IMG/VR virus record: IMGVR_UViG_3300021961_000019 | Source of the DNA: a virus | Length of the DNA stretch: 64,000 nt | Strand: one strand, 5' to 3' | Shown here: positions 1 through 64,000 of the stretch, in pieces | How the letters are laid out: each line of letters begins with the position of its first letter | How positions within the stretch are numbered: the first letter of the stretch is position 1 | Position numbers and translations under genes: made by a program | Notes under the pieces: model-generated | Told to the model about the DNA's origin: nothing | Seen by the model: only the letters and a program-made list of their open reading frames with translations | The model's database searches: none

Positions 1-408
1 CTCCGGCACAATTTTTCCAAGAACAATACTCAATAGACCATCCTCAAATTCAACTGATCTAACTTCCGTATCATCTGAGAGAGTCCATGCTCGGGTGAAA
101 GATCGTTGAGCCAGTCCTTTGTGGACATACTCCGTTTCCGTTTCTTTGTCTTCCTTTTGTCCCTCAACGAATAATTTTCCGTCCTGTGTGTATACAAAGA
201 CCTCTTTTTTCTTAAATCCCGCGAGGGCGATCTCCAATCTCGATTCGACATTGCTTACACTTACTAGATTATAGGGTGGATAATTTGAAGTTGTTTCATG
301 TAGGTTGAATAACCTATTAAAATATTCATCCATTCCAATACTATTGCGCGTGATTCTATCCATCAACGCAGGCAAATCGGCCGCAGTATAGCGTGAGAGG
401 TTTGTCAT
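1..408 (-). CDS. hsp20: Small heat-shock protein (Hsp20/alpha-crystallin family), partial, runs off left edge; missing from ORF track
   Basis: Manual translation from ATG at 408: MTNLSRYTAADLPALMDRITRNSIGMDEYFNRLF...NYPPYNLV...RLEIALAGF...HKGLAQRSF...EFEDGLLSIVLGKIVPE. Frame open to base 1; SD AAGGAG at 417-422; usual position downstream of regA. Confidence 0.95.
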   Translation of the reverse strand, partial: MTNLSRYTAADLPALMDRITRNSIGMDEYFNRLFNLHETTSNYPPYNLVSVSNVESRLEIALAGFKKKEVFVYTQDGKLFVEGQKEDKETETEYVHKGLAQRSFTRAWTLSDDTEVRSVEFEDGLLSIVLGKIVPE

Positions 409-464
409 TATAGTAGCTCCTTAAATAAGCGAGTTTGTGTTTTGTGGACCCTTTCGGCATCCAC
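409..464 (-). promoter_or_regulatory. Structured hsp20 5' UTR: GAAA-tetraloop hairpin plus SD-sequestering hairpin (ROSE-like)
   Basis: GUGGAUGCC-GAAA-GGGUCCAC (444-464). CUCGCUU-AUUU-AAGGAG (417-433) pairs the SD with a bulged G. TATAAT at 470-475. Confidence 0.6.
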
Positions 465-486
465 TATTAATTATAACACATAGCAT

Positions 487-511
487 AAAAAATGGGGGTC
501 GTAAACCCCCA
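487..511 (-). terminator. Intrinsic terminator after regA
   Basis: TGGGGGT/ACCCCCA stem (493-511) followed by a U-tract on the minus strand. Confidence 0.8.
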
Positions 512-538
512 CCAAAAAGTTTGGTTAACCGAAATATA

Positions 539-964
539 TCATTCGGCAGACCTATTTCTTTTTCCAATATTATATTTCTGCTCCAAAATCCACTCACCTT
601 TATCGCGGTAAGGAAGAACTTTGATTTGATTCAAAGGTGCAATATCAAACACCTGATCAGGATTTACAATTGTAACCAAATCCCAATCGGCAAGAAGTTG
701 TGTAATTCTATTTCTTCTCTGAATGTCATTAATCGTAAGGTTTGCATGTTTGCCATCAAGAGCAAACAATTCCTTGAAATGAACAAGATAATATCTTCCC
801 TGCTTATGCAGAATGTGGCAGGATTGATAGAGTTTCTTCTCTTTCCGGGAAGCAACTCCAATTCTTGTCAGGGTCTCCCGGACCTTAAGAAAATCATCTG
901 GTTCATTTAAAAGAACCTCAACCATCATAGATGGGTTCCATTCCACAACTGGTTCAATAGTCAT
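539..964 (-). CDS. regA: Translational repressor RegA
   Basis: PDDFLKVRETLTRIGVAS...LYQSCHILHKQGRYYLVHFKELFALDG signature; follows g62. Confidence 0.97.
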   Translation of the reverse strand: MTIEPVVEWNPSMMVEVLLNEPDDFLKVRETLTRIGVASRKEKKLYQSCHILHKQGRYYLVHFKELFALDGKHANLTINDIQRRNRITQLLADWDLVTIVNPDQVFDIAPLNQIKVLPYRDKGEWILEQKYNIGKRNRSAE

Positions 965-1341
965 TTTGCACCGCCAATATCAAGTTTACGTTTAATAAGT
1001 GTAATTTGTTGACTAGTTAAGATTTTTAGTGCTTGTTGTGCTTTCTGTGTACTATATCCATAGTAAGTTTTGACACATTCAAGATCATCAACTTTTTCTT
1101 TCCTAATCCAAGGAGAATAGCGTTTCCTTTTTCTCAAAGTATTTATAAGAAAATCATATTGCATCTTCTTTGGCAGAAAATGATACACATTCATCTCATT
1201 TGCAAAAAGCAAACTATCAATCTGCCCACTTAAACAACGGTTAATAATATACGGTGCATATTCCTTCTCAAGTGAAGGATCCTCATCAATCAGATTCTCT
1301 TTAGTTTGATTGATTGAGTTCAACCAGTCCTTCAATTCCAT
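961..1341 (-). CDS. g62: Clamp loader small subunit gp62
   Basis: MELKDWLNSIN...Y.PYIINRCLS...FANEMN; start trimmed to ATG at 1341; synteny g44-g62-regA. Confidence 0.9.
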   Translation of the reverse strand: MELKDWLNSINQTKENLIDEDPSLEKEYAPYIINRCLSGQIDSLLFANEMNVYHFLPKKMQYDFLINTLRKRKRYSPWIRKEKVDDLECVKTYYGYSTQKAQQALKILTSQQITLIKRKLDIGGAK

Positions 1342-2173
1342 AATTAAATAGTAGCAATTCTTTACGTTTCTTTTGATCTCGCATATATTCACCAACTGAA
1401 CGCATGGTGTAAGTTAGATCAAACTCGGCGGCATTCCAGTTCTCAAAGCGACTCTTTACCAACTGATCAGAATTATAACTGATTAATTGATGCATATTAC
1501 AAGAATCGCAATCAACAGCAAACCTATCGTGATCAAATCCTTTGTGCATTGATCCTTTACGCCCATAGAGGTTGTCCTTAATATCATAAGGAGGATCAAG
1601 ATAAACAAAAGCACTCTCATCCCCACCCAACAAATAGTCGTAAGAATAGTTAGTGATCTTCCACCTAGAAATCAGTTCAGAATATTCGGGGAGTCTCTCT
1701 ATTCCGCGCAAAGAGAAGTTGGAGTTGCTCGCTTGGGCAGAAAAGGATGAGGACTCTGTGAGACCAGAAAAAGAGCACTTGTTAACAACATAAAAAGCAA
1801 CGGCACGATCAAAGGATGATACTTCTGGTTCATTAATTTTCTCCTTAGAGATTGTGAAAAGTTGCCTTGCCTTATCTGGTGTATCACAAACTGCCTTTAG
1901 ATCTGCCAGGGCAGTTGACATTTCACTCCCAAACATTTGGAGCTGTTGCCAAAAGTTTACCAGCGGTTCATACAAATCATTCACCCAGATATTCAAATCT
2001 GGATATTTCTTGGTGATATGAATTGCAACACTTCCACCACCAATAAATGGTTCACGAAACTCTCTATACTCACTAAGATCTGGAAAATATGCGTCCATCT
2101 TATTAACCGCCCTACTCTTGCCGCCAGGGTATCGGAGAGGTGTTTTTAGCGATTTTTGAGTGAGAATTGTCAT
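1301..2173 (-). CDS. dam: DNA adenine methyltransferase (Dam/D12 class)
   Basis: LRYPGGKS, EPFIGGGSV (SAM binding), NDL, YLDPPY catalytic motif. Confidence 0.93.
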   Translation of the reverse strand: MTILTQKSLKTPLRYPGGKSRAVNKMDAYFPDLSEYREFREPFIGGGSVAIHITKKYPDLNIWVNDLYEPLVNFWQQLQMFGSEMSTALADLKAVCDTPDKARQLFTISKEKINEPEVSSFDRAVAFYVVNKCSFSGLTESSSFSAQASNSNFSLRGIERLPEYSELISRWKITNYSYDYLLGGDESAFVYLDPPYDIKDNLYGRKGSMHKGFDHDRFAVDCDSCNMHQLISYNSDQLVKSRFENWNAAEFDLTYTMRSVGEYMRDQKKRKELLLFNYGIEGLVELNQSN

Positions 2174-2177
2174 AATA

Positions 2178-2477
2178 TCAGGTAATCAGTTTCTTGGACG
2201 GTTTAACAATCGGGGATGGATTGAAGAACCTATCATAGTATTCTAACACACCCTCTTCAGGGTCTGCAACATAAACAACGAAGCGACGATCAACCACAAG
2301 TTCTTTCTGCTTCTGACTCAGAATTGGAGACCAAGGAGCAAATCCAAGTTGACCATTTCCTGCAGGAACCGCGACCAGAGCATTATGAATCGCAAGTGAA
2401 TTACCCCGATCTTCCAAAAGTTCTGCAAGGACATCCTCACCAGAGGACATACGAATCAATTTAACATTCATTTTCAA
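2178..2477 (-). CDS. Conserved small phage protein, possible Sm-like fold
   Basis: VKLIRMSSGEDVLAEL beta-rich N-terminus; tightly packed in operon; fold is inference. Confidence 0.65.
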   Translation of the reverse strand: MKMNVKLIRMSSGEDVLAELLEDRGNSLAIHNALVAVPAGNGQLGFAPWSPILSQKQKELVVDRRFVVYVADPEEGVLEYYDRFFNPSPIVKPSKKLIT

Positions 2478-2662
2478 ATACCTCTAAAATTTGCATTACG
2501 AACATAGTTGGTAAATTCTTCTGCCATCATACGATATCCAGAACCAACATAAATCTGACCAGATACTACCGCTACTGCGCAGATGCCCCAGAAGATGTAA
2601 TACCACTTCGACTTAACTTGATACTTTCTCAAATATTCAAGTTCATTCTGCTTCTTTCCCAT
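2474..2662 (-). CDS. Small hypothetical membrane protein
   Basis: One hydrophobic segment (WYYIFWGICAVAVVSGQIYVG); 4-nt overlap with next gene. Confidence 0.7.
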   Translation of the reverse strand: MGKKQNELEYLRKYQVKSKWYYIFWGICAVAVVSGQIYVGSGYRMMAEEFTNYVRNANFRGI

Positions 2663-2668
2663 AATAAA

Positions 2669-2890
2669 TTAAATGCTTGTGGGACACTTCGTTAGGACGG
2701 TTGCAACAGCAGCTGCTTGCAATCCGGGACTTTTTTCAACAACCCGATTAACTTCTTTTGCACCATATTTATCGGCAGCTTTGCCATAAGCAATCAACAC
2801 TGCTTTCACAGTATCAACCCCACGGGCGCGGGAAGAACAGAAGTCTCCAGACATGAATTGTAAAAGTGTCAATAATGTTAAAGTTGCCAT
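2669..2890 (-). CDS. Hypothetical protein (hydrophobic N-terminus, two Cys)
   Basis: Fills the gap between g44 and the next ORF with short spacers. Confidence 0.7.
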   Translation of the reverse strand: MATLTLLTLLQFMSGDFCSSRARGVDTVKAVLIAYGKAADKYGAKEVNRVVEKSPGLQAAAVATVLTKCPTSI

Positions 2891-2897
2891 AATAACC

Positions 2898-3842
2898 TCA
2901 CTTAAAATTACATTCGCACATAATTTCTGTCAGTGCTGCAAGAGTATTAATCTCCTGATCAGCAACAAATCCGCTCTGATACAGATACTTTGCGATGATA
3001 AGAACTGCAGCAGGAATACTTGGTGGGGTCAGATATTCGTAACAAGCATCATAAATGCGACGAAGAACGATATGTGCATCATTATCTAGATTTGTTGTGA
3101 CCCACTTACGAACCTCAGTAAAATTCTTTTCCTTAAGGTTTTTAACCAGTTCATTTACTGTAATATCAGCGAAACATGCAAGAATTCCAGAATCAATTTT
3201 TCCGCCAATAGAATAACGTTGGCACTCATTAATGATCCGACGAAAATCTGGGAAATATTTAGTGACCATTTCAATAAGAACCTTCTGATCATATTCAATC
3301 CGCTCAGTGTCGAGAATAAATTGAAGACGCTTCAGAAAGTTTCCCGCAAGTTGTGCCTTTTGCTTCCCCTTAATTGAGAAGTCAATTACTGCACATCGAG
3401 AATGAAGTGGTTCGATGATTTTATTCTTGTAGTTGCAAGTAAAGATAAATCGACAGTTATTATAAAATGTCTCAATATTTGCCCGCAAAAGAAGTTGCAC
3501 ATCGTTTCCAGTATTGTCTGCCTCATCGATGATGATCACCTTATGCTTTGCATCAGATGAGAGAGACACGGTAGAAGCAAAGTTCTTTGCTTGATTCCTA
3601 ACAGTATCAAGAAACCTTCCTTCATCAGAACCATTAATTACATAGTAATCTGCTCCGATTTCATTGCACAATGCTTTGGCGATGGTCGTTTTGCCGACTC
3701 CGGGGGGTCCAGCAAGCAGGAGATTTGGAATTTCACCTTTTTTGACAAACTCACGAAAAGTCTTTTTAGTATCATCGGGAAGAATGCAATCATCCACATT
3801 TTGTGGGCGATACGTTTCCACCCAGAGAAATTCACTTGCCAT
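2898..3842 (-). CDS. g44: Clamp loader large subunit gp44 (AAA+)
   Basis: LWVETYRP, GPPGVGKTT Walker A, IIIDEAD Walker B, SRC motif. Confidence 0.97.
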   Translation of the reverse strand: MASEFLWVETYRPQNVDDCILPDDTKKTFREFVKKGEIPNLLLAGPPGVGKTTIAKALCNEIGADYYVINGSDEGRFLDTVRNQAKNFASTVSLSSDAKHKVIIIDEADNTGNDVQLLLRANIETFYNNCRFIFTCNYKNKIIEPLHSRCAVIDFSIKGKQKAQLAGNFLKRLQFILDTERIEYDQKVLIEMVTKYFPDFRRIINECQRYSIGGKIDSGILACFADITVNELVKNLKEKNFTEVRKWVTTNLDNDAHIVLRRIYDACYEYLTPPSIPAAVLIIAKYLYQSGFVADQEINTLAALTEIMCECNFK

Positions 3843-3859
3843 AATTTAAATAGATCATA

Positions 3860-3894
3860 TTTACAGTATACCACAGATTTCAATCTGTGTCCAC
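3860..3894 (-). promoter_or_regulatory. Sigma70-like promoter for g44 with a palindromic spacer
   Basis: TGGACA-N17-TATACT on the minus strand; CACAGATT-tc-AATCTGTG dyad at 3872-3889. Confidence 0.55.
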
Positions 3895-4029
3895 TCTTGT
3901 CTCAACAATTTCACATCCCTCAGATTCAAGACGTTCAATCATACTATCAAACACCTCCTCATCCCAACAAAATGACAAGCCATTTTGCCCAGACAAATTG
4001 GTGTATTGAACATAATAAGTAAATCCCAT
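3880..4029 (-). CDS. Small acidic hypothetical protein (49 aa), below ORF-track cutoff
   Basis: MGFTTYVQYTNLSGQNGLSFCWDEEVFDSMIERLESEGCEIVETRVDTD*; starts 3 nt after the upstream stop. Confidence 0.65.
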   Translation of the reverse strand: MGFTYYVQYTNLSGQNGLSFCWDEEVFDSMIERLESEGCEIVETRVDTD

Positions 4030-4031
4030 AA

Positions 4032-4562
4032 TTACACCCAATCAGGTTTACGATCTGGTTTGCGAAGATAATTTGAAGAAACCCACGGTTTGGACGAAAC
4101 ATACATTCTATATGCCATCACATCATCAATAGATTCGTCCAACTTGTATTCATCTGGCATGGCACGAACAAACTCATCAACCTTACCCCAATCATAAATG
4201 GAGTGTCCATGATTATGGAAGATTGTCATTGCCTCTTCTATTGTGGTCTGACATGAATGGCGTTTACCATAACGCTCAGTGTACTCAAAACAGAGGGCAA
4301 GACCGTGAGCAAGGAGCCATGCGGTGTTTGCCGGGTCCTGTGCTGCCCACCGGGTGCAGGGGTGGTTCCTGAAGGCACCCTTGGACGTGCTGTAGGAGGT
4401 CCCGTCTGCCTTGTGCAGGGCACCCCACCCCCAATACCACTCAGAGAGCACCAGAGAGAGCATCTGGCACGTCTCTAGGGGCATCTTGACTACATGACGG
4501 TCTGGAAGTTGCTGCGCTGCCTTGTGGGGGTCAGTATCGGTGATGAAGATGTTCAAAGACAA
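4032..4562 (-). CDS. Pyrimidine-dimer DNA glycosylase/endonuclease V-like protein
   Basis: MNIF..D.DP..AAQ.LPD.HVVKM.LE..QML and NHPCT.W motifs typical of this family. Confidence 0.75.
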   Translation of the reverse strand: MSLNIFITDTDPHKAAQQLPDRHVVKMPLETCQMLSLVLSEWYWGWGALHKADGTSYSTSKGAFRNHPCTRWAAQDPANTAWLLAHGLALCFEYTERYGKRHSCQTTIEEAMTIFHNHGHSIYDWGKVDEFVRAMPDEYKLDESIDDVMAYRMYVSSKPWVSSNYLRKPDRKPDWV

Positions 4563-5044
4563 TACCTCTTAAGCATGTACGTGGTCAGAAGGGGACTCTT
4601 CTCCATATAATAAGCCTCTGCCTCAAGGGCGGCGGAACTTAGATTCAGCGTATATGCCATAGATCTGACCACGCTTTTCTTTTGTGATGCTGTCAACTCA
4701 TCCAGTTTAACGCGAGTTGTAAGGACCGGAGACCTCTTATTACACATCTGGGCAACATGAACTGCCTCATGAGTAACTGCCTGGTTCACCATATTTTTAA
4801 CCATGGACTTACTTACCGCTGGAGAATGACCACCCACGGCAATATGCTTTTCGATATTATTAAGGCAAATCCCAATTTTGTTCTCAGCACTGGTCCATGC
4901 AAATACAACTTGGGACATATCACAAAGTCCGGAATTTTCCTCAAGCTTCCAATTTGCTTGTTTCATAATCCCAACCATTTCAAGTTGATATGGGAGAAGA
5001 AGGGCGATAAATTCAAGCATCATTAAAGTCAGAATCAGGTTCAA
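4553..5044 (-). CDS. Hypothetical protein with HExxH zinc-metallopeptidase-like motif
   Basis: VTHEAVHVAQ plus a downstream LEAEAY Glu; hydrophobic N-terminus. Confidence 0.6.
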   Translation of the reverse strand: MNLILTLMMLEFIALLLPYQLEMVGIMKQANWKLEENSGLCDMSQVVFAWTSAENKIGICLNNIEKHIAVGGHSPAVSKSMVKNMVNQAVTHEAVHVAQMCNKRSPVLTTRVKLDELTASQKKSVVRSMAYTLNLSSAALEAEAYYMEKSPLLTTYMLKRYCL

Positions 5045-5690
5045 GTGCGATATAGTAAGTCAGATCGTAATCCCTACTCACCCAACGAGACAGAAGTTTA
5101 CGTGAAACTGTAACGTCATAAGATCCGGGAAGAATCTTAATATTCTCCACTTTGAAGTTGAACGAAAACTTAGATTCGGTCTCACCAACAACAACGGAGA
5201 AATCATTAGAAGTATCATTCTTCTTGTCGCGGACCATGATCTTAACAACACCATATTCACCAACTGCAGAAAGATCCTGAAGTTGATAGACGGATGCTGC
5301 CTTGAGCAGACGGTCCAACTGCTGAGTGTTCAGTTTAAATGCAACGTCTTCGGTGGGAAGAACGATTGATTTCTCCGGAGGAGTCACAATTAGACTCGGA
5401 TCTGAGAAGAAGTAATTAGAACGAGTCCTGCCCTCACGAATTACAACGTAATTGTCATTCGTAAAATCCAGTTCGGGATTCTCATGAAGTGCAAGACCAT
5501 TTAGGAACTGGTTCAGATCATAGATCCCAAAATCACGTGGGAAATCATCTTCAATTGTTGCCTCTGCGAGGATATTCTTCATCACCGACATGGTGCGAAG
5601 ATTCTTACCTTGTTTAAAAAGAATTGACTGGTTGATTGAAGAAAAGTTCTTCAGAAGGACCAGAGTTTTATCAGAAAGTCTCATAACCAT
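5013..5690 (-). CDS. g45: Sliding clamp gp45
   Basis: LS..TL..LKNFSSINQSILFKQG..LRT.S..KNILAEA.I...FP..FGIYDLNQFL; start trimmed. Confidence 0.95.
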   Translation of the reverse strand: MVMRLSDKTLVLLKNFSSINQSILFKQGKNLRTMSVMKNILAEATIEDDFPRDFGIYDLNQFLNGLALHENPELDFTNDNYVVIREGRTRSNYFFSDPSLIVTPPEKSIVLPTEDVAFKLNTQQLDRLLKAASVYQLQDLSAVGEYGVVKIMVRDKKNDTSNDFSVVVGETESKFSFNFKVENIKILPGSYDVTVSRKLLSRWVSRDYDLTYYIALEPDSDFNDA

Positions 5691-6273
5691 TAGAATTAGT
5701 TTTGTGGAAACCTGCGAAGTGGTACAGAAGCACACCATAGTGCATAATCTTCAGGGCGTCAAGTTTAGACATCCCGTTCTTTTTGCCAAATCGGGAAGCA
5801 TACTTGATCAGGTTGTCCCTGCAGAACGGAACACCATCACCAATTGCCTCAATAATATCAAGGACTTGAACTTTAGAGTTCTCAGAAGTATAGTGAGAAT
5901 GATAAGTGCTGGTGAGATATTCCTCAAGCACCCTCAGAGTTTGATCCTCACTAAACTTCCAAAATCCATTTGAGTTGCTGGTGTCAGCAGCGTCAGGATC
6001 GGAAAGATTGAATTGAACCACATCATTCCCCGCTGCAGAACTGGAAAATGAAATCGTATCATCTGCTGCAGCACCCTGAACATGGGATCCAAAAAAATGA
6101 TTAATATAGTCATCTCCACCAGTTCCAGAGTGGATGACGAAATCTGGGCCGACAAGATCATATCCATCGTCATAAAGATCTGCATCGCCTGCGCTGGGGG
6201 CATCAACAGGACCAACATGATCGGTGACATACAGATCAAACGAATAATCAGAATAATCGGACTGTGAACTCAT
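5671..6273 (-). CDS. Conserved phage protein, acidic N-terminus and DUF3310-like C-terminal domain
   Basis: EEYL..TY..HY...VQV.DII...G...FCRDN.IKYASRFGKK...DALKI.HY; domain name from recall. Confidence 0.7.
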   Translation of the reverse strand: MSSQSDYSDYSFDLYVTDHVGPVDAPSAGDADLYDDGYDLVGPDFVIHSGTGGDDYINHFFGSHVQGAAADDTISFSSSAAGNDVVQFNLSDPDAADTSNSNGFWKFSEDQTLRVLEEYLTSTYHSHYTSENSKVQVLDIIEAIGDGVPFCRDNLIKYASRFGKKNGMSKLDALKIMHYGVLLYHFAGFHKTNSNGYETF

Positions 6274-6313
6274 AATAATCTCCAATAGCAAATACTCACA
6301 AGACTTTTTTTAC

Positions 6314-6342
6314 ATTATATCAGAAAGGAGCTCCGTTGTCAA
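6314..6342 (-). promoter_or_regulatory. Consensus sigma70 promoter
   Basis: TTGACA (6337-6342)-N17-TATAAT (6314-6319) on the minus strand. Confidence 0.9.
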
Positions 6343-7441
6343 CAGGAGATTCTTCCTGGCCAGGTTGAAAATCCGGATCAACCTTATCATAGAGTTCCAT
6401 AAATGCAGATTTGGTTTCATTATCGAAACGATTAACACAAACCTTGATTGCCTTAGACTTGTCGCGGAAAATGGAATATGCACGAATAATGTGAACAAGA
6501 CGACGGGTGCTGATGATCTCATCAATACCACCATCAAAGAATGTCTTGCGGATCACATCTGCCCAGTCAACAAGTCGCTTGCAGAAGTCACGATCCTCAA
6601 TTCCAAGTTCCAAAGAAATACCCTCAAGGATCTTCTGCTCTACGGTTACGCTAGGATACTCCTGCTCCATCGTAACAGGGAAACGCTCAAGGAATGCCTC
6701 ATTCAGCACGTTTGTGCCAATGAAACGTCCATCATCGGATCCCTTACCTTTTGTGTTTGCAGTAGCAACCACGTTGAAACCAGCAGCGGGTTTCACGAAA
6801 CGTCCGATCTTTTTCAGGAAGACTCCTTTCCCCTCAAGGATTGATTGAAGGCAAAGAATTTTGTTGGAAGCCAGGTCAATTTCGTCAAGCAGTAGAACCG
6901 CACCGCGCTCCAAGGCTTCGATGACCGGACCATTATGCCAAGCAGTTTCACCGTTGACCAAACGGAATCCGCCAATAAGATCATCCTCATCAGTTTCAAT
7001 AGTAATGTTTACACGAATAATTTCACGCTTAAGTTGGGCACATGCCTGCTCAACACTAAAAGTCTTACCATTCCCAGAGAGACCGGTAATGAATACAGGA
7101 TAGAAAATACCAGACTTCAGGATCTTCTTCACATCAGAAAAATTGCCAAAGGGAACAAAAGTATGATCCTTATCAGGAACAAGACTATTTGTATCTTCAG
7201 CGTTAGGGATCACAGAAATTGCACTATAGCTATGCTCAATTTTCTCAATATCTTTTTTAGTCACTTCAAGATTCCACTTACCACGACCAACTTTAAACTG
7301 ATCCAAACGCTTAGTTACGGTTGGATACGAAACTCCATGAGTTGTGCAATATTCCCGGACATTTTCAGCAGTAATATCCACACCGAAAGAACCACGAAGT
7401 TCATCAATTACAGAGTTGTTGATTTTGCTTTTGAATGCCAT
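6320..7441 (-). CDS. cobS: MoxR/CobS-like AAA+ ATPase
   Basis: GLSGNGKT Walker A, LLLDEID Walker B, ATANTKGKG, NEAFLERF; start trimmed to MAFKSK. Confidence 0.88.
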   Translation of the reverse strand: MAFKSKINNSVIDELRGSFGVDITAENVREYCTTHGVSYPTVTKRLDQFKVGRGKWNLEVTKKDIEKIEHSYSAISVIPNAEDTNSLVPDKDHTFVPFGNFSDVKKILKSGIFYPVFITGLSGNGKTFSVEQACAQLKREIIRVNITIETDEDDLIGGFRLVNGETAWHNGPVIEALERGAVLLLDEIDLASNKILCLQSILEGKGVFLKKIGRFVKPAAGFNVVATANTKGKGSDDGRFIGTNVLNEAFLERFPVTMEQEYPSVTVEQKILEGISLELGIEDRDFCKRLVDWADVIRKTFFDGGIDEIISTRRLVHIIRAYSIFRDKSKAIKVCVNRFDNETKSAFMELYDKVDPDFQPGQEESPVDNGAPF

Positions 7442-7471
7442 CAGGGGGTTGTTCCTCTCATCTACCCCTTT

Positions 7472-7527
7472 AGTATACATCCCTCAAAGACCCCGACGCA
7501 CAAAAAAGGACAGTTCTGAAACTGTCC
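7472..7527 (-). promoter_or_regulatory. Dyad GGACAGTT-N4-AACTGTCC upstream of TATACT -10 box (cobS-like gene)
   Basis: Perfect 8-bp inverted repeat at 7508-7527, TATACT at 7472-7477; the U-tract after it means it may also terminate. Confidence 0.6.
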
Positions 7528-7534
7528 CCAAGAA

Positions 7535-7684
7535 TCAACTTTTGTAGCGTTCACATGCTTCATCAAATGGAATTATATTGCCATCAACATCTTTATAGAA
7601 GACTTCTTTACCGCGCATTCTTGCCTCATATGCAACCATACGGGACATCATATTGGTGTTCTGTAGAATTACTTTTTTGCTCAT
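7535..7684 (-). CDS. Small hypothetical protein (49 aa)
   Basis: MSKKVILQNTNMMSRMVAYEARMRGKEVFYKDVDGNIIPFDEACERYKS; starts 2 nt after upstream stop. Confidence 0.6.
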   Translation of the reverse strand: MSKKVILQNTNMMSRMVAYEARMRGKEVFYKDVDGNIIPFDEACERYKS

Positions 7685-7685
7685 G

Positions 7686-8201
7686 TCAATCTTTCTCAAA
7701 GGTAAATGTCTTATTCTTAACTTTGGTGTCAAATTCACCAGTTCTCCCCGGTCTCATTTTTCCCTGAGGAACTCTCTTACCCTTACCTGGCCATGCTCCT
7801 TTTTTGGTGCCAACAAGATCACCAGATCCGCTGGGTTTCTTCTGAACCAGGACAGCATCTTGCCCATGCTTTGCGCCCAGCTTTTCAACTGCCTTCTTAA
7901 ACTTCCTCTTACCCTTCTTTCCAGAGCTAATGATGTGCGACTTTTCACCAACCTTTCTTCCTTCTGGGGATCCATCATCCTCAGTATATCTTCCCTGTGC
8001 CTTTGTTGGTCCTGGGAGTCCAGCGCCCTTAATGTCCTTCTCCATTTGACGAGAACGTGCTTTATTCTCTTTCTTGGATTTGTCTCCACGTTCAGCAGAA
8101 ACAATTGCCAATCCACCTTTCTTTGATTTCTGGACAACTCTGGAAAGTCCCCCCTCTTGGAGGGACCTACACTCAGTCATGAACTCCCTAAAAGTCTTCA
8201 T
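7686..8201 (-). CDS. Basic late protein with N-terminal capsid-targeting-like sequence; putative internal head protein
   Basis: Starts MKTFREFMTE; K/G-rich; ATAAATA late promoter at 8230-8236. Confidence 0.7.
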   Translation of the reverse strand: MKTFREFMTECRSLQEGGLSRVVQKSKKGGLAIVSAERGDKSKKENKARSRQMEKDIKGAGLPGPTKAQGRYTEDDGSPEGRKVGEKSHIISSGKKGKRKFKKAVEKLGAKHGQDAVLVQKKPSGSGDLVGTKKGAWPGKGKRVPQGKMRPGRTGEFDTKVKNKTFTFEKD

Positions 8202-8235
8202 CTTGTGCAAGTAATTCTTCTCTATTCTATATTTA

Positions 8236-10392
8236 TCAAGCGACCAACTCAATAAACTCGGAGAGAATTTTCTTATTCATTTTTTTAGAACGAAGAGACT
8301 TCATGAAGGAACTCTTGATCTGTGCTTTAGTTGCACCTTCTTGCACATCAAAGTCAGCATTAACATTCACATGATTGGCACTAATTCCAAAATAGCGATG
8401 ATAGTAATTGGTCTCCATAGAAACACTATGCTCTTTCTTGAACTCCTTAGTGATTTTTTCATACTTACTTAGATCACCATACCCAACTCCCTCGCGAACA
8501 AACTTATTCAGTTCCCGATTGCTAAGAATGCGAATTCCGATAATGTTTACTTGGGGGAAGCAGTCGCGGAGCTCCTCAATCAGATACTTAGAAATATCAA
8601 TATGATCGGTCATCTTATAGACCTTTCCACTCTTACGATTGCGAAGACAGACCTCAGTTCCATAAGAAGCATATGCAAGTGTCCTGCGGAACAGCGGATC
8701 TTGATCGCTATCGTCAGATAATGTGCGTTCTTCAGTATATTGCATAGAAGCACCTTCACCATCAGTAAGAATGATAGTCTGAACCTTCTGGACTTTATTG
8801 CGCTTCTGGAAGTCTGGAATAATCTGATGAAGGGAGATGATGCTCTCACTCAAAGGTGTTCCACTCAGATCAAGGCGGGGTGACAATCCAATCACACCGT
8901 AGGCATATCTACGGGTAGTGGCAGTAGCAATCCTCCAGAAGTTCTTCATCTGAGTTTCAAGAACCCTTGCGCTCACACCATTTGTCAGGACATTGATAAG
9001 ACTGAAACTCTCACCGACATATAGTTCATGAAGTTTCATACTATGATGTTTCTTTGGAAAAACTGCCTTACCATACTGATCGTAAGTTACGCGAGCATAG
9101 GAACTTGTGAAGAGGTATACGTCAAAAGGAATTGCAACTTTTTTGCAGAACCAGATAAGAGTAAAGAGTTGCTTCACAGTATCCATGAGATAATCTTCCA
9201 TAGATCCAGACCAATCCATCACAAACACAAGACCATGATTTTTCCCATCAGGAAATGTGGTCACTTTCTTAAAGAGATCCTCATTATACTTGTAAGTATG
9301 CAAAGCACGAGTATTCAGAACACCAGTCTTTGATACAGATGCACGTGCATAGGCATCTGCAGATTTACGGCACTCAAATTCCTTCACCAAATAGTTGACT
9401 TCCTTCTGCGCTTCTTTCTTAAAATTTCGATAGTCGCGGTCCCAATCACAAAACACATCCTCAGAACTCTGAACACCAATATAATCAGAGGAAACAAATT
9501 CATGATACTCTTTGTTGTTCACAACAACGCTGTCAATATTAATTTGGGGTGACTGTAGATATATGGGATTGGATCCATTCTGATCAACCAGATCGCGAAG
9601 TTTCTGCTGAAGAACTTCATCGGTCTTAACTTTAGTATCACTCCTCTCACCACCCTCATTAGATGGTTGATTGTTAGAAGCACCAGATTGATCATCACTT
9701 TCACCCTGCTGAGCATCACCATCACTCTCACCATCTTCTTCAGATTCGGATTGTTGATTTTCCCCATCCTCAGACTTCTCACCAGAACCAGCAGATCCGG
9801 AGGGTTGATCATCAGATTGGTTAGGAACTTCTTCCTGTTGCTTGTCCTTTGCACAATAATCATAGAGAACCTTTGCAGCATGAAGCGCATCATCAAAGGT
9901 CTCAGTGTTGCCAATCAGATCAACAATTTCCTGCTCCTCAGCAGTGAATTTTACATCCACGAACAGACCGATCTTGTAGAAGATGTTGACACGATCTGCA
10001 AGGTTCATGGCGCTAATATCCTCATCAGCAATACCAAAGAAGTCATCATCTGATAGTTCTTTGTATCCACGGAAGAAAGTCTTAGGAAGACCAGCATAAC
10101 GACGCTTGATCAACTTCTCAATACGAACGTCTTCAACGACGTTCACAAATTGTCCGGGAATATTAACCTTCTCGCGCCAATCTTCATTTGGGGTATAAAG
10201 AGCGTGACCCACCTCATGTGCCACCAGAAGGTCATACACATCATTCGATGCCCTCTCCCACATAGGAAGGGTCAGAACACGTGTCTGAACGTTAAACTGA
10301 GCAGTCTCAACCCTACGGTGCTCCACCACAAGATCCTCAGTTGCCAGCAACTTTGCCAGTTGAGATTTGATCTGCTGGTTGATTGCGGACAT
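8236..10392 (-). CDS. CobT-like protein: N-terminal HExxH domain, acidic linker, C-terminal vWA domain
   Basis: VAHEVGHAL; FVMDWSGSM MIDAS, GTPL, ILTDGE; near the AAA ATPase. Confidence 0.85.
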   Translation of the reverse strand: MSAINQQIKSQLAKLLATEDLVVEHRRVETAQFNVQTRVLTLPMWERASNDVYDLLVAHEVGHALYTPNEDWREKVNIPGQFVNVVEDVRIEKLIKRRYAGLPKTFFRGYKELSDDDFFGIADEDISAMNLADRVNIFYKIGLFVDVKFTAEEQEIVDLIGNTETFDDALHAAKVLYDYCAKDKQQEEVPNQSDDQPSGSAGSGEKSEDGENQQSESEEDGESDGDAQQGESDDQSGASNNQPSNEGGERSDTKVKTDEVLQQKLRDLVDQNGSNPIYLQSPQINIDSVVVNNKEYHEFVSSDYIGVQSSEDVFCDWDRDYRNFKKEAQKEVNYLVKEFECRKSADAYARASVSKTGVLNTRALHTYKYNEDLFKKVTTFPDGKNHGLVFVMDWSGSMEDYLMDTVKQLFTLIWFCKKVAIPFDVYLFTSSYARVTYDQYGKAVFPKKHHSMKLHELYVGESFSLINVLTNGVSARVLETQMKNFWRIATATTRRYAYGVIGLSPRLDLSGTPLSESIISLHQIIPDFQKRNKVQKVQTIILTDGEGASMQYTEERTLSDDSDQDPLFRRTLAYASYGTEVCLRNRKSGKVYKMTDHIDISKYLIEELRDCFPQVNIIGIRILSNRELNKFVREGVGYGDLSKYEKITKEFKKEHSVSMETNYYHRYFGISANHVNVNADFDVQEGATKAQIKSSFMKSLRSKKMNKKILSEFIELVA

Positions 10393-10417
10393 GGTTCACT
10401 TCCTTGCTTACATAGTC

Positions 10418-10472
10418 ATCATACAAAAAAACCGCCCCATGGGAGCGGTTGGTAGACACTTTCTCAACTGTC
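10418..10472 (-). promoter_or_regulatory. Dyad GACAGTT-N4-AAGTGTC, GC-rich hairpin/terminator and TATGAT -10 box
   Basis: Dyad 10455-10472; AACCGC/GCGGTT stem 10430-10450 with U-tract; TATGAT at 10418-10423. Confidence 0.6.
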
Positions 10473-10477
10473 AGGAA

Positions 10478-12064
10478 TCACTTTCTCTTGGACTGACCTT
10501 CCTTTTCTGCTCTGTATGCATCTGCTTCGCCACTCTTTTTGGCCTTATGTGCTGCGGTCACTCTCTTAGAGAATTCTGCACCAACCTTTGCCATCTTAGG
10601 ATCTCTGTAACCATGAGGATCTTCCTTGGTTCCTGCACCCATTCCACCGCGCTTTTCCAGTTTAGCAAGGTAATCCTTTCTGGAGAACTTTGGATCCTGA
10701 TATGCTTCCTTTACGCCCTCATATTCTGGACGACCCTTATTTACTTTCTTAATCCATGCACGTCTTGCCGAACGAACTTCATCCTTATAGTCAAGTCTCT
10801 TAGCACGATCCTCTCTGTGCTTCTGAACTTCTGGAGAAACTTCCTCACCCATCTGTTTAGCATACCACTTCTCAAAGTCCTCTCTACGCTTATCACCTCT
10901 TGGGGGCATAGGAGTTCTTTCTCCACGAACAGGAGCAGATTTCTTTGCCTGCTCTCTTTCATACTTCTCTGGGTTCTCACGAGCGTGTTGTGCTTCATTT
11001 ACATAATCTTCTTTAGCGTGATACCAACCCTTTCCAGCATCTTGTTGAGAACCACCAGTTTTTTCTGCTTCTTTAGCACGACGAACGGCCATTCCCATCT
11101 TCATTCTACGATCAAGACCAGCAGAACCTTGATCGCGGAGTTTTACTTGTTTTGCTTTAACCTTTTCGTAAGGAAATGGTTTTTCTGCTTCATTTACATA
11201 ATCTTCTTCTACTGGTTTAATCTTACTTCCAGTTCTCTCTGCTCTTGAGGCAAGAGTTTTATTCAGCATATTCTTTTTAGCATTCTGCTTACTATAGTTA
11301 GCAGACATTCCACCATCACCGAAAGAAGCGTTATATCTCCTCTCTCTAGTATTTCTTGCTGCTTTTGCTAGTCTATCAGAAACTTCATCAAGTTGCTCTT
11401 CACCGATAATAATATCAATCGCTTCCTCATCAAGAAAATTTGTCATCATCCACTCTGCTTCTTCCAGAGTTTCTGCATATCCTTCTACACAGAGGAACTC
11501 AAGGACAACATCAAAGATGTCAAGATCTTCTTTCTTAAGTGCTGCTGCTCTTCTTGCTGCTTTGTTTCCTGTTCCACCAACTCCACTATATGATTTTGGC
11601 CAGTTGGAACCTGCTACTTTGGGATTGGGGGGAGTTCCAAGAAGTCCATCTCTATTAGAACGACGAATGTGCTTGATTGTAGCAACATTAGCACCTTGTC
11701 CTGGTCTTGCTCTACCAGAGGCAGTGGTACGCTTAGCAATCATTTCTGCTGCCTTTGCTTTACCCCTTTCACTGGAGATTTCTTCATCAAGATAAAACTC
11801 ATACATCTCATCCCAAGTGAAATCGGAGAGGTCATAACCTTCTTCTACAAATTCACTTACCCAATTTTCAAACTCTTCCTTTCTCACAACACCAGACATC
11901 TTCTTCATTTTTCTGACTGGCTTATAGTCAGAGGGCACGGGATCATCGGAATATGGTGCCTTATCGTATGGATCAATCAATCTACCACCAAGTGCAGTGG
12001 TTTCTTTGGCCTCATAAACTTGGCCATATGCTTCCATTAAATCGCGGAGGTCTTGGGGGTTCAT
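10478..12064 (-). CDS. Modular charged late protein, putative internal head (poly)protein
   Basis: Alternating acidic and K/R-rich modules; repeated EDYVNEA linkers; TATAAATA at 12097-12104. Confidence 0.75.
   Translation of the reverse strand: MNPQDLRDLMEAYGQVYEAKETTALGGRLIDPYDKAPYSDDPVPSDYKPVRKMKKMSGVVRKEEFENWVSEFVEEGYDLSDFTWDEMYEFYLDEEISSERGKAKAAEMIAKRTTASGRARPGQGANVATIKHIRRSNRDGLLGTPPNPKVAGSNWPKSYSGVGGTGNKAARRAAALKKEDLDIFDVVLEFLCVEGYAETLEEAEWMMTNFLDEEAIDIIIGEEQLDEVSDRLAKAARNTRERRYNASFGDGGMSANYSKQNAKKNMLNKTLASRAERTGSKIKPVEEDYVNEAEKPFPYEKVKAKQVKLRDQGSAGLDRRMKMGMAVRRAKEAEKTGGSQQDAGKGWYHAKEDYVNEAQHARENPEKYEREQAKKSAPVRGERTPMPPRGDKRREDFEKWYAKQMGEEVSPEVQKHREDRAKRLDYKDEVRSARRAWIKKVNKGRPEYEGVKEAYQDPKFSRKDYLAKLEKRGGMGAGTKEDPHGYRDPKMAKVGAEFSKRVTAAHKAKKSGEADAYRAEKEGQSKRK
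10991..11207. repeat. 22-bp exact direct repeat TGCTTCATTTACATAATCTTCT (10991-11012, 11186-11207)
   Basis: Read directly; both copies encode EDYVNEA on the minus strand. Confidence 0.9.
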
Positions 12065-12096
12065 GGTATGACTTTTTTTAATAATTTCCGTTTAGT

Positions 12097-12104
12097 TATT
12101 TATA
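12097..12104 (-). promoter_or_regulatory. T4-type late promoter TATAAATA
   Basis: Exact gp55 consensus 33 nt upstream of the 528-aa gene. Confidence 0.85.
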
Positions 12105-12240
12105 AAAAGAAAGCACCCCCTGAGGAGTGCTTTTTCTTGAATGCCTTTAGTCTAGCCTTTGCTTGCCTAAGTGCCTGTGGTTTTAATTTTCTCTTCTGAT
12201 CTTTCTTGCTGTGATGTTGCCAGTTTGGTGTATTTGCCAT
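12100..12240 (-). CDS. Small very basic protein (46 aa), below ORF-track cutoff
   Basis: MANTPNWQHHSKKDQKRKLKPQALRQAKARLKAFKKKHSSGGAFFL*; TACACT -10 at 12262-12267. Confidence 0.65.
   Translation of the reverse strand: MANTPNWQHHSKKDQKRKLKPQALRQAKARLKAFKKKHSSGGAFFL
12105..12133 (-). terminator. Intrinsic terminator, possibly bidirectional
   Basis: AAAGCAC/GTGCTTT stem (12110-12133) with A/T tracts on both sides. Confidence 0.7.
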
Positions 12241-12307
12241 GGTAGTTTGGACCCTGATTTTAGTGTATCTACTAAAAGGAGCCTGAAGGTGTCAGATGTG
12301 CCACTTC

Positions 12308-14017
12308 TTAAACCGGACTACTAAATCCCTTCACTTTATCAAACTTGATCAACTTATTGAATTTATCTTCTAGACCACTCTTATGAGAAATCACGAAGAT
12401 ATTCGCATCTTTCACAACAAATCGAATAATTCTCAAAAACTCTTCTGTACCAAATCCATCCAAAGAACTATCAAAGACTTCATCCATAATCAAAAGATTG
12501 GTATTGACAGAATTCTTGAATTTTGCAACTTCTCTCCAAGTGAAGAGAAGTGCTAGGTCAATTCTCATCTTTTCACCTTCACTAAAGGAAGAATATGAAA
12601 AGTCTTCATGAATTGGTGATAGGACAGTTTCGTTAAATTCATCATCAAGAGTAAAGTTGATATAAAAATCCATCATCTGAAGATAACGGTTTACTTGCTG
12701 ATTAATAAGCGGTAAGTATTTCTTAATGATTTTGGATTTAACTCCACTGTCCCTTAGTAAGTTGTATACAAATTCGTGATTATTAACTTGTGTTTTCTTA
12801 TCTACTAGATTATCATATGTACTCGATAACTCCCTTTGGAATTTTTCTAACTTCTCATGCTCAGTATTTCTGTTCGCAAGGTTGTCGGTAATTCTTTGAA
12901 TTTCCGATTCAAGATCACCGACTTGTCGCTGTAATCCAGAAATCTTAATATTGTTTTGAGAAATTCCATGCGTTAAACTAGTAACCTCTTTAGAAACGGC
13001 AACGAAATGACACTCTCGCTGCTCCTCCTCTTCAATTGCACGTTCGAGTTCTAAAAACCCAGTTTGCAACTCCTTTGCCTTAATTTGAGTGTCTTCAATC
13101 CTATTTAACCGAAACTCTTCTTCTATGTTCTGAGTGCAGGTGGGGCAAACCGTATTTTCACTAAAAAACTTATGCTCTTCAGTAACGGTTGCAACTTTTT
13201 GGGAGATTTTGCCCTTTAATGATCCCAACTTTCTCAACTTATCTTTAGATCCCTTAACATTATCAAGTTCTTCCGTGAGTTTCTCAACCACCCCCGTAGT
13301 ATCTTCATTCTCAGAGATATAAACGCCAATTTCCTCATTCAGATTGGCAATCTTTTCTTTATAGGCATTTATATTGGCATTTCCCCGACTCTCAAATTCA
13401 TGAATAAAGTTCTTCTGCATTTCAAGGCGATCACTTAAAGATTCCTTCTTCAGTTCCAGAGTTCGAATCTCTTCACGACTTTCGCGAATTCTATCTTTGA
13501 CAATTGAGTTCATAGAAGAGAAGATCTTGATGTCAAGAAGATCTTCAATCACCTCTCTACGATTAGCAGCAGAAAGTTGCATAAATGGAACAAAATTACT
13601 AGATCCCAAAATCACAATTTGTGTGAAAGATTTATAGTTCATCTTCAGAACATTTTGCTCCAACCACTTCTGCTGATCAAGTGCTGCAGAGGATTGATCA
13701 AGAGCAGAATCGTTTCTATAAATCTCAAAAATATTTGGCTTGATGCCTCTTACAATTTTCCAGGAAATACCGCCAATATTAAACTCAACCTCAACTCTAC
13801 AGTCTCTCTCATTTACTGTGTTGACCAGTTGTGGTTTGTTAATACGACGAAACGGTTTCCCAAATAAGGAAAACGTTAATGCATCAAGAATAGTAGATTT
13901 ACCGGCACCATTATTCCCAACGATTAACGTTGTGGAATCTTTGTTTAAAGTAATTTCTGTGTATTGATTGCCGGTGCTTAAAAAGTTTTTCCAACGAATT
14001 TTTTCAAATACTATCAT
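12308..14017 (-). CDS. g46: Recombination endonuclease subunit gp46 (SbcC/Rad50-like)
   Basis: WKNFLSTGN, GNNGAGKST Walker A, CPTC zinc hook, FSEGEK signature, LIMDEVFDSSLD. Confidence 0.97.
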   Translation of the reverse strand: MIVFEKIRWKNFLSTGNQYTEITLNKDSTTLIVGNNGAGKSTILDALTFSLFGKPFRRINKPQLVNTVNERDCRVEVEFNIGGISWKIVRGIKPNIFEIYRNDSALDQSSAALDQQKWLEQNVLKMNYKSFTQIVILGSSNFVPFMQLSAANRREVIEDLLDIKIFSSMNSIVKDRIRESREEIRTLELKKESLSDRLEMQKNFIHEFESRGNANINAYKEKIANLNEEIGVYISENEDTTGVVEKLTEELDNVKGSKDKLRKLGSLKGKISQKVATVTEEHKFFSENTVCPTCTQNIEEEFRLNRIEDTQIKAKELQTGFLELERAIEEEEQRECHFVAVSKEVTSLTHGISQNNIKISGLQRQVGDLESEIQRITDNLANRNTEHEKLEKFQRELSSTYDNLVDKKTQVNNHEFVYNLLRDSGVKSKIIKKYLPLINQQVNRYLQMMDFYINFTLDDEFNETVLSPIHEDFSYSSFSEGEKMRIDLALLFTWREVAKFKNSVNTNLLIMDEVFDSSLDGFGTEEFLRIIRFVVKDANIFVISHKSGLEDKFNKLIKFDKVKGFSSPV

Positions 14018-14031
14018 CGATCATCATCACA

Positions 14032-14307
14032 TCAAATTGTATCAAATGTAAGATCCTCTGGTGGAAATACTATGTCATTCTTCGTAATGACTGCATACTT
14101 ATATCCACCAATTTCGCATGTTTGAATAATTAAATCATCATCCAATTCTATCACGTGCATTTCTGGATATCCATTACCCTCTAATAACATAGCATATCTA
14201 ACAGCATCATCCTCTTCTTCAAAAACATATAACACCATATCCCCATCCGGGGATTCTACAGCATATACACCTTCCTTTTCGCTTCCATATATTGTTAGAA
14301 TATACAT
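14032..14307 (-). CDS. Conserved acidic hypothetical protein between g47 and g46
   Basis: YILT..G...EG.YAV...G..VLY.FEEEDDA.RYA..L; start trimmed. Confidence 0.75.
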   Translation of the reverse strand: MYILTIYGSEKEGVYAVESPDGDMVLYVFEEEDDAVRYAMLLEGNGYPEMHVIELDDDLIIQTCEIGGYKYAVITKNDIVFPPEDLTFDTI

Positions 14308-14308
14308 G

Positions 14309-15349
14309 TCATACCATTTCGCAAGCTTCCCGATAGATATTATGAATAATGGACTGAATCTCAGACCTATCAAGTTGAGTATCAGATTCGTTTATATATC
14401 TATTCAAGATAGAAAGTGTATCTTCTGACTCAATTGCTTCGAAGTCTTCATTCTCTTGAATTTGGAAGTTTTCAACGATCTTCAACTCATACACATTTGC
14501 TTTAAAGATCTTATCAATAAACTTCTCAAAATGCTTGGGATTTGATTTCTTACGAACTACTACCTTAACGATCTTATTTTCAAGTTCCCTAGTGTCAAAG
14601 GTTTGATATGGAGTATCTTCATAATAGATGTTATAAAACATCCGATATGGATTATTAATTGGAGTATGTTCCAGAGTCTCCGTATCAAAAATGTGAAATC
14701 CACGAGTTTCCTTTACATCATTCCAAAACATCTCATATGGATTGCCCAGGTAATAAATTGGATCTACTGACGATCTAGTGTGATAGTGCCCAGAGAAGAC
14801 TTTGGTGAACGTCTTAAATAATTCGCTGCCAAGACCTTCCTCCATGACGTGGCCACGACTAGCTGCAAATCCTCTGAGTTCAAGGTGCCCCATCGCACAC
14901 TTGCAAGATGTACCTTTAATAAGTTTAAGAGTTTCTTCTTCATTTTCTTGATTAATCCATGGTATAAAAAGAACCTTTAATTTTCCCAAAAGAACTTCTT
15001 GTGGGGAAGAATAGATCTTTACATTTGCATATTCGCGAAGCAAAAGATCTACGGCATTTACAGAATTTGTATTTTTGTAGTAAACATCATGATTGCCAAC
15101 AATCAAGTGTAAGTCAATTCCCCTGCCCTTGATGGGATCAAAGATATTATTCTTAGCCCATGTTAGAGCAGAAAAATCAATTCCCTTCCGGCTGTCAAAA
15201 GCATCACCCATATGAACTATGGTCTTAATTCCCTCACTATCCAGAGTAGGGAAGAAAATATCCTCATAGAACCTTAAAAAATAATCATGAAAAACTTTAG
15301 AGTTTTTTCGAGCACCATAATGAGTGTCTGTAATGATTGCAACTTTCAC
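14309..15349 (-). CDS. g47: Recombination nuclease subunit gp47 (SbcD/Mre11-like)
   Basis: ITDTHYG, HMGDAFD, VGNHD, GHLE, SGHYH metallophosphoesterase motifs. Confidence 0.97.
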   Translation of the reverse strand: MKVAIITDTHYGARKNSKVFHDYFLRFYEDIFFPTLDSEGIKTIVHMGDAFDSRKGIDFSALTWAKNNIFDPIKGRGIDLHLIVGNHDVYYKNTNSVNAVDLLLREYANVKIYSSPQEVLLGKLKVLFIPWINQENEEETLKLIKGTSCKCAMGHLELRGFAASRGHVMEEGLGSELFKTFTKVFSGHYHTRSSVDPIYYLGNPYEMFWNDVKETRGFHIFDTETLEHTPINNPYRMFYNIYYEDTPYQTFDTRELENKIVKVVVRKKSNPKHFEKFIDKIFKANVYELKIVENFQIQENEDFEAIESEDTLSILNRYINESDTQLDRSEIQSIIHNIYREACEMV

Positions 15350-15362
15350 AAATTAATCCCCA

Positions 15363-15797
15363 TCAAATCTCATGCTTCAAACGCAATCTCTCAAGAAGTC
15401 TTTGATATTGTTCCGTAAGAGTCTTGTTCAATTTTAAAACTGGAGTATAATCATTTGGTGCAGGTGCATCGTGACGCAATAATGCATTTACAACTGCGGC
15501 AGGTCTTCCCGATACGTTAATTGATCCGTGGAGGACATTTGGAGGAATTACAACTGCTACTGGCGATTCCGCATTCATAGAAATATATCTGACCTTATCA
15601 TTTTCAACATAAAACAAATACGAAATTCCTTGAACAGGAATCAGTTGATCTGTTTGATTTTCATGAGAAAACATCTCAAATGGATTATTATGAGATATTT
15701 CTACCAAAAATGTCTCACAACTACGATAAGAGGTGTAAAACTTACACCCACTGGTGCTCATATATGAGATTGGTTCAACAGAAACCGTTTGTGGCAT
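15363..15797 (-). CDS. RmlC-like cupin (sugar epimerase/isomerase-like)
   Basis: H.NQTDQL..VQG...L and VVIPPNVLHGSIN cupin motifs; SD GAGGAG; own promoter. Confidence 0.6.
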   Translation of the reverse strand: MPQTVSVEPISYMSTSGCKFYTSYRSCETFLVEISHNNPFEMFSHENQTDQLIPVQGISYLFYVENDKVRYISMNAESPVAVVIPPNVLHGSINVSGRPAAVVNALLRHDAPAPNDYTPVLKLNKTLTEQYQRLLERLRLKHEI

Positions 15798-15827
15798 ACA
15801 AACTCCTCACCGGGAAATATATCTTTA

Positions 15828-15856
15828 AATATATCATGCATTAATTTGACTGTCAA
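15828..15856 (-). promoter_or_regulatory. Sigma70 promoter for the cupin gene
   Basis: TTGACA (15851-15856)-N17-TATATT (15828-15833). Confidence 0.75.
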
Positions 15857-15867
15857 CAATTACAGCA

Positions 15868-16365
15868 TTAATACCGCAGTTTATTGTGAACAGAATCTTT
15901 AATCGAATTGTAATCGCTGTAATTCATTCCATCAATTGATACGTCGTCCACGAACACCTCATCAAATCCGGTCTTCTCAAGGATTTTGTTCTTGATTTCT
16001 AACTGACGCTTTTCCTTTTGAATTCTACGCAGAAAAGCATAATGAATAATTTGAGTAAAATATGCAAAGGGGTTCTGTGATTTTTTTGGATCAAAATTAT
16101 GAATGTATTGAATGCAATTCTCAATACCATCAGAAATCATATCTTCCTTGAACATATAGTTCACGAAGTTTGGTTTAAAAGATAGGTGAGTTGCGATCTT
16201 CAGAAAACAGTCACCAATATAATTCGTGATCCTTGGTTTTTCATTGCCCCTAATCTGAGCAATCTCACAATTTTCCCGATATGTAATAAGAGCTGCTAGG
16301 AATTCTTTATTATTCACATAGTGCTCAGATCTCTTCTTTCTTACCATTACCGCAGTTGTCAACAT
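15868..16365 (-). CDS. g55: Late-transcription sigma factor gp55
   Basis: HYVNNKEFL, YIGDCFLKIATHLSFKPNF.NY.F..DMISDGIENC, NPFAYFTQI...AFLRRI.KEK. Confidence 0.97.
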   Translation of the reverse strand: MLTTAVMVRKKRSEHYVNNKEFLAALITYRENCEIAQIRGNEKPRITNYIGDCFLKIATHLSFKPNFVNYMFKEDMISDGIENCIQYIHNFDPKKSQNPFAYFTQIIHYAFLRRIQKEKRQLEIKNKILEKTGFDEVFVDDVSIDGMNYSDYNSIKDSVHNKLRY

Positions 16366-16389
16366 ACTAAACGATTCAAACTATGTATC

Positions 16390-16418
16390 ATTATACGACA
16401 TTCAACACAATTGCGCAA
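16390..16418 (-). promoter_or_regulatory. Sigma70-like promoter of g55
   Basis: TTGCGC (16413-16418)-N17-TATAAT (16390-16395). Confidence 0.7.
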
Positions 16419-16422
16419 GGCC

Positions 16423-16496
16423 TTGACAAGGAACCAAAACAGCAGTAGACTACCTTTGTTAGGGTTGAAGGATGAGTTATAGCTTAGCTTTAAGAC
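16423..16496 (+). repeat. Promoter-plus-leader element, copy 1 (putative small/antisense RNA start)
   Basis: TTGACA-N17-TAGACT; 16446-16493 matches 33609-33656 at 45/48 nt; no + strand gene downstream. Confidence 0.8.
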
Positions 16497-16900
16497 TCTG
16501 GTTCTAAACCATAAATCTTCTCTAGAATTTCCTTTGCTTCAGTAATACTAGAGATATATCCCTGTTCTCTGGTGAGAGTGGTTTGATTGGGATGTTGATC
16601 CGGATTAAGTGCAAACTGACGGGTATATTGATGGTAGATTTTTATCATCTCCATATCTTTTGTTTCACACATCGTTAAGACATCATTCTTATCAATTACA
16701 AACATATCATTAGTAGTTGTCTTAAGCCAGGGTTCAACTTTATACCCAGAACCAGATCTGCTTTTAAATTCACTAATAACTACTGGACAATGCAGCATAA
16801 TGAGAGTTCTATCTCCCTCTTCTAAAACAGCTGCCTTGCAAAATAATTCTTCACTTGTCTTTAATTTTATTGTTGCATAAAAATCTTCTTCTATACCCAT
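16490..16900 (-). CDS. Conserved T4-like cyanophage protein between uvsW and g55, possible Sm-like fold
   Basis: FYATIKLKTSEELF...VEPW.K...DMFVI...VLTM.E; conserved synteny; fold is inference. Confidence 0.75.
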   Translation of the reverse strand: MGIEEDFYATIKLKTSEELFCKAAVLEEGDRTLIMLHCPVVISEFKSRSGSGYKVEPWLKTTTNDMFVIDKNDVLTMCETKDMEMIKIYHQYTRQFALNPDQHPNQTTLTREQGYISSITEAKEILEKIYGLEPES

Positions 16901-16904
16901 ATTT

Positions 16905-18362
16905 TTATAGATTAACTGTGATTATGTCATAATTAAATTTCTCTTCGTTATAGATCTTGATTCTTTCAATTAGATGATTTAAAGTGAAATTTCGTTTTTG
17001 CTTGTATGTGCAATCATCTGATATATCGTAGAGAATTGCTTTAGTTTTTGTCTTAGACTTTCTAAGAACTCTTCCAATACTTTGGAGATTTCTAATTCTT
17101 GATTTGGATGGAGAAGCAAAGATTACATTATGCAAATTCTTAATGTTAATCCCGGTGCTAAATGTTCCGTAAGATGCAATAATGATTGCACTATCCTCTT
17201 TCTCCGTGATTTCTCTAACTAGCTCACGTTCCTCTGCATCCACACCACCATGAACAAAAAAGATTTTTCTGTTCATATGTTTGCTACTATTTATGAGATC
17301 ATAGAGAACCTGTCCATGAGCAGCAACTCTATTATACAGAACAAGAGTATTTCCCTTTAGATCCAAAGATAGATTGCATATAAACTTATTTCTTTTCTCA
17401 TGAGAGATTAAGTATTGAATTTCATCCTCATAGGTTTCAAATCTCTTTGGGGGATGCTTAAGAACAATGCACTTAATATCTAATTGTGATAGATGTCCTT
17501 GCTCCATCAATTCAGAAGTTCTAGTAACTTTGTATGATGGTCCAAATAATCCCTCTAACACCCATTTATGCGTCTGTGTGCCGTCCAAAGTTCCAGTGAA
17601 CCCAAATCTATACTTGGTGTGATGAAGCTTGGTCATTATGTCGATTAATGACTTACTCTTGAATAGGTGTGCTTCATCTCCAATAACTACATTATAATCT
17701 TCAAAGAATAAACGTTCCAGTTTGTAAATTGACTGCCATGTGGTAATTGTGACCGAATATTCATTTGTCTTTTCTCTTCCCGAATATATGCGATGACAGT
17801 ATGACTCAGCATCCCAACCATAATCAACAAAATCCTTATACATTTGTTCTACAAGACTTGTCGTTGGAACAACTAGAAGAATTTTTTGTCCTTTATCCAC
17901 ATAGTATCTTACAAGGGAATAAATCATCAGAGATTTGCCTGATGCAGTGGGACTTATCAATAGTTTTCGGTTATACTTTAGAGCATCATATACTCCATCA
18001 ACTTGATAATCTCTAGGTGTATGAGTGCATATTGATCTCATATATCCAGACACACCTTCCTTGGTAATATCTTCGTTTGATTCGAAGGGACTACCGTAGA
18101 ATTTATTGTCCTTGAACGTATACTCGTATCCATATTGATGGCAGAACTCAACTACCTTATCTAAAAGTCCAACATAGATTTGTTTAGACCTCGAATCAAA
18201 AAGGTGTATTTCTCCATTCCAGTTTCTTTTTCGATATTGGGGCATAAACTTTGCACCCTCAACCTGAAATGTGAAATGGTCACGCAATTCATATTCTACA
18301 TGCGGTTCAGTCTCTACTTTTAGAAAGACTTCATTCGCCTTACTTATAATAAGTTCTGTCAT
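16905..18362 (-). CDS. uvsW: DNA helicase UvsW
   Basis: PRDYQ, SPTASGKS, GDEAH, GFTGT, QSIGRVLR SF2 motifs. Confidence 0.97.
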   Translation of the reverse strand: MTELIISKANEVFLKVETEPHVEYELRDHFTFQVEGAKFMPQYRKRNWNGEIHLFDSRSKQIYVGLLDKVVEFCHQYGYEYTFKDNKFYGSPFESNEDITKEGVSGYMRSICTHTPRDYQVDGVYDALKYNRKLLISPTASGKSLMIYSLVRYYVDKGQKILLVVPTTSLVEQMYKDFVDYGWDAESYCHRIYSGREKTNEYSVTITTWQSIYKLERLFFEDYNVVIGDEAHLFKSKSLIDIMTKLHHTKYRFGFTGTLDGTQTHKWVLEGLFGPSYKVTRTSELMEQGHLSQLDIKCIVLKHPPKRFETYEDEIQYLISHEKRNKFICNLSLDLKGNTLVLYNRVAAHGQVLYDLINSSKHMNRKIFFVHGGVDAEERELVREITEKEDSAIIIASYGTFSTGINIKNLHNVIFASPSKSRIRNLQSIGRVLRKSKTKTKAILYDISDDCTYKQKRNFTLNHLIERIKIYNEEKFNYDIITVNL

Positions 18363-18389
18363 ATTACCTCAACTCAAGTGAGTTCAATA

Positions 18390-18572
18390 TTATTCCGTGC
18401 GGAATTTGTAATCTAGTATTGGTCTGTATAATTTATTTTTTAGATCGTTAAGATGTTGCTGCTCAAATGGATGTCTAGATGGATATCCTTCCCAAGACTC
18501 TATTCTTCTACAAACACAATCATATAAAAGATGCACATCTTCAATTGATAGATCTAATTTGTAATCGGACAT
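18390..18572 (-). CDS. Small hypothetical protein
   Basis: 60 aa, packed between uvsY and uvsW. Confidence 0.7.
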   Translation of the reverse strand: MSDYKLDLSIEDVHLLYDCVCRRIESWEGYPSRHPFEQQHLNDLKNKLYRPILDYKFRTE

Positions 18573-18573
18573 A

Positions 18574-19017
18574 TTACCCTAAACCTGCTGTGAAACGGAT
18601 GAATTCGATTGCATTCTTGATTTGATATGTCCTGTTCTGAATAACCTTTAAAATACTTTCTATGTAGTTTAGAATCGTATCGTAGTAATCCAATTTGAGA
18701 GAGATTGAAGAAAGTCTCTCATCGGCATCCAAATATTTTTGAAGAGTATCTTTATCGCGGATTTTTTTGGGGAATGGATTCTCTAGGTAAACATCGGGAT
18801 CCGCTTTTCCAGAATAATACTCATAGCGTTCGTGCCTTATATTTCTTCTCTGCTGCTCAGCCTTCTTACGCAAAAGAATGGTTGTGTTATACAACTCAAA
18901 ATATTTTGCATGTAAAACTGGTATATTTAATGACTCTGTGTGTAGATTGTCAATATCAATTTGGGAATCTTTCTCCCACATTTGTTGAATTAATTCAAGA
19001 TTGATCTGGTTCGTCAT
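18574..19017 (-). CDS. uvsY: Recombination mediator UvsY
   Basis: DSQIDIDNLH.ESL.IP.LHAKY, RYEYYSGKA, I.NRTYQIKNAIEF. Confidence 0.92.
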   Translation of the reverse strand: MTNQINLELIQQMWEKDSQIDIDNLHTESLNIPVLHAKYFELYNTTILLRKKAEQQRRNIRHERYEYYSGKADPDVYLENPFPKKIRDKDTLQKYLDADERLSSISLKLDYYDTILNYIESILKVIQNRTYQIKNAIEFIRFTAGLG

Positions 19018-19585
19018 AATGTAATGGTTTGCCTCCCAAAGTTACTATGTCGTAGATAGTATACTTAAATGCCACCTCAGCGGTGATATATTCCAAGTCT
19101 GGATCTGTTGCACTAAAATCCAATGCACTCAGATACGTTGGCCAAAGATCCCTGAACACTACTTTGAATGAAGGATTATTGGAACTCGTAAGAATATTTA
19201 GTGTGCCATCACAGAAGAGATTCAGAAGCGATGGGTGTTCTTGAACATCTAATCCAGGATTGGTAAACTGGCGATCATAGATGTCCATCAAACTATCTGG
19301 ATATCCACATCCACGTATCCAGTGATGGATTTCCATGTAATTCTCAAGGTTTTCATCAACCATGAACCTGACACGGAAATCCTCAAAGGAAACCTTATCT
19401 CCGGGAACATCAATATCCTTTAGTCCGGTTGGTTGTATAGCTGCACCAAGACTGATTCCAGGTATTTGTGCTCCATTCCCAAAGAAAGCAACTTTTGGTG
19501 CTCTATTCAGAATTAATTTAAAACCAACGTTGGAAAGAAAATTCCTGTTGGTAATTTGGTTTTTTAAACCGTTACTGATTGCCAT
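18995..19585 (-). CDS. g3: Tail tube terminator/completion protein gp3
   Basis: NRNFLS..GFK......P.V.FF...A.IPGISLG, VPGDKV.F.D..V.F.VDE.L.NY.EI..W; follows g23. Confidence 0.88.
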   Translation of the reverse strand: MAISNGLKNQITNRNFLSNVGFKLILNRAPKVAFFGNGAQIPGISLGAAIQPTGLKDIDVPGDKVSFEDFRVRFMVDENLENYMEIHHWIRGCGYPDSLMDIYDRQFTNPGLDVQEHPSLLNLFCDGTLNILTSSNNPSFKVVFRDLWPTYLSALDFSATDPDLEYITAEVAFKYTIYDIVTLGGKPLHYDEPDQS

Positions 19586-19609
19586 TTCAAAATTGCCTTT
19601 ATTTATTAT

Positions 19610-19696
19610 TTATCCTGGGTATGCGTGATGAAGACCCCAGTTCACAAAAACAGCAGCAACAGCAAATACAGAAAGAGTTTTAATCAAAAGATTCAT
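19610..19696 (-). CDS. 28-aa single-TM peptide, not in ORF track
   Basis: MNLLIKTLSVFAVAAVFVNWGLHHAYPG*; ATAAATA at 19720-19726. Confidence 0.6.
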   Translation of the reverse strand: MNLLIKTLSVFAVAAVFVNWGLHHAYPG

Positions 19697-19726
19697 ATTC
19701 AATTATTAAATCAACGTAGTATTTAT

Positions 19727-19816
19727 CTACGATTGCCACCCATTCAAAAGACTCCAATGAAGAAAGTAAACTATTGGTGTAAAAATGAGAATAGTCTTGA
19801 GGAAAAGTAGTAACAT
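19727..19816 (-). CDS. 29-aa single-TM peptide, paralog of 19610-19696, not in ORF track
   Basis: MLLLFLKTILIFTPIVYFLHWSLLNGWQS*; TATAAATA at 19860-19867. Confidence 0.55.
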   Translation of the reverse strand: MLLLFLKTILIFTPIVYFLHWSLLNGWQS

Positions 19817-19894
19817 GTTCGGTTATTGCGAATGCATTACTATTTTATAAAAAACTAGGTATTTATACTGTATTTTGTTAGAAAATGGTGACAT

Positions 19895-19919
19895 AAAAAA
19901 AGACCCCCTTGCGGGGGTC
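19895..19919 (-). terminator. g23 terminator (GCAA tetraloop)
   Basis: GACCCCC-GCAA-GGGGGTC-TTTTTTT on the minus strand. Confidence 0.92.
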
Positions 19920-19943
19920 CCAGTTGAACTTTGTGAAAATGGA

Positions 19944-21365
19944 TCACATGAGGTTCTTAACTGCAACGCGACGGTAGTAGCGGTTTGCATTAACCTGAAG
20001 ACGGCCGAGACCAGCGTTAGTGCCTTCTGCAAATGGGTTTGCAACAAGACCATAACGGGTCTTAAAGCCAATCTTGGGCTGGAAGGTGTCCTCACCAACG
20101 GCACGAACCATTTGGAGGGGAACATAAGGACAGTAGAACAGTCCAGCATCATAAGGGGAAGAACCCTTATAACCGATGACGTAATACTGGTTGCCAGAAG
20201 CGGTATTACCAGCAGCAAGGTTTGCCGAATAAGGATCGATGTATACGCGATACTTACCAAGCAGAATACCTGCGAAGGTGTTGCCAGTGTCATCAACGTT
20301 GAGGTTTGCGTTCAGTGCAGGGGTGTAATCAAGAACACCAGCCATGCTCAGAGCAGAAGCAACGTCTGCAGAGCAAAGGATGATGTTGCCCTTTCCACGA
20401 CGAGTGCGCTGTGCAATTCTGTTTGCATCACGCTCAATCTGGAACAGGAGACCCTTGAACTTCTCAACAGACCAACGACCGTTGGAGTCAACGTCGAGGT
20501 CAAATACGCCAGGAGTTGCGGTATTTTCTACAGCACCTTGCTCAGCAACCTTATAGATGGTTCTGATGACTTCACGGTTGATCTCAGCAAGAATCTCTGT
20601 GGAGAGAATGTTTGCGAGTTCCGCTTCAGCATTCAGACCGTGGATTGCCTTCAGGTCTTGTGCAAGCTCAAGGCTGTATTCTGCCTTCAGGGCACGTGAC
20701 TTTGCAGTAACGGTGACTTTCTCAATCGAGAATGCCATCTCGTTGAATGCTGCACCAGCAGTTCCAAGGTTCTCAGAATCGCCAGTAGGCATACCCTGAC
20801 CAACATTGTAGCCGAGGGAGTTTGCAGTTCCAACTGGGTTGAGAACGGATGGGTTGGTGCCAGCCTGGATGGTAGAACCAATACCAGCGTTGTTGTCAGC
20901 GAAGTCTTGGTTGATTGCAGCACCATAAGCAGCGTTCTGACCAGAGAATACTGTATCTGCTTCGTTGAAGAATGCCTCTTGACCAGACTGATTAACGTAG
21001 CGCGAACGCATTGCGAAAATCAGACCAGTAGGACCGGACATTGGCTGCACACCAGCAAGGTCATAAGCGACCAGATTAGGCATGGAGCGACGAATGAGGC
21101 TGATCAGCACAGGGTCGAAACCTGCGGTTGGGCTGCCACTTGTGCCACCGAAAGCACCCTGAGCACCAGCAGCGTTGCCGCTATTGGTTGGAGCTTCCAT
21201 CAGGGACTGCATCGAACCATTGTCGAATGCAGATTGCTCGCGGAGGAATCTTTCTTGGTTTTCGAGCAGGACAGCGGTTACGGCTCTACGATGAGGATCG
21301 GAGATTTCTTCACCATAATTGAGAAGAGGTGCCCACTTTTCCTGCAATTGCTCGGAATGGAACAT
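19944..21365 (-). CDS. g23: Major capsid protein gp23
   Basis: LQEKWAPLL, FDPVLISLIRRSMPNL.AYD..GVQPM.GPTGLIFAMRSRY, KAEYSLELAQDLKAIHG, FQPKIGFKTRYG. Confidence 0.99.
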   Translation of the reverse strand: MFHSEQLQEKWAPLLNYGEEISDPHRRAVTAVLLENQERFLREQSAFDNGSMQSLMEAPTNSGNAAGAQGAFGGTSGSPTAGFDPVLISLIRRSMPNLVAYDLAGVQPMSGPTGLIFAMRSRYVNQSGQEAFFNEADTVFSGQNAAYGAAINQDFADNNAGIGSTIQAGTNPSVLNPVGTANSLGYNVGQGMPTGDSENLGTAGAAFNEMAFSIEKVTVTAKSRALKAEYSLELAQDLKAIHGLNAEAELANILSTEILAEINREVIRTIYKVAEQGAVENTATPGVFDLDVDSNGRWSVEKFKGLLFQIERDANRIAQRTRRGKGNIILCSADVASALSMAGVLDYTPALNANLNVDDTGNTFAGILLGKYRVYIDPYSANLAAGNTASGNQYYVIGYKGSSPYDAGLFYCPYVPLQMVRAVGEDTFQPKIGFKTRYGLVANPFAEGTNAGLGRLQVNANRYYRRVAVKNLM

Positions 21366-21422
21366 TTGCTTTTACCTTTAAAATAGTTGTTTACGTTTGA
21401 ATTTGAATTATATTAAATTCAA

Positions 21423-22559
21423 TTATTTGCTAAATTGTGAAAGTGTCTTCAGATATGCTGCCATCGATCCGGAAACTGATTCCGGTGAGGAATCAACACC
21501 TTCTGACAGAGTTTCAGTTTTAGCGGTTGGAGCTTTGCCGGGAGCAAAATATGCTTCCTTCAGAGTTTCCAACTTTTCACGATATGCTTCTTCACTTTCA
21601 AACTCAACACTTTCGGCAAGTGAAGCGAGCTTGTCTTTCTGTGTGGCCGCAAGACCTTCAGAAATTTCGTCAAGAATGTTGTCTGCAACAGCCTCTGCAA
21701 GACGCTTGTTGAGATTTACATTCTTCTCAATCTGCTCGTTGAGTTTTGTCTCCATGTCATCAAGTTTTTCTACCATGCTCTCAAGAACATCATATTTATC
21801 TTCAGGGATTGCTACATAATGATCTTCAAAAAGTCCTCTTAAGTTATGGAGGAACGATTCAGTAAGTTCGGTCTTAAGACCATGCTCTATTGCTAGGGCA
21901 TTCTCAGTAAACCACTCTTCGCTTACATACTCCAGGTATGAATCTACGCGAAGTGCTAGTGATTCTTTGATAGCTTCGACTTCTTCCAGGAGTTGCTCTT
22001 CGTATTGAACTTGGAGATCTTCCTTGATCTCAGCAACTTTGGAGAGTAGTGCGGACTCAAAGATGGTGCGAGCCTTATCTTGGAATTCCTCAGAAAGATC
22101 TTCGTCAGCAAGAAGTGCATTAACATCTTCTTCGATGTCATACTCTTCCTTACATTCCTTCTCGTCTTCCTCATCCTCATCTTCGTCCTCATCCTCTTCA
22201 TCTGCTTCTTTAGCAGCAGCCTCTAGGAGTTCTTCGTCCTCATCATCCAATTCAAGCTCTTCTTCTTCCTTAACTGCACCACCCTTAAGGTGTGGCATAG
22301 CATCGGCAGCTGCAGCACCCTTATTAACAACATCCTTAACTTGCTTAAGGGTTGCGCCAGGGGTCTTCAGTTTAGCTGAATCGTCGTCAGACTTATAGTT
22401 TTCTGGTGTAGGTCCACCAAGATCTTCCCAATTGCCACTCTGGCCTGGGGTGTCTCCGGATAGAGAAGGCATGGGATCTGCTGCTTTTGCACCAGCATTA
22501 ACAGCGGTTTTTGAGTGCTTTGTGCCTACTTCCATCTCTTGTAAATCTTCACGGGACAT
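21423..22559 (-). CDS. g22: Prohead core scaffold protein gp22
   Basis: Acidic coiled coil; DSYLEY.SEEW..EN.LAIE.G...E..ESF; between g21 and g23; TATAAATA at 22598-22605. Confidence 0.95.
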   Translation of the reverse strand: MSREDLQEMEVGTKHSKTAVNAGAKAADPMPSLSGDTPGQSGNWEDLGGPTPENYKSDDDSAKLKTPGATLKQVKDVVNKGAAAADAMPHLKGGAVKEEEELELDDEDEELLEAAAKEADEEDEDEDEDEEDEKECKEEYDIEEDVNALLADEDLSEEFQDKARTIFESALLSKVAEIKEDLQVQYEEQLLEEVEAIKESLALRVDSYLEYVSEEWFTENALAIEHGLKTELTESFLHNLRGLFEDHYVAIPEDKYDVLESMVEKLDDMETKLNEQIEKNVNLNKRLAEAVADNILDEISEGLAATQKDKLASLAESVEFESEEAYREKLETLKEAYFAPGKAPTAKTETLSEGVDSSPESVSGSMAAYLKTLSQFSK

Positions 22560-22607
22560 TTGAACTCTCCGATTTTTTCCTAGAATTAATCTATATTTAT
22601 TTATAAA

Positions 22608-23258
22608 TTAGAGATTTGCCAGAAAGTCATTAAACAATTGTAGTTTATGCTCCTGCAACCTTTTTTCATCCACCAAAGTATTAATTCTTCTGGTGGTGGT
22701 TTCAGCGAGTTTTTCACGAAGGATTCCACCTTCCCAAACCCACTCTTTACCTTCCATAATTCCCTGAACAAATGCATCAGGTGCAGAAGGATCTGCTACA
22801 ATATCAGCAGCAGTTGCAAGCATAAAGTCTTCACCGACTTCCATCCAACCTTCTTTTGTTTGTCTTACGGATCCAATACCTCTTGACGAAACGCCAAGAG
22901 TTACTCCCTCTTTGAGAAGAGACTCCGCAATTTTGCCCATAGGTGTTGATAAAATTTGTGCCTTTCCAATAAAGTTATTTCCACGTTGTTCTAGGGAAAC
23001 AATCTTATGAGAAACGCGGTCAAGATTAACTGTTGGACCCTCTGGGTGTCCAAGTTCACCTAAAGCACGACCCTTGTTAATATATCCTTCAGTATAACGC
23101 TTGACCTCTCTCTCCATTACATCGCGACGATAGACTCGATTATTACGATTCTTCTGCTCAGTTTGAAGAAATGGTCCGGTAATATAGAGGGTCTTTTTGC
23201 CGTTCACACTTTCAGTAATGACCTTTACTGATTCAATTTCTTCTGTGATGAGTAACAT
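22608..23258 (-). CDS. g21: Prohead protease gp21
   Basis: LITEE, NRNNRVY, RALGELGHP, LGVSSRG.GS, DIVADPSAPDAFV.GIME; start trimmed. Confidence 0.96.
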   Translation of the reverse strand: MLLITEEIESVKVITESVNGKKTLYITGPFLQTEQKNRNNRVYRRDVMEREVKRYTEGYINKGRALGELGHPEGPTVNLDRVSHKIVSLEQRGNNFIGKAQILSTPMGKIAESLLKEGVTLGVSSRGIGSVRQTKEGWMEVGEDFMLATAADIVADPSAPDAFVQGIMEGKEWVWEGGILREKLAETTTRRINTLVDEKRLQEHKLQLFNDFLANL

Positions 23259-23259
23259 C

Positions 23260-23811
23260 TTAGGCGTCTCCTGTAACTTGAACTTGCTGAGCATAAAGAG
23301 TTCCTGATCCAGAACTTGTTCTAGATGAAATCTTGACCGATCTTCTCAGAACACCATCTGGCGCAGTAAAATCATGACCAACTGCTATAGAATTGTATGA
23401 AATTCCAATTCCAGTAGAGAAGGATCCATCATAGGATGCTCTATTGTCCACAGAAATTACTCTTTGGTGAGTAAAGTTCCATGCAGAATCAATTGTGGAT
23501 GTGAACGATACATAATCGCCAACTGCAAATACGGTTCCAGTACCTTCTGCAAAGGTTACTGTAGTAATTGCTCCGGATGAAATACCAGCAACTACCTGTG
23601 TTGCTGTATCAAGTGTCAACGTTGCAGAGGTTCCAGCAGGAATGAGATAATCAGTTACAGCAGCAGTTGGGCTGTAACCAATTGCCACATGTGCATTCTG
23701 CTGATCCGCTACAATACGAATTGATTTTGTTTGTACTGAAATCGGAACAGATAGTGCGGGTGATGTGGTAATCGCAAAAGATGTCCCATTTCCAACTGGT
23801 CTATGCGTCAT
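23260..23811 (-). CDS. Conserved virion-region hypothetical protein upstream of g21
   Basis: Beta-rich, S/T-rich; stop 2 nt from g21 start. Confidence 0.75.
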   Translation of the reverse strand: MTHRPVGNGTSFAITTSPALSVPISVQTKSIRIVADQQNAHVAIGYSPTAAVTDYLIPAGTSATLTLDTATQVVAGISSGAITTVTFAEGTGTVFAVGDYVSFTSTIDSAWNFTHQRVISVDNRASYDGSFSTGIGISYNSIAVGHDFTAPDGVLRRSVKISSRTSSGSGTLYAQQVQVTGDA

Positions 23812-23847
23812 TTTCTTTGGGCGTTTATTTAGTTATTTATTCATTTA

Positions 23848-25056
23848 TTAAGTTAAGTCATAAAATTCCAGAGAACCAATAGCATCTCCTGACCCCGATA
23901 ATGTTCTAATTGCCAGTGTGATAATGTCACTTACCTTTGCCTGAGTTCTTCCGAGCTGAAGATCCCAATTATATTCTTCAGAGGTGGAGACTGCACCACT
24001 TGCTTGATTTGATCCTGCAAGATATTCTCTATGAATGATTTGTCCACCAGAAAGCGCAGTGGATGTTCTATCAAAATAGACGTTTGGTGATGGTGAAGAT
24101 GAAAATGCTGCCCCAGTTAGAGTTGCATTTTTAATCACAGCAATTTCATAATTAATATTGTTACTTAATGGTAATGTTTGATAAGTATGAAGAAGTATAA
24201 TTCCATCTCCTCTTTCTGGTGCCAAACGATATGAAACTAAGGGTTGAAAAGTTAATCCAATTCCAGTCAGAGGTTGTGGTCTTGCAATGGTATTTGGAGC
24301 AACTTTTTTTTCATATCCCCCGTTTGATATGATGGATACACAAACTTGCTTCAACGTTGATGCTGATCCAACATTTCCAGTGTTGATAATTTCATATCTA
24401 ATTGGAAGAGATGCCGTCGTCATGTAAACAGAATTCAACGTATTTGCATGATCAAAACGGTGTGCAATAATAAATGTCCCATCAACTACAACTCCAACTC
24501 TCACCGATCCCGCACCCAACCACTCAAACTCCGAAAATAAAATTTGAATTTTTGATGGATCTAGGATAACTCCACTTGGACCATTTCCATCAAGAGTGTC
24601 GTGGTTCCATTCGGATTGTGGAACTGTGACTACGGTTCCAACACCAGAAATTGCTGTGCGCTTAATAATGTTCAGGTCAGATCCATTCAATTCCAACATC
24701 ACACCATTCTCTGATGATGCATATCCAACTCTCTGTACCAGATTTGGTTTTGGTGCTTCAAAAACAAATGTCTGAAGACATTGTAGAGATTTTCCGGGTT
24801 GATATTTGTATACTCTTTTGCTTTCGCGAATATAACTGCACCCAGATGTACTCCCAATGGTTAATGTTGCCGTACTTTGTGATGTAATAATTCCAGAAGT
24901 TGATCCGGATCCAACAATCACATCATCAAAATCCCCATCCTGAGAATATCTGTGAGACGCATCAAATACTGTATATGGATTTGATACTTTCAATCTTCCA
25001 AATAAATCTCCAGAGAAACCCTTTCCTAGGGGACTCTGATCATATAAGTGTGACAT
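23848..25056 (-). CDS. Putative virion structural protein (beta-rich, possibly lectin-like)
   Basis: DLFGRLKVSNP.T.FD N-terminus; G/S/T-rich; lies in head operon. Confidence 0.7.
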   Translation of the reverse strand: MSHLYDQSPLGKGFSGDLFGRLKVSNPYTVFDASHRYSQDGDFDDVIVGSGSTSGIITSQSTATLTIGSTSGCSYIRESKRVYKYQPGKSLQCLQTFVFEAPKPNLVQRVGYASSENGVMLELNGSDLNIIKRTAISGVGTVVTVPQSEWNHDTLDGNGPSGVILDPSKIQILFSEFEWLGAGSVRVGVVVDGTFIIAHRFDHANTLNSVYMTTASLPIRYEIINTGNVGSASTLKQVCVSIISNGGYEKKVAPNTIARPQPLTGIGLTFQPLVSYRLAPERGDGIILLHTYQTLPLSNNINYEIAVIKNATLTGAAFSSSPSPNVYFDRTSTALSGGQIIHREYLAGSNQASGAVSTSEEYNWDLQLGRTQAKVSDIITLAIRTLSGSGDAIGSLEFYDLT

Positions 25057-25808
25057 TAGACGACCCTCCAGGAATTACCTCTCCAAATAAACGTAAGCGA
25101 TCCATAATCATATGCAAGAATTGCTCTATCTCTACCATCAATCAAATCGGAACCTGATGGGAATATTGTGATGTATCTGTTCGTTCCTTTTGATGCTTCT
25201 CCAAGTTCATCTTTTACGACAAACTTTTTACCTTCCTTTTCAGCATATGGAAGAGTAATTGACACTGCTCCAGCATAATTTACGCCAATGTAATAATCCT
25301 TATGTGACGCAGTATATGTAGAAGATGTCACATAAGTAACTGGCACATCCATATAGGTGAGGTTGGTTTCTCCGCCACCACCTAGTGTTGAGAGTTGCTG
25401 CTGAACTCTTGTTATAAACTTGCTATAATGCTTTTGAAGTTGGTCAAAGGTTACAAAATTTTGATCCAGAGGTGTCAAAGGATCTGAATTTTTTGTGTTG
25501 GATGGTTCCGCCAACAATCCTAATGTTTTTTCAATCAGAGTTTGCTCCTTACTTTCAAGAACCTCTACGACTTCTTGAATGTCTGGATGTGGAGAATATA
25601 GGGGACCTTCATAGTTTCCTGCAAATTCAGTTTCCTCCTTCTTAGGACCCCTCTTCTTCTTACTCTTTTTTACCTCCTCTTTCAGCGGAGAAAGAAAGAA
25701 TTCTTCAAAGGAGTTGGATACAATCTCATCAACCTCCTTCTTTCTCTTCTTCTTTTCTTCGCCAATTTGTTTGAAAAAATCTCCTAGGTCGGAACTATCC
25801 ACATTCAC
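25056..25808 (-). CDS. Hypothetical protein with charged N-terminus and fibre/baseplate-type C-terminal beta domain
   Basis: QQQLSTLGGGGE linker; YYIGV...ITLP...G....VKDE.G.A...ITI...IDG...I...YGSLT..W. Confidence 0.7.
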   Translation of the reverse strand: MNVDSSDLGDFFKQIGEEKKKRKKEVDEIVSNSFEEFFLSPLKEEVKKSKKKRGPKKEETEFAGNYEGPLYSPHPDIQEVVEVLESKEQTLIEKTLGLLAEPSNTKNSDPLTPLDQNFVTFDQLQKHYSKFITRVQQQLSTLGGGGETNLTYMDVPVTYVTSSTYTASHKDYYIGVNYAGAVSITLPYAEKEGKKFVVKDELGEASKGTNRYITIFPSGSDLIDGRDRAILAYDYGSLTFIWRGNSWRVV

Positions 25809-25972
25809 TCCTCATCAGTCACCCCAGGTTGAAACATAGATTGGGCTACAATAGGTTTTGCAACATCAATCCTTTCAGATGCCTTTGCAAAAAGCATATC
25901 CTTGATTTTGTCACTAATATCCGATGGGGAACTATCAGTAACAATCATATCCATAAGATCATCCATTTCCAT
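25805..25972 (-). CDS. Small acidic protein after g20 (gp67-position prohead core candidate), below ORF-track cutoff
   Basis: MEMDDLMDMIVTDSSPSDISDKIKDMLFAKASERIDVAKPIVAQSMFQPGVTDEE* (55 aa). Confidence 0.75.
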   Translation of the reverse strand: MEMDDLMDMIVTDSSPSDISDKIKDMLFAKASERIDVAKPIVAQSMFQPGVTDEE

Positions 25973-26010
25973 ATCTAATCCTAATTTGAATTAAAAGTCT
26001 GTTCTATTTA

Positions 26011-27678
26011 TTAGATCTCTCCGCCAGAAGGAGGTTCAAATTTAGATGCATCTGCTTCCATATCCGGTTCCATAACCGGACTTCCCAAATCAGGTTGCAT
26101 CGATGGATCCATAGGTTGCCCTGTTGCAGGATCTATAGGTGCATTTGGATCTGGAATTTCACCATTTTCAATTTCCTTAGTGATGATTTTATCTTGCTCT
26201 ATAATTTCCTCATCATTTTGACGAAGAATTTGCTTTCTGACATAATCCTTGGAGAAATACTTGCCAACATAAGGTTCTGCAGTAGCAACCAAGTTGAGTC
26301 TTTCTGTTAGAATTTCCGCATCCTTCAATTCTGAGAAGTGATTGTCATATAGGAAATCGTATTGAATATGTTGCGCCATCTTATCCCAATCTTCTGGTGT
26401 GATGATGTTCTTCAGAATGAGTTGTGTCTTAAGAATATCATTAAACATATTTGAGAATCTCATTCTCAAACGACCAACAAATTTGGTGAACTTAAGTTCA
26501 TCTCTCAAAATTTCCGATGATCTGCCAAGATTAAATCCACTATCACCATCCATTCTGGATGATGGGACATTCAGGGAGCGGAACAACTTCTTCTTGAAGT
26601 ATTCAATATCGGTAATTTCTCCAAGATTTTGGCCACCTGGGAGAGTTGTGATTTCAGTTCCTCTTCCACCTTCTCTACGTGGAAGCCAGAAATCTTCTAG
26701 CATACTCATATACTTCTTATCATCACGGATTTCTCCTGTAGATGCATCGTATACAAGTTTGTTTCTATATCTCATCATCACATCGCGCAGATACTGCTCT
26801 GCCTTTACCTTTGGAAGGTTGCCAACGTCAATATAGAAAATTCTTCTTTCTGGTGCGCGTGACAGACGATAGATCACAAGACTATCCTCAATCATTCTAA
26901 GTTGATTGAGGGACTTAATTGCTTTATGAAGATATGATAAGCAAATGCCCTTATTCCTATCAATCAGACCCGAGTTGCAATATGCGATTGCATCTCTTGT
27001 GATCTTAATTCCACCTTCTCCACCCATAGATGCTGGGTTTTGTGATGGATAATTTCTTTGTGGATTGTAGATAAAATACTCATCAATCTGAGGGAATTCG
27101 TAGTTCAAAGGATCCCCCATATCCTTTTGTCTATAATTGATTGCTTTTTGATTATTATCTTCCTTTCTCTGCTGACGGACATAACGAATCTTCATGGAAT
27201 CAATATATCTCAATTCCTGAATACCCTCATGGGGGTTTTTAAAATCAATCACCTTGTGGTAATAGATTCTACCATCAACATACCAGTTTCTATAAATTTC
27301 ATGGCACTTTTTGTTAAAGTCAAGAAGACTTAGAATGTGCTTAAATTCTTCTCTAATTTTTTTCTTAATACCATCACTTGCATTAAGATTTGAGAGTTCA
27401 ATCTTAACAGGAACATCATTCGAATCTGAAACGATTGCTTCATTCACAATATCTTCAATTGCACTATCACACTCTGGATGAAGTGCCATTTCACGATATC
27501 TTTTAATGAGATCAAACTCGGTTCTATAGACTCCCTCAATATCTACATAAGACCCAAAAAATCCACTAGTCAGATAATGATCAACCCCATCCTCAGAATT
27601 TTGAGGAACAGGGGACACCGCACTAGGGGATAATTTATCAGAATCGTCTTCAAGAGAAAAACCAAACAAACGTGTCAT
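26011..27678 (-). CDS. g20: Portal protein gp20
   Basis: YREMALHPECDSAIEDIVNE, WYVDGR, MIEDSLVIYRLSRAPERRIFYIDVGNLPK.KAEQY, EDFWLPRREGGRGTEI. Confidence 0.99.
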   Translation of the reverse strand: MTRLFGFSLEDDSDKLSPSAVSPVPQNSEDGVDHYLTSGFFGSYVDIEGVYRTEFDLIKRYREMALHPECDSAIEDIVNEAIVSDSNDVPVKIELSNLNASDGIKKKIREEFKHILSLLDFNKKCHEIYRNWYVDGRIYYHKVIDFKNPHEGIQELRYIDSMKIRYVRQQRKEDNNQKAINYRQKDMGDPLNYEFPQIDEYFIYNPQRNYPSQNPASMGGEGGIKITRDAIAYCNSGLIDRNKGICLSYLHKAIKSLNQLRMIEDSLVIYRLSRAPERRIFYIDVGNLPKVKAEQYLRDVMMRYRNKLVYDASTGEIRDDKKYMSMLEDFWLPRREGGRGTEITTLPGGQNLGEITDIEYFKKKLFRSLNVPSSRMDGDSGFNLGRSSEILRDELKFTKFVGRLRMRFSNMFNDILKTQLILKNIITPEDWDKMAQHIQYDFLYDNHFSELKDAEILTERLNLVATAEPYVGKYFSKDYVRKQILRQNDEEIIEQDKIITKEIENGEIPDPNAPIDPATGQPMDPSMQPDLGSPVMEPDMEADASKFEPPSGGEI

Positions 27679-27716
27679 TATTAGAGAATGAATTGATCTC
27701 TTCTATTTATGAACAT

Positions 27717-27744
27717 AAAAAAAGACCCCCCTTGCGGAGGGTCT
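27717..27744 (-). terminator. g19 terminator (GCAA tetraloop)
   Basis: AGACCCTCC-GCAA-GGGGGGTCT plus U-tract; near copy of the g23 terminator. Confidence 0.9.
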
Positions 27745-27759
27745 GAATGTTTTGGTGAA

Positions 27760-28374
27760 TCAAGCACCAGCACCAGCAGCTTCTGGGTAGAAGTATTGAA
27801 CTTGCAGTTCTACTGTGAACTCCTCAAGAGTATCTGTTGACTCATAGGAGAGGTCAATTGCAGAAACATTAGTTGGGAATACATCCACGAACTGGTATTG
27901 TGCCAGAATTTCAGCATTTCCACTATCGGTTGCATTGCCCTGTTGTACAACAGGTGCTCTACCAAGCTGGAAGACCTTTGCCATGCCCATGTAATCGGCA
28001 GGATTGGTGAGACCAGAGTGATCGCCATACTGAGCGACGTTCTGCATCCATGCTTCGAAGGATCTTCTGTGACTGAAGTTCTCATCGTTGATGACTGTGA
28101 TGGTCCAGGTGTCGAAGGTTCTGTCTCCAGCAACCTTCAGAATACGACCTCTGAATGGAACATCAACGGGAGCAACGTTAGAAGCTGGCAGAGCAGCTGC
28201 CTTGCACAGGAATCTGAAGTTGTTGGCGTCGAATGTGCCACCACCATCACCTTGAACGCCCAGATTAACTCCGGTTGGGAAAGTTACGTCAACCTCAAAG
28301 AGGTTGGGGCGGGCACCGCCGCCAACCAATTGAGACTTAAATTGTGATACGCCTCTGACTGGAATAGTTGCCAT
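27760..28374 (-). CDS. g19: Tail tube protein gp19
   Basis: GGGARPNLFEV, FLCKAA.LP.S.V....V.FRGR.LK.AGDRTF..WT.TVIND, FP..VS.IDLS. Confidence 0.96.
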   Translation of the reverse strand: MATIPVRGVSQFKSQLVGGGARPNLFEVDVTFPTGVNLGVQGDGGGTFDANNFRFLCKAAALPASNVAPVDVPFRGRILKVAGDRTFDTWTITVINDENFSHRRSFEAWMQNVAQYGDHSGLTNPADYMGMAKVFQLGRAPVVQQGNATDSGNAEILAQYQFVDVFPTNVSAIDLSYESTDTLEEFTVELQVQYFYPEAAGAGA

Positions 28375-28421
28375 TTTTTAAATCCTCTTGCTGTAGTTTG
28401 TGATATGGTTTACAGTTAAAA

Positions 28422-30608
28422 TCAAACGGTGCCTGCAACCTCTTCGAAGTCAACTCCGGTGCGAGTTGCTACGAAGGTCAGGGTTACATAGTTAATGGAC
28501 TTAGCAGGCTTCAGGAAGATGTCTGCTCTGAACTCGTTATTGTCAATAACGTCAGGTGTGTTGTTTGTCTCATCGCAAACTACAAGGAATCCATACAGAC
28601 CACGCTTCGCTTGAACATCGCGGAGATAAGGTTCTACGATGTTTACGAAGTTTGCTCTTGTAATTTGGTCATTCAGTTCGAAGAGTTGTGCCTGAGCGGA
28701 TCTCTCAAGTGCTTGCTCCACGGTAAGGAACAGACGACGAACGTTAATTCTATCGAATGCGGATGAATATCCGAGAGCAGTCTTATCACCGAAGAGAAGA
28801 ATACCAATTCCTGGTTGGTTCACAATCGCGTTTACACGTTGTGGATACAGGCGGTCTCTTTGTGCCTTATTAGGATTATAAGCAAGTTTGATTGCGTTGT
28901 TCAGAATGCCTCTTTGCTGACCCGCTGGTGAGAACCAAGGATATGCAAAGATGCTAGTTCTTACACACAGACCGGCAACGTCTGCGTTACATGGAATCCA
29001 GCGGAATCTGTTGTTGAAGCGGTCATACATGTACTTATAACCACTGTCAAATGTCACGTATGAAGAAGATCCAAGTGAGCTGAAGAACTCAATTACGTTG
29101 TCAGTTTGAGTATTTGTATTTGTCAGATCAACAACGTCTTCACGGTGAGGTGAAATCATCGCCATGCAATCCTTTCTCAGGTTTGCAACAGAGATTAGGT
29201 GATTTGCCTTGGCCTGTGATTCATCCTTATAAAGGCAACCAGGACCCATGATTAGGTAATCAACCGCGATTTCGTCTCTGTTGGCGAAGAGTTCGTAACC
29301 AGTAATTAGGTCTCCAAGTTCTGCCTTCATACCACCAGCAGCAGAGTAGTCAACACCACCAGTAAGGTTGTATGTGACATTACCGATAGAGCTGAAGTTG
29401 AGGCTCTGTACATCGCGGTTCCAGGAACCATCAGACTCGGTGATTGGATTCCATCCACCAAGAGTATCAAATCCGTTTGCTCTTGGAGTTGTATCGTGAT
29501 ATGTGTCTACACCAGTTGATGGGTTGTCACCAACAAACAGATAGTCGGAGAATTGTGCGATATACTCCTTCCAGAAGATCTTCTGAGGCGAGTTGACTGC
29601 AGAGATGCAATCTTTTGCCTTGGAGATGTTAATGTGCTTCTCTAGGAGGTTTCCGGTGATGCCTGTTACGGTTCCGCTGTCATCGATGACAACAACGTGC
29701 ATCGCGTCGTTCTTACCTCTTCTATCAGAAGCGTAGCGGTTTGTTTGTGGTTTTGGAGCAATAGATCTCCAGTAGATCGATGCGTTTGTGAGTTCAAGTT
29801 TCTGGGACTCGTACCAATCAGTAACCTCAGCAGCAATAAATCCAGTACCAACTCCAGCACCAGAGTTATTGACGAAGCTCAGGGAGTCATTCTTGAGGTA
29901 TGAAGCAACTCTAGAGAACTCTGCATAAGAAATTGCAGTTGCGACTCCAGCAGAAGTTACTCTCTCAACGATCTTAACATCGATGGTGCTGTTGCCAGTT
30001 GCGGCAGTTGTAACACCAGTAATGATGCCCTTCACATAACCGGTGAAGAGTTCTGTAGCACCAACACCAGCGAATACGCTATTGATGCCAACGGTTACAC
30101 CATAACCGATCAGAGCACCAGCAGCGCCAAGGTCAGCAGTAGCAATACCGATGGTCTGGTCTGCCAGATCGTCGATCATGCAAACTTTAAGGTTGTTTGC
30201 CCAAGATCCAGGGTTCTTCGCAGCAAAGACATAATCGGCAATATCATCTGCCCAATTTGCCTCATAGTCGTCAAAGTTCTTGATCTTTACTGTGGTGTTT
30301 GCAGCACCAACACCAGCATTAGCATTGTTAAGTGCTCCACCATCTGCTCTTACGACTTTAAGAATGCCGCCATAAGAGAGGAATGATGAGCAGCTCAGCC
30401 AATACTCATACTGTGCATCAGTAGAAAGTGGCTTACCGAAGTTCTTGATGAGATCCTGCTCGGTAAAGATGTCAATTGGGTCTTCAACTGGACCGATTGC
30501 AAAGGGACCCGCAATTGCTCCAATATTATCTAAAACATTATCAGCTCTTCCTACTGTTAAGTCAACCTCCCTAATCAATACGCCGGGAGACAATTGAGGA
30601 GTCGCCAT
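28422..30608 (-). CDS. g18: Tail sheath protein gp18
   Basis: SPGVLIREVDLT, PWFSPAG..RG, GDKT......AFDRINVRRLF, KSINY.TLTFVATRTG. Confidence 0.98.
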   Translation of the reverse strand: MATPQLSPGVLIREVDLTVGRADNVLDNIGAIAGPFAIGPVEDPIDIFTEQDLIKNFGKPLSTDAQYEYWLSCSSFLSYGGILKVVRADGGALNNANAGVGAANTTVKIKNFDDYEANWADDIADYVFAAKNPGSWANNLKVCMIDDLADQTIGIATADLGAAGALIGYGVTVGINSVFAGVGATELFTGYVKGIITGVTTAATGNSTIDVKIVERVTSAGVATAISYAEFSRVASYLKNDSLSFVNNSGAGVGTGFIAAEVTDWYESQKLELTNASIYWRSIAPKPQTNRYASDRRGKNDAMHVVVIDDSGTVTGITGNLLEKHINISKAKDCISAVNSPQKIFWKEYIAQFSDYLFVGDNPSTGVDTYHDTTPRANGFDTLGGWNPITESDGSWNRDVQSLNFSSIGNVTYNLTGGVDYSAAGGMKAELGDLITGYELFANRDEIAVDYLIMGPGCLYKDESQAKANHLISVANLRKDCMAMISPHREDVVDLTNTNTQTDNVIEFFSSLGSSSYVTFDSGYKYMYDRFNNRFRWIPCNADVAGLCVRTSIFAYPWFSPAGQQRGILNNAIKLAYNPNKAQRDRLYPQRVNAIVNQPGIGILLFGDKTALGYSSAFDRINVRRLFLTVEQALERSAQAQLFELNDQITRANFVNIVEPYLRDVQAKRGLYGFLVVCDETNNTPDVIDNNEFRADIFLKPAKSINYVTLTFVATRTGVDFEEVAGTV

Positions 30609-30664
30609 GTTTTTTTGCTCCTTGAAACTCAGATATTTCTAAAAATATTTATTAATTTGAACAT

Positions 30665-32314
30665 TTACATGTAGTCCCACATGTGTGCCATGTCTCCATA
30701 CTCGTCTGTAAACCATCTATCGCCATTTTCATCAACGAAACTTCCGTCTTCTGTTCCATCAACAATAAACCCAAAAGGAGCCATGTCCTGTTCTATCTGA
30801 TTTTTCTGCTCTTCATATAAACGCTTTCTCACATCTTGATCAGTTAGTTCCTTAAAGTAGTCTTGTGCAACTAACCAAGCATAGATCACCAAGCACATTG
30901 CCAGGTCATCATTACACCCCTCTTCTGCCTCAAAGGAGTTGTGTTTCTGAATGAATGTGGTTAATTCACTCATAATATCATAATCCCAGAATAGAAGTTT
31001 ATCTTCTTCTATCATGGTCTTGAGATTGAGTGATCCAACCTTCTTCACGGTCTTGGACATTTTCACACCCATCTGGGTCTTCTTTCCAGAAAATCCCTGA
31101 CCAACAATCTGTCCAGCTCTACCACGCATCGAGCACATGAGTATGTTCTGATACTCCAGATCGTAGTGTAGAATGCTGGCAACCTGATCTCCAACATCAT
31201 TCACTTCACACAAAATATATGCATTATTATAGTTCTTCGCGACTTCATAAATGACGCTTGGAAACAGCATCGGTTTAATATCATTATTCCTATACTTGGC
31301 AACAACCTTATGTGGGAATGTTGTGATATCAACCACAACAAATGCCGAGTAATCCTTACTGACACCTCTTGCAACATCAACTGTAATCAAATAGTCATTA
31401 TTTTTTACCGCATCATAATATACATCCAATCCACTACTACTGGTTTGTGGCGTCTCATAGATGAGAGAACGTAGTTTACTTGGCGCAATAAGAGTATCAA
31501 CAGATCCAAGAAATTCACATTCAAACTCAACTTTGAATTGTGCTTCCGATGTATTTGCAATGGTCTGTGCTTTCCATTCACTATCGCGCCCAGGAACTTC
31601 TGACCAATGAACATCTGTTGGCACGTATTCATTCTTTCCGCGTTCGGCATCGTGCCACATGCGGTAGAAGTGATTCATACCATGTGGCGTTGATACAATA
31701 ATAACCTTCGTAGATTTACCTGAGGTAATTGTTGGATATACCGACGCAAAGAATGAATCTGCGATGTGATTTGGAACGAATGCAAATTCGTCCAGGAATA
31801 GAATGTTGAAAGACATTCCTCGGACGGCAGATGCTGACGTGGATGCTGCTAGGATCTTTGATCCATTCTCTAATTCTAAGGACCCCCTGTTCCACGACAA
31901 GATGCCTTGTTGCATCCACTTGGGCAAATTCTCATAAGCAATCTGCAACCTACCCAAAAGTTCCCTAGCAGTTGCTGCTTTGTTTGCCAGAATGCCAATA
32001 TTTACACTGTCATTAAATACCGCATAGTGAAGAAGAAATGACACCACAGTGGTAGATTTACCAGTCTGTCGGGGCATCTTACAGATATTAAATCTATGAT
32101 CATGAAAATTTTGTATCAGTTTCTGCTGAAACGGATACATTTTAAATGGTTGCAAACCATGATCAAGAGTTACGATCTGGATGTAATTTTGCGTAAAGTA
32201 TACCGGATCTTCTTTACACTTGATGAACTCAAGAATCTGGTCTTGAGTGAATTCCATCTGGGTATTAGCCTTTTTAAGATTAGGGTTCCCCAGGTATATG
32301 TCATGCCCCGCCAT
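30665..32314 (-). CDS. g17: Terminase large subunit gp17
   Basis: YLGNPNLK, MPRQTGKST, FLDEFAFVP, STPHG.NHFY, DDLAM; 549 aa, no intein. Confidence 0.98.
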   Translation of the reverse strand: MAGHDIYLGNPNLKKANTQMEFTQDQILEFIKCKEDPVYFTQNYIQIVTLDHGLQPFKMYPFQQKLIQNFHDHRFNICKMPRQTGKSTTVVSFLLHYAVFNDSVNIGILANKAATARELLGRLQIAYENLPKWMQQGILSWNRGSLELENGSKILAASTSASAVRGMSFNILFLDEFAFVPNHIADSFFASVYPTITSGKSTKVIIVSTPHGMNHFYRMWHDAERGKNEYVPTDVHWSEVPGRDSEWKAQTIANTSEAQFKVEFECEFLGSVDTLIAPSKLRSLIYETPQTSSSGLDVYYDAVKNNDYLITVDVARGVSKDYSAFVVVDITTFPHKVVAKYRNNDIKPMLFPSVIYEVAKNYNNAYILCEVNDVGDQVASILHYDLEYQNILMCSMRGRAGQIVGQGFSGKKTQMGVKMSKTVKKVGSLNLKTMIEEDKLLFWDYDIMSELTTFIQKHNSFEAEEGCNDDLAMCLVIYAWLVAQDYFKELTDQDVRKRLYEEQKNQIEQDMAPFGFIVDGTEDGSFVDENGDRWFTDEYGDMAHMWDYM

Positions 32315-32402
32315 AATAACTTACAAACTCTCCACAAAAACTTGTATAATGTATATCGTCTAAAAATCGAACTAATCAGAACAAAGGTTAAGAGTAGTTC
32401 TT

Positions 32403-33533
32403 CTACCATTTAACTTTGTTTGCCCAGTATGCAGCACTCATCTTTCCTTTTGCAATATTCTTTGCATGTCTAGTTTGGAATCTATGGCGACGACTTGCAT
32501 ATTCTTTAGATTCTCCCTCTTTCTTTGGAGATCCCTTCACTCCCCTTTGACCGAAGCGAATAATCTTTTCCTTGCCATCCGCACATGCCTTTACAACATG
32601 CGACTTTCCGGTTTCTCCAGAACCGTGGGATTGTGCCTTTGGCTTGTTACATGCCATAGCATCCTTATCAATACCCTCACGCACCTGTAGGAGCATTCCG
32701 GGATTGAAGTCTGTAACCTTATATCTAATCAATCTGCAACCAGGATATACCTTATTAATCTGATCTAACACTTGCTTTCTTGTTGGGAACTTTGCCTGAG
32801 CAAAGAACATCTTATGAACAAAGTTTCTTCCTCTCCAATAAACCTCAACGAAAACGAGATTTCCTACTGCAGCATCCAAGCGACGAATTGCTTCCTTGAT
32901 TTCTTCTGAACATACACAAGGATTACGCTCACATACTGGGCAAATATCACACTTGCATTCTTTCTTACCACACTTTTCACACTCTCCACAATTTTCACAT
33001 TCTTCCTTCACTTTTATTTGAGTATACACTCTCTTCTTACCATCTGGAGATGGGACAAACTCACCAAAATCACCAGCAGATGGATCATTCTTATCTACAT
33101 CACCATCAACATCAACATCAACTCTCTTTACTGCTTTTTTTACTAAGGACTTTAAATTTCTATCTGGAATTTCGTGTGGAGCATGAATTTTGAGTTTTCC
33201 CCCAGCGGTTCCTGCTGGTGTTCCCTGATCCTTTTTATCTACATCACTATCAACATCGGTGTCAATTCTCCCAACTGCCTTCTTAACAAGAGACGCTAGA
33301 TTTGATTTGGGAACTTCATGAACTCCATGAACCTTGGACTTTTGTTCATCCATGGCCATTCTAATCATTCTGGATTGATTTTCCAATCTATCTCTTTTAT
33401 CACAATTACCCCTCTTTTCACAACCAACTTCTTTTTGAGCCTCCATATCCTTATCAAATGCCTTAAGAGACATCTTCTCTTTTGGAAGTGGCTTCTTTGC
33501 TTCGTGAATATTGTTGGATTTATCGTAGGTCAT
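32403..33533 (-). CDS. Modular late protein (DxDxDG repeats, Cys cluster, basic C-terminal domain)
   Basis: Two KSL.KKAV.R.D.DVD.DVDK.D repeats; 10 Cys in 30 aa; C-terminal IIRFG...RF..RH...SAAYWA..KW; TAAATA upstream. Confidence 0.8.
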   Translation of the reverse strand: MTYDKSNNIHEAKKPLPKEKMSLKAFDKDMEAQKEVGCEKRGNCDKRDRLENQSRMIRMAMDEQKSKVHGVHEVPKSNLASLVKKAVGRIDTDVDSDVDKKDQGTPAGTAGGKLKIHAPHEIPDRNLKSLVKKAVKRVDVDVDGDVDKNDPSAGDFGEFVPSPDGKKRVYTQIKVKEECENCGECEKCGKKECKCDICPVCERNPCVCSEEIKEAIRRLDAAVGNLVFVEVYWRGRNFVHKMFFAQAKFPTRKQVLDQINKVYPGCRLIRYKVTDFNPGMLLQVREGIDKDAMACNKPKAQSHGSGETGKSHVVKACADGKEKIIRFGQRGVKGSPKKEGESKEYASRRHRFQTRHAKNIAKGKMSAAYWANKVKW

Positions 33534-33585
33534 TTTACCGATAATTTTGCCATATTAGTTATTTAGTAAATACTTACATGAGGGC

Positions 33586-33660
33586 TTGACAAGTTCTTAA
33601 ATACCCATTAGACTACCTTTGTTAGGGTTGATAGATGAGGTATAGCTTAGCTTTAAAGAC
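33586..33660 (+). repeat. Promoter-plus-leader element, copy 2
   Basis: TTGACA (33586-33591)-N17-TAGACT (33609-33614); 45/48 identical to copy 1. Confidence 0.8.
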
Positions 33661-33684
33661 ATGATACTTTGAGCATAAACTAAT

Positions 33685-34284
33685 ATGAAATCTAAATTTC
33701 TTGAGTTGGGATATCACTATATTCCTAATATTATCACTAAAAGTGAGGCAATTGCAATCAAATATCAGAATCTTTGTGATCTTCTGAAGGTGCATGGTAA
33801 TCTGCAGGGACAATATGATCCAGACAGGGGAAGAGTTTTAACCATATACACTCCTCCATCATGCACGTATATTATGCCAAGAGTTCATAAGATATTGGAA
33901 AATCTTTGTGGTGAGGAACTGCTTCCAACATATTGGTTCTCTACGACATATCATAATGGAGGTAGAATGAATTGTCACGTGGATAGGCCATCATGTGAGA
34001 TTTCTATTACTATGAATATCTGTGGAGATGCTAAGTGGCCAATCAAATTAAAGGACAAATCTGGCAAGGTTCAATCGGCAATAACTCCTCCCGGATATGG
34101 AGTTGCATATCTTGGAACAGAAGTTCAACATTGGAGAAGTCCATTAAGAACTCATGATAAAGATAAATTTATGCAACTATTTCTTCATTTCGTAAGAAAG
34201 AATGGACCATATGCTGATTATGCTTTTGATGGCCAAAAGTTCAATCATGAGAGATTGAAATATGCCTATGTCTCCTCATCATAA
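33685..34284 (+). CDS. 2OG-Fe(II) oxygenase-family protein; only supported + strand gene
   Basis: Y..G..M..HVDRPSCEIS.T, G.GV.Y.G....HWR, QLFLHFV; sigma70 promoter upstream. Confidence 0.8.
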   Translation: MKSKFLELGYHYIPNIITKSEAIAIKYQNLCDLLKVHGNLQGQYDPDRGRVLTIYTPPSCTYIMPRVHKILENLCGEELLPTYWFSTTYHNGGRMNCHVDRPSCEISITMNICGDAKWPIKLKDKSGKVQSAITPPGYGVAYLGTEVQHWRSPLRTHDKDKFMQLFLHFVRKNGPYADYAFDGQKFNHERLKYAYVSSS

Positions 34285-35063
34285 GCATCAGGTGCTTCAC
34301 TAAGAATATCTGATGGAGAATCTAGATCTTCAATTACCTTTTTATATTCATATAGAAGAAACCATCTTCGATATTGTCTTCTGATTACCAAATCCTTTCT
34401 AATCTGATATTGTGGATAATCTTGAGCAGGGAACGTTGGATTGCCATGAGTTTCTGGTGGTGGTGGAGGTAGTCTTTTTGGAAATCCAATATTCCCAAGA
34501 TTTACTATTATATTTCTCCAGTCCTTAAATTCCTGAGTTAATTCCTGAGGTACAGTAATCACACCCTCATCAATCAGATGTGAAACAAAATTATTAATTC
34601 GTGTATTTAATGTGGATTTAATATCATTTAATAGTGTAACTCTTCTTACATGCTGCATATCATCATGAGCAGATGTTATGCCGTTAAAAGTTTCCTGATC
34701 AATAACTTCTAAAGATGAGTATTGACTTAAATCATGTTCTTTGGTGTAAGTGACATTATATCTCAACACCTCATACACATTCCCTCTTATTGGACCCCAT
34801 GGAGTTGTGGTGGTAAATCCTGCATAAGTTACTATTCCAACTGAAATATCATTTTGAAGATTTTGTAGATTGCCCTCATCAACTATTTCTGTAAATTCAA
34901 AATTCTCCGGACATTGTGAAAGCATGTATGGATATCCATTCTCATCTTCCAGTACGTGTATCACATTCAAACCTTCAATTCTTTCATATCGAAGATCTCT
35001 TTTTGATCTGGAGGATGCTATTCCAACCTTGTTATCAATATAATAGTGTTTGATTAGTGTCAT
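34266..35063 (-). CDS. Hypothetical protein with C-terminal tail-fibre-assembly-chaperone-like segment
   Basis: FKDWRNIIVNLGNIGFPKRLPPPP resembles the W...R..L.D....FP..P motif of fibre chaperones (inference). Confidence 0.6.
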   Translation of the reverse strand: MTLIKHYYIDNKVGIASSRSKRDLRYERIEGLNVIHVLEDENGYPYMLSQCPENFEFTEIVDEGNLQNLQNDISVGIVTYAGFTTTTPWGPIRGNVYEVLRYNVTYTKEHDLSQYSSLEVIDQETFNGITSAHDDMQHVRRVTLLNDIKSTLNTRINNFVSHLIDEGVITVPQELTQEFKDWRNIIVNLGNIGFPKRLPPPPPETHGNPTFPAQDYPQYQIRKDLVIRRQYRRWFLLYEYKKVIEDLDSPSDILSEAPDAYDEET

Positions 35064-35716
35064 CGAATTTTGATTCCATACTTAGTTTCTATTTCTTGAT
35101 CGACCTCATCTAATGTTTTAACACCTTGAACTGTAAACCATGTGACCATAGAATAGCGAACACCTTTCGTTACTGGTTCTACTTGATGTAGATAATGTTG
35201 TGTGGAGGGGAAACAAATCATAAGTCCTGGTTCGGGTCTAATTCTGATCTTTAATTCTGGGAAAACCAATTCACCACCTTCAAAATCGTCATTCAAAAAT
35301 ATTACGCACGAAAGATCCCTATCAACTGATTTTTTCCATTGCATAGATCCATCTGGATTTCGCCACTTAGCAACACCGTCATAATGTGGTTTATAGTGCC
35401 CACCAACTTCATACTTCAACAGTTGTGGTGGCTCAGAATCTTTAATCTTAAATCCATAAAAGGGATTGATAATCCTATGAACTACATTGTGCAACAAATC
35501 GGTGAGTTCTGGAATAATACCCCCAATATCAATGGTTTTAGTATCCCGAATACGTTTGTCTACTTTTTCACATAGGTCTCCTGTTCCCATCTTTTCGGGG
35601 GCAAAAACACCGGCCGGTAGAGATGCCGTATCTCCTACATAGTCCATCATAAATTTCAACCCATCTCCATTAAGAACATGCGTCTGTATTAATATATTAC
35701 CAAGGAGATTATTCAT
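35060..35716 (-). CDS. Prolyl-4-hydroxylase-like 2OG-Fe(II) oxygenase
   Basis: LKY..GGHYKPHYD, LS.VIFLNDDFEGGEL.F, P.PG..I.FPS...YLHQVEPVTKG.RYS. Confidence 0.92.
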   Translation of the reverse strand: MNNLLGNILIQTHVLNGDGLKFMMDYVGDTASLPAGVFAPEKMGTGDLCEKVDKRIRDTKTIDIGGIIPELTDLLHNVVHRIINPFYGFKIKDSEPPQLLKYEVGGHYKPHYDGVAKWRNPDGSMQWKKSVDRDLSCVIFLNDDFEGGELVFPELKIRIRPEPGLMICFPSTQHYLHQVEPVTKGVRYSMVTWFTVQGVKTLDEVDQEIETKYGIKIR

Positions 35717-35745
35717 ACTATATTATAGCGATAGTTTATTTAGAC

Positions 35746-36570
35746 CTATAATCCAAAAATATTAATAGACCTTTTCTTTCTCCAAAATTCCAAATTTGAA
35801 TATTTTTTTATTGTATTTTGGTCTAGATAATCGGAAATATTTCGACTTACACCTTTTATTTGAGGACGAACTATGTGCATATTTTGAATTCCATATGCAG
35901 CATCATCTTCCACCTCATTTTGCTGAATGCCCTCAAAATTGTGTTCGTAGTGATTTAATTCTAAAAAATCATAAATCAGATTCATGGTTTTTTGTGGGTT
36001 ACTCAGAATATCATCATACTCAACAAATAATAGGTTTTTTTCGTGCCCCCTAGAAATTGCTGCCTGCAGAATACGATAATATTCCCCAACAGATCCTCCT
36101 TTGGACATGAGATACTCACAGCGATTTTCGGTTGTGATGTCCAACCCATTATGAATTAGTGCTTCATCAACATATGATACTCCATCATTTTTATCCAATA
36201 GTGATATAAATGACGATAATATATCCAATATACTTCTAACCGGACAAATAATCTTTGGATTTGTTGCAATTCCAAAATATTCAATTTTATCGATATGAAA
36301 TGGCCATGATCTCGATTTGTCTATGATTATATTCTCCTCACGATCCCAATAAAAGTTATTTGGCATTTCTGAGATGACTTTAAATAGTGAAGTTGGTTTT
36401 GGAAATGCCTTATACTGCTCACTATTCAATAACTCAAACGATGTTGTTGTTATGAGATGTAGTAGTGGTGAGTTTGTACTGGAATATATTTCTGGATTTT
36501 GATTTAAGATTGAAGTTAAAAGAGTGGAACCGGATCTTGGAAGACCGGACATAAAATAAAACGCTTTCAT
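35746..36570 (-). CDS. PAPS-dependent sulfotransferase family protein
   Basis: SGLPRSGSTLL 5'-PSB loop, IIDKSR.W, VRSILDILSS 3'-PB, VEYDD....P. Confidence 0.88.
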   Translation of the reverse strand: MKAFYFMSGLPRSGSTLLTSILNQNPEIYSSTNSPLLHLITTTSFELLNSEQYKAFPKPTSLFKVISEMPNNFYWDREENIIIDKSRSWPFHIDKIEYFGIATNPKIICPVRSILDILSSFISLLDKNDGVSYVDEALIHNGLDITTENRCEYLMSKGGSVGEYYRILQAAISRGHEKNLLFVEYDDILSNPQKTMNLIYDFLELNHYEHNFEGIQQNEVEDDAAYGIQNMHIVRPQIKGVSRNISDYLDQNTIKKYSNLEFWRKKRSINIFGL

Positions 36571-36588
36571 AATATAGTCGTAAAACTA

Positions 36589-38469
36589 TTAAATATTTTG
36601 TATGGCTGCTTGAGCTCCAACTCCAGTTGAAAGTGCAGTTGCTGCGCCGGGAGTTTCTGTAGAAAAATCAAACTCTTGGATCGAAGTTTGTGCAAAAAGA
36701 CCTCCAGCAAGATATCCCTTATAGTTGGATGAAAAGGAAGCCGGTCTTCTTTTGGTTGCCCCGATGGGGGATAGTGTTGTAACTGATTCAGTATTATAAT
36801 CCCATCTCCACACTCTAGATTCGTTCGCTCCAAAATATGGACCACCAGTAACCCAATTATATAAATTATTTTCAAAAGTATTTAATTCATATTTTGAAAC
36901 TGGCATAGTTGTTGGACTTAGATTAAACGATTCAGTTGACCAATCAAATGATCTTATGGCATTAGTTGCCGATCCAGTATCTCCACCAAATGTATATGAC
37001 TTATTGAGTGCTCTAGAACTTGCTGCAGTGGATTGTGACATGTTGGTGGGGTATGTTGTTGGATTTGATGTGGTTTCTGAAGTCATATCAATTCGACGGA
37101 CAAAACTCCTATATGCTCCGGGATATGCCGTTGCCCCACCAACAAAATAACCATAATATGAAGATGCATTCATATATGAATGAACATCAACCAGAGCGCC
37201 ATCAAGAGTTAGTGGCGATGCTATAATTATTTCTGTATTCAAGTCCATTCTACTTATAGAGCTGGTTGATCCAGGAGCATATCCCCCTGCAGTATATGCA
37301 AAACCCTTTCCAAATAGAGCAGTCACAGAATCTCTAGATAGAGTATCTGGGTTTCCGGTTGGAGTGCAAGTATCTGATACAAAATCATATCTTTGCACAA
37401 GACTTGTTCTATTGCTTGACACGTATCCACCAATAGAATATCCATTAACATCATATTCAGGAACTCTTGGAACTCCACCCCCCGCTGAGGCAAATCCACT
37501 TCCACCTCCGGGAGTGAGATTTACAGAATTGCTAAATGTTTCTGTAGTAAAATTGAGTTTACTTACTGTGCTATAGAAAGCTGAGTATGTTGTCTCCGTA
37601 ACTCCTGGGCCATTTCCACCTTGAAGATAACCAAAAGATCTATCACCAACAGACATTCTTCCACGTGCAGCTTGTGGCAAGTTCGTTGATGAACTATATG
37701 TTTCATTGGTATAATCAAATCTGTTCGTATCGGATCTTGGTGATGTGCCCCCGCCACCAAGCATAAATGCAAAATGTTCTGTAGTTGCAGTTGCCCCCTC
37801 AAAAAATAAATTTGTGGGATAGTCTGAAGATGCTGAATATGTGTCTGTTGAAAAATCTAATTTATTGGTATTTGAATATTTTGTCTGGAATGTACTCCAA
37901 ATAGATGCTCCTCCAGTAAAAAATCCATAATCTTTATTTGTGCTAGTCTGCAATAAAACTCTAGATCCCGGATAATTTGATGTTGGTGATATAGTTTCTG
38001 TGGAATAATCAAATTTATTTGTGTTTGAATATCCCAAAGCAGTAATTCCGCCGCCAGCACCATATGCATACGCCTCACCCGACACACCACCAATATGAGA
38101 TCGGGCAGCTGGCCAATTTTGTGGAATTGAGACGACATCACTTGTCAAATCCAATCTCTGTATTTGTGAAGTTGCAGTTGTTCCTGATGGCCAGCCGCCC
38201 ATAAACCATCCAAATCTTTGCTTGCAGGCTGCTGCAGATCCCTGTCGGGCAGTTGCTATTGGATTGTTTCCCAAATCTATTGCAGTATCTGATGAAAAAT
38301 CGATTCTATGAATATCACTTCCAGCGGTGGCAGGGCCATCTATATTTCCCACCCAAATTCCATATTCTGCCTCCGCTGGCCAATAGTTGTCTGCAGATCT
38401 AGCGGTATTCAGTATCTGCTGATTATAAACATCGCTCAGACCAAATACTGTTCCAATTACTCTAGGCAT
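36589..38469 (-). CDS. Kelch-like multi-blade beta-propeller protein (~12 repeats)
   Basis: Repeated G(Y/F).GG......S...R.DF(S/T).(D/E)T units about 45-50 aa apart, in two blocks. Confidence 0.8.
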   Translation of the reverse strand: MPRVIGTVFGLSDVYNQQILNTARSADNYWPAEAEYGIWVGNIDGPATAGSDIHRIDFSSDTAIDLGNNPIATARQGSAAACKQRFGWFMGGWPSGTTATSQIQRLDLTSDVVSIPQNWPAARSHIGGVSGEAYAYGAGGGITALGYSNTNKFDYSTETISPTSNYPGSRVLLQTSTNKDYGFFTGGASIWSTFQTKYSNTNKLDFSTDTYSASSDYPTNLFFEGATATTEHFAFMLGGGGTSPRSDTNRFDYTNETYSSSTNLPQAARGRMSVGDRSFGYLQGGNGPGVTETTYSAFYSTVSKLNFTTETFSNSVNLTPGGGSGFASAGGGVPRVPEYDVNGYSIGGYVSSNRTSLVQRYDFVSDTCTPTGNPDTLSRDSVTALFGKGFAYTAGGYAPGSTSSISRMDLNTEIIIASPLTLDGALVDVHSYMNASSYYGYFVGGATAYPGAYRSFVRRIDMTSETTSNPTTYPTNMSQSTAASSRALNKSYTFGGDTGSATNAIRSFDWSTESFNLSPTTMPVSKYELNTFENNLYNWVTGGPYFGANESRVWRWDYNTESVTTLSPIGATKRRPASFSSNYKGYLAGGLFAQTSIQEFDFSTETPGAATALSTGVGAQAAIQNI

Positions 38470-39304
38470 TTTCTTGAATTAGATCTTGATTGAATAGACT
38501 TTTAATTTTGGGGGCAGTCCCTGCAATTTGCTCATTTTTTGGAGACTGTAGCATCATCTGCTCCAATCCACATATCTCATGAATGCCTTCAGCAACATTT
38601 TTTTGTAGAGCATTTAAGAATTCCATTGGATTTTTTGGATCACCAAAATCACCCTTCACTCTATTTACATCATCATCAAGGACAGTTGGTGAACTTGCTC
38701 TGCGCATAGAACGAATATTTCCAGCATTCACTCCAGTCTTGACAGCAAGAAGTTCGTCAAGAGCCTGACTGGACAAACGACGCTCCCAATATTTTGGTTG
38801 ATCTTCAATGAATTGTTCTCTGGTCACTGGTCCACCATTGAGTTCAATCAGACGTTCGATAATTCTATCGAAGAATTGTAATTCCTCTAAAGCAGATTTA
38901 AAACCAAAGATCTGAACATCCATGAATCTATTATATTCAAATTCATCAATATCATACCAACACAAAACTTCGCCACCATGACCTTTCCACCACAGTGGTT
39001 GAGTTTTATCTTTACCTTCCCACTTGTAGAAAAACTCTCTTGATTTCTTCTTGGCTTCAATAATCTCAACCATCATGTTCTCAGCAACACTCTTTCTGTT
39101 TACAATTGCTGCTTTGAATGCTGACGGTAGAGTATAACTATCATGAATGATGAATTTCTCTATCTGGAAATTTGTTCTGTTCTGAGTTAATTCCTTTTCA
39201 ATTTCATCCCACTTATTGCACTCAGATAGAATTTTAAAGAGATATTCGTTGTCGTCATCAACTACATCTCTTGCCGAAGAAATTTGCAAATCGTTTTCAC
39301 TCAT
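38462..39304 (-). CDS. Helical hypothetical protein coupled to the propeller gene
   Basis: RTNFQIEKFII, YWERRLSSQ; 8-nt overlap with propeller gene; ATAAATA upstream. Confidence 0.75.
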   Translation of the reverse strand: MSENDLQISSARDVVDDDNEYLFKILSECNKWDEIEKELTQNRTNFQIEKFIIHDSYTLPSAFKAAIVNRKSVAENMMVEIIEAKKKSREFFYKWEGKDKTQPLWWKGHGGEVLCWYDIDEFEYNRFMDVQIFGFKSALEELQFFDRIIERLIELNGGPVTREQFIEDQPKYWERRLSSQALDELLAVKTGVNAGNIRSMRRASSPTVLDDDVNRVKGDFGDPKNPMEFLNALQKNVAEGIHEICGLEQMMLQSPKNEQIAGTAPKIKSLFNQDLIQENA

Positions 39305-39327
39305 AACAATCACTATTACTACTCTTT

Positions 39328-40257
39328 TTATTTATTAGTCAAAATAACGTTCTTCCAATATGATGCTATTTTTTTCCAATCATACCAATATCGCGTAATA
39401 TCGGACAAATCTTTGGTTGCGGCATAAAATGTCTGTGGTTCTAAGTCAAAATAATGAAAACAATCACACAACATTCTTGAGAAATCTTCAACAAAAATAT
39501 CATTAACCACCCAACCACGATTGCTATTTTTGCCATTCATTTTAATATACTTTCCCCGATCAAATGAAATTTCTCTAAGTGCTCCAATATCACTAACGAT
39601 TGGAAAGCATCCAGATGCCATTGCCTCTGCCATTGAGACACAAAATGTTTCTTCCCACACATTTGGGTGAACGAAGAATGCAGCATCCTTTACATGTTCC
39701 ACAAGATCATTTCTATCAATACATGGAGAGTATAGAACATTTGGAAGGGATTTCAATTCCTCAATTGCTCTCATCATAAATCCATCCTCATGATCATGGT
39801 TTTTGCAATTACCATACAAATCCATGGATGAGAATACTTTTAAATTTGCATCTGGGTGTTTACTAATAACTCTTTTCCAAATTTCTGGTAGTGGAACTAT
39901 TCCTTTATGTGGCGCAGAAAAGAATATTGCCGTTTTTGATTTTCTATTGAGTGGTGGAGCAAACATGGGATCTACTCCATTTGGAATAACAACTATTTTA
40001 TTTTCTGGTGCCCGATTGAATCTAACAAATTGGTTCTTTGCCCACGTGGATGGACATACAATCAAATCTATTTCATTAATTACTTCTGGCAAATTGTGAT
40101 GAACAAATTGATCACAATTATCATGTGCCCATATGATTTTATATCTTTTGGTTGATCTGTAAGCCTCTTCCGTAGTTCTTACAATATCAACATCATTTGG
40201 TTTATTGAGATGTTGGAAGAGATAGTAAAACGATGTTTCAGTTGCCCCAGATTTCAT
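39328..40257 (-). CDS. GT-B glycosyltransferase (GT4-like)
   Basis: GATET, IIWAHD, IVCPSTW, VIPNGVD, FVHPN.WEETFCVSMAEAMASGC.PI.SD.GAL.E; start trimmed. Confidence 0.9.
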   Translation of the reverse strand: MKSGATETSFYYLFQHLNKPNDVDIVRTTEEAYRSTKRYKIIWAHDNCDQFVHHNLPEVINEIDLIVCPSTWAKNQFVRFNRAPENKIVVIPNGVDPMFAPPLNRKSKTAIFFSAPHKGIVPLPEIWKRVISKHPDANLKVFSSMDLYGNCKNHDHEDGFMMRAIEELKSLPNVLYSPCIDRNDLVEHVKDAAFFVHPNVWEETFCVSMAEAMASGCFPIVSDIGALREISFDRGKYIKMNGKNSNRGWVVNDIFVEDFSRMLCDCFHYFDLEPQTFYAATKDLSDITRYWYDWKKIASYWKNVILTNK

Positions 40258-40259
40258 AA

Positions 40260-40919
40260 TTAACTTCCAAAAACATGTGAACCAACATGCAATAGTGAAA
40301 TTGATGTGTCCAACCAAACATCATATCCCACACTTCTTGCTCTTTCAAAGAATGAAAAATCTTCAGGTAAGTATGCATTATTCTTTTTCATCTCATGGAA
40401 AAAGTGGTATGAATTGTGATATTCACGCTCAGTAATTTCTGGACCTATTGTGGCATTCAAAGGTGGGAAAAATTTCAACTCTTCACCATACCTATGAATA
40501 ATTTTTAGAAAAACATTCCGATGTATTAATGCAAATCCAAATCCTATTCTATTAATTTGCACTAAATTTCCCTCACGAACAATCGGTTGCTTAAAATCGT
40601 AGTTATATTCTAAAGGAATTTTTTTCATTGGATATGCACCACAAACAATATCCTTACCACTTCTTAGCAATTTAAATACATCTTCGGACAAAAAACCAAC
40701 ATCTGCATCAATAAACAATATCCATTCAAAATCGGTATTGTTTATGAAATGATTTGCAATTTTAGATCTTCCTTTTGTGATTAGAGATTCGTTTGATAGT
40801 AATAAAAGTCCATGATCTATTTGGTGGGTTCGCAACTCCTTACCCAACAAAAATAATCCTTTGGTTGTTTTATCGCTCACAAGACCACCGTAACATGGCA
40901 TCGCTATCATTAAAGACAT
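40260..40919 (-). CDS. GT-A-like glycosyltransferase
   Basis: IAMPCYGG, ESLITKGR, LFIDAD (DxD), GFGFALIHRNVF, LPEDFSF..R....G..VW.D. Confidence 0.8.
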   Translation of the reverse strand: MSLMIAMPCYGGLVSDKTTKGLFLLGKELRTHQIDHGLLLLSNESLITKGRSKIANHFINNTDFEWILFIDADVGFLSEDVFKLLRSGKDIVCGAYPMKKIPLEYNYDFKQPIVREGNLVQINRIGFGFALIHRNVFLKIIHRYGEELKFFPPLNATIGPEITEREYHNSYHFFHEMKKNNAYLPEDFSFFERARSVGYDVWLDTSISLLHVGSHVFGS

Positions 40920-40935
40920 TATGTTTTTTTATCTA

Positions 40936-43428
40936 TTAGTATGTTTTGCCAGCAATTCTTACTGCCATTCCGTCAGCACTACCAGAGACTCTAAGTGAAT
41001 CATCAATTGCCAGATATTTAGGTTTTGATATAACATCAACTACAGAATTTTTTGGAACCGTGAGTGATTTGCACAAGTATCCCAATCTAGTCCCACCCCT
41101 AAAGATTGATACAGTAACATCAACATCACTTGAGAGATTATAATTTGTTGCAGAAATTGTCTCTACAACAGTTTGACTAGATGCAGTATATATGGATTGA
41201 TCTGTGGAAGTGATGGTTGCTCCAGTGCCAATATATGCCGTGTCTGTTTTTTCTGTCCACACTATAAACGCATCCATACCACTATTGACACCATTCGCAG
41301 TAGATGCAACACCATCCATTGCTTGAAGTCTTAATGTATCTGATGGATTAAATACAACTGGATTTTCTAGAAGTTCTAATGCTCCCTGATATGGAATAAC
41401 TACTCTTTGTGCGATAGGGACATTTGTAAATCCACTAAAATCGTGCCTAGAGACAACATATAGGTCTTTTGTGTCAATATTTGCCAACTGTATTGACTCT
41501 ACGATATATCGTTTTCCTGCCGTTGCTGGGAATGTATATGCTACTCCTGGTCCAATAAAAATGTTATTATCTTCTGTCTGATTTGCACCAATTCCAGATG
41601 TTACACTATGATAAAGTGATGTAGTAATTCCGGTATTAAATGTTCCCCCATCACCTCCACCACCAGATGCAGATCCAGTGACAGTAACAATACCGGCAAC
41701 GGGTGTGGAAACTGTGAGATTGTCGCCAAAGTCAATTGTGGTTACAGAAGTTCCTACTATGGATTGATTGTCCCATACCACTATAGATCCACCAGCCCCT
41801 GTGGCATCGGCGTCATTGACCCACACAGATCCATTATACTTTAGAACTTGTCCGGTTGTTGGTGATGAGAGTGTTACGTCGGTCAGGTCATTTAATGCTG
41901 AGGCACCACCACCACCTCCGCCAGATCCACCGGTATATTCGATTGATTCGATTGTGAATGTTGAATAATCTAAAAGAACAACAGTTGTATCTGTTCCAGC
42001 ATATCTTACGGATCTGAGTTCGAGAGTGTCATTTGCTGCCAAATTCATGACAAGCTGCTTCGATGCAGTATCTCCGCCGTTGGCGGCGCTTCTGTTATAC
42101 ATGTATGATCTGGACGCAGTAACCTCGCCAGATCCATTCAATCTCAGATAAACATAAGTTCCACTTCTTGCACTTCCACTTGTAACATCAGTCGAAACGC
42201 TATAATGGATTAAATATCTACCCGCATTTATAACAGTAACCACTCCAGTTGCACTTACTGTAAAATCTCCAGTTCCGGAACTTTGTCCAGTAGTATCCAA
42301 ATCTACAGTAACTTCCGTTGTATTTGTTTGTGATCCGGCACCGTATGTTGTGATATGTTTATGTGTAGAAACTCCAGCAGATCCTCCTTGTGCTGCCCAA
42401 GAAACGCCAGCACCAGTAGATGTTAGAACATAAGTATCTGATCCAAGTGAATTGTTGATGTCATAAAGACCAGCATCTATATAAATGTTTCCACCAAAAG
42501 TAGAAACTCCAGTAACATTCAGAGTTGATGTGGTTGTCTGACCAGATACGAGAACTCCAGCAATTGATGTTTCAAATTTCTTGACATTATCATAATAAAG
42601 ATCAACCGGACCATCTGAGGTCATTACTGCCTTTGTTTCTGTTGTAGCAGAATTTGTGAATACAATATTTGCATCCCCAGCAAGATAAAGATCCCCACCT
42701 CCTTGATCTACGATAATGGAATTGAATCCATTATGGTAGAAAACCATGTCCGCACTATCACCAAATCTAAATTGTGCATTATCTGGAAATTCTAGTGAAT
42801 TTTCCGAAGCATCCCATAGAAGTGTATATGTTGCGCCAGTAAATGATACGTCACCATAGAAGGTTGTTGCGCCAGAAACATTAACCTGTTTGGCAAAAAG
42901 GTCGGATCCAGTTACGGTAGTTAATCCGGCAAAAGTAGAAACTCCAGATATATTCAGATTTGTGTCATTAATCCAAGCAGATCCGGTATACCTCAAGATA
43001 TTATCTTGAGTTGCGGATGTAATAGTAACATCGGTGAGGTCATTTAATGCTGATGCACCACCAGATGCTGAGGTCCAACTTACACCAGATCCAGTAGATG
43101 TTAGAACTTGTGTGTCAGTTCCAGCAGAATTGTTGAAATCGTAAAGTGCTCCACGAAATCGCGAGGTGCCATTTACGTCCAACAATCGGGTCGCGGCAGT
43201 CGTTCCTACACCAACATTTCCAACAGTAAAGGTAATGTCATATGCACTAGTACCAAATCCAATATCCCATGGATTAACGGCAATGACCGATGTGATTCCT
43301 GCAGTTTTCTCTATGAAAACTTTTCCATCTGCACTATTGATAGCAAATTCTCCTGGTAAGACATCTGCTATAGTTGGTATTTTCCCAGATACTGAGGATC
43401 TTTTTACCCGAATAATTGGATCTGCCAT
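40936..43428 (-). CDS. Modular tail-fibre-like protein
   Basis: IRVKRSS..GKIP......GE.AIN..DGK.F N-terminus; SGVSTF and LNDLTDVT..W.ND repeats; C1q/BclA-like middle domain; duplicated C-terminal domain. Confidence 0.8.
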   Translation of the reverse strand: MADPIIRVKRSSVSGKIPTIADVLPGEFAINSADGKVFIEKTAGITSVIAVNPWDIGFGTSAYDITFTVGNVGVGTTAATRLLDVNGTSRFRGALYDFNNSAGTDTQVLTSTGSGVSWTSASGGASALNDLTDVTITSATQDNILRYTGSAWINDTNLNISGVSTFAGLTTVTGSDLFAKQVNVSGATTFYGDVSFTGATYTLLWDASENSLEFPDNAQFRFGDSADMVFYHNGFNSIIVDQGGGDLYLAGDANIVFTNSATTETKAVMTSDGPVDLYYDNVKKFETSIAGVLVSGQTTTSTLNVTGVSTFGGNIYIDAGLYDINNSLGSDTYVLTSTGAGVSWAAQGGSAGVSTHKHITTYGAGSQTNTTEVTVDLDTTGQSSGTGDFTVSATGVVTVINAGRYLIHYSVSTDVTSGSARSGTYVYLRLNGSGEVTASRSYMYNRSAANGGDTASKQLVMNLAANDTLELRSVRYAGTDTTVVLLDYSTFTIESIEYTGGSGGGGGGASALNDLTDVTLSSPTTGQVLKYNGSVWVNDADATGAGGSIVVWDNQSIVGTSVTTIDFGDNLTVSTPVAGIVTVTGSASGGGGDGGTFNTGITTSLYHSVTSGIGANQTEDNNIFIGPGVAYTFPATAGKRYIVESIQLANIDTKDLYVVSRHDFSGFTNVPIAQRVVIPYQGALELLENPVVFNPSDTLRLQAMDGVASTANGVNSGMDAFIVWTEKTDTAYIGTGATITSTDQSIYTASSQTVVETISATNYNLSSDVDVTVSIFRGGTRLGYLCKSLTVPKNSVVDVISKPKYLAIDDSLRVSGSADGMAVRIAGKTY
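41873..43107. repeat. Dispersed direct repeats inside the fibre gene
   Basis: 41873-41910 vs 43025-43062 (34/38); 42412-42428 = 43091-43107 (17 bp); 42495-42512 = 42930-42947 (18 bp). Confidence 0.8.
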
Positions 43429-43494
43429 TATTTAAAAAAAGCGGTATATACCTGCAAAACTCAATATTTATTGAGTATTATCTGAGGTATTTAT

Positions 43495-43740
43495 TCAAAA
43501 ATCATCCTGGGTTTTTGAACCGCGTTTTTTTGTTGTTGAACTGGATTCTTCCCTAACCACAACTAATTGTGCCTGGGCCTGTGCAAGTGCTTCTCTTAGT
43601 TGCGCAGATTCCGTTGCAAGTGCTTCAAATTTTTTCTGAAGACTATTAATCTGGGTCTCATAAACAATATTGGCGTTAAAAAGTTCAAATGCCTTTTGCT
43701 GATATGTGGCAATCACGGCTTTCAAGTCTTCTTCGTTCAT
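43495..43740 (-). CDS. Small coiled-coil protein
   Basis: Heptad pattern, 81 aa, between two fibre genes. Confidence 0.75.
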   Translation of the reverse strand: MNEEDLKAVIATYQQKAFELFNANIVYETQINSLQKKFEALATESAQLREALAQAQAQLVVVREESSSTTKKRGSKTQDDF

Positions 43741-43772
43741 AAAAAAGGGGAGCGAATTACTCCCCTATTTAT
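43741..43772 (-). terminator. Intrinsic terminator overlapped by a late promoter
   Basis: ATAAATA-GGGGAG-taattcg-CTCCCC-TTTTTT-ATG on the minus strand. Confidence 0.7.
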
Positions 43773-43792
43773 CAAGTTTTTGGTGATGAATT

Positions 43793-45586
43793 TTAGAACG
43801 TTCCACCATCTACAACTATATTTTGAAGCTCTCTCTGCGATGTGCCACCATTATAAGTAATAACAGCAGTCTGGCCAGCAGTATCATTAATCCAGAGTTC
43901 TCCAATTTCAACTGATGCCCATGCCGCAACAGTTAGAACGTTTGACGATTCTGTAACGGATTGCGCAATAGCAACTCTGGTTGCACTATCATCCCAGAAA
44001 ATAGCAGCTCTTCTGAGTTGAGTGTCATACCAATTCATTATAATACCAAGATCCTTATTAAGATCGGATCCTGGTGCAGAACCATCAACAACTCCAAGTT
44101 CAACTAGAGCGTCTTCAACAGTGAGTGAAGTTGTATTTACTTGAGTTGTGCTTCCATTAACAAACAGATCACCAGTAACGGTCAGGTTTTGTGATGCTGT
44201 GATATTACCAGAAGTGTCAATAGTCGCCGCTTGAGTGTTGTTTGTGTGGCGAATTGTTGCAGTATATAATGTTGGAGCAGTTAAACCAGTTCCAACAGTT
44301 ACTTCTGCTGGAAGACCATAAGTAACTGATTGTCCAGAAACAGTTACATCAATTTCATTTGCAGTTCCGTTGAATGTAAGTGTTTGTGAAGTTGATACTG
44401 AACCGGTGCCGCTGCCATTAGTACCACCAGCAGTGTCAATGGTGAGGTCAATTCCAGAAATGCTGTTATCAACATATGCTTTGATGGATTGTTGAGTTGC
44501 AAGTGCAGTAGCACTATTCTCAGTCATCGCATCATTATCATAAACTGTTGTAATACCAACAGCAGATGCATCACTACCAAACTTGGTGGTTGCGCCAGGA
44601 GTAACACCCAGTACGGTGTTGGCAGTTACGGTTAAGTCGCCACCAATAGTGACATTATTTGGAAGACCAACTGTTACTGTGGAACCTGATGCAGAGGTCT
44701 CAATTTCGTTTGTAGTACCAGCAATAGTGAGAATGTGGTTGGATGGAATTGCATCACCACTATCTGTTGTTGCACGATTTAGGAATGTTGATCCAAGAGA
44801 AACTGCACCAGATGTTACTGAGAAATCTCCCAGAGCAAACGATGCAATACCTTTATTTGAATCGGTTGCATCTTCACCAGCAACTGTGATTGTTTGTGAG
44901 GCATGGGTTACATCCATACCTTCTCCACCAAGAATGGAGAATGCGTGGCCAGATGGTGTCAGAGCACCGGAGTCTGTTGTTACAGACTTAACAACAGTGT
45001 CCTCAAGAGTTACTGCACCAGAAGTAACATCAAAATCCGCAGAGTCGAATGATGCAACACCCTTTGTGGTTGTCGTTGCATCGAGACCTTGATATGTTAC
45101 TGTATTTGGAGAACCAGATGCAGTAGCAACGGTAAGTCCAGTTCCCGCAACAGTCTTGAATTCGATGGTTTCGCCATCATCAATTTGGGCATTATTGGCG
45201 GGATTTCCATCACCAATATTGAAGTTTGCAAATCCACCAGCAGGGGATTCCCATGTTAGGTTTCCTGAACCATCAACCTTAAGGAAGTTGCCAGCGGAAA
45301 TTGTACCAGGCCAGGTGTATGTTATATCACCTGCAAGAGTATCTGGGGATTTGTGTGCAATGTAATTGTCACCATTGCCACTTCCCTCAACAATACGGAC
45401 AGAAGATCCTGTAGAGGGTGTTTCACGATTCCAGTATCGAGCAGCACCAATTAGTGCATGAGTAGAACCTGTGCCAACGTAAAGTTCTAGTTCATCCGTT
45501 GTAAATATCGGTTCACCTGCTAGTTTAGAGGCTGCACCAATAGCGGTTTGTGCGCCTCTTTTAAACTGAATAGTTGGTGCGGCCAT
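43793..45586 (-). CDS. Tail fibre/virion structural protein
   Basis: [12 protein letters not shown]-terminus; DAT...KG.ASF...DF.V.SGAV repeats; V.GDL.VNG.TT.VN...L.VED. Confidence 0.8.
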
Positions 45587-45630
45587 TTGTTACTTCCTTA
45601 CAAGTTTACTATCCTATTGATATTTAGTTT

Positions 45631-46101
45631 TTAGAAAGTTCCTGCATCTATATCAATGCGATCATCGAGATCAACATCCAAAGTATTAACAAAGTCTGCT
45701 GGAAGTCCTGGTTGAATTGTTTCTGTATTTGATGATGCACTAAGAACAACGTCAGGATTTACATCCCTCCACTTTCCAGTTGCCTGGTCATACATCAAAA
45801 CATACTTATCATTGGTTCCACTGATTTCTACGTCTTGAAGATCGTTGATGGTTGCCACGTCCGTTCCTATCGATACGTTTACATCAATTGAACATGACAA
45901 ATTAACCTTATACTTGGTTGGTGATATTGGTTTTACAGAAAAAACCGATCCATCAATTACTGTTGTCGCCTTTCTACTACCACTAATGTGTTTTCCAGTT
46001 AGATTATGTGTCCCAACACCAACTTGAATTAATGGGGTTGTGGGTAAAGCAGATTTGATTGAGTATGCATATGGGGATGATTGTCCCACTTTTATGGTCA
46101 T
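45631..46101 (-). CDS. Virion structural protein (fibre-type repeat)
   Basis: INDLQDV..SG...KYVL.YD..TGKW; ends IDAGTF. Confidence 0.75.
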   Translation of the reverse strand: MTIKVGQSSPYAYSIKSALPTTPLIQVGVGTHNLTGKHISGSRKATTVIDGSVFSVKPISPTKYKVNLSCSIDVNVSIGTDVATINDLQDVEISGTNDKYVLMYDQATGKWRDVNPDVVLSASSNTETIQPGLPADFVNTLDVDLDDRIDIDAGTF

Positions 46102-46433
46102 ACTGATACACTCTCTTCTACAATTGCCGTTCCTTTAATCACCTTAATTTTATTTCCACCCAAGGTCAAAACAACGTCAAAATAATTTCTTCCAGCACTT
46201 AAGTTTGCTGTTTGCTCAGCAGTAAGAGATAGTGTAATCGTTCCTGTGCCGGATGTAATGGATTTCGCAAACTCTTCAGATGTGGTAGATGTTGGGTGTT
46301 TGCGAACACTTGCATATGTTGTTGTTAATCCGGTAAGAACTGTGCTGGATTGGTCGGGATCAAAAAGATTAAACGTAGCTTCAAAGTACGTTCCTTTTTC
46401 AATTACTAAGGTTGTTACTTCTGCAGCTGCCAT
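46098..46433 (-). CDS. Small Ig-like/baseplate-type structural protein
   Basis: L.I.KGT.F.AT...G.I.LSLT..QT..L..GR.Y.DV......G...V. Confidence 0.7.
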   Translation of the reverse strand: MAAAEVTTLVIEKGTYFEATFNLFDPDQSSTVLTGLTTTYASVRKHPTSTTSEEFAKSITSGTGTITLSLTAEQTANLSAGRNYFDVVLTLGGNKIKVIKGTAIVEESVSV

Positions 46434-46449
46434 TTTTCTTGGTTTTTAA

Positions 46450-46890
46450 CTATTTATCTGCTTGCGAGTTGTTCTTAATCAGTTTTGCCAACTCCGCAGT
46501 TGATCCAACAAAAAGTGCATTAGTAACATTTGTTGGACCTTTTGCAATAGATTCACTCTCAACATCCTTCAACTTCTTCTGAAGTTCCATCAATTTATCC
46601 GTAACATCACCAACATTTTTGATCAATTGTCCAGCAACTTCGTATGCTCTTGGCATTTCACTTTCTTGTGCCAATTCAAGAATGCCATTAATTGCTTCTT
46701 GCCCCTTTTCTATCAAAGAATAAAGATTGGATCTTGTATATTCATAATCAGATTTGATGTCATTTTTGTTGAGACTAGTTTGCTCAGGTTCTTTTGAAGA
46801 TTCAACAATTTCAGAATTGGAAACTACATCAATTGCAGGTTCTATATTAAATGTTTGATTAATTGACTCAAATTTATCGCTGTCACTCAT
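46450..46890 (-). CDS. g16: Terminase small subunit gp16
   Basis: DYEYTRSNLYSLIEKGQEAI.GI..LA.ES..PRAYEVAGQLIK, TNALFVGSTAEL. Confidence 0.93.
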   Translation of the reverse strand: MSDSDKFESINQTFNIEPAIDVVSNSEIVESSKEPEQTSLNKNDIKSDYEYTRSNLYSLIEKGQEAINGILELAQESEMPRAYEVAGQLIKNVGDVTDKLMELQKKLKDVESESIAKGPTNVTNALFVGSTAELAKLIKNNSQADK

Positions 46891-46904
46891 ACCATTTACC
46901 CCCA

Positions 46905-47903
46905 TCACTCATGAAATCCAAAATCATCACCAAATTCAATAAGTGCATCATCTGCTGTGGTGATTAGTTTGATTTGGGATCCTGAAACGTGTGGTGTGCT
47001 TACAGTCTCATCTGCTCCACGCACTACAAATAGATTGTTGCCAATTATCTGGGTGATATACAGTTCTTCATTATCAATCATAATGTAACTATCTTCTGGA
47101 ATACCGGAAGAATCATCTACAAGAATATTGCTAAGTACAGCATCAATATCATTTGTCAGCAGTGTCGCAACATTATCTGCATAACTCTGAATTGCTCTTG
47201 GTTCTGCAGAATATACCAAATCTCTTGGTGTGATACTTGAACGAGCACCGGAGACAAATCCAATAGAAGCCTTTTTGATGAGATCTCTGTCGATATCCTT
47301 GGTGGAAGTTGGTCCAAAGAGGTATAGTTTTGCAATAAATCTCAGTTTATAAACTAGTGCTCTTCGTGTTTGAAAATCTCCTTCATAACTATCGTCCATG
47401 GTCATACCTTCAAGGACAATAGGAATATCTCTTTTTTCTCCAATAGACTCAATCATGTCTATTGATAATGTGTATGCTGGCTGAAAATATGGAAGGATTT
47501 GCTCAATAATTTGAAGCATATCTTCATTTAGTTTTGTCATGATGCTCAGTTCAAATTCCAAATTATATGGAACTGGCATATATGTTTTCGCCACTTGTGT
47601 ACCATCAGCAACCAACCCAGACAAAAATGACTGAGTGTGTGTAACTTTCCTTTGGGGATCGTATGTTAAATTGACATATTCAAACGACATTCTTGGCAAA
47701 GTCATTTGTATGGGCTTACTTGGATCTGGTGATTGCTCTAATCGTGCCAGAAACTTTTGAGTTGGCCCATATGCTAAAGGAACTTCTTTAAAGGATACTG
47801 TTTGGTCGCTAGAATTTACGTGTTTAATCTTAATATTGTTAAAGAGAGATCCAAAAGCAACAACAGTCTTCCTTAGAATTTCGTGATAGAAATGTTCAAA
47901 CAT
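46905..47903 (-). CDS. g15: Tail sheath stabilizer/terminator gp15
   Basis: FYHEILRKTVVAFGSLFNNI, VPLAYGP.QKFLARL, LPRMSFE, PVPYN..FEL, QI.EQILPYFQP. Confidence 0.95.
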   Translation of the reverse strand: MFEHFYHEILRKTVVAFGSLFNNIKIKHVNSSDQTVSFKEVPLAYGPTQKFLARLEQSPDPSKPIQMTLPRMSFEYVNLTYDPQRKVTHTQSFLSGLVADGTQVAKTYMPVPYNLEFELSIMTKLNEDMLQIIEQILPYFQPAYTLSIDMIESIGEKRDIPIVLEGMTMDDSYEGDFQTRRALVYKLRFIAKLYLFGPTSTKDIDRDLIKKASIGFVSGARSSITPRDLVYSAEPRAIQSYADNVATLLTNDIDAVLSNILVDDSSGIPEDSYIMIDNEELYITQIIGNNLFVVRGADETVSTPHVSGSQIKLITTADDALIEFGDDFGFHE

Positions 47904-47936
47904 GATGGTATTATGTATTAAGTATATTTAACAAAG

Positions 47937-49331
47937 TTAGAAAGGCATTCCAAATGGATTGTCTTCTGAGAAGTCGATAATATTTGCTGCTTCTGCGCCA
48001 ATCTCATCATTTTGTGCGTATGGATCTGTTAGATCATTCTTTTCATTATCAAAGAATAGTGTGAAGGATGCATTTGAAGTTTGTCCTGTAATCTGCTCGC
48101 CTTCAATAAATTCGCCAGAAATAATAGAAACTTCAAGAGTTCCTGTGTTCACATTATAACTTCTAACTCTTGCGGTAGTGCTACTGCTGCTTCCAACAAC
48201 AACTTCATTAAATGTATATGTTCCTACACCACTTACGCTTGGGCCGGTAAGTGTAATTGTTGGGATGCTGGTATATCCAGATCCACCATTATATACTCTG
48301 ATGCCAGAGACTGATCCATTTGCATCCAGGTATGCAACACCAGTTGCGGCAGGACCACCACCCCCAGGTGCGCTGAATGTTACAGTTGGTGGATAAATGT
48401 ATCCAGAACCACCATCTGTCACGGTTATGACACCAACAGTTCCGTTTGCAACAGTTGCAGTTGCACCTGCACCCGCTCCTCCACCACCAAGAATGACAAC
48501 TGCCGGTGGTTTTGTTGTGGAATATCCAGTACCTGCATTTACAACTTCAATTCCCTGAACCTTGTCTGTAACAACACCATCACAATTAACCAATCCATCA
48601 ATCAGAGTTGCAATGCCAACTGCCTGAATTCCACCAGAAGTTGGTGATGAAGATATTGCAACTGTTGGTGGATTTTTGTAGTTATATCCACGGTTATTGA
48701 CAGTGAAGAATTGAATGCCACCATCCACATAACTTGCGGTTGCAGTTGCAGTTGTTCCAATACCAATAAGTTTGAGTGTTTGAATAAATCCTGCTTCAAC
48801 AACATTATCGTCAATCTGCTCAATAGAAGTGTCGATGACTTCATCTTCATATCTGAACAGTTCACATCTCAACTCATAAACATAATTCTTCTTGAGTTGA
48901 TAGAATGGTTTTTCGTGCTCTACAAATTTAATTTCAAATAATCTATCTCCAAATGGGAAATAGATCAAATCCCCCTCTTTGGGTCTTGATGCCAACTCAA
49001 TATTCGGCGCATCTTTGATTAGGGGTGCGATATAAGATTCATACCTTTCTTTGGAGATTACGAGAATAATCTCATTTAGTGCTTGAATACCAAACTTTGA
49101 TAGGAGTTGAGTATTATCCCCATATCCATCATAGTTACTTACATATGCCTCAATTGGATATGCGTTATTGAATTTGGATTCAATAACCTCCTCAATAACA
49201 GTATTTTTCGTCACATATTGTCTTGGGAGGTAGTGAACATCCACACCATAAATTCTCAGATGCTCATTGATGAGATCTTGAATTAGACCTTGCTCCCCAG
49301 AAGAGCCTTGAAGAAAAAATGGATTAAGCAT
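47937..49331 (-). CDS. g14: Neck protein gp14 with Gly-rich repeat insertion
   Basis: LNPFFL...EQ.LIQDL..E....G..V.YLPR, PKEGDLIYFP...LFEIKFVEHE.PFYQL; ends DFSE.NPFG. Confidence 0.93.
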   Translation of the reverse strand: MLNPFFLQGSSGEQGLIQDLINEHLRIYGVDVHYLPRQYVTKNTVIEEVIESKFNNAYPIEAYVSNYDGYGDNTQLLSKFGIQALNEIILVISKERYESYIAPLIKDAPNIELASRPKEGDLIYFPFGDRLFEIKFVEHEKPFYQLKKNYVYELRCELFRYEDEVIDTSIEQIDDNVVEAGFIQTLKLIGIGTTATATASYVDGGIQFFTVNNRGYNYKNPPTVAISSSPTSGGIQAVGIATLIDGLVNCDGVVTDKVQGIEVVNAGTGYSTTKPPAVVILGGGGAGAGATATVANGTVGVITVTDGGSGYIYPPTVTFSAPGGGGPAATGVAYLDANGSVSGIRVYNGGSGYTSIPTITLTGPSVSGVGTYTFNEVVVGSSSSTTARVRSYNVNTGTLEVSIISGEFIEGEQITGQTSNASFTLFFDNEKNDLTDPYAQNDEIGAEAANIIDFSEDNPFGMPF

Positions 49332-49335
49332 AATA

Positions 49336-50163
49336 TCAACCGATCATGTCTAAGGGTGGGAGTTCGTATGTGCTGGACATCTTATCCATAATCATATCCA
49401 GTTCTCTTTGCCCATCATCATACAATTGGCGACCATTTAGTTCGACTCCACCAGGAAGTTTTACTCCTTGGAACTTGATTAGATTTTGACCCCACTGACG
49501 CTTAATCAGAGCAGTCAAGTATGGTTTGATGAAGGAATCATTCCAAACTCTTGCATAATCGTTGGGATCTAGAACCTTATAAGTATCCAGAACAAGATAT
49601 TGACCTGCTCTTACAGAAGACCAATCAATATCTAGATACAACCTATCCATCCTCTTGTTGAACCTAATCTGCTTCTGTGTTGTAAGTAGGAAATCAATAT
49701 CTTCAAGATATGTTTTGGTCATAGCGTAGGAAAGTAACTCAGTTGCCCCCCAATAATACACATCATTTAAGAATAACTGATACTTAACACTAAACATATT
49801 ATTAGTAATAGTGTTCGCCCCCTCAAAGTGGAAGATCTTTGTGATGCCTATTACATCTGGTGGAATTTGAAGATAGTTTCCAGTCTCTTCAAAGTTAAAT
49901 GATGTAGTTAAACCGACACTATGATTTACTGTGGTTGTGGTAATTCCAACCTTTCTTTCTCCACGGTCAATATCATCCTGAGTGATTTGATACTTCAAAA
50001 ATACCTGAGAAACACCATCAAAATGTCTCTCTTGAAAAAACTGAATAGCATCGTCTACCAAATCATCAATTTGCTCATCGGCAACATTAATCTCAAGGAC
50101 CGGGGCCCCCAATTTTCTTTTACAGTAATCGACTAGTTCTTGTCTGGTAGATGGTTGTGCCAT
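49336..50163 (-). CDS. g13: Neck protein gp13
   Basis: R..L.DYC.RKLG.PVLEINV.DEQIDD..DDA.Q.F.E.HFDG, KRQWGQNLIKF.G..LPGG..LNG. Confidence 0.96.
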   Translation of the reverse strand: MAQPSTRQELVDYCKRKLGAPVLEINVADEQIDDLVDDAIQFFQERHFDGVSQVFLKYQITQDDIDRGERKVGITTTTVNHSVGLTTSFNFEETGNYLQIPPDVIGITKIFHFEGANTITNNMFSVKYQLFLNDVYYWGATELLSYAMTKTYLEDIDFLLTTQKQIRFNKRMDRLYLDIDWSSVRAGQYLVLDTYKVLDPNDYARVWNDSFIKPYLTALIKRQWGQNLIKFQGVKLPGGVELNGRQLYDDGQRELDMIMDKMSSTYELPPLDMIG

Positions 50164-50369
50164 TATTCTTCTTCAGGATCTAGTGCGTGGAGTAGAGGAC
50201 TATTGGACAAAAGTTCTTGCTGTGCCATATACAATTTAATCGCGTTTTTGGCAACAACTCTCAGAGTTGCAAGATCCTCTATACTATCTATGCTTCTTGA
50301 CATTCTTTCATATTCAAAAAGATTATTAAGACTTGTCAATTTAATATCAAGCGGCTTCATCATCCACAA
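50163..50369 (-). CDS. Small hypothetical protein
   Basis: Packed directly upstream of g13. Confidence 0.6.
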   Translation of the reverse strand: MWMMKPLDIKLTSLNNLFEYERMSRSIDSIEDLATLRVVAKNAIKLYMAQQELLSNSPLLHALDPEEE

Positions 50370-50577
50370 TTCTCCTCAACAACATTTTAATGTCAGATAG
50401 ATCATCTTTGATGGAGGAAATTTCATCCTCCATCTTTTTGATCTTTTGCGCTTCCTTATATTTTGTCTTATAAGTAGCGATATATTTATTGTATCCCTCA
50501 ACATCCGTATTTAATATTCCGTTGGAATATTCATCTCTGACTAGATGATCCCTATCCTTTACCTTAATATAGTCCAT
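50347..50577 (-). CDS. Small conserved coiled-coil protein
   Basis: VKDRDHLVRD..S..ILN.D...Y..Y....I..LK.DL..IK.ML; start trimmed. Confidence 0.75.
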   Translation of the reverse strand: MDYIKVKDRDHLVRDEYSNGILNTDVEGYNKYIATYKTKYKEAQKIKKMEDEISSIKDDLSDIKMLLRRIVDDEAA

Positions 50578-50581
50578 TTTA

Positions 50582-53500
50582 CTATGCTGATGGCTTGAGT
50601 GTTGCAATCGCCCTCAAATCTTTGAGAATTGGTGGCGTTGCTTGGTTTTCTGATGCCATAACGATCTTGATTGCAAAACCGTTGAAGTCGGGCAGATCAT
50701 CAACAGAATACTCATAATCTCTGAAGGATCTGTCGGAAGTTTGAGTAATCTTACTATCTGCAGTTCCATCATTTCTTGACGCATCAACAACTCTCTTGAT
50801 TCCCTGACCATCAACTTGATAGTTGGAATAACCGGGGAAGAATTCGTAGTTCTGTGAAGCCTCTGGGGCATCATCTCTAAAGAGTTGATACAGAACGCGA
50901 ATGTCATTCATATTATTTCTGCTGGCAGTCAACAGAACTTTGAGGGAGTTTGCAGGCAACTTAAGTCTGACTGGTTTTGAAATATAAATTGCTGAGTGCT
51001 TATCCTTATCTAGAGATCTTACAGTATCATCGTCTGCGTAGGTTGCATCTACCCCAATACCAAGTGGATTGTTTACTAGGTTTGTGGATAGAATTGCTCC
51101 CATTTGTGCAGTATCTAATACTGGCGACACTCTCTCATCTGTTGTTTGAAGCAGGAACTCGAACGATAGTGAACGATTTCCAGGAGAATTATCAATAAAT
51201 CTCTCCTCATTTACTCTGGAGCAGAGTAGTCTTGGAGTTGAGAAGTATGTTGAGTCATCTAGGGAGATTTCTGCAAATCCACCATCTTCAAAGGATTTCT
51301 CATTTCCACCAACACTTGTTGCGCTAAATGTGCGAAGTCTTGTGATTAGATTTGTCTTCGCTGGAATGATGTGAGCGATGTTTGGTGTGACCGATTCATA
51401 CTGAATATTATTGGTAAGAATTGTTCCGGATCTACCACCCTGAATTGTGGAGGTCCAGTAAAGATCTGAGCGATCTGATCCAATACCAACACCATCATAA
51501 TCAACATCACTTGTATCAATCTTAATGTGGTAACTGTTTAGATCAATTGGGTGTTGATTACTGACTTCTGCAAAATTGTGAATCTTATTCAATCTACGGA
51601 TCGAGATTCCGTTGAATTCATACTTATAAACCGGCACACCCAACACATAGGATTGTGCTTGAGAACCATCTACTGATGGACCTCTAGTAATTCCAGTTAG
51701 TTTTCCGCCACCCAGTCCAGTATAACCAATGACCTCATTACCAATCTGAACATATCCGGGGTTGGATGCGGAAACATCAACACCCTCAAATTTATCAAAA
51801 CCGGTAGTTGCCGCGATTGAAATTGATGTAGACTCTGCTGCTGCAATTGCTGCAGTTGTTGTGGTATTTACTTCGGTTAGAGATGGTCTAAATTCTGCCA
51901 TCTGCATATAGTTTTCTGGGGAGTGCATCATGTGATTTGAATGATACACCTTCATATGACGACCATCATAATATTGGTCTTCTGTGATGGAATTGACTGT
52001 TACACCCGCACCGACAATAGTTGTAATACCAGCAGAAGTGCGATATCTAAGAGTTGAGAGTCCAACTGTAAATGATCCTTGCACCTCATCCAGGAGGAAT
52101 GAATTGTTTGATGCAATTGTTTCAACGACAACTCTTCCACCAAATCCAACGTTCTGTCCAAGTTCTGGGACAAGGAGTGAATCGCCAACCTGATATCCAA
52201 ATCCGGCGCTGGTAATGGTTACACTATTGATTGTGTTTCCAGTTACTACAACATCTGCGACTGCACCTTGTCCATATCCAGTTTCTGTCTCAAGTGAAAT
52301 ATTTGTGAACGTTCCATTAGTATATCCAGTTCCAGCATTTACAACCGTCACTCCAGTTCCAGTTGTGATGGATCCCGCAACACCGATTAGAACACCAGTT
52401 GCAACTTGAGTGTCAGTTCCATCAAGTTGAATGATATTAACTCCAGGAACAACATCTGCAACATAACCAGAGGTTTCTGCAATACTTACCAGAGTTCTCT
52501 TAGCAAGTGGGCGGAATTGGTTTGGACCAACTACTGTTGTAACAGGATTTCTCAAATCGAGTTTTGGATTATAGAATCTAGTCAAACCTTCTTCAACAAA
52601 GGATGCTCTGTTGATTCTATACTTCAGATCCTCAATCTGTGCAGGAGACCATGTTGAACCATTTTGGGACTTGAATAGACTTCCGAGTGATGGTTGCTCA
52701 GAAAGTTTAATTCCGGTTTGAATGTCGTTTTGTCCCAATTCAGCAACGAATACCCTGTAGTTGGGGCTATTTGCCTGAAGAACAATCGCAAATTGGGATG
52801 TTTGTTGACTTCCAATCGGTGCCTGTCTTACACTCTGCACTCTTGGCCCTGGCAGATATACTGGAGATGGTAGAGTGAATCTGGTTGCAACTGAACCATC
52901 ACCACTAACCGAAACTTGATCAGGGGTTAAAGTCACCTCAGATAGTGGAAGTACAATTTGACTGGGAACTCCAGCGATCATTGGACGAAGTTGGAAAGTG
53001 ACTGGAATAGTCTCATCCTTGGTTTCAAAGTAAATATCTACGGAAGTAATAAAGACGCCAGTATCATCGGGAACATAGAATGATTGTGCCAGAGGATCTC
53101 CCTTAGGCCAATTTCTTACTGGACGTGGTTCCTGTGGAACGGGTTCATGTGTTGTTGTATTTGTAATTGTAGTTACATTTCTGTTTCTGGCAGGAATGAT
53201 CGTAATATTTCTTGTGGTAATGATGTTAATTTCAGTAATCTCTCTAGTACCACCTGACATATATTCTGCTTCAGCAGAACTTTCACTTACTTTGGTGTTT
53301 GAGATAAATTCTTGATTTCTATCACCAAGGAGATCTAGTGATGGAACATCAACCACCATGAAAGTATTTTCACCATTAATCCACTGTGGATTACCTTGAA
53401 CTGCTGGGTCTGGAATGAATAGCGATCCAATCAATCTTCCGCCATTGTCTGAAACCAAACGAATGTTGCTCTTTACAACCGCAACAGCACCGGAAGATGC

Positions 53501-56500
53501 ACCAATCAATCTCATATTTGGTTTTACCAAACCAGAATACTCTGTTTCTGATGGAAGTTGAAGTGCTCTTGTATCTACATTCAGGAATGTTGAAGATTCG
53601 CTATAATCTGATGGTGGAGCAGATTGTGTATATGGAATCAGTTCATATGTTTCTGCTGGGTTGTTGTGTGGTCCAGTCTTATGATTTGGTGTACAAAGTC
53701 TAAATCTAATATCACCACCGGTAAAGTGTGGATCAACTGTAACAGTCTCACCAACTTGGAATCTGCCAGATTCCATCTCAATTTCAAGAAGTTTTGGTGT
53801 ATAATATTCGTTTACATCAATACCCTCGAAGAATGACCAGAATCTTGATACTGGTCTCAGACCCTTAACATCAAATTCAACGTTTCTGCTTCTAGCAAAT
53901 CTAATAGTCTCTGTCCAAGAATTGGTCTGAGTTTCTGTAGATTCTTCAACGATAATTTCCTCAGGAATTATTGTTGTGACAGTATTGCTTGTGGTAGTTG
54001 TCGTTGGTCTGGTTTCAATCTCCTCACCGGGAATAGTTTCTACAGTTCTGGTTGCACCAATCCAAACTCTCTGCTGACTTCCGTTCTGAACATCGATGGC
54101 AGTTGTAAATTCTGTCGTCTCGTTTTGTCCATTTGTGAAGGTTCCAGTTTCTCTACCAGCAAATACTCTCTGATCGCCATTTCTAACGTTGACACCACGA
54201 CGGCTTGTAATATTTGCGTTTGTTGGGGGAACATCGGTATTTGCAAATCCAGGATCGCTGACGTTTCCGGAACCAACAGTGACCCTTTGTGGCGGATTTT
54301 GTACATCAATTCCTGCCCATCTTTGTCCAGAACTATTTGTTCTTGCTCCAATAACAACTCTCTGTGGTCCATTTTGTACAACAAGACCAGTAAATCTTGT
54401 AGTAGTTCTTGTTCTTGGCGGAGTTGTTCTAACTGGAGCATCGACAACAACGTTTTCTGTAATTGTAATATTTTCGTCTGGAAGAACCGTAGTTGTTGTA
54501 TTTTGAACTAGGTGATGAGTTACAAACTCACGCTCTTCAACCCAAATGTCAATTGGTGGGTGAAGCTCAATCCAACCCTCCCAATACCTCACTAGGAATG
54601 GAGTTACGCTCTCAGTCTTTGTTGCATATGGTTGCTCATTATACAATACTTCATTATATGAAAGAGTGACCAAATCGCCAGTCTTTCTGATCGCAACGTT
54701 GCCAAGATCTGTAACAAAACTGTGGTCCAGAGTTGGGTCATAAACAGTAGATACGCCATCAATAACTTGAGATCCAATCTGTAAATCAACCATAGTGGTA
54801 TGGTGATTTGGTCTCAGAGTTGCTGTTGTTTTATCTACAGTAGATCTAAAATTAATATTTCTAGTATCTTGGAAATCGTAATTGTGGAATCCATCTACAA
54901 AGAAACCACACTTAAATCTATCAAGTCCAGTTTCAGCATCACGAATTTGGAAGTTCTCAGTCTTTTGCTCAAGCATGTTGAGCGTACTGTACTTCTCAAG
55001 ACGGTGAACACGTCTTTCAAGAAGAGTAATATCGGACATTCGATATCTCTTATGTGTTGACATATCGATGCCAACACTTGGGATATTGTACACGAATGGT
55101 GGAATATAGACCGTAGCAATATCTAAAGCATTTGCTTTGAGTGGCGGTGGAACAGGAGTATCTGATGGATTTCCTTGAGACACTTCAAATTGTCCGTTTG
55201 GATTGAGGAATACCCTATCAATTCTACCAAGATAATATGTAATCGTTGTGACGAGTGTTTCGTCTGGTGCCAAAATATACTTAGAATATTGTCCATCAGA
55301 TGCAAAGTTTCTTGCACCAAATTCAAATGGAGATTTGGTGCTTGAAAGTAAATATTCAGCAACACGGGGACGAATATCAATAAAATCGGTCAGTCTTGAT
55401 CCATTCCACAGATATACATCATGTTTATAGTTTTCTTCAGAATAACTATTCGCAGTAATAAATTCTCCAGTATCATCTGCATCAATTTTATAATTTTGGA
55501 AAACAATCTTCAGTTTTCCTTTTGGTGCAATAACATTCTTCTTCCTGGTTATTCTTCCATAATCATAAATTGTATCTCTCTGACCAGTATCTGCGGAGAA
55601 GTTTTTAGTTATATTCTTGGATCCGGATGAAATTGCTATAATAACTGCTTGTGTTGTACTGTCCTTACCAGTAATAACTTCATTTTCTCTGAATCTAAAT
55701 CCATTTAGATAAACATATTCTAGTTTGTCAGTATCTCTTCTAGCAACAACTAGTGCAGTGGCTCCAGATGAAGATCCAACTACCCACTCACCAAGTTCAA
55801 AGTCTGCATTATTATTGCTTACACCTGTAAATGATGTTAATTGTAGTGTTGGTAGAGATGGATCTGTGGCATCATCAGACTCATATACTGCAAGAACTCT
55901 TACAACATCGGGAACGTTCAGACAAATCTCTGCATCCTGAACTCTGGTTCCATAGATGTTGCTATATGTGAGTCCATCATTCAGAGTTGTTGTTCCAATT
56001 CCAGAGGATGCGTTAGATGACCTAGCAACAATAAGGGTGCTAGTTTTTTGGAGTTTCTTGGTCTTTGAATTTGGTTTTAGGTTTTTAACTGTTGTGATTA
56101 CATCTGCAACAGCAGTTGTCTTGGTCAAACCATAGAAAGTCAATACCTTAGCATTTGCTGATAGATTAAACTTATCTCTTCTGAGTGGTTCGATTGTGCC
56201 ATCAGAATATGTAATTACAAAGCGATCTTCATCAAATGACTCAAAGTAAATATCTTTATCGTTGGCATCAATTGTTATAGAGAGGGAATTGTCAGCAACT
56301 GAAATGTTTGGATATAGCCTTCTCTGAACAACTTCACCCTCTTCAATACTTAAGGATGTTACGTTATTTGCAGTAAGTCTGGTTAAGAGCGAAGAACTTA
56401 GTGGTACAGATGGGGAACGCTTAATGATATTTTGTACAGTTCTTGTTGATGTTGGTAGAGCACCGTTACAAATTCCAGACACGGTTGTTACACCAGTAAC

Positions 56501-58390
56501 TGTAAACTCGGTGCCATCAGGAGATACTGATAGAACCTTATTATAAATTTGATCTCCGGTAAATGTTGAAGATGGGTATGAAATAATATCTCCAGGTTTT
56601 ACAATACCAGTATAGGTGTTTTCCAATCCTGACGTGATGGTTGAGATATTGCCAACACCAAGAGTGATTTGGAAAGTTGTGCCTGGCTTAGCAATATAGG
56701 ATCTCTTATTCAGAAGGAGGTCAGCATTAAATGTTGAAATTCCACTATTTGTATATACAGACTTGATATCATTAATACTATAATCTGTGGAATTGGCAAT
56801 TAGTCTACCATCATCAACACCATTAATGATGATCTGCTCATTATCTAAGAAAGATCCATTGATTTCATAAAGTGTCAACTCGGTAGAAGCTGTTACATCA
56901 CTTACCAAATAACCACCAGCTTGACTCTTTTTACCAACAATACGTGCTGGAGCACTTAATGTAATTGGTGTGGTTAGAGTAATTTTGGTATAAGTTTGAA
57001 TATCAATTAATCTCAGATCCAGTCTACTCTCATCATTCACATAATCTGTTTCTGGAATGAAATCAAATACTCTTGCAATACCAATTGTTGTTCCTGTAGC
57101 AACATGTGCAGATCCACCAATTCGGGAATCCATTAAACTAATAGTTGCTGTTGTTCCCAAACCTACCGCAGGAGAACCATACGCATTGTGAACGATGAAT
57201 AAATTACCACCATTAAAACTGATCGCTTGATCGCTGATAGTTCTTGTCGTTCTTGCCTTTGGAACATCCAATAGACGTGCGGAGATAGTCTCTACGTCAT
57301 ATCCACTTACATATGCTTTTCCGGGACCAATCTGATACACCATTTGATCTTCACTTGGTGTATTTCCATTGACAGTCGTTTGACCTTCAAAGTATACTCC
57401 ATTTACTCTAGCTCTATCGTTGATACTTTCTCTTACGATAAAACTGAATGGCTTTACGAAATAATTTCCAGACTCATCATATGTTCTTCTTGCCAACTCA
57501 TCTCTAATGAGATTGTATTGCGCATTCTTCTCAAAGAACTGTGGTTGACCATCATCAACGCGCATGACCTCAACAAAACTATCTGTGTCGAGATCAGTTA
57601 GTTCCCTCTTTGATAATTCGAGCTCTAATTTAAAACGATCAGCACCGGGAGCGGCATAGTTAGAGTATCCCTGTGCATTATCGAACAGAGAATTATCTTC
57701 TCCTGCGGTCACAACGGATTCAATTACATTAAAACCAACCTTATATGATGGTCTAGTTCCATATTGGTCGAGCAAAATTCTTTGCTCTGCAACACGCGCA
57801 AAGAAACCTCTCACAAAGTATGTTCCGCTTGCAACAATTACAGATGAACCCTCTGAGGTTGCATCTGTGGAAATTGTGTCACAAACTCCTTGCCCAACAG
57901 GAATTGTGGAATTTCCGAATGTCAGTGCTGTCTCCAATAAAAGAGTTTCGCCACTGGCAAATGTTTTTATTGTAAAATCTGACCCACCACTTTCAAGATA
58001 TCTCACATAGATGGTATTTGTTCCTCTTTCAGACTCTGATGCCTTGAGAACGTAATATACCTCAGCCGTAACACCTGTGGTTGCTCCTCTAAGTTTTTTA
58101 CCTAAAAGATTCTCAAAATATAATGAAATTGGAGTGCCATTATACGAATCATTCAGTTCAACCGCGTTTATTGGGTTGTCATAACGCAATTGACCGGGAA
58201 TTACTACAGACCCTTCCTTAAAGATGTGCTTTCCAAACTGTTCAGTCTGATTCTGAAGCATCGACTGAAGGGTTGTTAGTTCCCTCGCCTGAATGGGAAC
58301 CCCAGGATTGAATAGAACCTTGTAATAATTATTACTAGGATCAAAATCATCAAAATATGGCGAAACGTTGAGATTAGATTCTTGGGGCAT
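50582..58390 (-). CDS. Very large baseplate/virion structural protein (2602 aa)
   Basis: NLNVSPYFDDFD...YYKVLF.PG..IQARELTTLQS.LQ.Q, APGADR, RRTYDESGNY, DPLAQSF; follows g8. Confidence 0.85.
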   Translation of the reverse strand: MPQESNLNVSPYFDDFDPSNNYYKVLFNPGVPIQARELTTLQSMLQNQTEQFGKHIFKEGSVVIPGQLRYDNPINAVELNDSYNGTPISLYFENLLGKKLRGATTGVTAEVYYVLKASESERGTNTIYVRYLESGGSDFTIKTFASGETLLLETALTFGNSTIPVGQGVCDTISTDATSEGSSVIVASGTYFVRGFFARVAEQRILLDQYGTRPSYKVGFNVIESVVTAGEDNSLFDNAQGYSNYAAPGADRFKLELELSKRELTDLDTDSFVEVMRVDDGQPQFFEKNAQYNLIRDELARRTYDESGNYFVKPFSFIVRESINDRARVNGVYFEGQTTVNGNTPSEDQMVYQIGPGKAYVSGYDVETISARLLDVPKARTTRTISDQAISFNGGNLFIVHNAYGSPAVGLGTTATISLMDSRIGGSAHVATGTTIGIARVFDFIPETDYVNDESRLDLRLIDIQTYTKITLTTPITLSAPARIVGKKSQAGGYLVSDVTASTELTLYEINGSFLDNEQIIINGVDDGRLIANSTDYSINDIKSVYTNSGISTFNADLLLNKRSYIAKPGTTFQITLGVGNISTITSGLENTYTGIVKPGDIISYPSSTFTGDQIYNKVLSVSPDGTEFTVTGVTTVSGICNGALPTSTRTVQNIIKRSPSVPLSSSLLTRLTANNVTSLSIEEGEVVQRRLYPNISVADNSLSITIDANDKDIYFESFDEDRFVITYSDGTIEPLRRDKFNLSANAKVLTFYGLTKTTAVADVITTVKNLKPNSKTKKLQKTSTLIVARSSNASSGIGTTTLNDGLTYSNIYGTRVQDAEICLNVPDVVRVLAVYESDDATDPSLPTLQLTSFTGVSNNNADFELGEWVVGSSSGATALVVARRDTDKLEYVYLNGFRFRENEVITGKDSTTQAVIIAISSGSKNITKNFSADTGQRDTIYDYGRITRKKNVIAPKGKLKIVFQNYKIDADDTGEFITANSYSEENYKHDVYLWNGSRLTDFIDIRPRVAEYLLSSTKSPFEFGARNFASDGQYSKYILAPDETLVTTITYYLGRIDRVFLNPNGQFEVSQGNPSDTPVPPPLKANALDIATVYIPPFVYNIPSVGIDMSTHKRYRMSDITLLERRVHRLEKYSTLNMLEQKTENFQIRDAETGLDRFKCGFFVDGFHNYDFQDTRNINFRSTVDKTTATLRPNHHTTMVDLQIGSQVIDGVSTVYDPTLDHSFVTDLGNVAIRKTGDLVTLSYNEVLYNEQPYATKTESVTPFLVRYWEGWIELHPPIDIWVEEREFVTHHLVQNTTTTVLPDENITITENVVVDAPVRTTPPRTRTTTRFTGLVVQNGPQRVVIGARTNSSGQRWAGIDVQNPPQRVTVGSGNVSDPGFANTDVPPTNANITSRRGVNVRNGDQRVFAGRETGTFTNGQNETTEFTTAIDVQNGSQQRVWIGATRTVETIPGEEIETRPTTTTTSNTVTTIIPEEIIVEESTETQTNSWTETIRFARSRNVEFDVKGLRPVSRFWSFFEGIDVNEYYTPKLLEIEMESGRFQVGETVTVDPHFTGGDIRFRLCTPNHKTGPHNNPAETYELIPYTQSAPPSDYSESSTFLNVDTRALQLPSETEYSGLVKPNMRLIGASSGAVAVVKSNIRLVSDNGGRLIGSLFIPDPAVQGNPQWINGENTFMVVDVPSLDLLGDRNQEFISNTKVSESSAEAEYMSGGTREITEINIITTRNITIIPARNRNVTTITNTTTHEPVPQEPRPVRNWPKGDPLAQSFYVPDDTGVFITSVDIYFETKDETIPVTFQLRPMIAGVPSQIVLPLSEVTLTPDQVSVSGDGSVATRFTLPSPVYLPGPRVQSVRQAPIGSQQTSQFAIVLQANSPNYRVFVAELGQNDIQTGIKLSEQPSLGSLFKSQNGSTWSPAQIEDLKYRINRASFVEEGLTRFYNPKLDLRNPVTTVVGPNQFRPLAKRTLVSIAETSGYVADVVPGVNIIQLDGTDTQVATGVLIGVAGSITTGTGVTVVNAGTGYTNGTFTNISLETETGYGQGAVADVVVTGNTINSVTITSAGFGYQVGDSLLVPELGQNVGFGGRVVVETIASNNSFLLDEVQGSFTVGLSTLRYRTSAGITTIVGAGVTVNSITEDQYYDGRHMKVYHSNHMMHSPENYMQMAEFRPSLTEVNTTTTAAIAAAESTSISIAATTGFDKFEGVDVSASNPGYVQIGNEVIGYTGLGGGKLTGITRGPSVDGSQAQSYVLGVPVYKYEFNGISIRRLNKIHNFAEVSNQHPIDLNSYHIKIDTSDVDYDGVGIGSDRSDLYWTSTIQGGRSGTILTNNIQYESVTPNIAHIIPAKTNLITRLRTFSATSVGGNEKSFEDGGFAEISLDDSTYFSTPRLLCSRVNEERFIDNSPGNRSLSFEFLLQTTDERVSPVLDTAQMGAILSTNLVNNPLGIGVDATYADDDTVRSLDKDKHSAIYISKPVRLKLPANSLKVLLTASRNNMNDIRVLYQLFRDDAPEASQNYEFFPGYSNYQVDGQGIKRVVDASRNDGTADSKITQTSDRSFRDYEYSVDDLPDFNGFAIKIVMASENQATPPILKDLRAIATLKPSA

Positions 58391-58396
58391 GATACT

Positions 58397-59956
58397 TTAG
58401 AATTGCAAAATTACTTTGATATCTTCTTTTTGATTAGCCGATCTTGTAATCGAAGGTCTATTGTCAACGTAAATGATATTACCAGAGTGGGGTTTTACCT
58501 CGGGATCAGATAAACCACTTACGAAAGTTTGACCAAGATAATATGTCTTATTATTTATCACCGCACTGGCACCGTTAAATGTGGTGTCAATGTCAAAATA
58601 TGTGATTCCATCTTCCTGGTAAATCTTGGTATCACCGCCAGTTGCAATTGCAGTTGTAAATCCAGCTAGATTAAATCCATATGCTGGCGATGAATTTTGT
58701 GACCCATCTGTATTAAAACCAACTAAGGTTCTATCTTGCCAATACTTCAAAATGCCCGTTGCTTGTTCATATGCAACAACTCTTCCCACTGCAGTCTGTC
58801 CAGTGCCCACAGTCTGAGTGATGAAACTATCTCCAGCAAATACTGCTGAACTATAACCAGCACCTGTCAATTTGATTGCTCCTAATGCAGATGCTTTCTC
58901 AGATGTTAAAACTGTTGATGAATTGTATGCCTGTGGAGACTCTACAATACCAATTCTTGCAATTTGGTTTCCTGTAATAAAGTCTGGATTTTGAATATCG
59001 TTAGAAATTCTGGAATAAATCAGAACATTATATGCACCCAATTCTCTATAAATGTCCGCACCGTGTCCACCAGATGGAGGAATAACCACTTCAAATTCCG
59101 GATTTGTTGTTCCGGTGGGAACTCCACCAGCAACTAGATCAACCGTCCCATAAGTATATCCTGAACCACCATCTGAAATAACAATTCTTTCTACTGTGGA
59201 ATCATTATTAATAACAATAGTTGCTTTAGCACCCGCACCATCACCATTAATGGGAACATCCGAATATGTTACATTTGGACTTCCAAGTGCAACGCCACGG
59301 TTCTTAATTAGAATGGTTTTTAGTTGACCACTAGTTTCTGCATTCTCTCTAACTGCTGCATTATCTGCACTTGTTGTCCAATCCTTTGGAACTGGAATGA
59401 AGTTTAGGGAGTCAAATTTTACAATATCTGTTGGATTGATTGTATAAAGATACTTCCAAATATATCCGTCACCGCTATTACCAGCAGATCTTGGTTCCAA
59501 ATCTGTGAATTTTGGTTCATCAAGAGATGGTCTACCTTGACTATTTTCTGGATCCTGTCCGTTGTTCAAACAGATATAAACTCGAAAATCGCTATTAATT
59601 ACATAAAAGTTTGACGTATATAAGCTAGTCGCCCCTGAAGGTTCTGATGGATTGGTTCTGCTGATATTATGACGATATATGTCATAAGTAACACCAGAAG
59701 TCCATTCATTTTTCCTGATGACTTGCTTAATGTCTTCAGGTTTAATTTTAATCATGGACACCATAGTATCCCAGTAATTATTTTCTTCGTCAAAACTATC
59801 TTTCGGAGCGGGAGGTGCAGTATCCCAATTCGATTGAACGTCAGTTGCGTTGGGTAATCCAACAAAAACATAATAAGCATTATCCGAAGACGAAACTTCA
59901 CTAATGAAAGTCTTCGCATTCAAAATTCTTAGTTGGTCAGTGATGATCGCAGACAT
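58397..59956 (-). CDS. g8: Baseplate wedge subunit gp8
   Basis: AIITDQLRILNA, W..G..YD.Y, YV.NSDFRVYIC, DGYIWKYLYTI, GGHG.D...ELGA, EDIKVILQF. Confidence 0.9.
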   Translation of the reverse strand: MSAIITDQLRILNAKTFISEVSSSDNAYYVFVGLPNATDVQSNWDTAPPAPKDSFDEENNYWDTMVSMIKIKPEDIKQVIRKNEWTSGVTYDIYRHNISRTNPSEPSGATSLYTSNFYVINSDFRVYICLNNGQDPENSQGRPSLDEPKFTDLEPRSAGNSGDGYIWKYLYTINPTDIVKFDSLNFIPVPKDWTTSADNAAVRENAETSGQLKTILIKNRGVALGSPNVTYSDVPINGDGAGAKATIVINNDSTVERIVISDGGSGYTYGTVDLVAGGVPTGTTNPEFEVVIPPSGGHGADIYRELGAYNVLIYSRISNDIQNPDFITGNQIARIGIVESPQAYNSSTVLTSEKASALGAIKLTGAGYSSAVFAGDSFITQTVGTGQTAVGRVVAYEQATGILKYWQDRTLVGFNTDGSQNSSPAYGFNLAGFTTAIATGGDTKIYQEDGITYFDIDTTFNGASAVINNKTYYLGQTFVSGLSDPEVKPHSGNIIYVDNRPSITRSANQKEDIKVILQF

Positions 59957-59987
59957 TATTCAACAGTTTTTTATCTATTTATCAACT

Positions 59988-62900
59988 TCATTCATACCCC
60001 TTAAATCTAAGATTATTGTATCTTCTCAATACTGGATAGGTATTTTCATCGGTAGTTGTTGTATTTCTAACTACTGCTGTGTGAGTGACCTTGGAATATG
60101 GAGTCAAATCAACTCCACTCTCTACCTGCACACCCCAGACCGCAAAGATGCAATTGTTGGAGTTTTCGTTGTAGACGACAAAGTTGTGTGCAGTAGACGC
60201 TCCAGCGTTGAATGTAAACGATGCTCTATACCAACCATCACTTTGTGGGACTAGAGTTTCATTAAATGTTGTTCCGGTCTTATTTGTGATTGTTGGAATT
60301 ACGGCGTCGAAGTTGACTGATACTGATGCGGTAGTTCCGGTTGTGGATCCAAAGTATATTGCCAAAGTGCCTAGGTCTGGTTTGATGTAAACACTATATG
60401 TGTAATCTGTTCCGGAAGCAAGAACTGCGGTTGAATTTAGCAGTCCAGTATCTGCGGCAGTTGTTGTAATTTCTGCACCGTATGTTTGTGAGAATGGTGC
60501 CAACTGTGATGTATAATCAAGTGTTACTCCACCTGTATTTGTCCATCCAGATTCAAATTCACTATACGTGAGGAGATTTTCTCCTCTATATGCACCAATA
60601 TTTTTCTTAAGAACCCTATCTAAGTTAAACAGTCTTCCCCATGAATATTGTCCATAGTAAGTGCTATGAGCGATTCCAGATAGGAAATCGTCATAGTTGG
60701 AGACCTTAGTTGTAACTTTAGCAACCCAAGTCAATCCAAGTCCAACTGCTTCTGTTTGTGCGATAGAAACTGCCTCTGCCTTAAAGATATTGTTGATAAA
60801 TGTTGTTCCAATTCCGAGTGGGGAATCGTCACTTTCCAAGGAAATAATTGTATCACCAATATTTGACTCGTGAAGCACGAAGTAATATCCTGTTTGAATT
60901 CCACTAATTCCTGTTGTTGCAACACCAACAACGCCATTCACATATGTATCGCGAAGGAAAGAATTTTCTGGAATTACGAAGTCAAAGACTAATCCAGTTG
61001 TAACACCAGTATATGATGTTGTTCCAATTCCAGAAATAATTCCAAAATCTCCTTCATACGACACAGACATCAATTCTTTGTTGATAGATGGTTCTTCAAA
61101 GATAATTGGTGGTGCAAGAACTCCAGAAACCTCAAGAGTTAATGCGCTACTGAGAATTAAATCTGCACCTTCATAATTGACAACTTTAACAACGAGTTGA
61201 TCATCTTCATGGTAGTTGTATCCACCACGAACAATTTCAACGTCAAGCAAACTGCCATTTAGAATAGTGACATTGGCCAAAGCGTTTGAACCATCGCTAA
61301 ATTTATTTCTCAATCTTACATTTGAGAATGTATATGCGAGACCAGTATTTGGCCAACCAGTTCCAGAATCTAGAACCACCAGACTTTCTATTGGTGAGTT
61401 TGAATACCCAATACCAGCGTTGGTGATGAATGTGCTTGCGATTGTTCCGGAGGTTGTGACACCAACTGTTGCAGTTGCCCTATCCTCAGTTCCAATACCA
61501 GCACTAATACCAACTGAAATTTCTGGACTTTGATCATTATCATATCCAACACCGCCATTTGTTATGGTAATGTTGGTCACAGATCCAATACCTGAAGATA
61601 TTGTGCAGGTTCCTGCAGCAGCAACAACATACTTGTGCTCATGAATCAATACATCATGTTGATTCTCCTGAAGAACTGCAGGATATTCCTTATCGTGGTC
61701 AAAGAAAGTCTTGACATTATCAACAAAAATCTCAGTAGATGCTATAGAAACGTCCTTGATGATTCTTGTAGTTGGGAAAATATTTGCCTCATAAAGCTCC
61801 CTATCCTTACCAACTTCTTCTCCATTCAGAATCAAGTCAACAGTCTGCCTTGTCCAGTTGAGGGGTCTTTCATATGTTTCGTCGGGGTTGATTCCAGCAC
61901 CAAAATAGATATTTGTTGTAACAGCATCTGTTGAAACAATATCCGTGACAAGTCTGGTTTCTTCCTGATAAATGATGTTTCCATCATTCAGGATTACCTT
62001 ATCTCCAACCTTAATGCTGTCGAGGACTTCAACATCAATAGTATCAATCTCAGATGTTCCCCTATAGAATATGATTGAACAGTTATCACCAAATCTTGGG
62101 GCAGTTGAGAACCTAATAGTTGAACCACCATCAAATGTATATGCGTCTCCTGGGACCTGTAAGACGTTGTTGAGGAACACTAGGAGTAGTGCGTCCTCGC
62201 GAACGTCAGAACCGGTTCTAGAGCGAATACTGGTTCTTTCACCATTGATTGAAAGTGGGAAATTAACATCAACGTTGTTGAAAAGTGAATCAATAGAATC
62301 CAATACTTGAAGATCGCCAATTGACCACCCAGCAAACTCATCAGATGCGATTGCTTCAACCGTAATTTGGAATTCTGAGAACGAATAAGACGTATCAGTT
62401 GGAATTCCGGTAAGTCCTCCAATAGGTACAGTTAGAACCTCTTCATTGCCATATGCATATCCAAAGTTCTTAATTTCAAAGCTGATTACGCTGGAACCCT
62501 GCCCAACAACAATATCAATTGTTGCCTCCGTCCCAATACCAGTTGTCGGTGATGATGCTGAATACTGAAGAGGAATGTTGCTATAGTGAAGAGGTGCGTC
62601 AAAAATTACAAGTGGTTCATTTGTATTTGTATATCCAGATCCTGGATTTGTGATGACATAATCTGTAGAAATTCTACCAGCAACGATTGTTGTGAATCCA
62701 ATAAATTCATAATTGCCAATATTTGTTTGGGCAACACCAATATTAACAATACCAGCGGTTGGATTGTTTAGATTGATATGCGCAGTAGAACCAGATTCAA
62801 TTGCAATTGCTGGAACATCACCAGACCCAACTGTAACGAATGTATCGCCAACGCTGACAATTGATACGTCAGTTAATGCAGAACCAACGCTAATTGTGTT

Positions 62901-64000
62901 TGATGATGAGTATGCGAGTTTGTTGAGAACAGCGCCGGTATTTGCAACATAAATTACTGTTGTCCCAAGACCAACGGGATGATTGATCGTTGTTACCAAC
63001 TCATATTCAGAACTTGCTCTATATCCCCCACCAGTATTTCCGATGGATAGACTTGAAATTGTTCCAAGTCCGGAAACAGTCGCAGTTGCGCCAGCAGAAA
63101 TGCGAGGTTGATATCCAAGACCCTCTACTGTAGCAACAGAAACTATTACACCACCTCTTGGTAATTGTGTTGAATTTACATCATAACTTGTTGCTGTAGT
63201 ATCACCAGTAAAGGTAATTGTTGTAATTCCAGAAACTTCAGATAGAGAATAGTCAATATTCTGCGGACTCTGGAAAACGCTATTGATCAATACAATTGCA
63301 TTACTGGTAGAAATTCCAGTAACATCAACTCTATTGCTTTGGAGATTGAATTGGCTAGAGATTCCATTAAATTGCTGGTTAAGTGAATCAAATACAACGT
63401 TGGTCGCATAAGGTTCTTCAGTTCCACCAGGAATACCAGATCTCAAGAAAGATCTACCACTAAAGGAAGAGCGAACATCATATCCAAAATAATCTTGCTC
63501 ATCAGATCTTAATCCAGTAAGATCTACGTTTCCATATGGCGGTGTTGCAAAGTAAATGCTATTATTACTAATATTGTAATTACCATAAACCTTTCTAATA
63601 ATCGATGTTGCTGTGTGTAGACCAGCAGTTGAACCCAATTGTGACCTTCTAACAAGAAGATCGCTTGTGATTCCAAGATAACCAACTGCCCTAATCAGAA
63701 TGATTTCATTACCAATTTGAGCATAATCACCAGCGAAGAACGATGAAATTCCAGTAAGAGTAATAACTTCTGCTCCAAGGTTTGCTGGAACTTCAAGAGA
63801 TGATGTAATCGCTGTTGAAACTACTGGAGATTGAATCACATTATCAATTGTAATCAGACATCTACTATTCTGCTTTTTGGAAGTTAGATAGTGTTCAGTT
63901 CCAATTCCCGACGTGTTGGAAATTGTTAGATTTGTGAATGCGAGTGCATCTTGTGCGGATGCAGCAAACTGGAACGTGGAATTATCATTCTTAATAATAT
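59988..64000 (-). CDS. Large baseplate wedge protein (gp7-like), partial, frame open past right edge
   Basis: Frame reads through the ORF-track GTG start (...HYLTSKKQNSRCLITIDNVIQSP...); I....G.GY repeats, FNG....F.L modules; directly upstream of g8. Confidence 0.75.
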   Translation of the reverse strand, partial: IIKNDNSTFQFAASAQDALAFTNLTISNTSGIGTEHYLTSKKQNSRCLITIDNVIQSPVVSTAITSSLEVPANLGAEVITLTGISSFFAGDYAQIGNEIILIRAVGYLGITSDLLVRRSQLGSTAGLHTATSIIRKVYGNYNISNNSIYFATPPYGNVDLTGLRSDEQDYFGYDVRSSFSGRSFLRSGIPGGTEEPYATNVVFDSLNQQFNGISSQFNLQSNRVDVTGISTSNAIVLINSVFQSPQNIDYSLSEVSGITTITFTGDTTATSYDVNSTQLPRGGVIVSVATVEGLGYQPRISAGATATVSGLGTISSLSIGNTGGGYRASSEYELVTTINHPVGLGTTVIYVANTGAVLNKLAYSSSNTISVGSALTDVSIVSVGDTFVTVGSGDVPAIAIESGSTAHINLNNPTAGIVNIGVAQTNIGNYEFIGFTTIVAGRISTDYVITNPGSGYTNTNEPLVIFDAPLHYSNIPLQYSASSPTTGIGTEATIDIVVGQGSSVISFEIKNFGYAYGNEEVLTVPIGGLTGIPTDTSYSFSEFQITVEAIASDEFAGWSIGDLQVLDSIDSLFNNVDVNFPLSINGERTSIRSRTGSDVREDALLLVFLNNVLQVPGDAYTFDGGSTIRFSTAPRFGDNCSIIFYRGTSEIDTIDVEVLDSIKVGDKVILNDGNIIYQEETRLVTDIVSTDAVTTNIYFGAGINPDETYERPLNWTRQTVDLILNGEEVGKDRELYEANIFPTTRIIKDVSIASTEIFVDNVKTFFDHDKEYPAVLQENQHDVLIHEHKYVVAAAGTCTISSGIGSVTNITITNGGVGYDNDQSPEISVGISAGIGTEDRATATVGVTTSGTIASTFITNAGIGYSNSPIESLVVLDSGTGWPNTGLAYTFSNVRLRNKFSDGSNALANVTILNGSLLDVEIVRGGYNYHEDDQLVVKVVNYEGADLILSSALTLEVSGVLAPPIIFEEPSINKELMSVSYEGDFGIISGIGTTSYTGVTTGLVFDFVIPENSFLRDTYVNGVVGVATTGISGIQTGYYFVLHESNIGDTIISLESDDSPLGIGTTFINNIFKAEAVSIAQTEAVGLGLTWVAKVTTKVSNYDDFLSGIAHSTYYGQYSWGRLFNLDRVLKKNIGAYRGENLLTYSEFESGWTNTGGVTLDYTSQLAPFSQTYGAEITTTAADTGLLNSTAVLASGTDYTYSVYIKPDLGTLAIYFGSTTGTTASVSVNFDAVIPTITNKTGTTFNETLVPQSDGWYRASFTFNAGASTAHNFVVYNENSNNCIFAVWGVQVESGVDLTPYSKVTHTAVVRNTTTTDENTYPVLRRYNNLRFKGYE

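Follow-up and report, generated by a model that had tools for sequence, protein, structure and literature searches.

Temperature sensing at the level of translation is known for a cyanobacterial small heat-shock protein (sHSP) gene, Synechocystis hsp17, and for a phage gene, lambda cIII, and to our knowledge neither of these two thermometers carries the U(U/C)GCU motif with a bulged G. T4-like cyanophages, the viruses studied here, are among the most abundant marine viruses. The closest described systems are the ibpA leaders of Pseudomonas, short two-hairpin ROSE-like thermometers that have been proven experimentally (Krajewski, Nagel and Narberhaus 2013, PMC3669281). In these leaders, warming from 25 to 42 °C opens hairpin II, which is sufficient alone, and leaves hairpin I closed, and in P. 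putida the loss of the upper G-C pair of hairpin II abolished repression; the classic ROSE leaders, that of E. coli included, are made up of three to four hairpins (Krajewski et al., PMC3669281). The E. coli ibpA leader is at once a thermometer and the target of self-repression by IbpA (PMC10474464). With respect to the phages, hsp20 is one of the 25 genes common to all T4-like cyanophages (PMC3037559), and the cyanophage sHSPs are closest to bacterial class A and not to the sHSPs of their hosts, which belong to a different class, in a paper where the leaders are not discussed (PMC3827213). In the literature searched, no thermometer, whether ROSE-type or not, was found described for the sHSP gene of any phage, in agreement with the earlier note on this DNA, whose author knew of no characterised phage example.

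The locus lies in a window of 64,000 nucleotides (the whole stretch of DNA that was analysed, IMGVR_UViG_3300021961_000019), which belongs to a T4-like cyanomyovirus record of 154 kb. That note had proposed that the hsp20 gene is preceded by a leader of two hairpins, and both direct reading and RNAfold bore this out in every detail, as shown in Table 1. The minimum-energy structure (-13.4 kcal/mol, z = -2.2) consists of exactly hairpins I and II, each with one bulged G (G458 and G430, respectively). UCGCU (432-428) stands opposite AGGA (421-418) in this fold, with G430 unpaired, as had been claimed for the pairing of the Shine-Dalgarno sequence (SD) in the second hairpin. The element goes beyond chance, in such a way that CTCGCT-N3-10-AGGAG occurs once in the 64-kb window when 0.04 occurrences are expected from shuffles, and a covariance model made from phage leaders has the hsp20 leader as its sole match within the window. 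All the ROSE hallmarks attributed to it were found, namely U(U/C)GCU against AGGA with its bulged G, a helper hairpin on the 5' side and, downstream, a small heat-shock gene of class A. The hsp20 leader is ROSE-like by sequence and structure, and kin to the ROSE_3-type leaders.

Table 1. Features of the hsp20 locus, in window coordinates.
Feature	Position	Strand	Description
regA (translational repressor)	539..964	minus	Pfam Translat_reg 7.2e-45; upstream neighbour, outside the element
regA intrinsic terminator	491..513	minus	10-pair stem and T run; bounds the hsp20 transcription unit at its 5' end
Promoter box TGnTATAAT	478-470	minus	TATAAT at 475-470, TG-N at 478-476; read directly
hsp20 leader	between regA terminator and AUG	minus	read directly
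Hairpin I	464-444	minus	GUGGAUGCC (464-456), GAAA (455-452), GGGUCCAC (451-444)
Make-up of hairpin I			stem with G458 bulged, two C-G apex pairs, GAAA tetraloop; minimum-energy fold
A/C-rich linker, ten bases	443-434	minus	single-stranded in the fold
Hairpin II	433-417	minus	CUCGCUU (433-427), AUUU (426-423), AAGGAG (422-417)
Anti-SD/SD pairing	433-428 with 422-417		CUCGCU paired with AAGGAG; G430 bulged, loop AUUU
SD-to-start spacer, 8 nt	416-409	minus	unpaired; varies among phage clades
hsp20 AUG	408-406	minus	read directly
hsp20 CDS, IbpA-like small heat-shock protein	1..408	minus	runs past the window start; full 144 aa at L001:1474-1908(-)

The assignment to the ROSE class was also studied with the Rfam models, with a divided outcome. 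ROSE_3 (RF02523), which models the thermometer of Pseudomonas ibpA, aligned with the leader from end to end (positions 1-69 of 69), through both helices and with four flagged non-standard pairs, with an E value of 1.6e-5 in the region and of 1.8e-6 in the whole 154-kb genome, but the 34 bits of this match stay under the gathering threshold of 43 bits. Among 20 other phage loci, two matched ROSE_3 (31.2 and 27.9 bits) and none at the 43-bit threshold. As the phage leaders fall under the Rfam cut-off, standard Rfam annotation would not label them. The CUCGCU...AGGAG hairpin was also matched, partially and weakly, by ROSE_2 (RF01832; model positions 38-62, 17.4 bits). The matches to the L20 leader, ncS025 and ST7-AS2 models in the same region were far under their thresholds and were rejected as chance, the first two of them falling on the regA terminator.

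The likeness to the Pseudomonas ibpA leader is extensive. Both have two hairpins, GGAUGCC...GGGUCC arms with a bulged G in hairpin I, a single-stranded linker of similar length, a CUCGCU-SD pairing with a bulged G, an unpaired AUG and an IbpA-type gene downstream. By contrast, the phage hairpin I is shorter, with its tetraloop directly on the two C-G pairs, the upstream box is of phage or housekeeping type instead of sigma-32, and the carrier is a cyanobacterial virus. The main difference is in hairpin II. Whereas G-C pairs stand on both sides of the SD/anti-SD core in Pseudomonas (Krajewski et al. 2013), the phage leader has the lower one (C433-G417) and a U-A pair in the place of the upper one (U427-A422 here, and U-A in most phages), the phage hairpin being around 3.5 kcal/mol weaker.

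The conservation of the leader was analyzed in around 320 hsp20 loci from viral contigs, for which four divergent phage Hsp20 proteins served as queries, and in 15 named phages. U(U/C)GCU...AGGA was found directly ahead of the start in 301 of 306 phage hsp20 loci, this count comprising the loci from viral contigs and from the first six named phages that have enough upstream sequence. Among unique leaders, 233 of 236 have exactly CTCGCT, and the interval from CTCGCT to AGGA takes 36 different forms. In the three leaders without it (L183-L185, around positions 338-409), hairpin II is displaced so that ACGCU pairs with AGGU within AAGGAGGU, a compensatory change in which the bulged G is kept. Hairpin I is preserved in its design, in such a way that the bulged G, the C-G apex pairs (mostly two) and a GNRA or UUCG loop are present in 227 of 233 unique leaders, while its lower stem appears as GGAU/GUCC, GUAC/GUAC, GUC/GAC, GAUC/GAUC or GAAU/GUUC, with double-sided changes in six of its eight pairs. 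The linker keeps its length and varies in sequence. One relative (L235:320-397) carries the unrelated GTAGAAACCGAATAAATAGGTCC in place of the 5' arm of hairpin I, with hairpin II intact, which makes it a natural variant without hairpin I.

When 99 leaders were aligned with a fitted model, 93.7% of the cells were paired (99.7% in helix 2) and double-sided changes were present in nine of 14 pairs, values that were reached neither by any of 500 shuffles nor by any slid register. A plain MAFFT alignment concurs with the model-fitted one, and RNAalifold recovered hairpin II with its bulged G unaided. The pairing between UCGCU and the SD, on which the proposal depended, is thus conserved in the homologous leaders, and compensatory changes are present in both helices. 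Covariation in hairpin II is thin, with five of its six stem pairs nearly invariant, because a partner of the SD is expected to vary little; in the core anti-SD/SD pairs, two-sided change is limited to one small clade, L183-L185. The two-hairpin leader was also detected in distant cyanophages and in phages of non-cyanobacterial hosts, the Methylophilales phage Melnitz (L454:149-229) and the Pseudomonas jumbo phage PA5oct (L456), with CUUGCU or CUUGC replacing CUCGCU, and it is absent upstream of a Vibrio phage sHSP gene.

Because more than 300 related phage sequences keep an SD-hiding, ROSE-like leader, the output of Hsp20 is likely set by temperature, and we favour with moderate confidence a leader that acts as a ROSE-type thermometer. 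In such a mechanism, the hsp20 mRNA would start at the foot of hairpin I and would carry a short two-hairpin leader homologous to the proteobacterial ibpA leaders. At low temperature, hairpin II would lock the SD AAGGAG onto the anti-SD CUCGCU, and the bulged G430 together with the A-U closing pairs would make this hairpin only marginally stable. We infer that warming within the physiological range would melt hairpin II, allowing 30S subunits to bind and more Hsp20 to be made. Hairpin I would remain folded, serving as a scaffold for folding and probably shielding the 5' end. The bacterial heat-shock promoter would have been swapped for one of the phage's own, with the RNA layer of control retained. 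If the leader is such a built-in RNA switch, the phage would have a control of its chaperone that is independent of the host as sea temperature shifts, which bears on infection yield under warming.

Calculated stabilities bear directly on this proposal. The nearest-neighbour dG37 of hairpin II was -2.40 ± 0.38 kcal/mol in the 233 unique phage leaders versus -4.9 ± 1.9 kcal/mol in 17 proteobacterial leaders, in such a way that the phage hairpin has around half the stability of the bacterial one at 37 °C, and its value at 20 °C (-4.7 kcal/mol) is on a par with the bacterial value at 37 °C. This narrow and lower stability fits a thermometer retuned to the cooler set point of sea temperatures, and it also fits a helix that would always be half open, that is, a plain weak attenuator. 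With only six pairs and no upper G-C pair, hairpin II may be open at all growth temperatures, and the missing G-C pair is what tells most against a thermometer. The accessibility of the SD between 10 and 45 °C, as computed from the ViennaRNA ensemble, was set aside. The curves were flat, with no sharp transition, and the proven Pseudomonas thermometers also stayed closed at 45 °C, so that these curves are uninformative either way because they do not reproduce the known melting in Pseudomonas.

The low stability is also what would be expected from a leader of fixed output, in which hairpin II would exert a mild and unchanging restraint on a very strong SD and hairpin I would guard against decay that depends on the 5' end, the whole being an inherited thermometer that has lost its sensing. 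The weak hairpin II without its upper G-C pair and the stable hairpin I (-10.6 kcal/mol) at the predicted 5' end are compatible with this. Nevertheless, we consider it unlikely, as a relic would neither fix CUCGCU and the bulged G in nearly all unique leaders amid drifting neighbours nor hold the stability of hairpin II to ± 0.4 kcal/mol, and a simple brake does not need a bulge. Either way, the phage leaders constitute a natural series of ROSE hairpins of low and tightly held stability, usable for testing how the set point of a thermometer is tuned.

In addition to temperature, the protein encoded downstream could itself act on the leader. Hsp20 matches Pfam HSP20 (1.4e-13) and PHROG 432, and its best NCBIfam model is IbpA (NF008013, 93.5 bits). 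The IbpA proteins of E. coli, Cedecea and Vibrio bind the ibpA 5' UTR and in this way repress their own translation; in this function no other residue can take the place of Arg93, and Y34, R97 and K98 matter as well (PMC10474464). At the positions of E. coli Y34, R93, R97 and K98, the window Hsp20 has Y, R, R and A, respectively, so with respect to the E. coli ibpA system (ROSE_2) the phage shares the CUCGCU...AGGAG hairpin and the first three of these residues, and lacks the K98 equivalent. In the Hsp20 proteins of leader-bearing phages the equivalents of Y34 and R93 are kept, and that of R97 is kept except in Syn1 (N) and Melnitz (K), the divergent PA5oct protein having Lys at R93. In place of K98 the phage proteins have Ala, and the Vibrio phage sHSP, whose gene has no leader, has Ser at the R93 position.

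From these residues, a chaperone feedback can be drawn, in which free Hsp20 would bind its own leader and block translation until misfolded proteins titrate it away and translation resumes, with temperature acting indirectly or alongside. Self-repression by Hsp20, alone or together with temperature sensing, is possible because the Y34 and R93 equivalents, and mostly that of R97, are kept while the leaderless Vibrio phage protein has Ser in place of Arg93; moreover, the bulged-G module shared by both hairpins could be a repeated site for protein binding. On the other hand, Ala occupies the K98 position, and self-repression has been demonstrated in Gammaproteobacteria only. The Arg residues sit in a motif common to many sHSPs, so their retention is not diagnostic. 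On balance, we regard this feedback as a rather unlikely explanation of the leader.

In order to know the distribution of the element in bacteria, one genome per bacterial species was scanned for GGATGCC..GGGTCC..CTCGCT, and only those 18 of 120 loci were retained in which an SD, a start codon and an ibpA-like ORF come next, the remaining ones being mostly chance matches in genomes of high G+C content. The element was found ahead of ibpA-like genes in Gammaproteobacteria (Pseudomonas, Stutzerimonas and Azotobacter) and in Alphaproteobacteria (Ferrovibrio, Acetobacteraceae, Rhodospirillaceae, Sphingomonadaceae, Roseospira and others). The alphaproteobacterial ibpA leaders have the same architecture as the phage leader, and those of low-G+C genomes have A/U-rich hairpins like those of the phage. 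CUUGCU is found in low-G+C bacteria and in phage Melnitz, in contrast with the CUCGCU of the cyanophages. The phage-derived covariance model R1 had no match in three whole bacterial genomes searched with default filters, and on the bacterial leaders themselves it gave E values of 0.02-0.07, scoring them weakly because it includes the promoter region.

At the protein level, a homologue is encoded in 218 of 301 alphaproteobacterial genomes, including two unpublished ones (G243 and G043) that enter into this count only, and the best alphaproteobacterial matches to the phage Hsp20 show 38-42% identity and come from genomes of 1.2-1.6 Mb with 27-31% G+C. In the tree, the cyanophage proteins are monophyletic (97/88) and the proteins of low-G+C Alphaproteobacteria adjoin them with weak support (71/67), where a shared amino-acid composition may be pulling the latter towards the cyanophage clade. 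As the same leader precedes ibpA-like genes in Gamma- and Alphaproteobacteria and Hsp20 is IbpA-like, the hsp20 gene and its leader probably entered the phage lineage together from a proteobacterium. In this way, a regulatory RNA and the gene it precedes would have passed together from proteobacteria to a virus of another phylum.

Origin, temperature and feedback could be combined in a dual sensor brought by the virus from proteobacteria into cyanobacteria, in which hairpin II would read temperature, the bulged-G module present in both hairpins would dock Hsp20, and the set point would have been lowered to ocean temperatures. We put this forward tentatively, giving it perhaps a modest chance. 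If true, the phage would adjust its chaperone to heat as well as to how much misfolded protein the infected cell contains.

The promoter region was read in the window and its relatives. The TATAAT box that had been claimed to place the transcript start near the first hairpin is present, and counting around 7 nt past this -10 box gives a predicted start at 464-462, which puts the beginning of the hsp20 transcript probably at the drawn stem of hairpin I or one or two bases inside it. This part of the claim stood, but the outermost pair of hairpin I, G464-C444, is poorly kept, being retained in only about a third of the relatives. The box can also be read differently, as TATAATTA (475-468), which overlaps it, has one mismatch with respect to the cyanomyovirus late promoter motif NATAAATA (PMC2984593). 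In all relatives the distance from the box to hairpin I is constant, and the box alternates between TATAAT-like forms and (N)ATAAATA or TTAAATA. No -35 hexamer is present ahead of the hsp20 promoter box, because the regA terminator fills that space; a terminator is found at the equivalent place in related loci. Given that the upstream box is of phage or housekeeping type, a control of hsp20 independent of host heat-shock sigma factors is plausible. Since both the -10-like and the late-like reading put the start at the foot of hairpin I, the heat-shock promoter would have been replaced and the RNA kept.

Two relatives differ in this region. One of them (L066) lacks a -10-like box in the region around 100 nt upstream of hsp20, and its leader is preceded by GGGGGTTCAACTCCCCC, which resembles a tRNA T-arm or a terminator stem; hsp20 may there be co-transcribed with something else, because the box is absent and GGGGGTTCAACTCCCCC precedes the leader. 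In Prochlorococcus phage P-HM2 (GU075905.1; L086:698-775), the annotated hsp20 ATG (L086:698) falls where the regA terminator ends, just before the promoter box, in such a way that the annotated frame reads through the conserved leader; the architecture of the leader points to a real start at L086:770, 24 codons shorter.

The T4 RegA protein binds around the AUG. The leader could be a putative operator for the product of the neighbouring regA, which would repress the translation of hsp20, as regA is located immediately upstream here and in many relatives and the spacer between SD and AUG is A/U-rich. We consider this very improbable, since the leader accompanies hsp20 even when the gene is away from regA (S-TIM4, P-RSM1, S-RIM2 and Syn1), is also found in bacteria without regA, and has its least conserved part precisely in the spacer around the AUG. 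The surroundings of regA are otherwise those of an ordinary T4-like replication module, with, by eye from the translations, a DNA methyltransferase-like ORF with a DPPY motif (window 1301-2173, minus strand) and a clamp-loader ATPase ORF with the Walker A motif GPPGVGKT (window 2898-3842, minus strand). In Prochlorococcus phage P-SSM2, a manA RNA (Rfam RF01745, 181.6 bits) was detected between regA and purL, just upstream of the hsp20 region (L087:732-929).

Follow-up and report, generated by a model that had tools for sequence, protein, structure and literature searches.

Introduction

Repeated near-consensus sigma-70 early promoters are known from T4-like phage genomes as PeSL cassettes, in which TTGACA-N17-TAnAAT promoters are combined with stem-loops that mediate T4-type gene shuffling (Arbiol et al. 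2010, PMC2839356; Comeau et al. 2014, PMC4122927); cyanophages lie outside the coverage of these two papers. A different feature of strong promoters is described for the T5 N25 type. In E. coli, a C-poor and purine-rich initial transcribed sequence raises productive yield (PMC12464699; PMC5961368); this yield correlates with purine content, and initial transcribed sequences can alter promoter strength more than 10-fold (PMC5961368). In T4, the replication origins oriF(uvsY) and oriG(34) each consist of a MotA-dependent middle promoter and an A+T-rich unwinding element for which no specific sequence is needed; several are present per genome, they lie near transcriptional divergence points, and they are shut off by late UvsW (Kreuzer and Brister 2010, PMC3016281). 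T4-like cyanophages are without the MotA/AsiA and Alt/Mod machinery that times transcription in T4 (PMC2984593). A non-coding antisense transcript, CfrI, is described from the cyanophage S-PM2 (Millard et al. 2010, as reported in PMC2984593).

The element analysed here was found twice in a stretch of 64,000 nucleotides (the window) from a 154-kb virus genome (IMG/VR record IMGVR_UViG_3300021961_000019). It consists of a near-consensus promoter and a conserved box at the predicted start site, together called the module below. Like PeSLs, it is a repeated TTGACA-N17-TAnAAT early promoter in a T4-like genome that stands beside variable accessory genes with a patchy distribution between relatives, and at some cyanophage loci its -35 hexamer is joined to a terminator hairpin. 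Unlike PeSLs, it is present in two to three copies per genome and not in many copies clustered in hyperplastic regions; its defining part is the box downstream of the -10 hexamer and not a stem-loop, the copies in the window being without a terminator; and one copy is fixed, facing backwards, in a core region throughout the phage group. It resembles the T5 N25 type in its strong consensus promoter and in the low C and high purine content of the 20 or so bases from the predicted start on, but its conserved block includes the discriminator (-6 to -1) and is kept base for base across many phages, co-varying between the copies of a genome. The T4 origins are similar in that a promoter is followed by AT-richer DNA at several places per genome, at a transcriptional divergence point and beside uvsY and uvsW genes; they differ in their dependence on MotA and in a start-site sequence that is not conserved, and the extra copies of the module are labile. 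CfrI is a discrete, experimentally demonstrated RNA of about 225 nt from the psbA locus; for the module copy at g55, a non-coding antisense transcript is predicted.

Results

Repeats in the window and in the source genome

A repeat search of the window gave one repeat family, 16418-16493 against 33581-33656 (76 nt, 82% identity), and a covariance model (CM) found exactly the same two places, copy 1 (16423-16496) and copy 2 (33586-33660), within the window. The duplication of a promoter with 48 nearly identical nucleotides, as described in an initial annotation made from the sequence, is real: TTGACA, a spacer of exactly 17 nt and TAGACT (10/12 match to the sigma-70 consensus) are common to both copies, and 45 of 48 bases are identical from the -10 hexamer onward, with 7 of 17 identical in the spacer. 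The 23-nt core has exactly two occurrences in the 154-kb source genome when up to three mismatches are permitted. A diverged third copy was located outside the window by the covariance model (G000:136198-136251, minus strand) and has a co-directional gene downstream. Sites of the form TTGAC-N17-19-TAnnnT number 31 genome-wide; a reading of the copies as generic early promoters was discarded, since the box is present only at these three. In the window, every one of the 24 ATAAATA late-type boxes belongs to the minus strand; both copies thus run counter to the main direction of the genome, in agreement with the initial annotation. A terminator-like hairpin adjoining copy 1 or copy 2 was not found. 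The features of both loci are given in Table 1.

Table 1. Features of the copy 1 and copy 2 loci (positions in the 64,000-nt window)
Feature	Position	Strand	Details
g55, late sigma factor, 165 aa	15868-16365	-	tblastn: annotated gp55 of cultured cyanophages, up to 81% identity
g55 own promoter	16390-16418	-	TTGCGC 16418-16413, 17 nt, TATAAT 16395-16390; back-to-back with copy 1
Copy 1 core promoter	16423-16451	+	-35 TTGACA 16423-16428, 17-nt spacer, -10 TAGACT 16446-16451; faces away from g55
Copy 1 start-site box	16452-16469	+	ACCTTTGTTAGGGTTGAA; predicted start G 16458 inside invariant TGT; CM 33.4 bits
Copy 1 tail, common to copy 2	16470-16496	+	purine-rich GGATGAG, then TATAGCTTAGCTTTAA
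GC139 gene, 136 aa, Sm-like	16490-16900	-	converges on copy 1; database label "methylamine utilization"
uvsW helicase	16905-18362	-	next gene in path of predicted antisense transcript
376-aa gene	32403-33533	-	diverges from copy 2
Copy 2 core promoter	33586-33614	+	-35 TTGACA 33586-33591, 17-nt spacer, -10 TAGACT 33609-33614
Copy 2 start-site box	33615-33632	+	17/18 identical to copy 1; predicted start G 33621; CM 32.8 bits
Copy 2, remaining predicted 5' untranslated leader of 199-aa gene	33633-33684	+	first 28 nt are the tail common to copy 1
199-aa gene	33685-34284	+	PHROG 2954, E 1.6e-50; no Pfam hit; putative promoter is copy 2

Surroundings of the two copies

The back-to-back arrangement of copy 1 with the g55 promoter, also noted initially, was borne out, and the -35 hexamers of the two promoters are 4 nt apart; in S-PM2 and Syn1 the two hexamers make an inverted repeat. 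Downstream of copy 1 there is only a convergent gene, GC139, whose stop codon (16490-16492) is entered by the copy 1 tail; the predicted copy 1 transcript would therefore be antisense to GC139. The GC139 product was assigned as Sm-like with Pfam PF16243 at 30 bits against a cut-off of 29.4, and a gene for such a protein always adjoins the g55 copy.

Copy 2 had been placed on a silent strand and treated as an orphan. This was wrong: a plus-strand ORF of 199 aa, overlooked in the initial annotation, begins 64 nt past the predicted start site, and from its position copy 2 is the putative promoter and 5' leader of this gene. Among 41 orthologous loci, only about 5 have a box promoter ahead of the 199-aa gene.

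Distribution among cyanophages

The initial annotation had left the presence of the element in other T4-like cyanophages to a search. Its promoter part was found at all of the 79 gp55 loci, which had been picked by protein homology alone, and two to three copies of the element are usual per genome. An outward-facing TTGAC-N17-19-TAnnnT lies at most 140 nt from gp55 at each locus (79/79), with the strict box at 73; the same 79 sampled loci and seven cultured cyanomyoviruses all have a consensus promoter that faces backwards and lies about 50 nt ahead of g55. At most g55 loci the promoter is followed by the box of about 18 nt, with a TGT, invariant across 70 box variants, where transcription should start. 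Backward g55 promoter and box are both kept in S-SKS1, S-PM2, SynMITS9220M01, Syn1, S-RIM2 and P-RSM1, and the box is also present in Melnitz. In P-HM2 the backward promoter is kept with a very different box, and further copies are absent; the box is therefore not essential for the g55 copy. Three copies were counted in the source genome, two to three in six cultured genomes and a single one in P-HM2. In S-SKS1 (HQ633071.1) the boxes occupy 97332-97348 on the plus strand and 169849-169865 on the minus strand.

Between copies other than that at g55 and the co-directional gene that follows, the distance is 9-124 nt; the genes concerned are those of a SegE-type endonuclease and a helicase, cpeT/tRNA clusters and, in the window, the 199-aa gene. 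Clusters of small ORFs are flanked by copies as well. From this arrangement these copies would drive co-directional accessory genes; they are gained and lost between relatives. The SegE-type homing endonuclease beside extra copies in relatives was identified at E 1e-52; at these loci in some relatives a terminator hairpin embraces the -35 hexamer, and such a hairpin is also fused to the g55 promoter of P-HM2.

The box was also searched for in one genome per species of 185,579 species. The sole match was a 6.6-kb contig labelled "Woesearchaeota MAG". Its genes for gp47, gp55, GC139 and UvsW show it to be a piece of phage DNA that was binned wrongly; host mimicry or a host origin of the box was dismissed on this result. 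The module, with its two to three occurrences per genome, is specific to this phage group, and the two repeats of the window did not arise as a local duplication but belong to a promoter family of host type that is old among T4-like cyanophages.

Selection on the module

Paralogous copies were compared within eight genomes. Identity was 6/6 in the -35 hexamer, 5-6/6 in the -10 hexamer and 3-9/17 in the spacer, and the box was identical at 15-18 of 18 positions in seven of the eight. Together with the 79/79 gp55 loci, these values uphold the initial proposal that purifying selection acts on both hexamers and on the sequence just after the -10 while the spacer is free. The further proposal of a selected leader of 48 nt has to be cut back to about 18 nt, which is what is conserved family-wide. 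The tails of the two paralogues in the window, identical at 24 of 32 positions, are exceptional against 5-15 of 32 in most other genomes, where spacers and downstream tails are near random; the 48-nt identity of the window is thus lineage-specific. Purifying selection on the module thus concerns its sequence and not an RNA structure.

Box identity was 0.857 within genomes against 0.685 between genomes (0 of 5000 permutations as high), in a comparison that comprises only eight genomes, three of them close relatives. The box variants are genome-specific across unlinked copies, which is the pattern of concerted evolution; its source could be short-patch gene conversion instead of a lineage-specific factor.

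Tests for RNA features

A family of phage small RNAs had been suggested for the two copies, with a possible ACCUU-UGUU-AGGGU hairpin; neither was borne out. Rfam 15 at the gathering threshold gave 0 matches in the window, from which tRNA and tmRNA were absent as well. No conserved terminator was found within 400 nt downstream at 78 loci, which contain only 10 scattered terminator-like sites, and a hairpin in the window (16562-16581) is at chance level. The predicted 5' ends of copy 1 and copy 2 fold like shuffled sequences (z +0.72 and -0.37, respectively). The stem of the proposed hairpin is paired in 74.5% of cases against 74.8% with shuffled partners in the first alignment (A1) and in 72.3% against 73.4% in a structure-aware alignment (A2), and a slide by +1 pairs equally well. 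RNAfold places a small stem in most of 67 box variants, better on the plus strand because the 3' half of the box is G/T-rich. The 5' arm of the hairpin is upstream of the predicted start site, as are 6 nt (one third) of the box. With no excess over shuffled or slid controls in two formal pair counts, the hairpin was rejected as a real element. The element is best regarded as a promoter module with a regulatory role rather than as a gene for a small RNA.

Several other readings of the box were tried and rejected. Tiny leader ORFs (TTG/ATG, 5-11 codons) have frames that are unconserved across variants and poor start contexts; a sigma-dependent pause element would require the -10-like TAGGGT, which occurs only in the box variant of the window; and for a Shine-Dalgarno role of the GGAGG-like half of the box, the spacing to start codons is too long or the ORF is absent. 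UUGUUA in the box resembles a RegA site, and this motif is absent from most box variants.

Discussion

The most probable explanation, and one to which we give reasonable credence, is a conserved promoter module used by the host RNA polymerase, with an antisense function at g55 and with the other copies acting as promoters of accessory genes. A near-consensus host sigma-70-type promoter (TTGACA, 17 nt, TAnAAT) is fused to a box of about 18 nt that spans the discriminator and the first 11 or so bases of the predicted transcript and is followed by a C-poor, purine-rich run. Across loci, the initial transcribed region has 6-8% C at +1 to +20 and 75% purine at +11 to +20. Host RNA polymerase would use the module before the late switch, starting at the G of the invariant TGT, and the box may tune initiation or promoter escape or serve as the recognition site of a factor that is not the same in every phage lineage. 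The ancestral, fixed member of the family would be copy 1; with its back to the g55 promoter, it would direct transcription into the late operon of GC139, uvsW and uvsY and give a predicted non-coding antisense transcript. Through this transcript or through the polymerase traffic, early expression of the operon may be held down and the operon kept apart from g55. The other two copies, copy 2 and the third, would be secondary and portable, serving as ordinary promoters of accessory genes.

A role of the g55 copy in antisense timing or insulation is our inference. The link to the middle/late switch that had been proposed initially fits the published RNA-seq of P-HM2, in which g3, uvsY, uvsW and GC139 (PHM2_128) belong to the Late class and both g55 and g47 to the Middle class (PMC5082946, S2 Table). 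An intrinsic terminator lies between GC139 and g55 in P-HM2, so insulation may not need the backward promoter, and antisense RNA at the position of the g55 copy is not reported in the published RNA-seq studies of S-PM2 and P-HM2. Strand-specific reads exist for both phages (S-PM2, PMC5931967; P-HM2, PMC5082946). An extended form of this model, in which the box is a universal cyanomyovirus regulon mark read by a lineage-specific factor and the fixed early antisense promoter restrains the late uvsY-uvsW-GC139 operon, possibly seeding an R-loop origin, until sigma-70 transcription stops, is considered unlikely.

Four alternatives were weighed. If the box were a DNA operator, a phage or host DNA-binding protein across the start site would switch the two to three promoters jointly, and the box would co-evolve with it in each lineage. 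The box is centred on the predicted start with an imperfect dyad AACC...GGTT, is conserved as sequence without RNA covariation, and has variants that are genome-specific across unlinked copies though the spacers between the hexamers differ. This dyad, however, counts G/T "pairs" that are meaningless in duplex DNA, the concerted evolution comes from the eight genomes with their three close relatives, and no candidate protein was identified; we regard an operator as unlikely. It is similarly improbable that the copies serve chiefly as substrates for recombination, in the manner of PeSL cassettes. In that case recombination or conversion, together with their use as portable promoters, would keep them alike, and the g55 copy would be only a reservoir. 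The accessory and mobile genes flanked by extra copies, including that for the SegE-type homing endonuclease, the hairpins around the -35 hexamer in the relatives with this gene and the patchy presence of the promoter at the copy 2 locus would all suit such a role. But at 79/79 loci, and from genus to genus, the g55 copy has one and the same orientation and position although its spacer is free to drift, which indicates selection on the g55 copy itself; moreover, PeSLs typically number dozens per genome against two to three here, and the copies in the window have no adjoining stem-loop terminator.

Somewhat harder to credit is a role of the copies as R-loop origins like oriF and oriG of T4, in which a G-rich promoter transcript would stay hybridised in AT-rich DNA downstream and prime the leading strand until late UvsW removes the RNA. 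Copy number, the divergent promoter pair at copy 1 and the nearby uvsW gene, late in P-HM2, recall the T4 origins, and the predicted RNA has 50% G at +1 to +10, with a DNA GC content of 19-28% at +21 to +60 against 32% across the loci. Yet this AT enrichment is modest and at copy 1 merely reflects the end of a coding gene; the T4 origins have no conserved start-site sequence, which leaves the box unexplained; and copies other than that at g55 are labile between close relatives (5/41 loci), a behaviour hardly expected of origins. As an origin marker, GC skew was discarded as uninformative, being monotonic. Least credible, and in our view highly improbable, is the reading of the initial annotation that a small-RNA family or a common protein-binding RNA leader is encoded and the 5' 48 nt or so are the functional product. 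The extended identity past the -10 hexamer in the source genome, a conserved box with an A/G-rich run able to bind protein, and the constant neighbourhood of the Sm-like gene, assigned just above its Pfam cut-off, speak for it. The Rfam, terminator, folding and pairing results given above speak against it, as do the part of the box upstream of the predicted start and the paralogues of other genomes, which are unrelated past 18 nt.

As a conserved promoter module probably used by the host polymerase, the element offers a concrete handle on the problem of transcription timing in cyanophages: a backward consensus promoter lies across a measured late/middle boundary in every sampled genome, and the evolution of the box in concert between unlinked copies adds to its value for this question. 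The module also appears to provide newly arriving accessory genes, among them those of homing endonucleases, with a portable promoter, and thus bears on the acquisition and expression of new genes by abundant marine viruses. Even if it should prove to be no more than a promoter variant whose start region is optimised, the module would still be a useful feature for annotation and a candidate strong promoter part for cyanobacteria. In S-PM2 (LN828717.1), starts are predicted at about 74897 on the minus strand and about 153228 on the plus strand.

Repeat structure and unit of selection

A repeat search of the window placed 16418-16493 and 33581-33656 in one 76-nt family with 82% identity, and the duplication reported in the initial annotation is genuine. 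Copy 1, adjoining the late sigma factor gene g55, and copy 2, 17 kb away, share TTGACA, a 17-nt spacer and TAGACT; 45 of 48 bases match from the -10 hexamer on, and 7 of 17 in the spacer. In the source contig, a 154-kb IMG/VR viral genome (about 79% complete), there are exactly two occurrences of the 23-nt core. A promoter-like-site scan followed by a covariance model located a third copy, diverged in sequence, beyond the limits of the window and no further similar site in the source genome.

Paralogous copies were compared segment by segment in eight genomes. The -35 hexamer was identical (6/6) and the -10 hexamer nearly so (most pairs 5-6/6; 4/6 where the third copy of the window genome was one of the pair), and an 18-nt box around the expected start site matched at 15-18 positions in seven of the eight genomes. 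Spacers agreed at 3-9 of 17 positions in most genomes (S-PM2 11/17, Syn1 13/17). Since the next 32 nt (the tail) mostly agreed at only 5-15 positions (window 24/32, Syn1 18/32), the selected unit is the promoter plus the box of about 18 nt (together, the module). The selection signature proposed initially thus holds, and holds generally, for the -35, -10 and box around a free spacer; it does not extend to a 48-nt leader.

Box variants were genome-specific: the rare AACCATGT was present in all three S-RIM2 copies and AACTCTGTC in both S-PM2 copies, and mean box identity was 0.685 between genomes and 0.857 within them, the latter a value that 5000 label permutations never reached. This could reflect either short-patch conversion or co-evolution of the box with a reader specific to the lineage.

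Coordinates of module copies and associated features (window positions unless another sequence is named)
Feature	Position	Strand	Remarks
g55	15868-16365	-	copy 1 lies between its start and the GC139 stop codon
g55 promoter			TTGCGC, 17 nt, TATAAT; back-to-back with copy 1
Copy 1	16423-16496	+	
GC139 gene (136 aa)	16490-16900	-	uvsW comes next
Terminator-like hairpin, T-rich tail	16562-16581	+	about 105-125 nt past predicted start of copy 1
376-aa gene		-	starts on the other side of copy 2
Copy 2	33586-33660	+	
199-aa ORF	33685-34284	+	strong PHROG match, E 1.6e-50
Third copy	G000:C1:136198-136251	-	source genome; TTGACA, 17 nt, TACAAT; box with one T-to-C change
ORF of about 207 aa	G000 135466-136089		downstream of third copy, co-directional
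P-HM2 hairpin	L258:25740-25790; NC_015284.1, about 120.74-120.79 kb		-35 (TTGACA) of g55's own promoter in loop
SegE-type composites	L032:3796-4317; L051, L039, L089, L097, L133		relatives

Distribution

The exact core was found in 29 further viral contigs, and a shorter 14-mer query returned 86 sites, each immediately preceded by CTTGACA and TAGAMT with 17 variable nt between them. To avoid circularity, 80 loci of gp55, the g55 product, were gathered by protein homology alone (72-84% identity). An outward TTGAC-N17-19-TAnnnT was present in all 79 usable loci, about 47 nt away from where gp55 starts; a box could be recognised in 73 of them. The arrangement was the same in the cultured phages S-SKS1, S-PM2, SynMITS9220M01, Syn1, S-RIM2 and P-RSM1, which span several genera; P-HM2 kept the promoter with a diverged box, and Methylophilales phage Melnitz retained a recognisable box. 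The module constitutes a family, of which no description was found in the accessible literature and no mention in the accessible cyanophage literature.

Among the genomes of 185,579 cellular species the lone match was a mis-binned phage contig. This 6.6-kb contig (PBPJ01000027.1, 'Candidatus Woesearchaeota archaeon' MAG) encodes homologues of gp47, gp55, GC139 and UvsW, three of them at 60-70% identity, and carries the box; it is a piece of a cyanophage genome and was rejected as an archaeal carrier.

Start-site box and alternative readings

An invariant TGT lies 7-8 nt past the -10 hexamer, where transcription would be expected to begin, and places a pyrimidine ahead of a purine there. Counted from its G, positions +1 to +10 contain 8% C and 50% G, and +11 to +20 contain 6% C and 75% purines. 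E. coli initial transcribed sequences can shift promoter strength more than 10-fold, and productive yield correlates with purine content (PMC5961368; see also PMC12464699).

The initial annotation had proposed a small-RNA family with an ACCUU-UGUU-AGGGU hairpin. RNAfold did give a 5-6 bp stem in most box variants, better on the plus strand. In neither of two alignments did its pairing exceed that of shuffled partners (MAFFT, 70 variants: 74.5% vs 74.8%; structure-aware, 87 sites: 72.3% vs 73.4%) or of a one-column slide, and its 5' arm, at -6 to -1, lies outside the transcript predicted from the module promoter. The mini-hairpin by itself (z -0.36 and -0.55) and the predicted 5' ends (z +0.72 and -0.37) folded no better than shuffles, an Rfam search gave no match, and no recurrent terminator was present within 400 nt downstream at 78 loci. 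A small or structured RNA was rejected on these grounds; the box is conserved as sequence. A T4-type R-loop origin, for which a promoter and an AT-rich unwinding element are the sole defining features (PMC3016281), would fit this layout too: beyond +20 the GC content falls to 19-28%, against 32% across loci. The module itself is a promoter variant, real and selected, and not a new RNA family.

The g55 copy and its proposed role

About 45 of 78 unique instances lie in the g55 context, where the copy is invariably antisense to neighbouring genes and a convergent gene of about 140 aa ends about 10 nt past the box. The back-to-back g55 promoter noted initially is present, its -35 hexamer 4 nt from that of copy 1. 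The window contains 24 ATAAATA late-type heptamers, against 16.8 expected over both strands, and every one is on the minus strand, which bears out the orientation of the copies against the main direction. Strand-specific RNA-seq of P-HM2 classed g3, uvsY, uvsW and the GC139 homologue as Late (cluster D) and g55, the next gene and g47 as Middle (cluster C; PMC5082946 S2 Table). The g55 copy therefore sits exactly on the late/middle boundary, aimed into the late unit, in keeping with the suggested tie to the middle/late switch. Host polymerase would transcribe backwards from it into this unit, and we infer that the transcript opposes early expression of the late genes, including that of UvsW, an R-loop-removing helicase, and/or separates the late unit from g55.

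GC139 is the gene that in every case converges on the g55 copy. The database label of its protein, 'methylamine utilization' (PHROG 471), is probably a misnomer; the protein barely clears Pfam Sm_like (PF16243; 30 bits, cut-off 29.4), weakly matches LSm-based PDB chains and may bind RNA. The count of terminator-like hairpins past copy 1 is at chance level, and the site of the one present is not conserved among relatives. Without counterpart in the window, a terminator-like hairpin followed by T7 lies between late GC139 and g55 on the g55-sense strand of P-HM2.

Secondary copies

Outside the g55 context, copies are followed 9-124 nt downstream by co-directional genes, among them a SegE-type GIY-YIG endonuclease (Pfam E 1e-52), a ResIII/DEAD helicase, an NPPY-motif ORF and, in S-PM2 and Syn1, small ORF/tRNA/cpeT clusters after the baseplate lysozyme gene. 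The strand at copy 2 had been called silent; because the plus-strand 199-aa ORF with its strong PHROG match adjoins, copy 2 is predicted to be the promoter, with a 64-nt leader, of a real gene that had been overlooked. Of 41 unique loci of its orthologues, only about 5 carry a box promoter upstream; the secondary copies are labile. The gene has another conserved upstream region in most relatives (L260-L339), with a recurrent GTATTTATGATAGAATACATA-like sequence and late-type boxes, so that the class of promoter driving it differs from lineage to lineage.

Comparison with PeSL cassettes

Among described systems, the PeSL promoter-terminator cassettes of T4-type phages come closest. The module is likewise a repeated consensus early promoter associated with variable genes and, in some relatives, has its -35 inside the loop of a terminator hairpin. 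Its low copy number (2-3 in each genome examined), the lack of an adjoining stem-loop at the window copies, conservation centred on the start-site box and the fixation of one copy in a core region are decisive, and place it outside PeSL. The SegE-type composites of relatives are PeSL-like and, for cyanophages, not previously described in the literature examined: a G/C-rich terminator hairpin precedes the homing endonuclease gene, with the -35 in its loop and the T-run serving as spacer.
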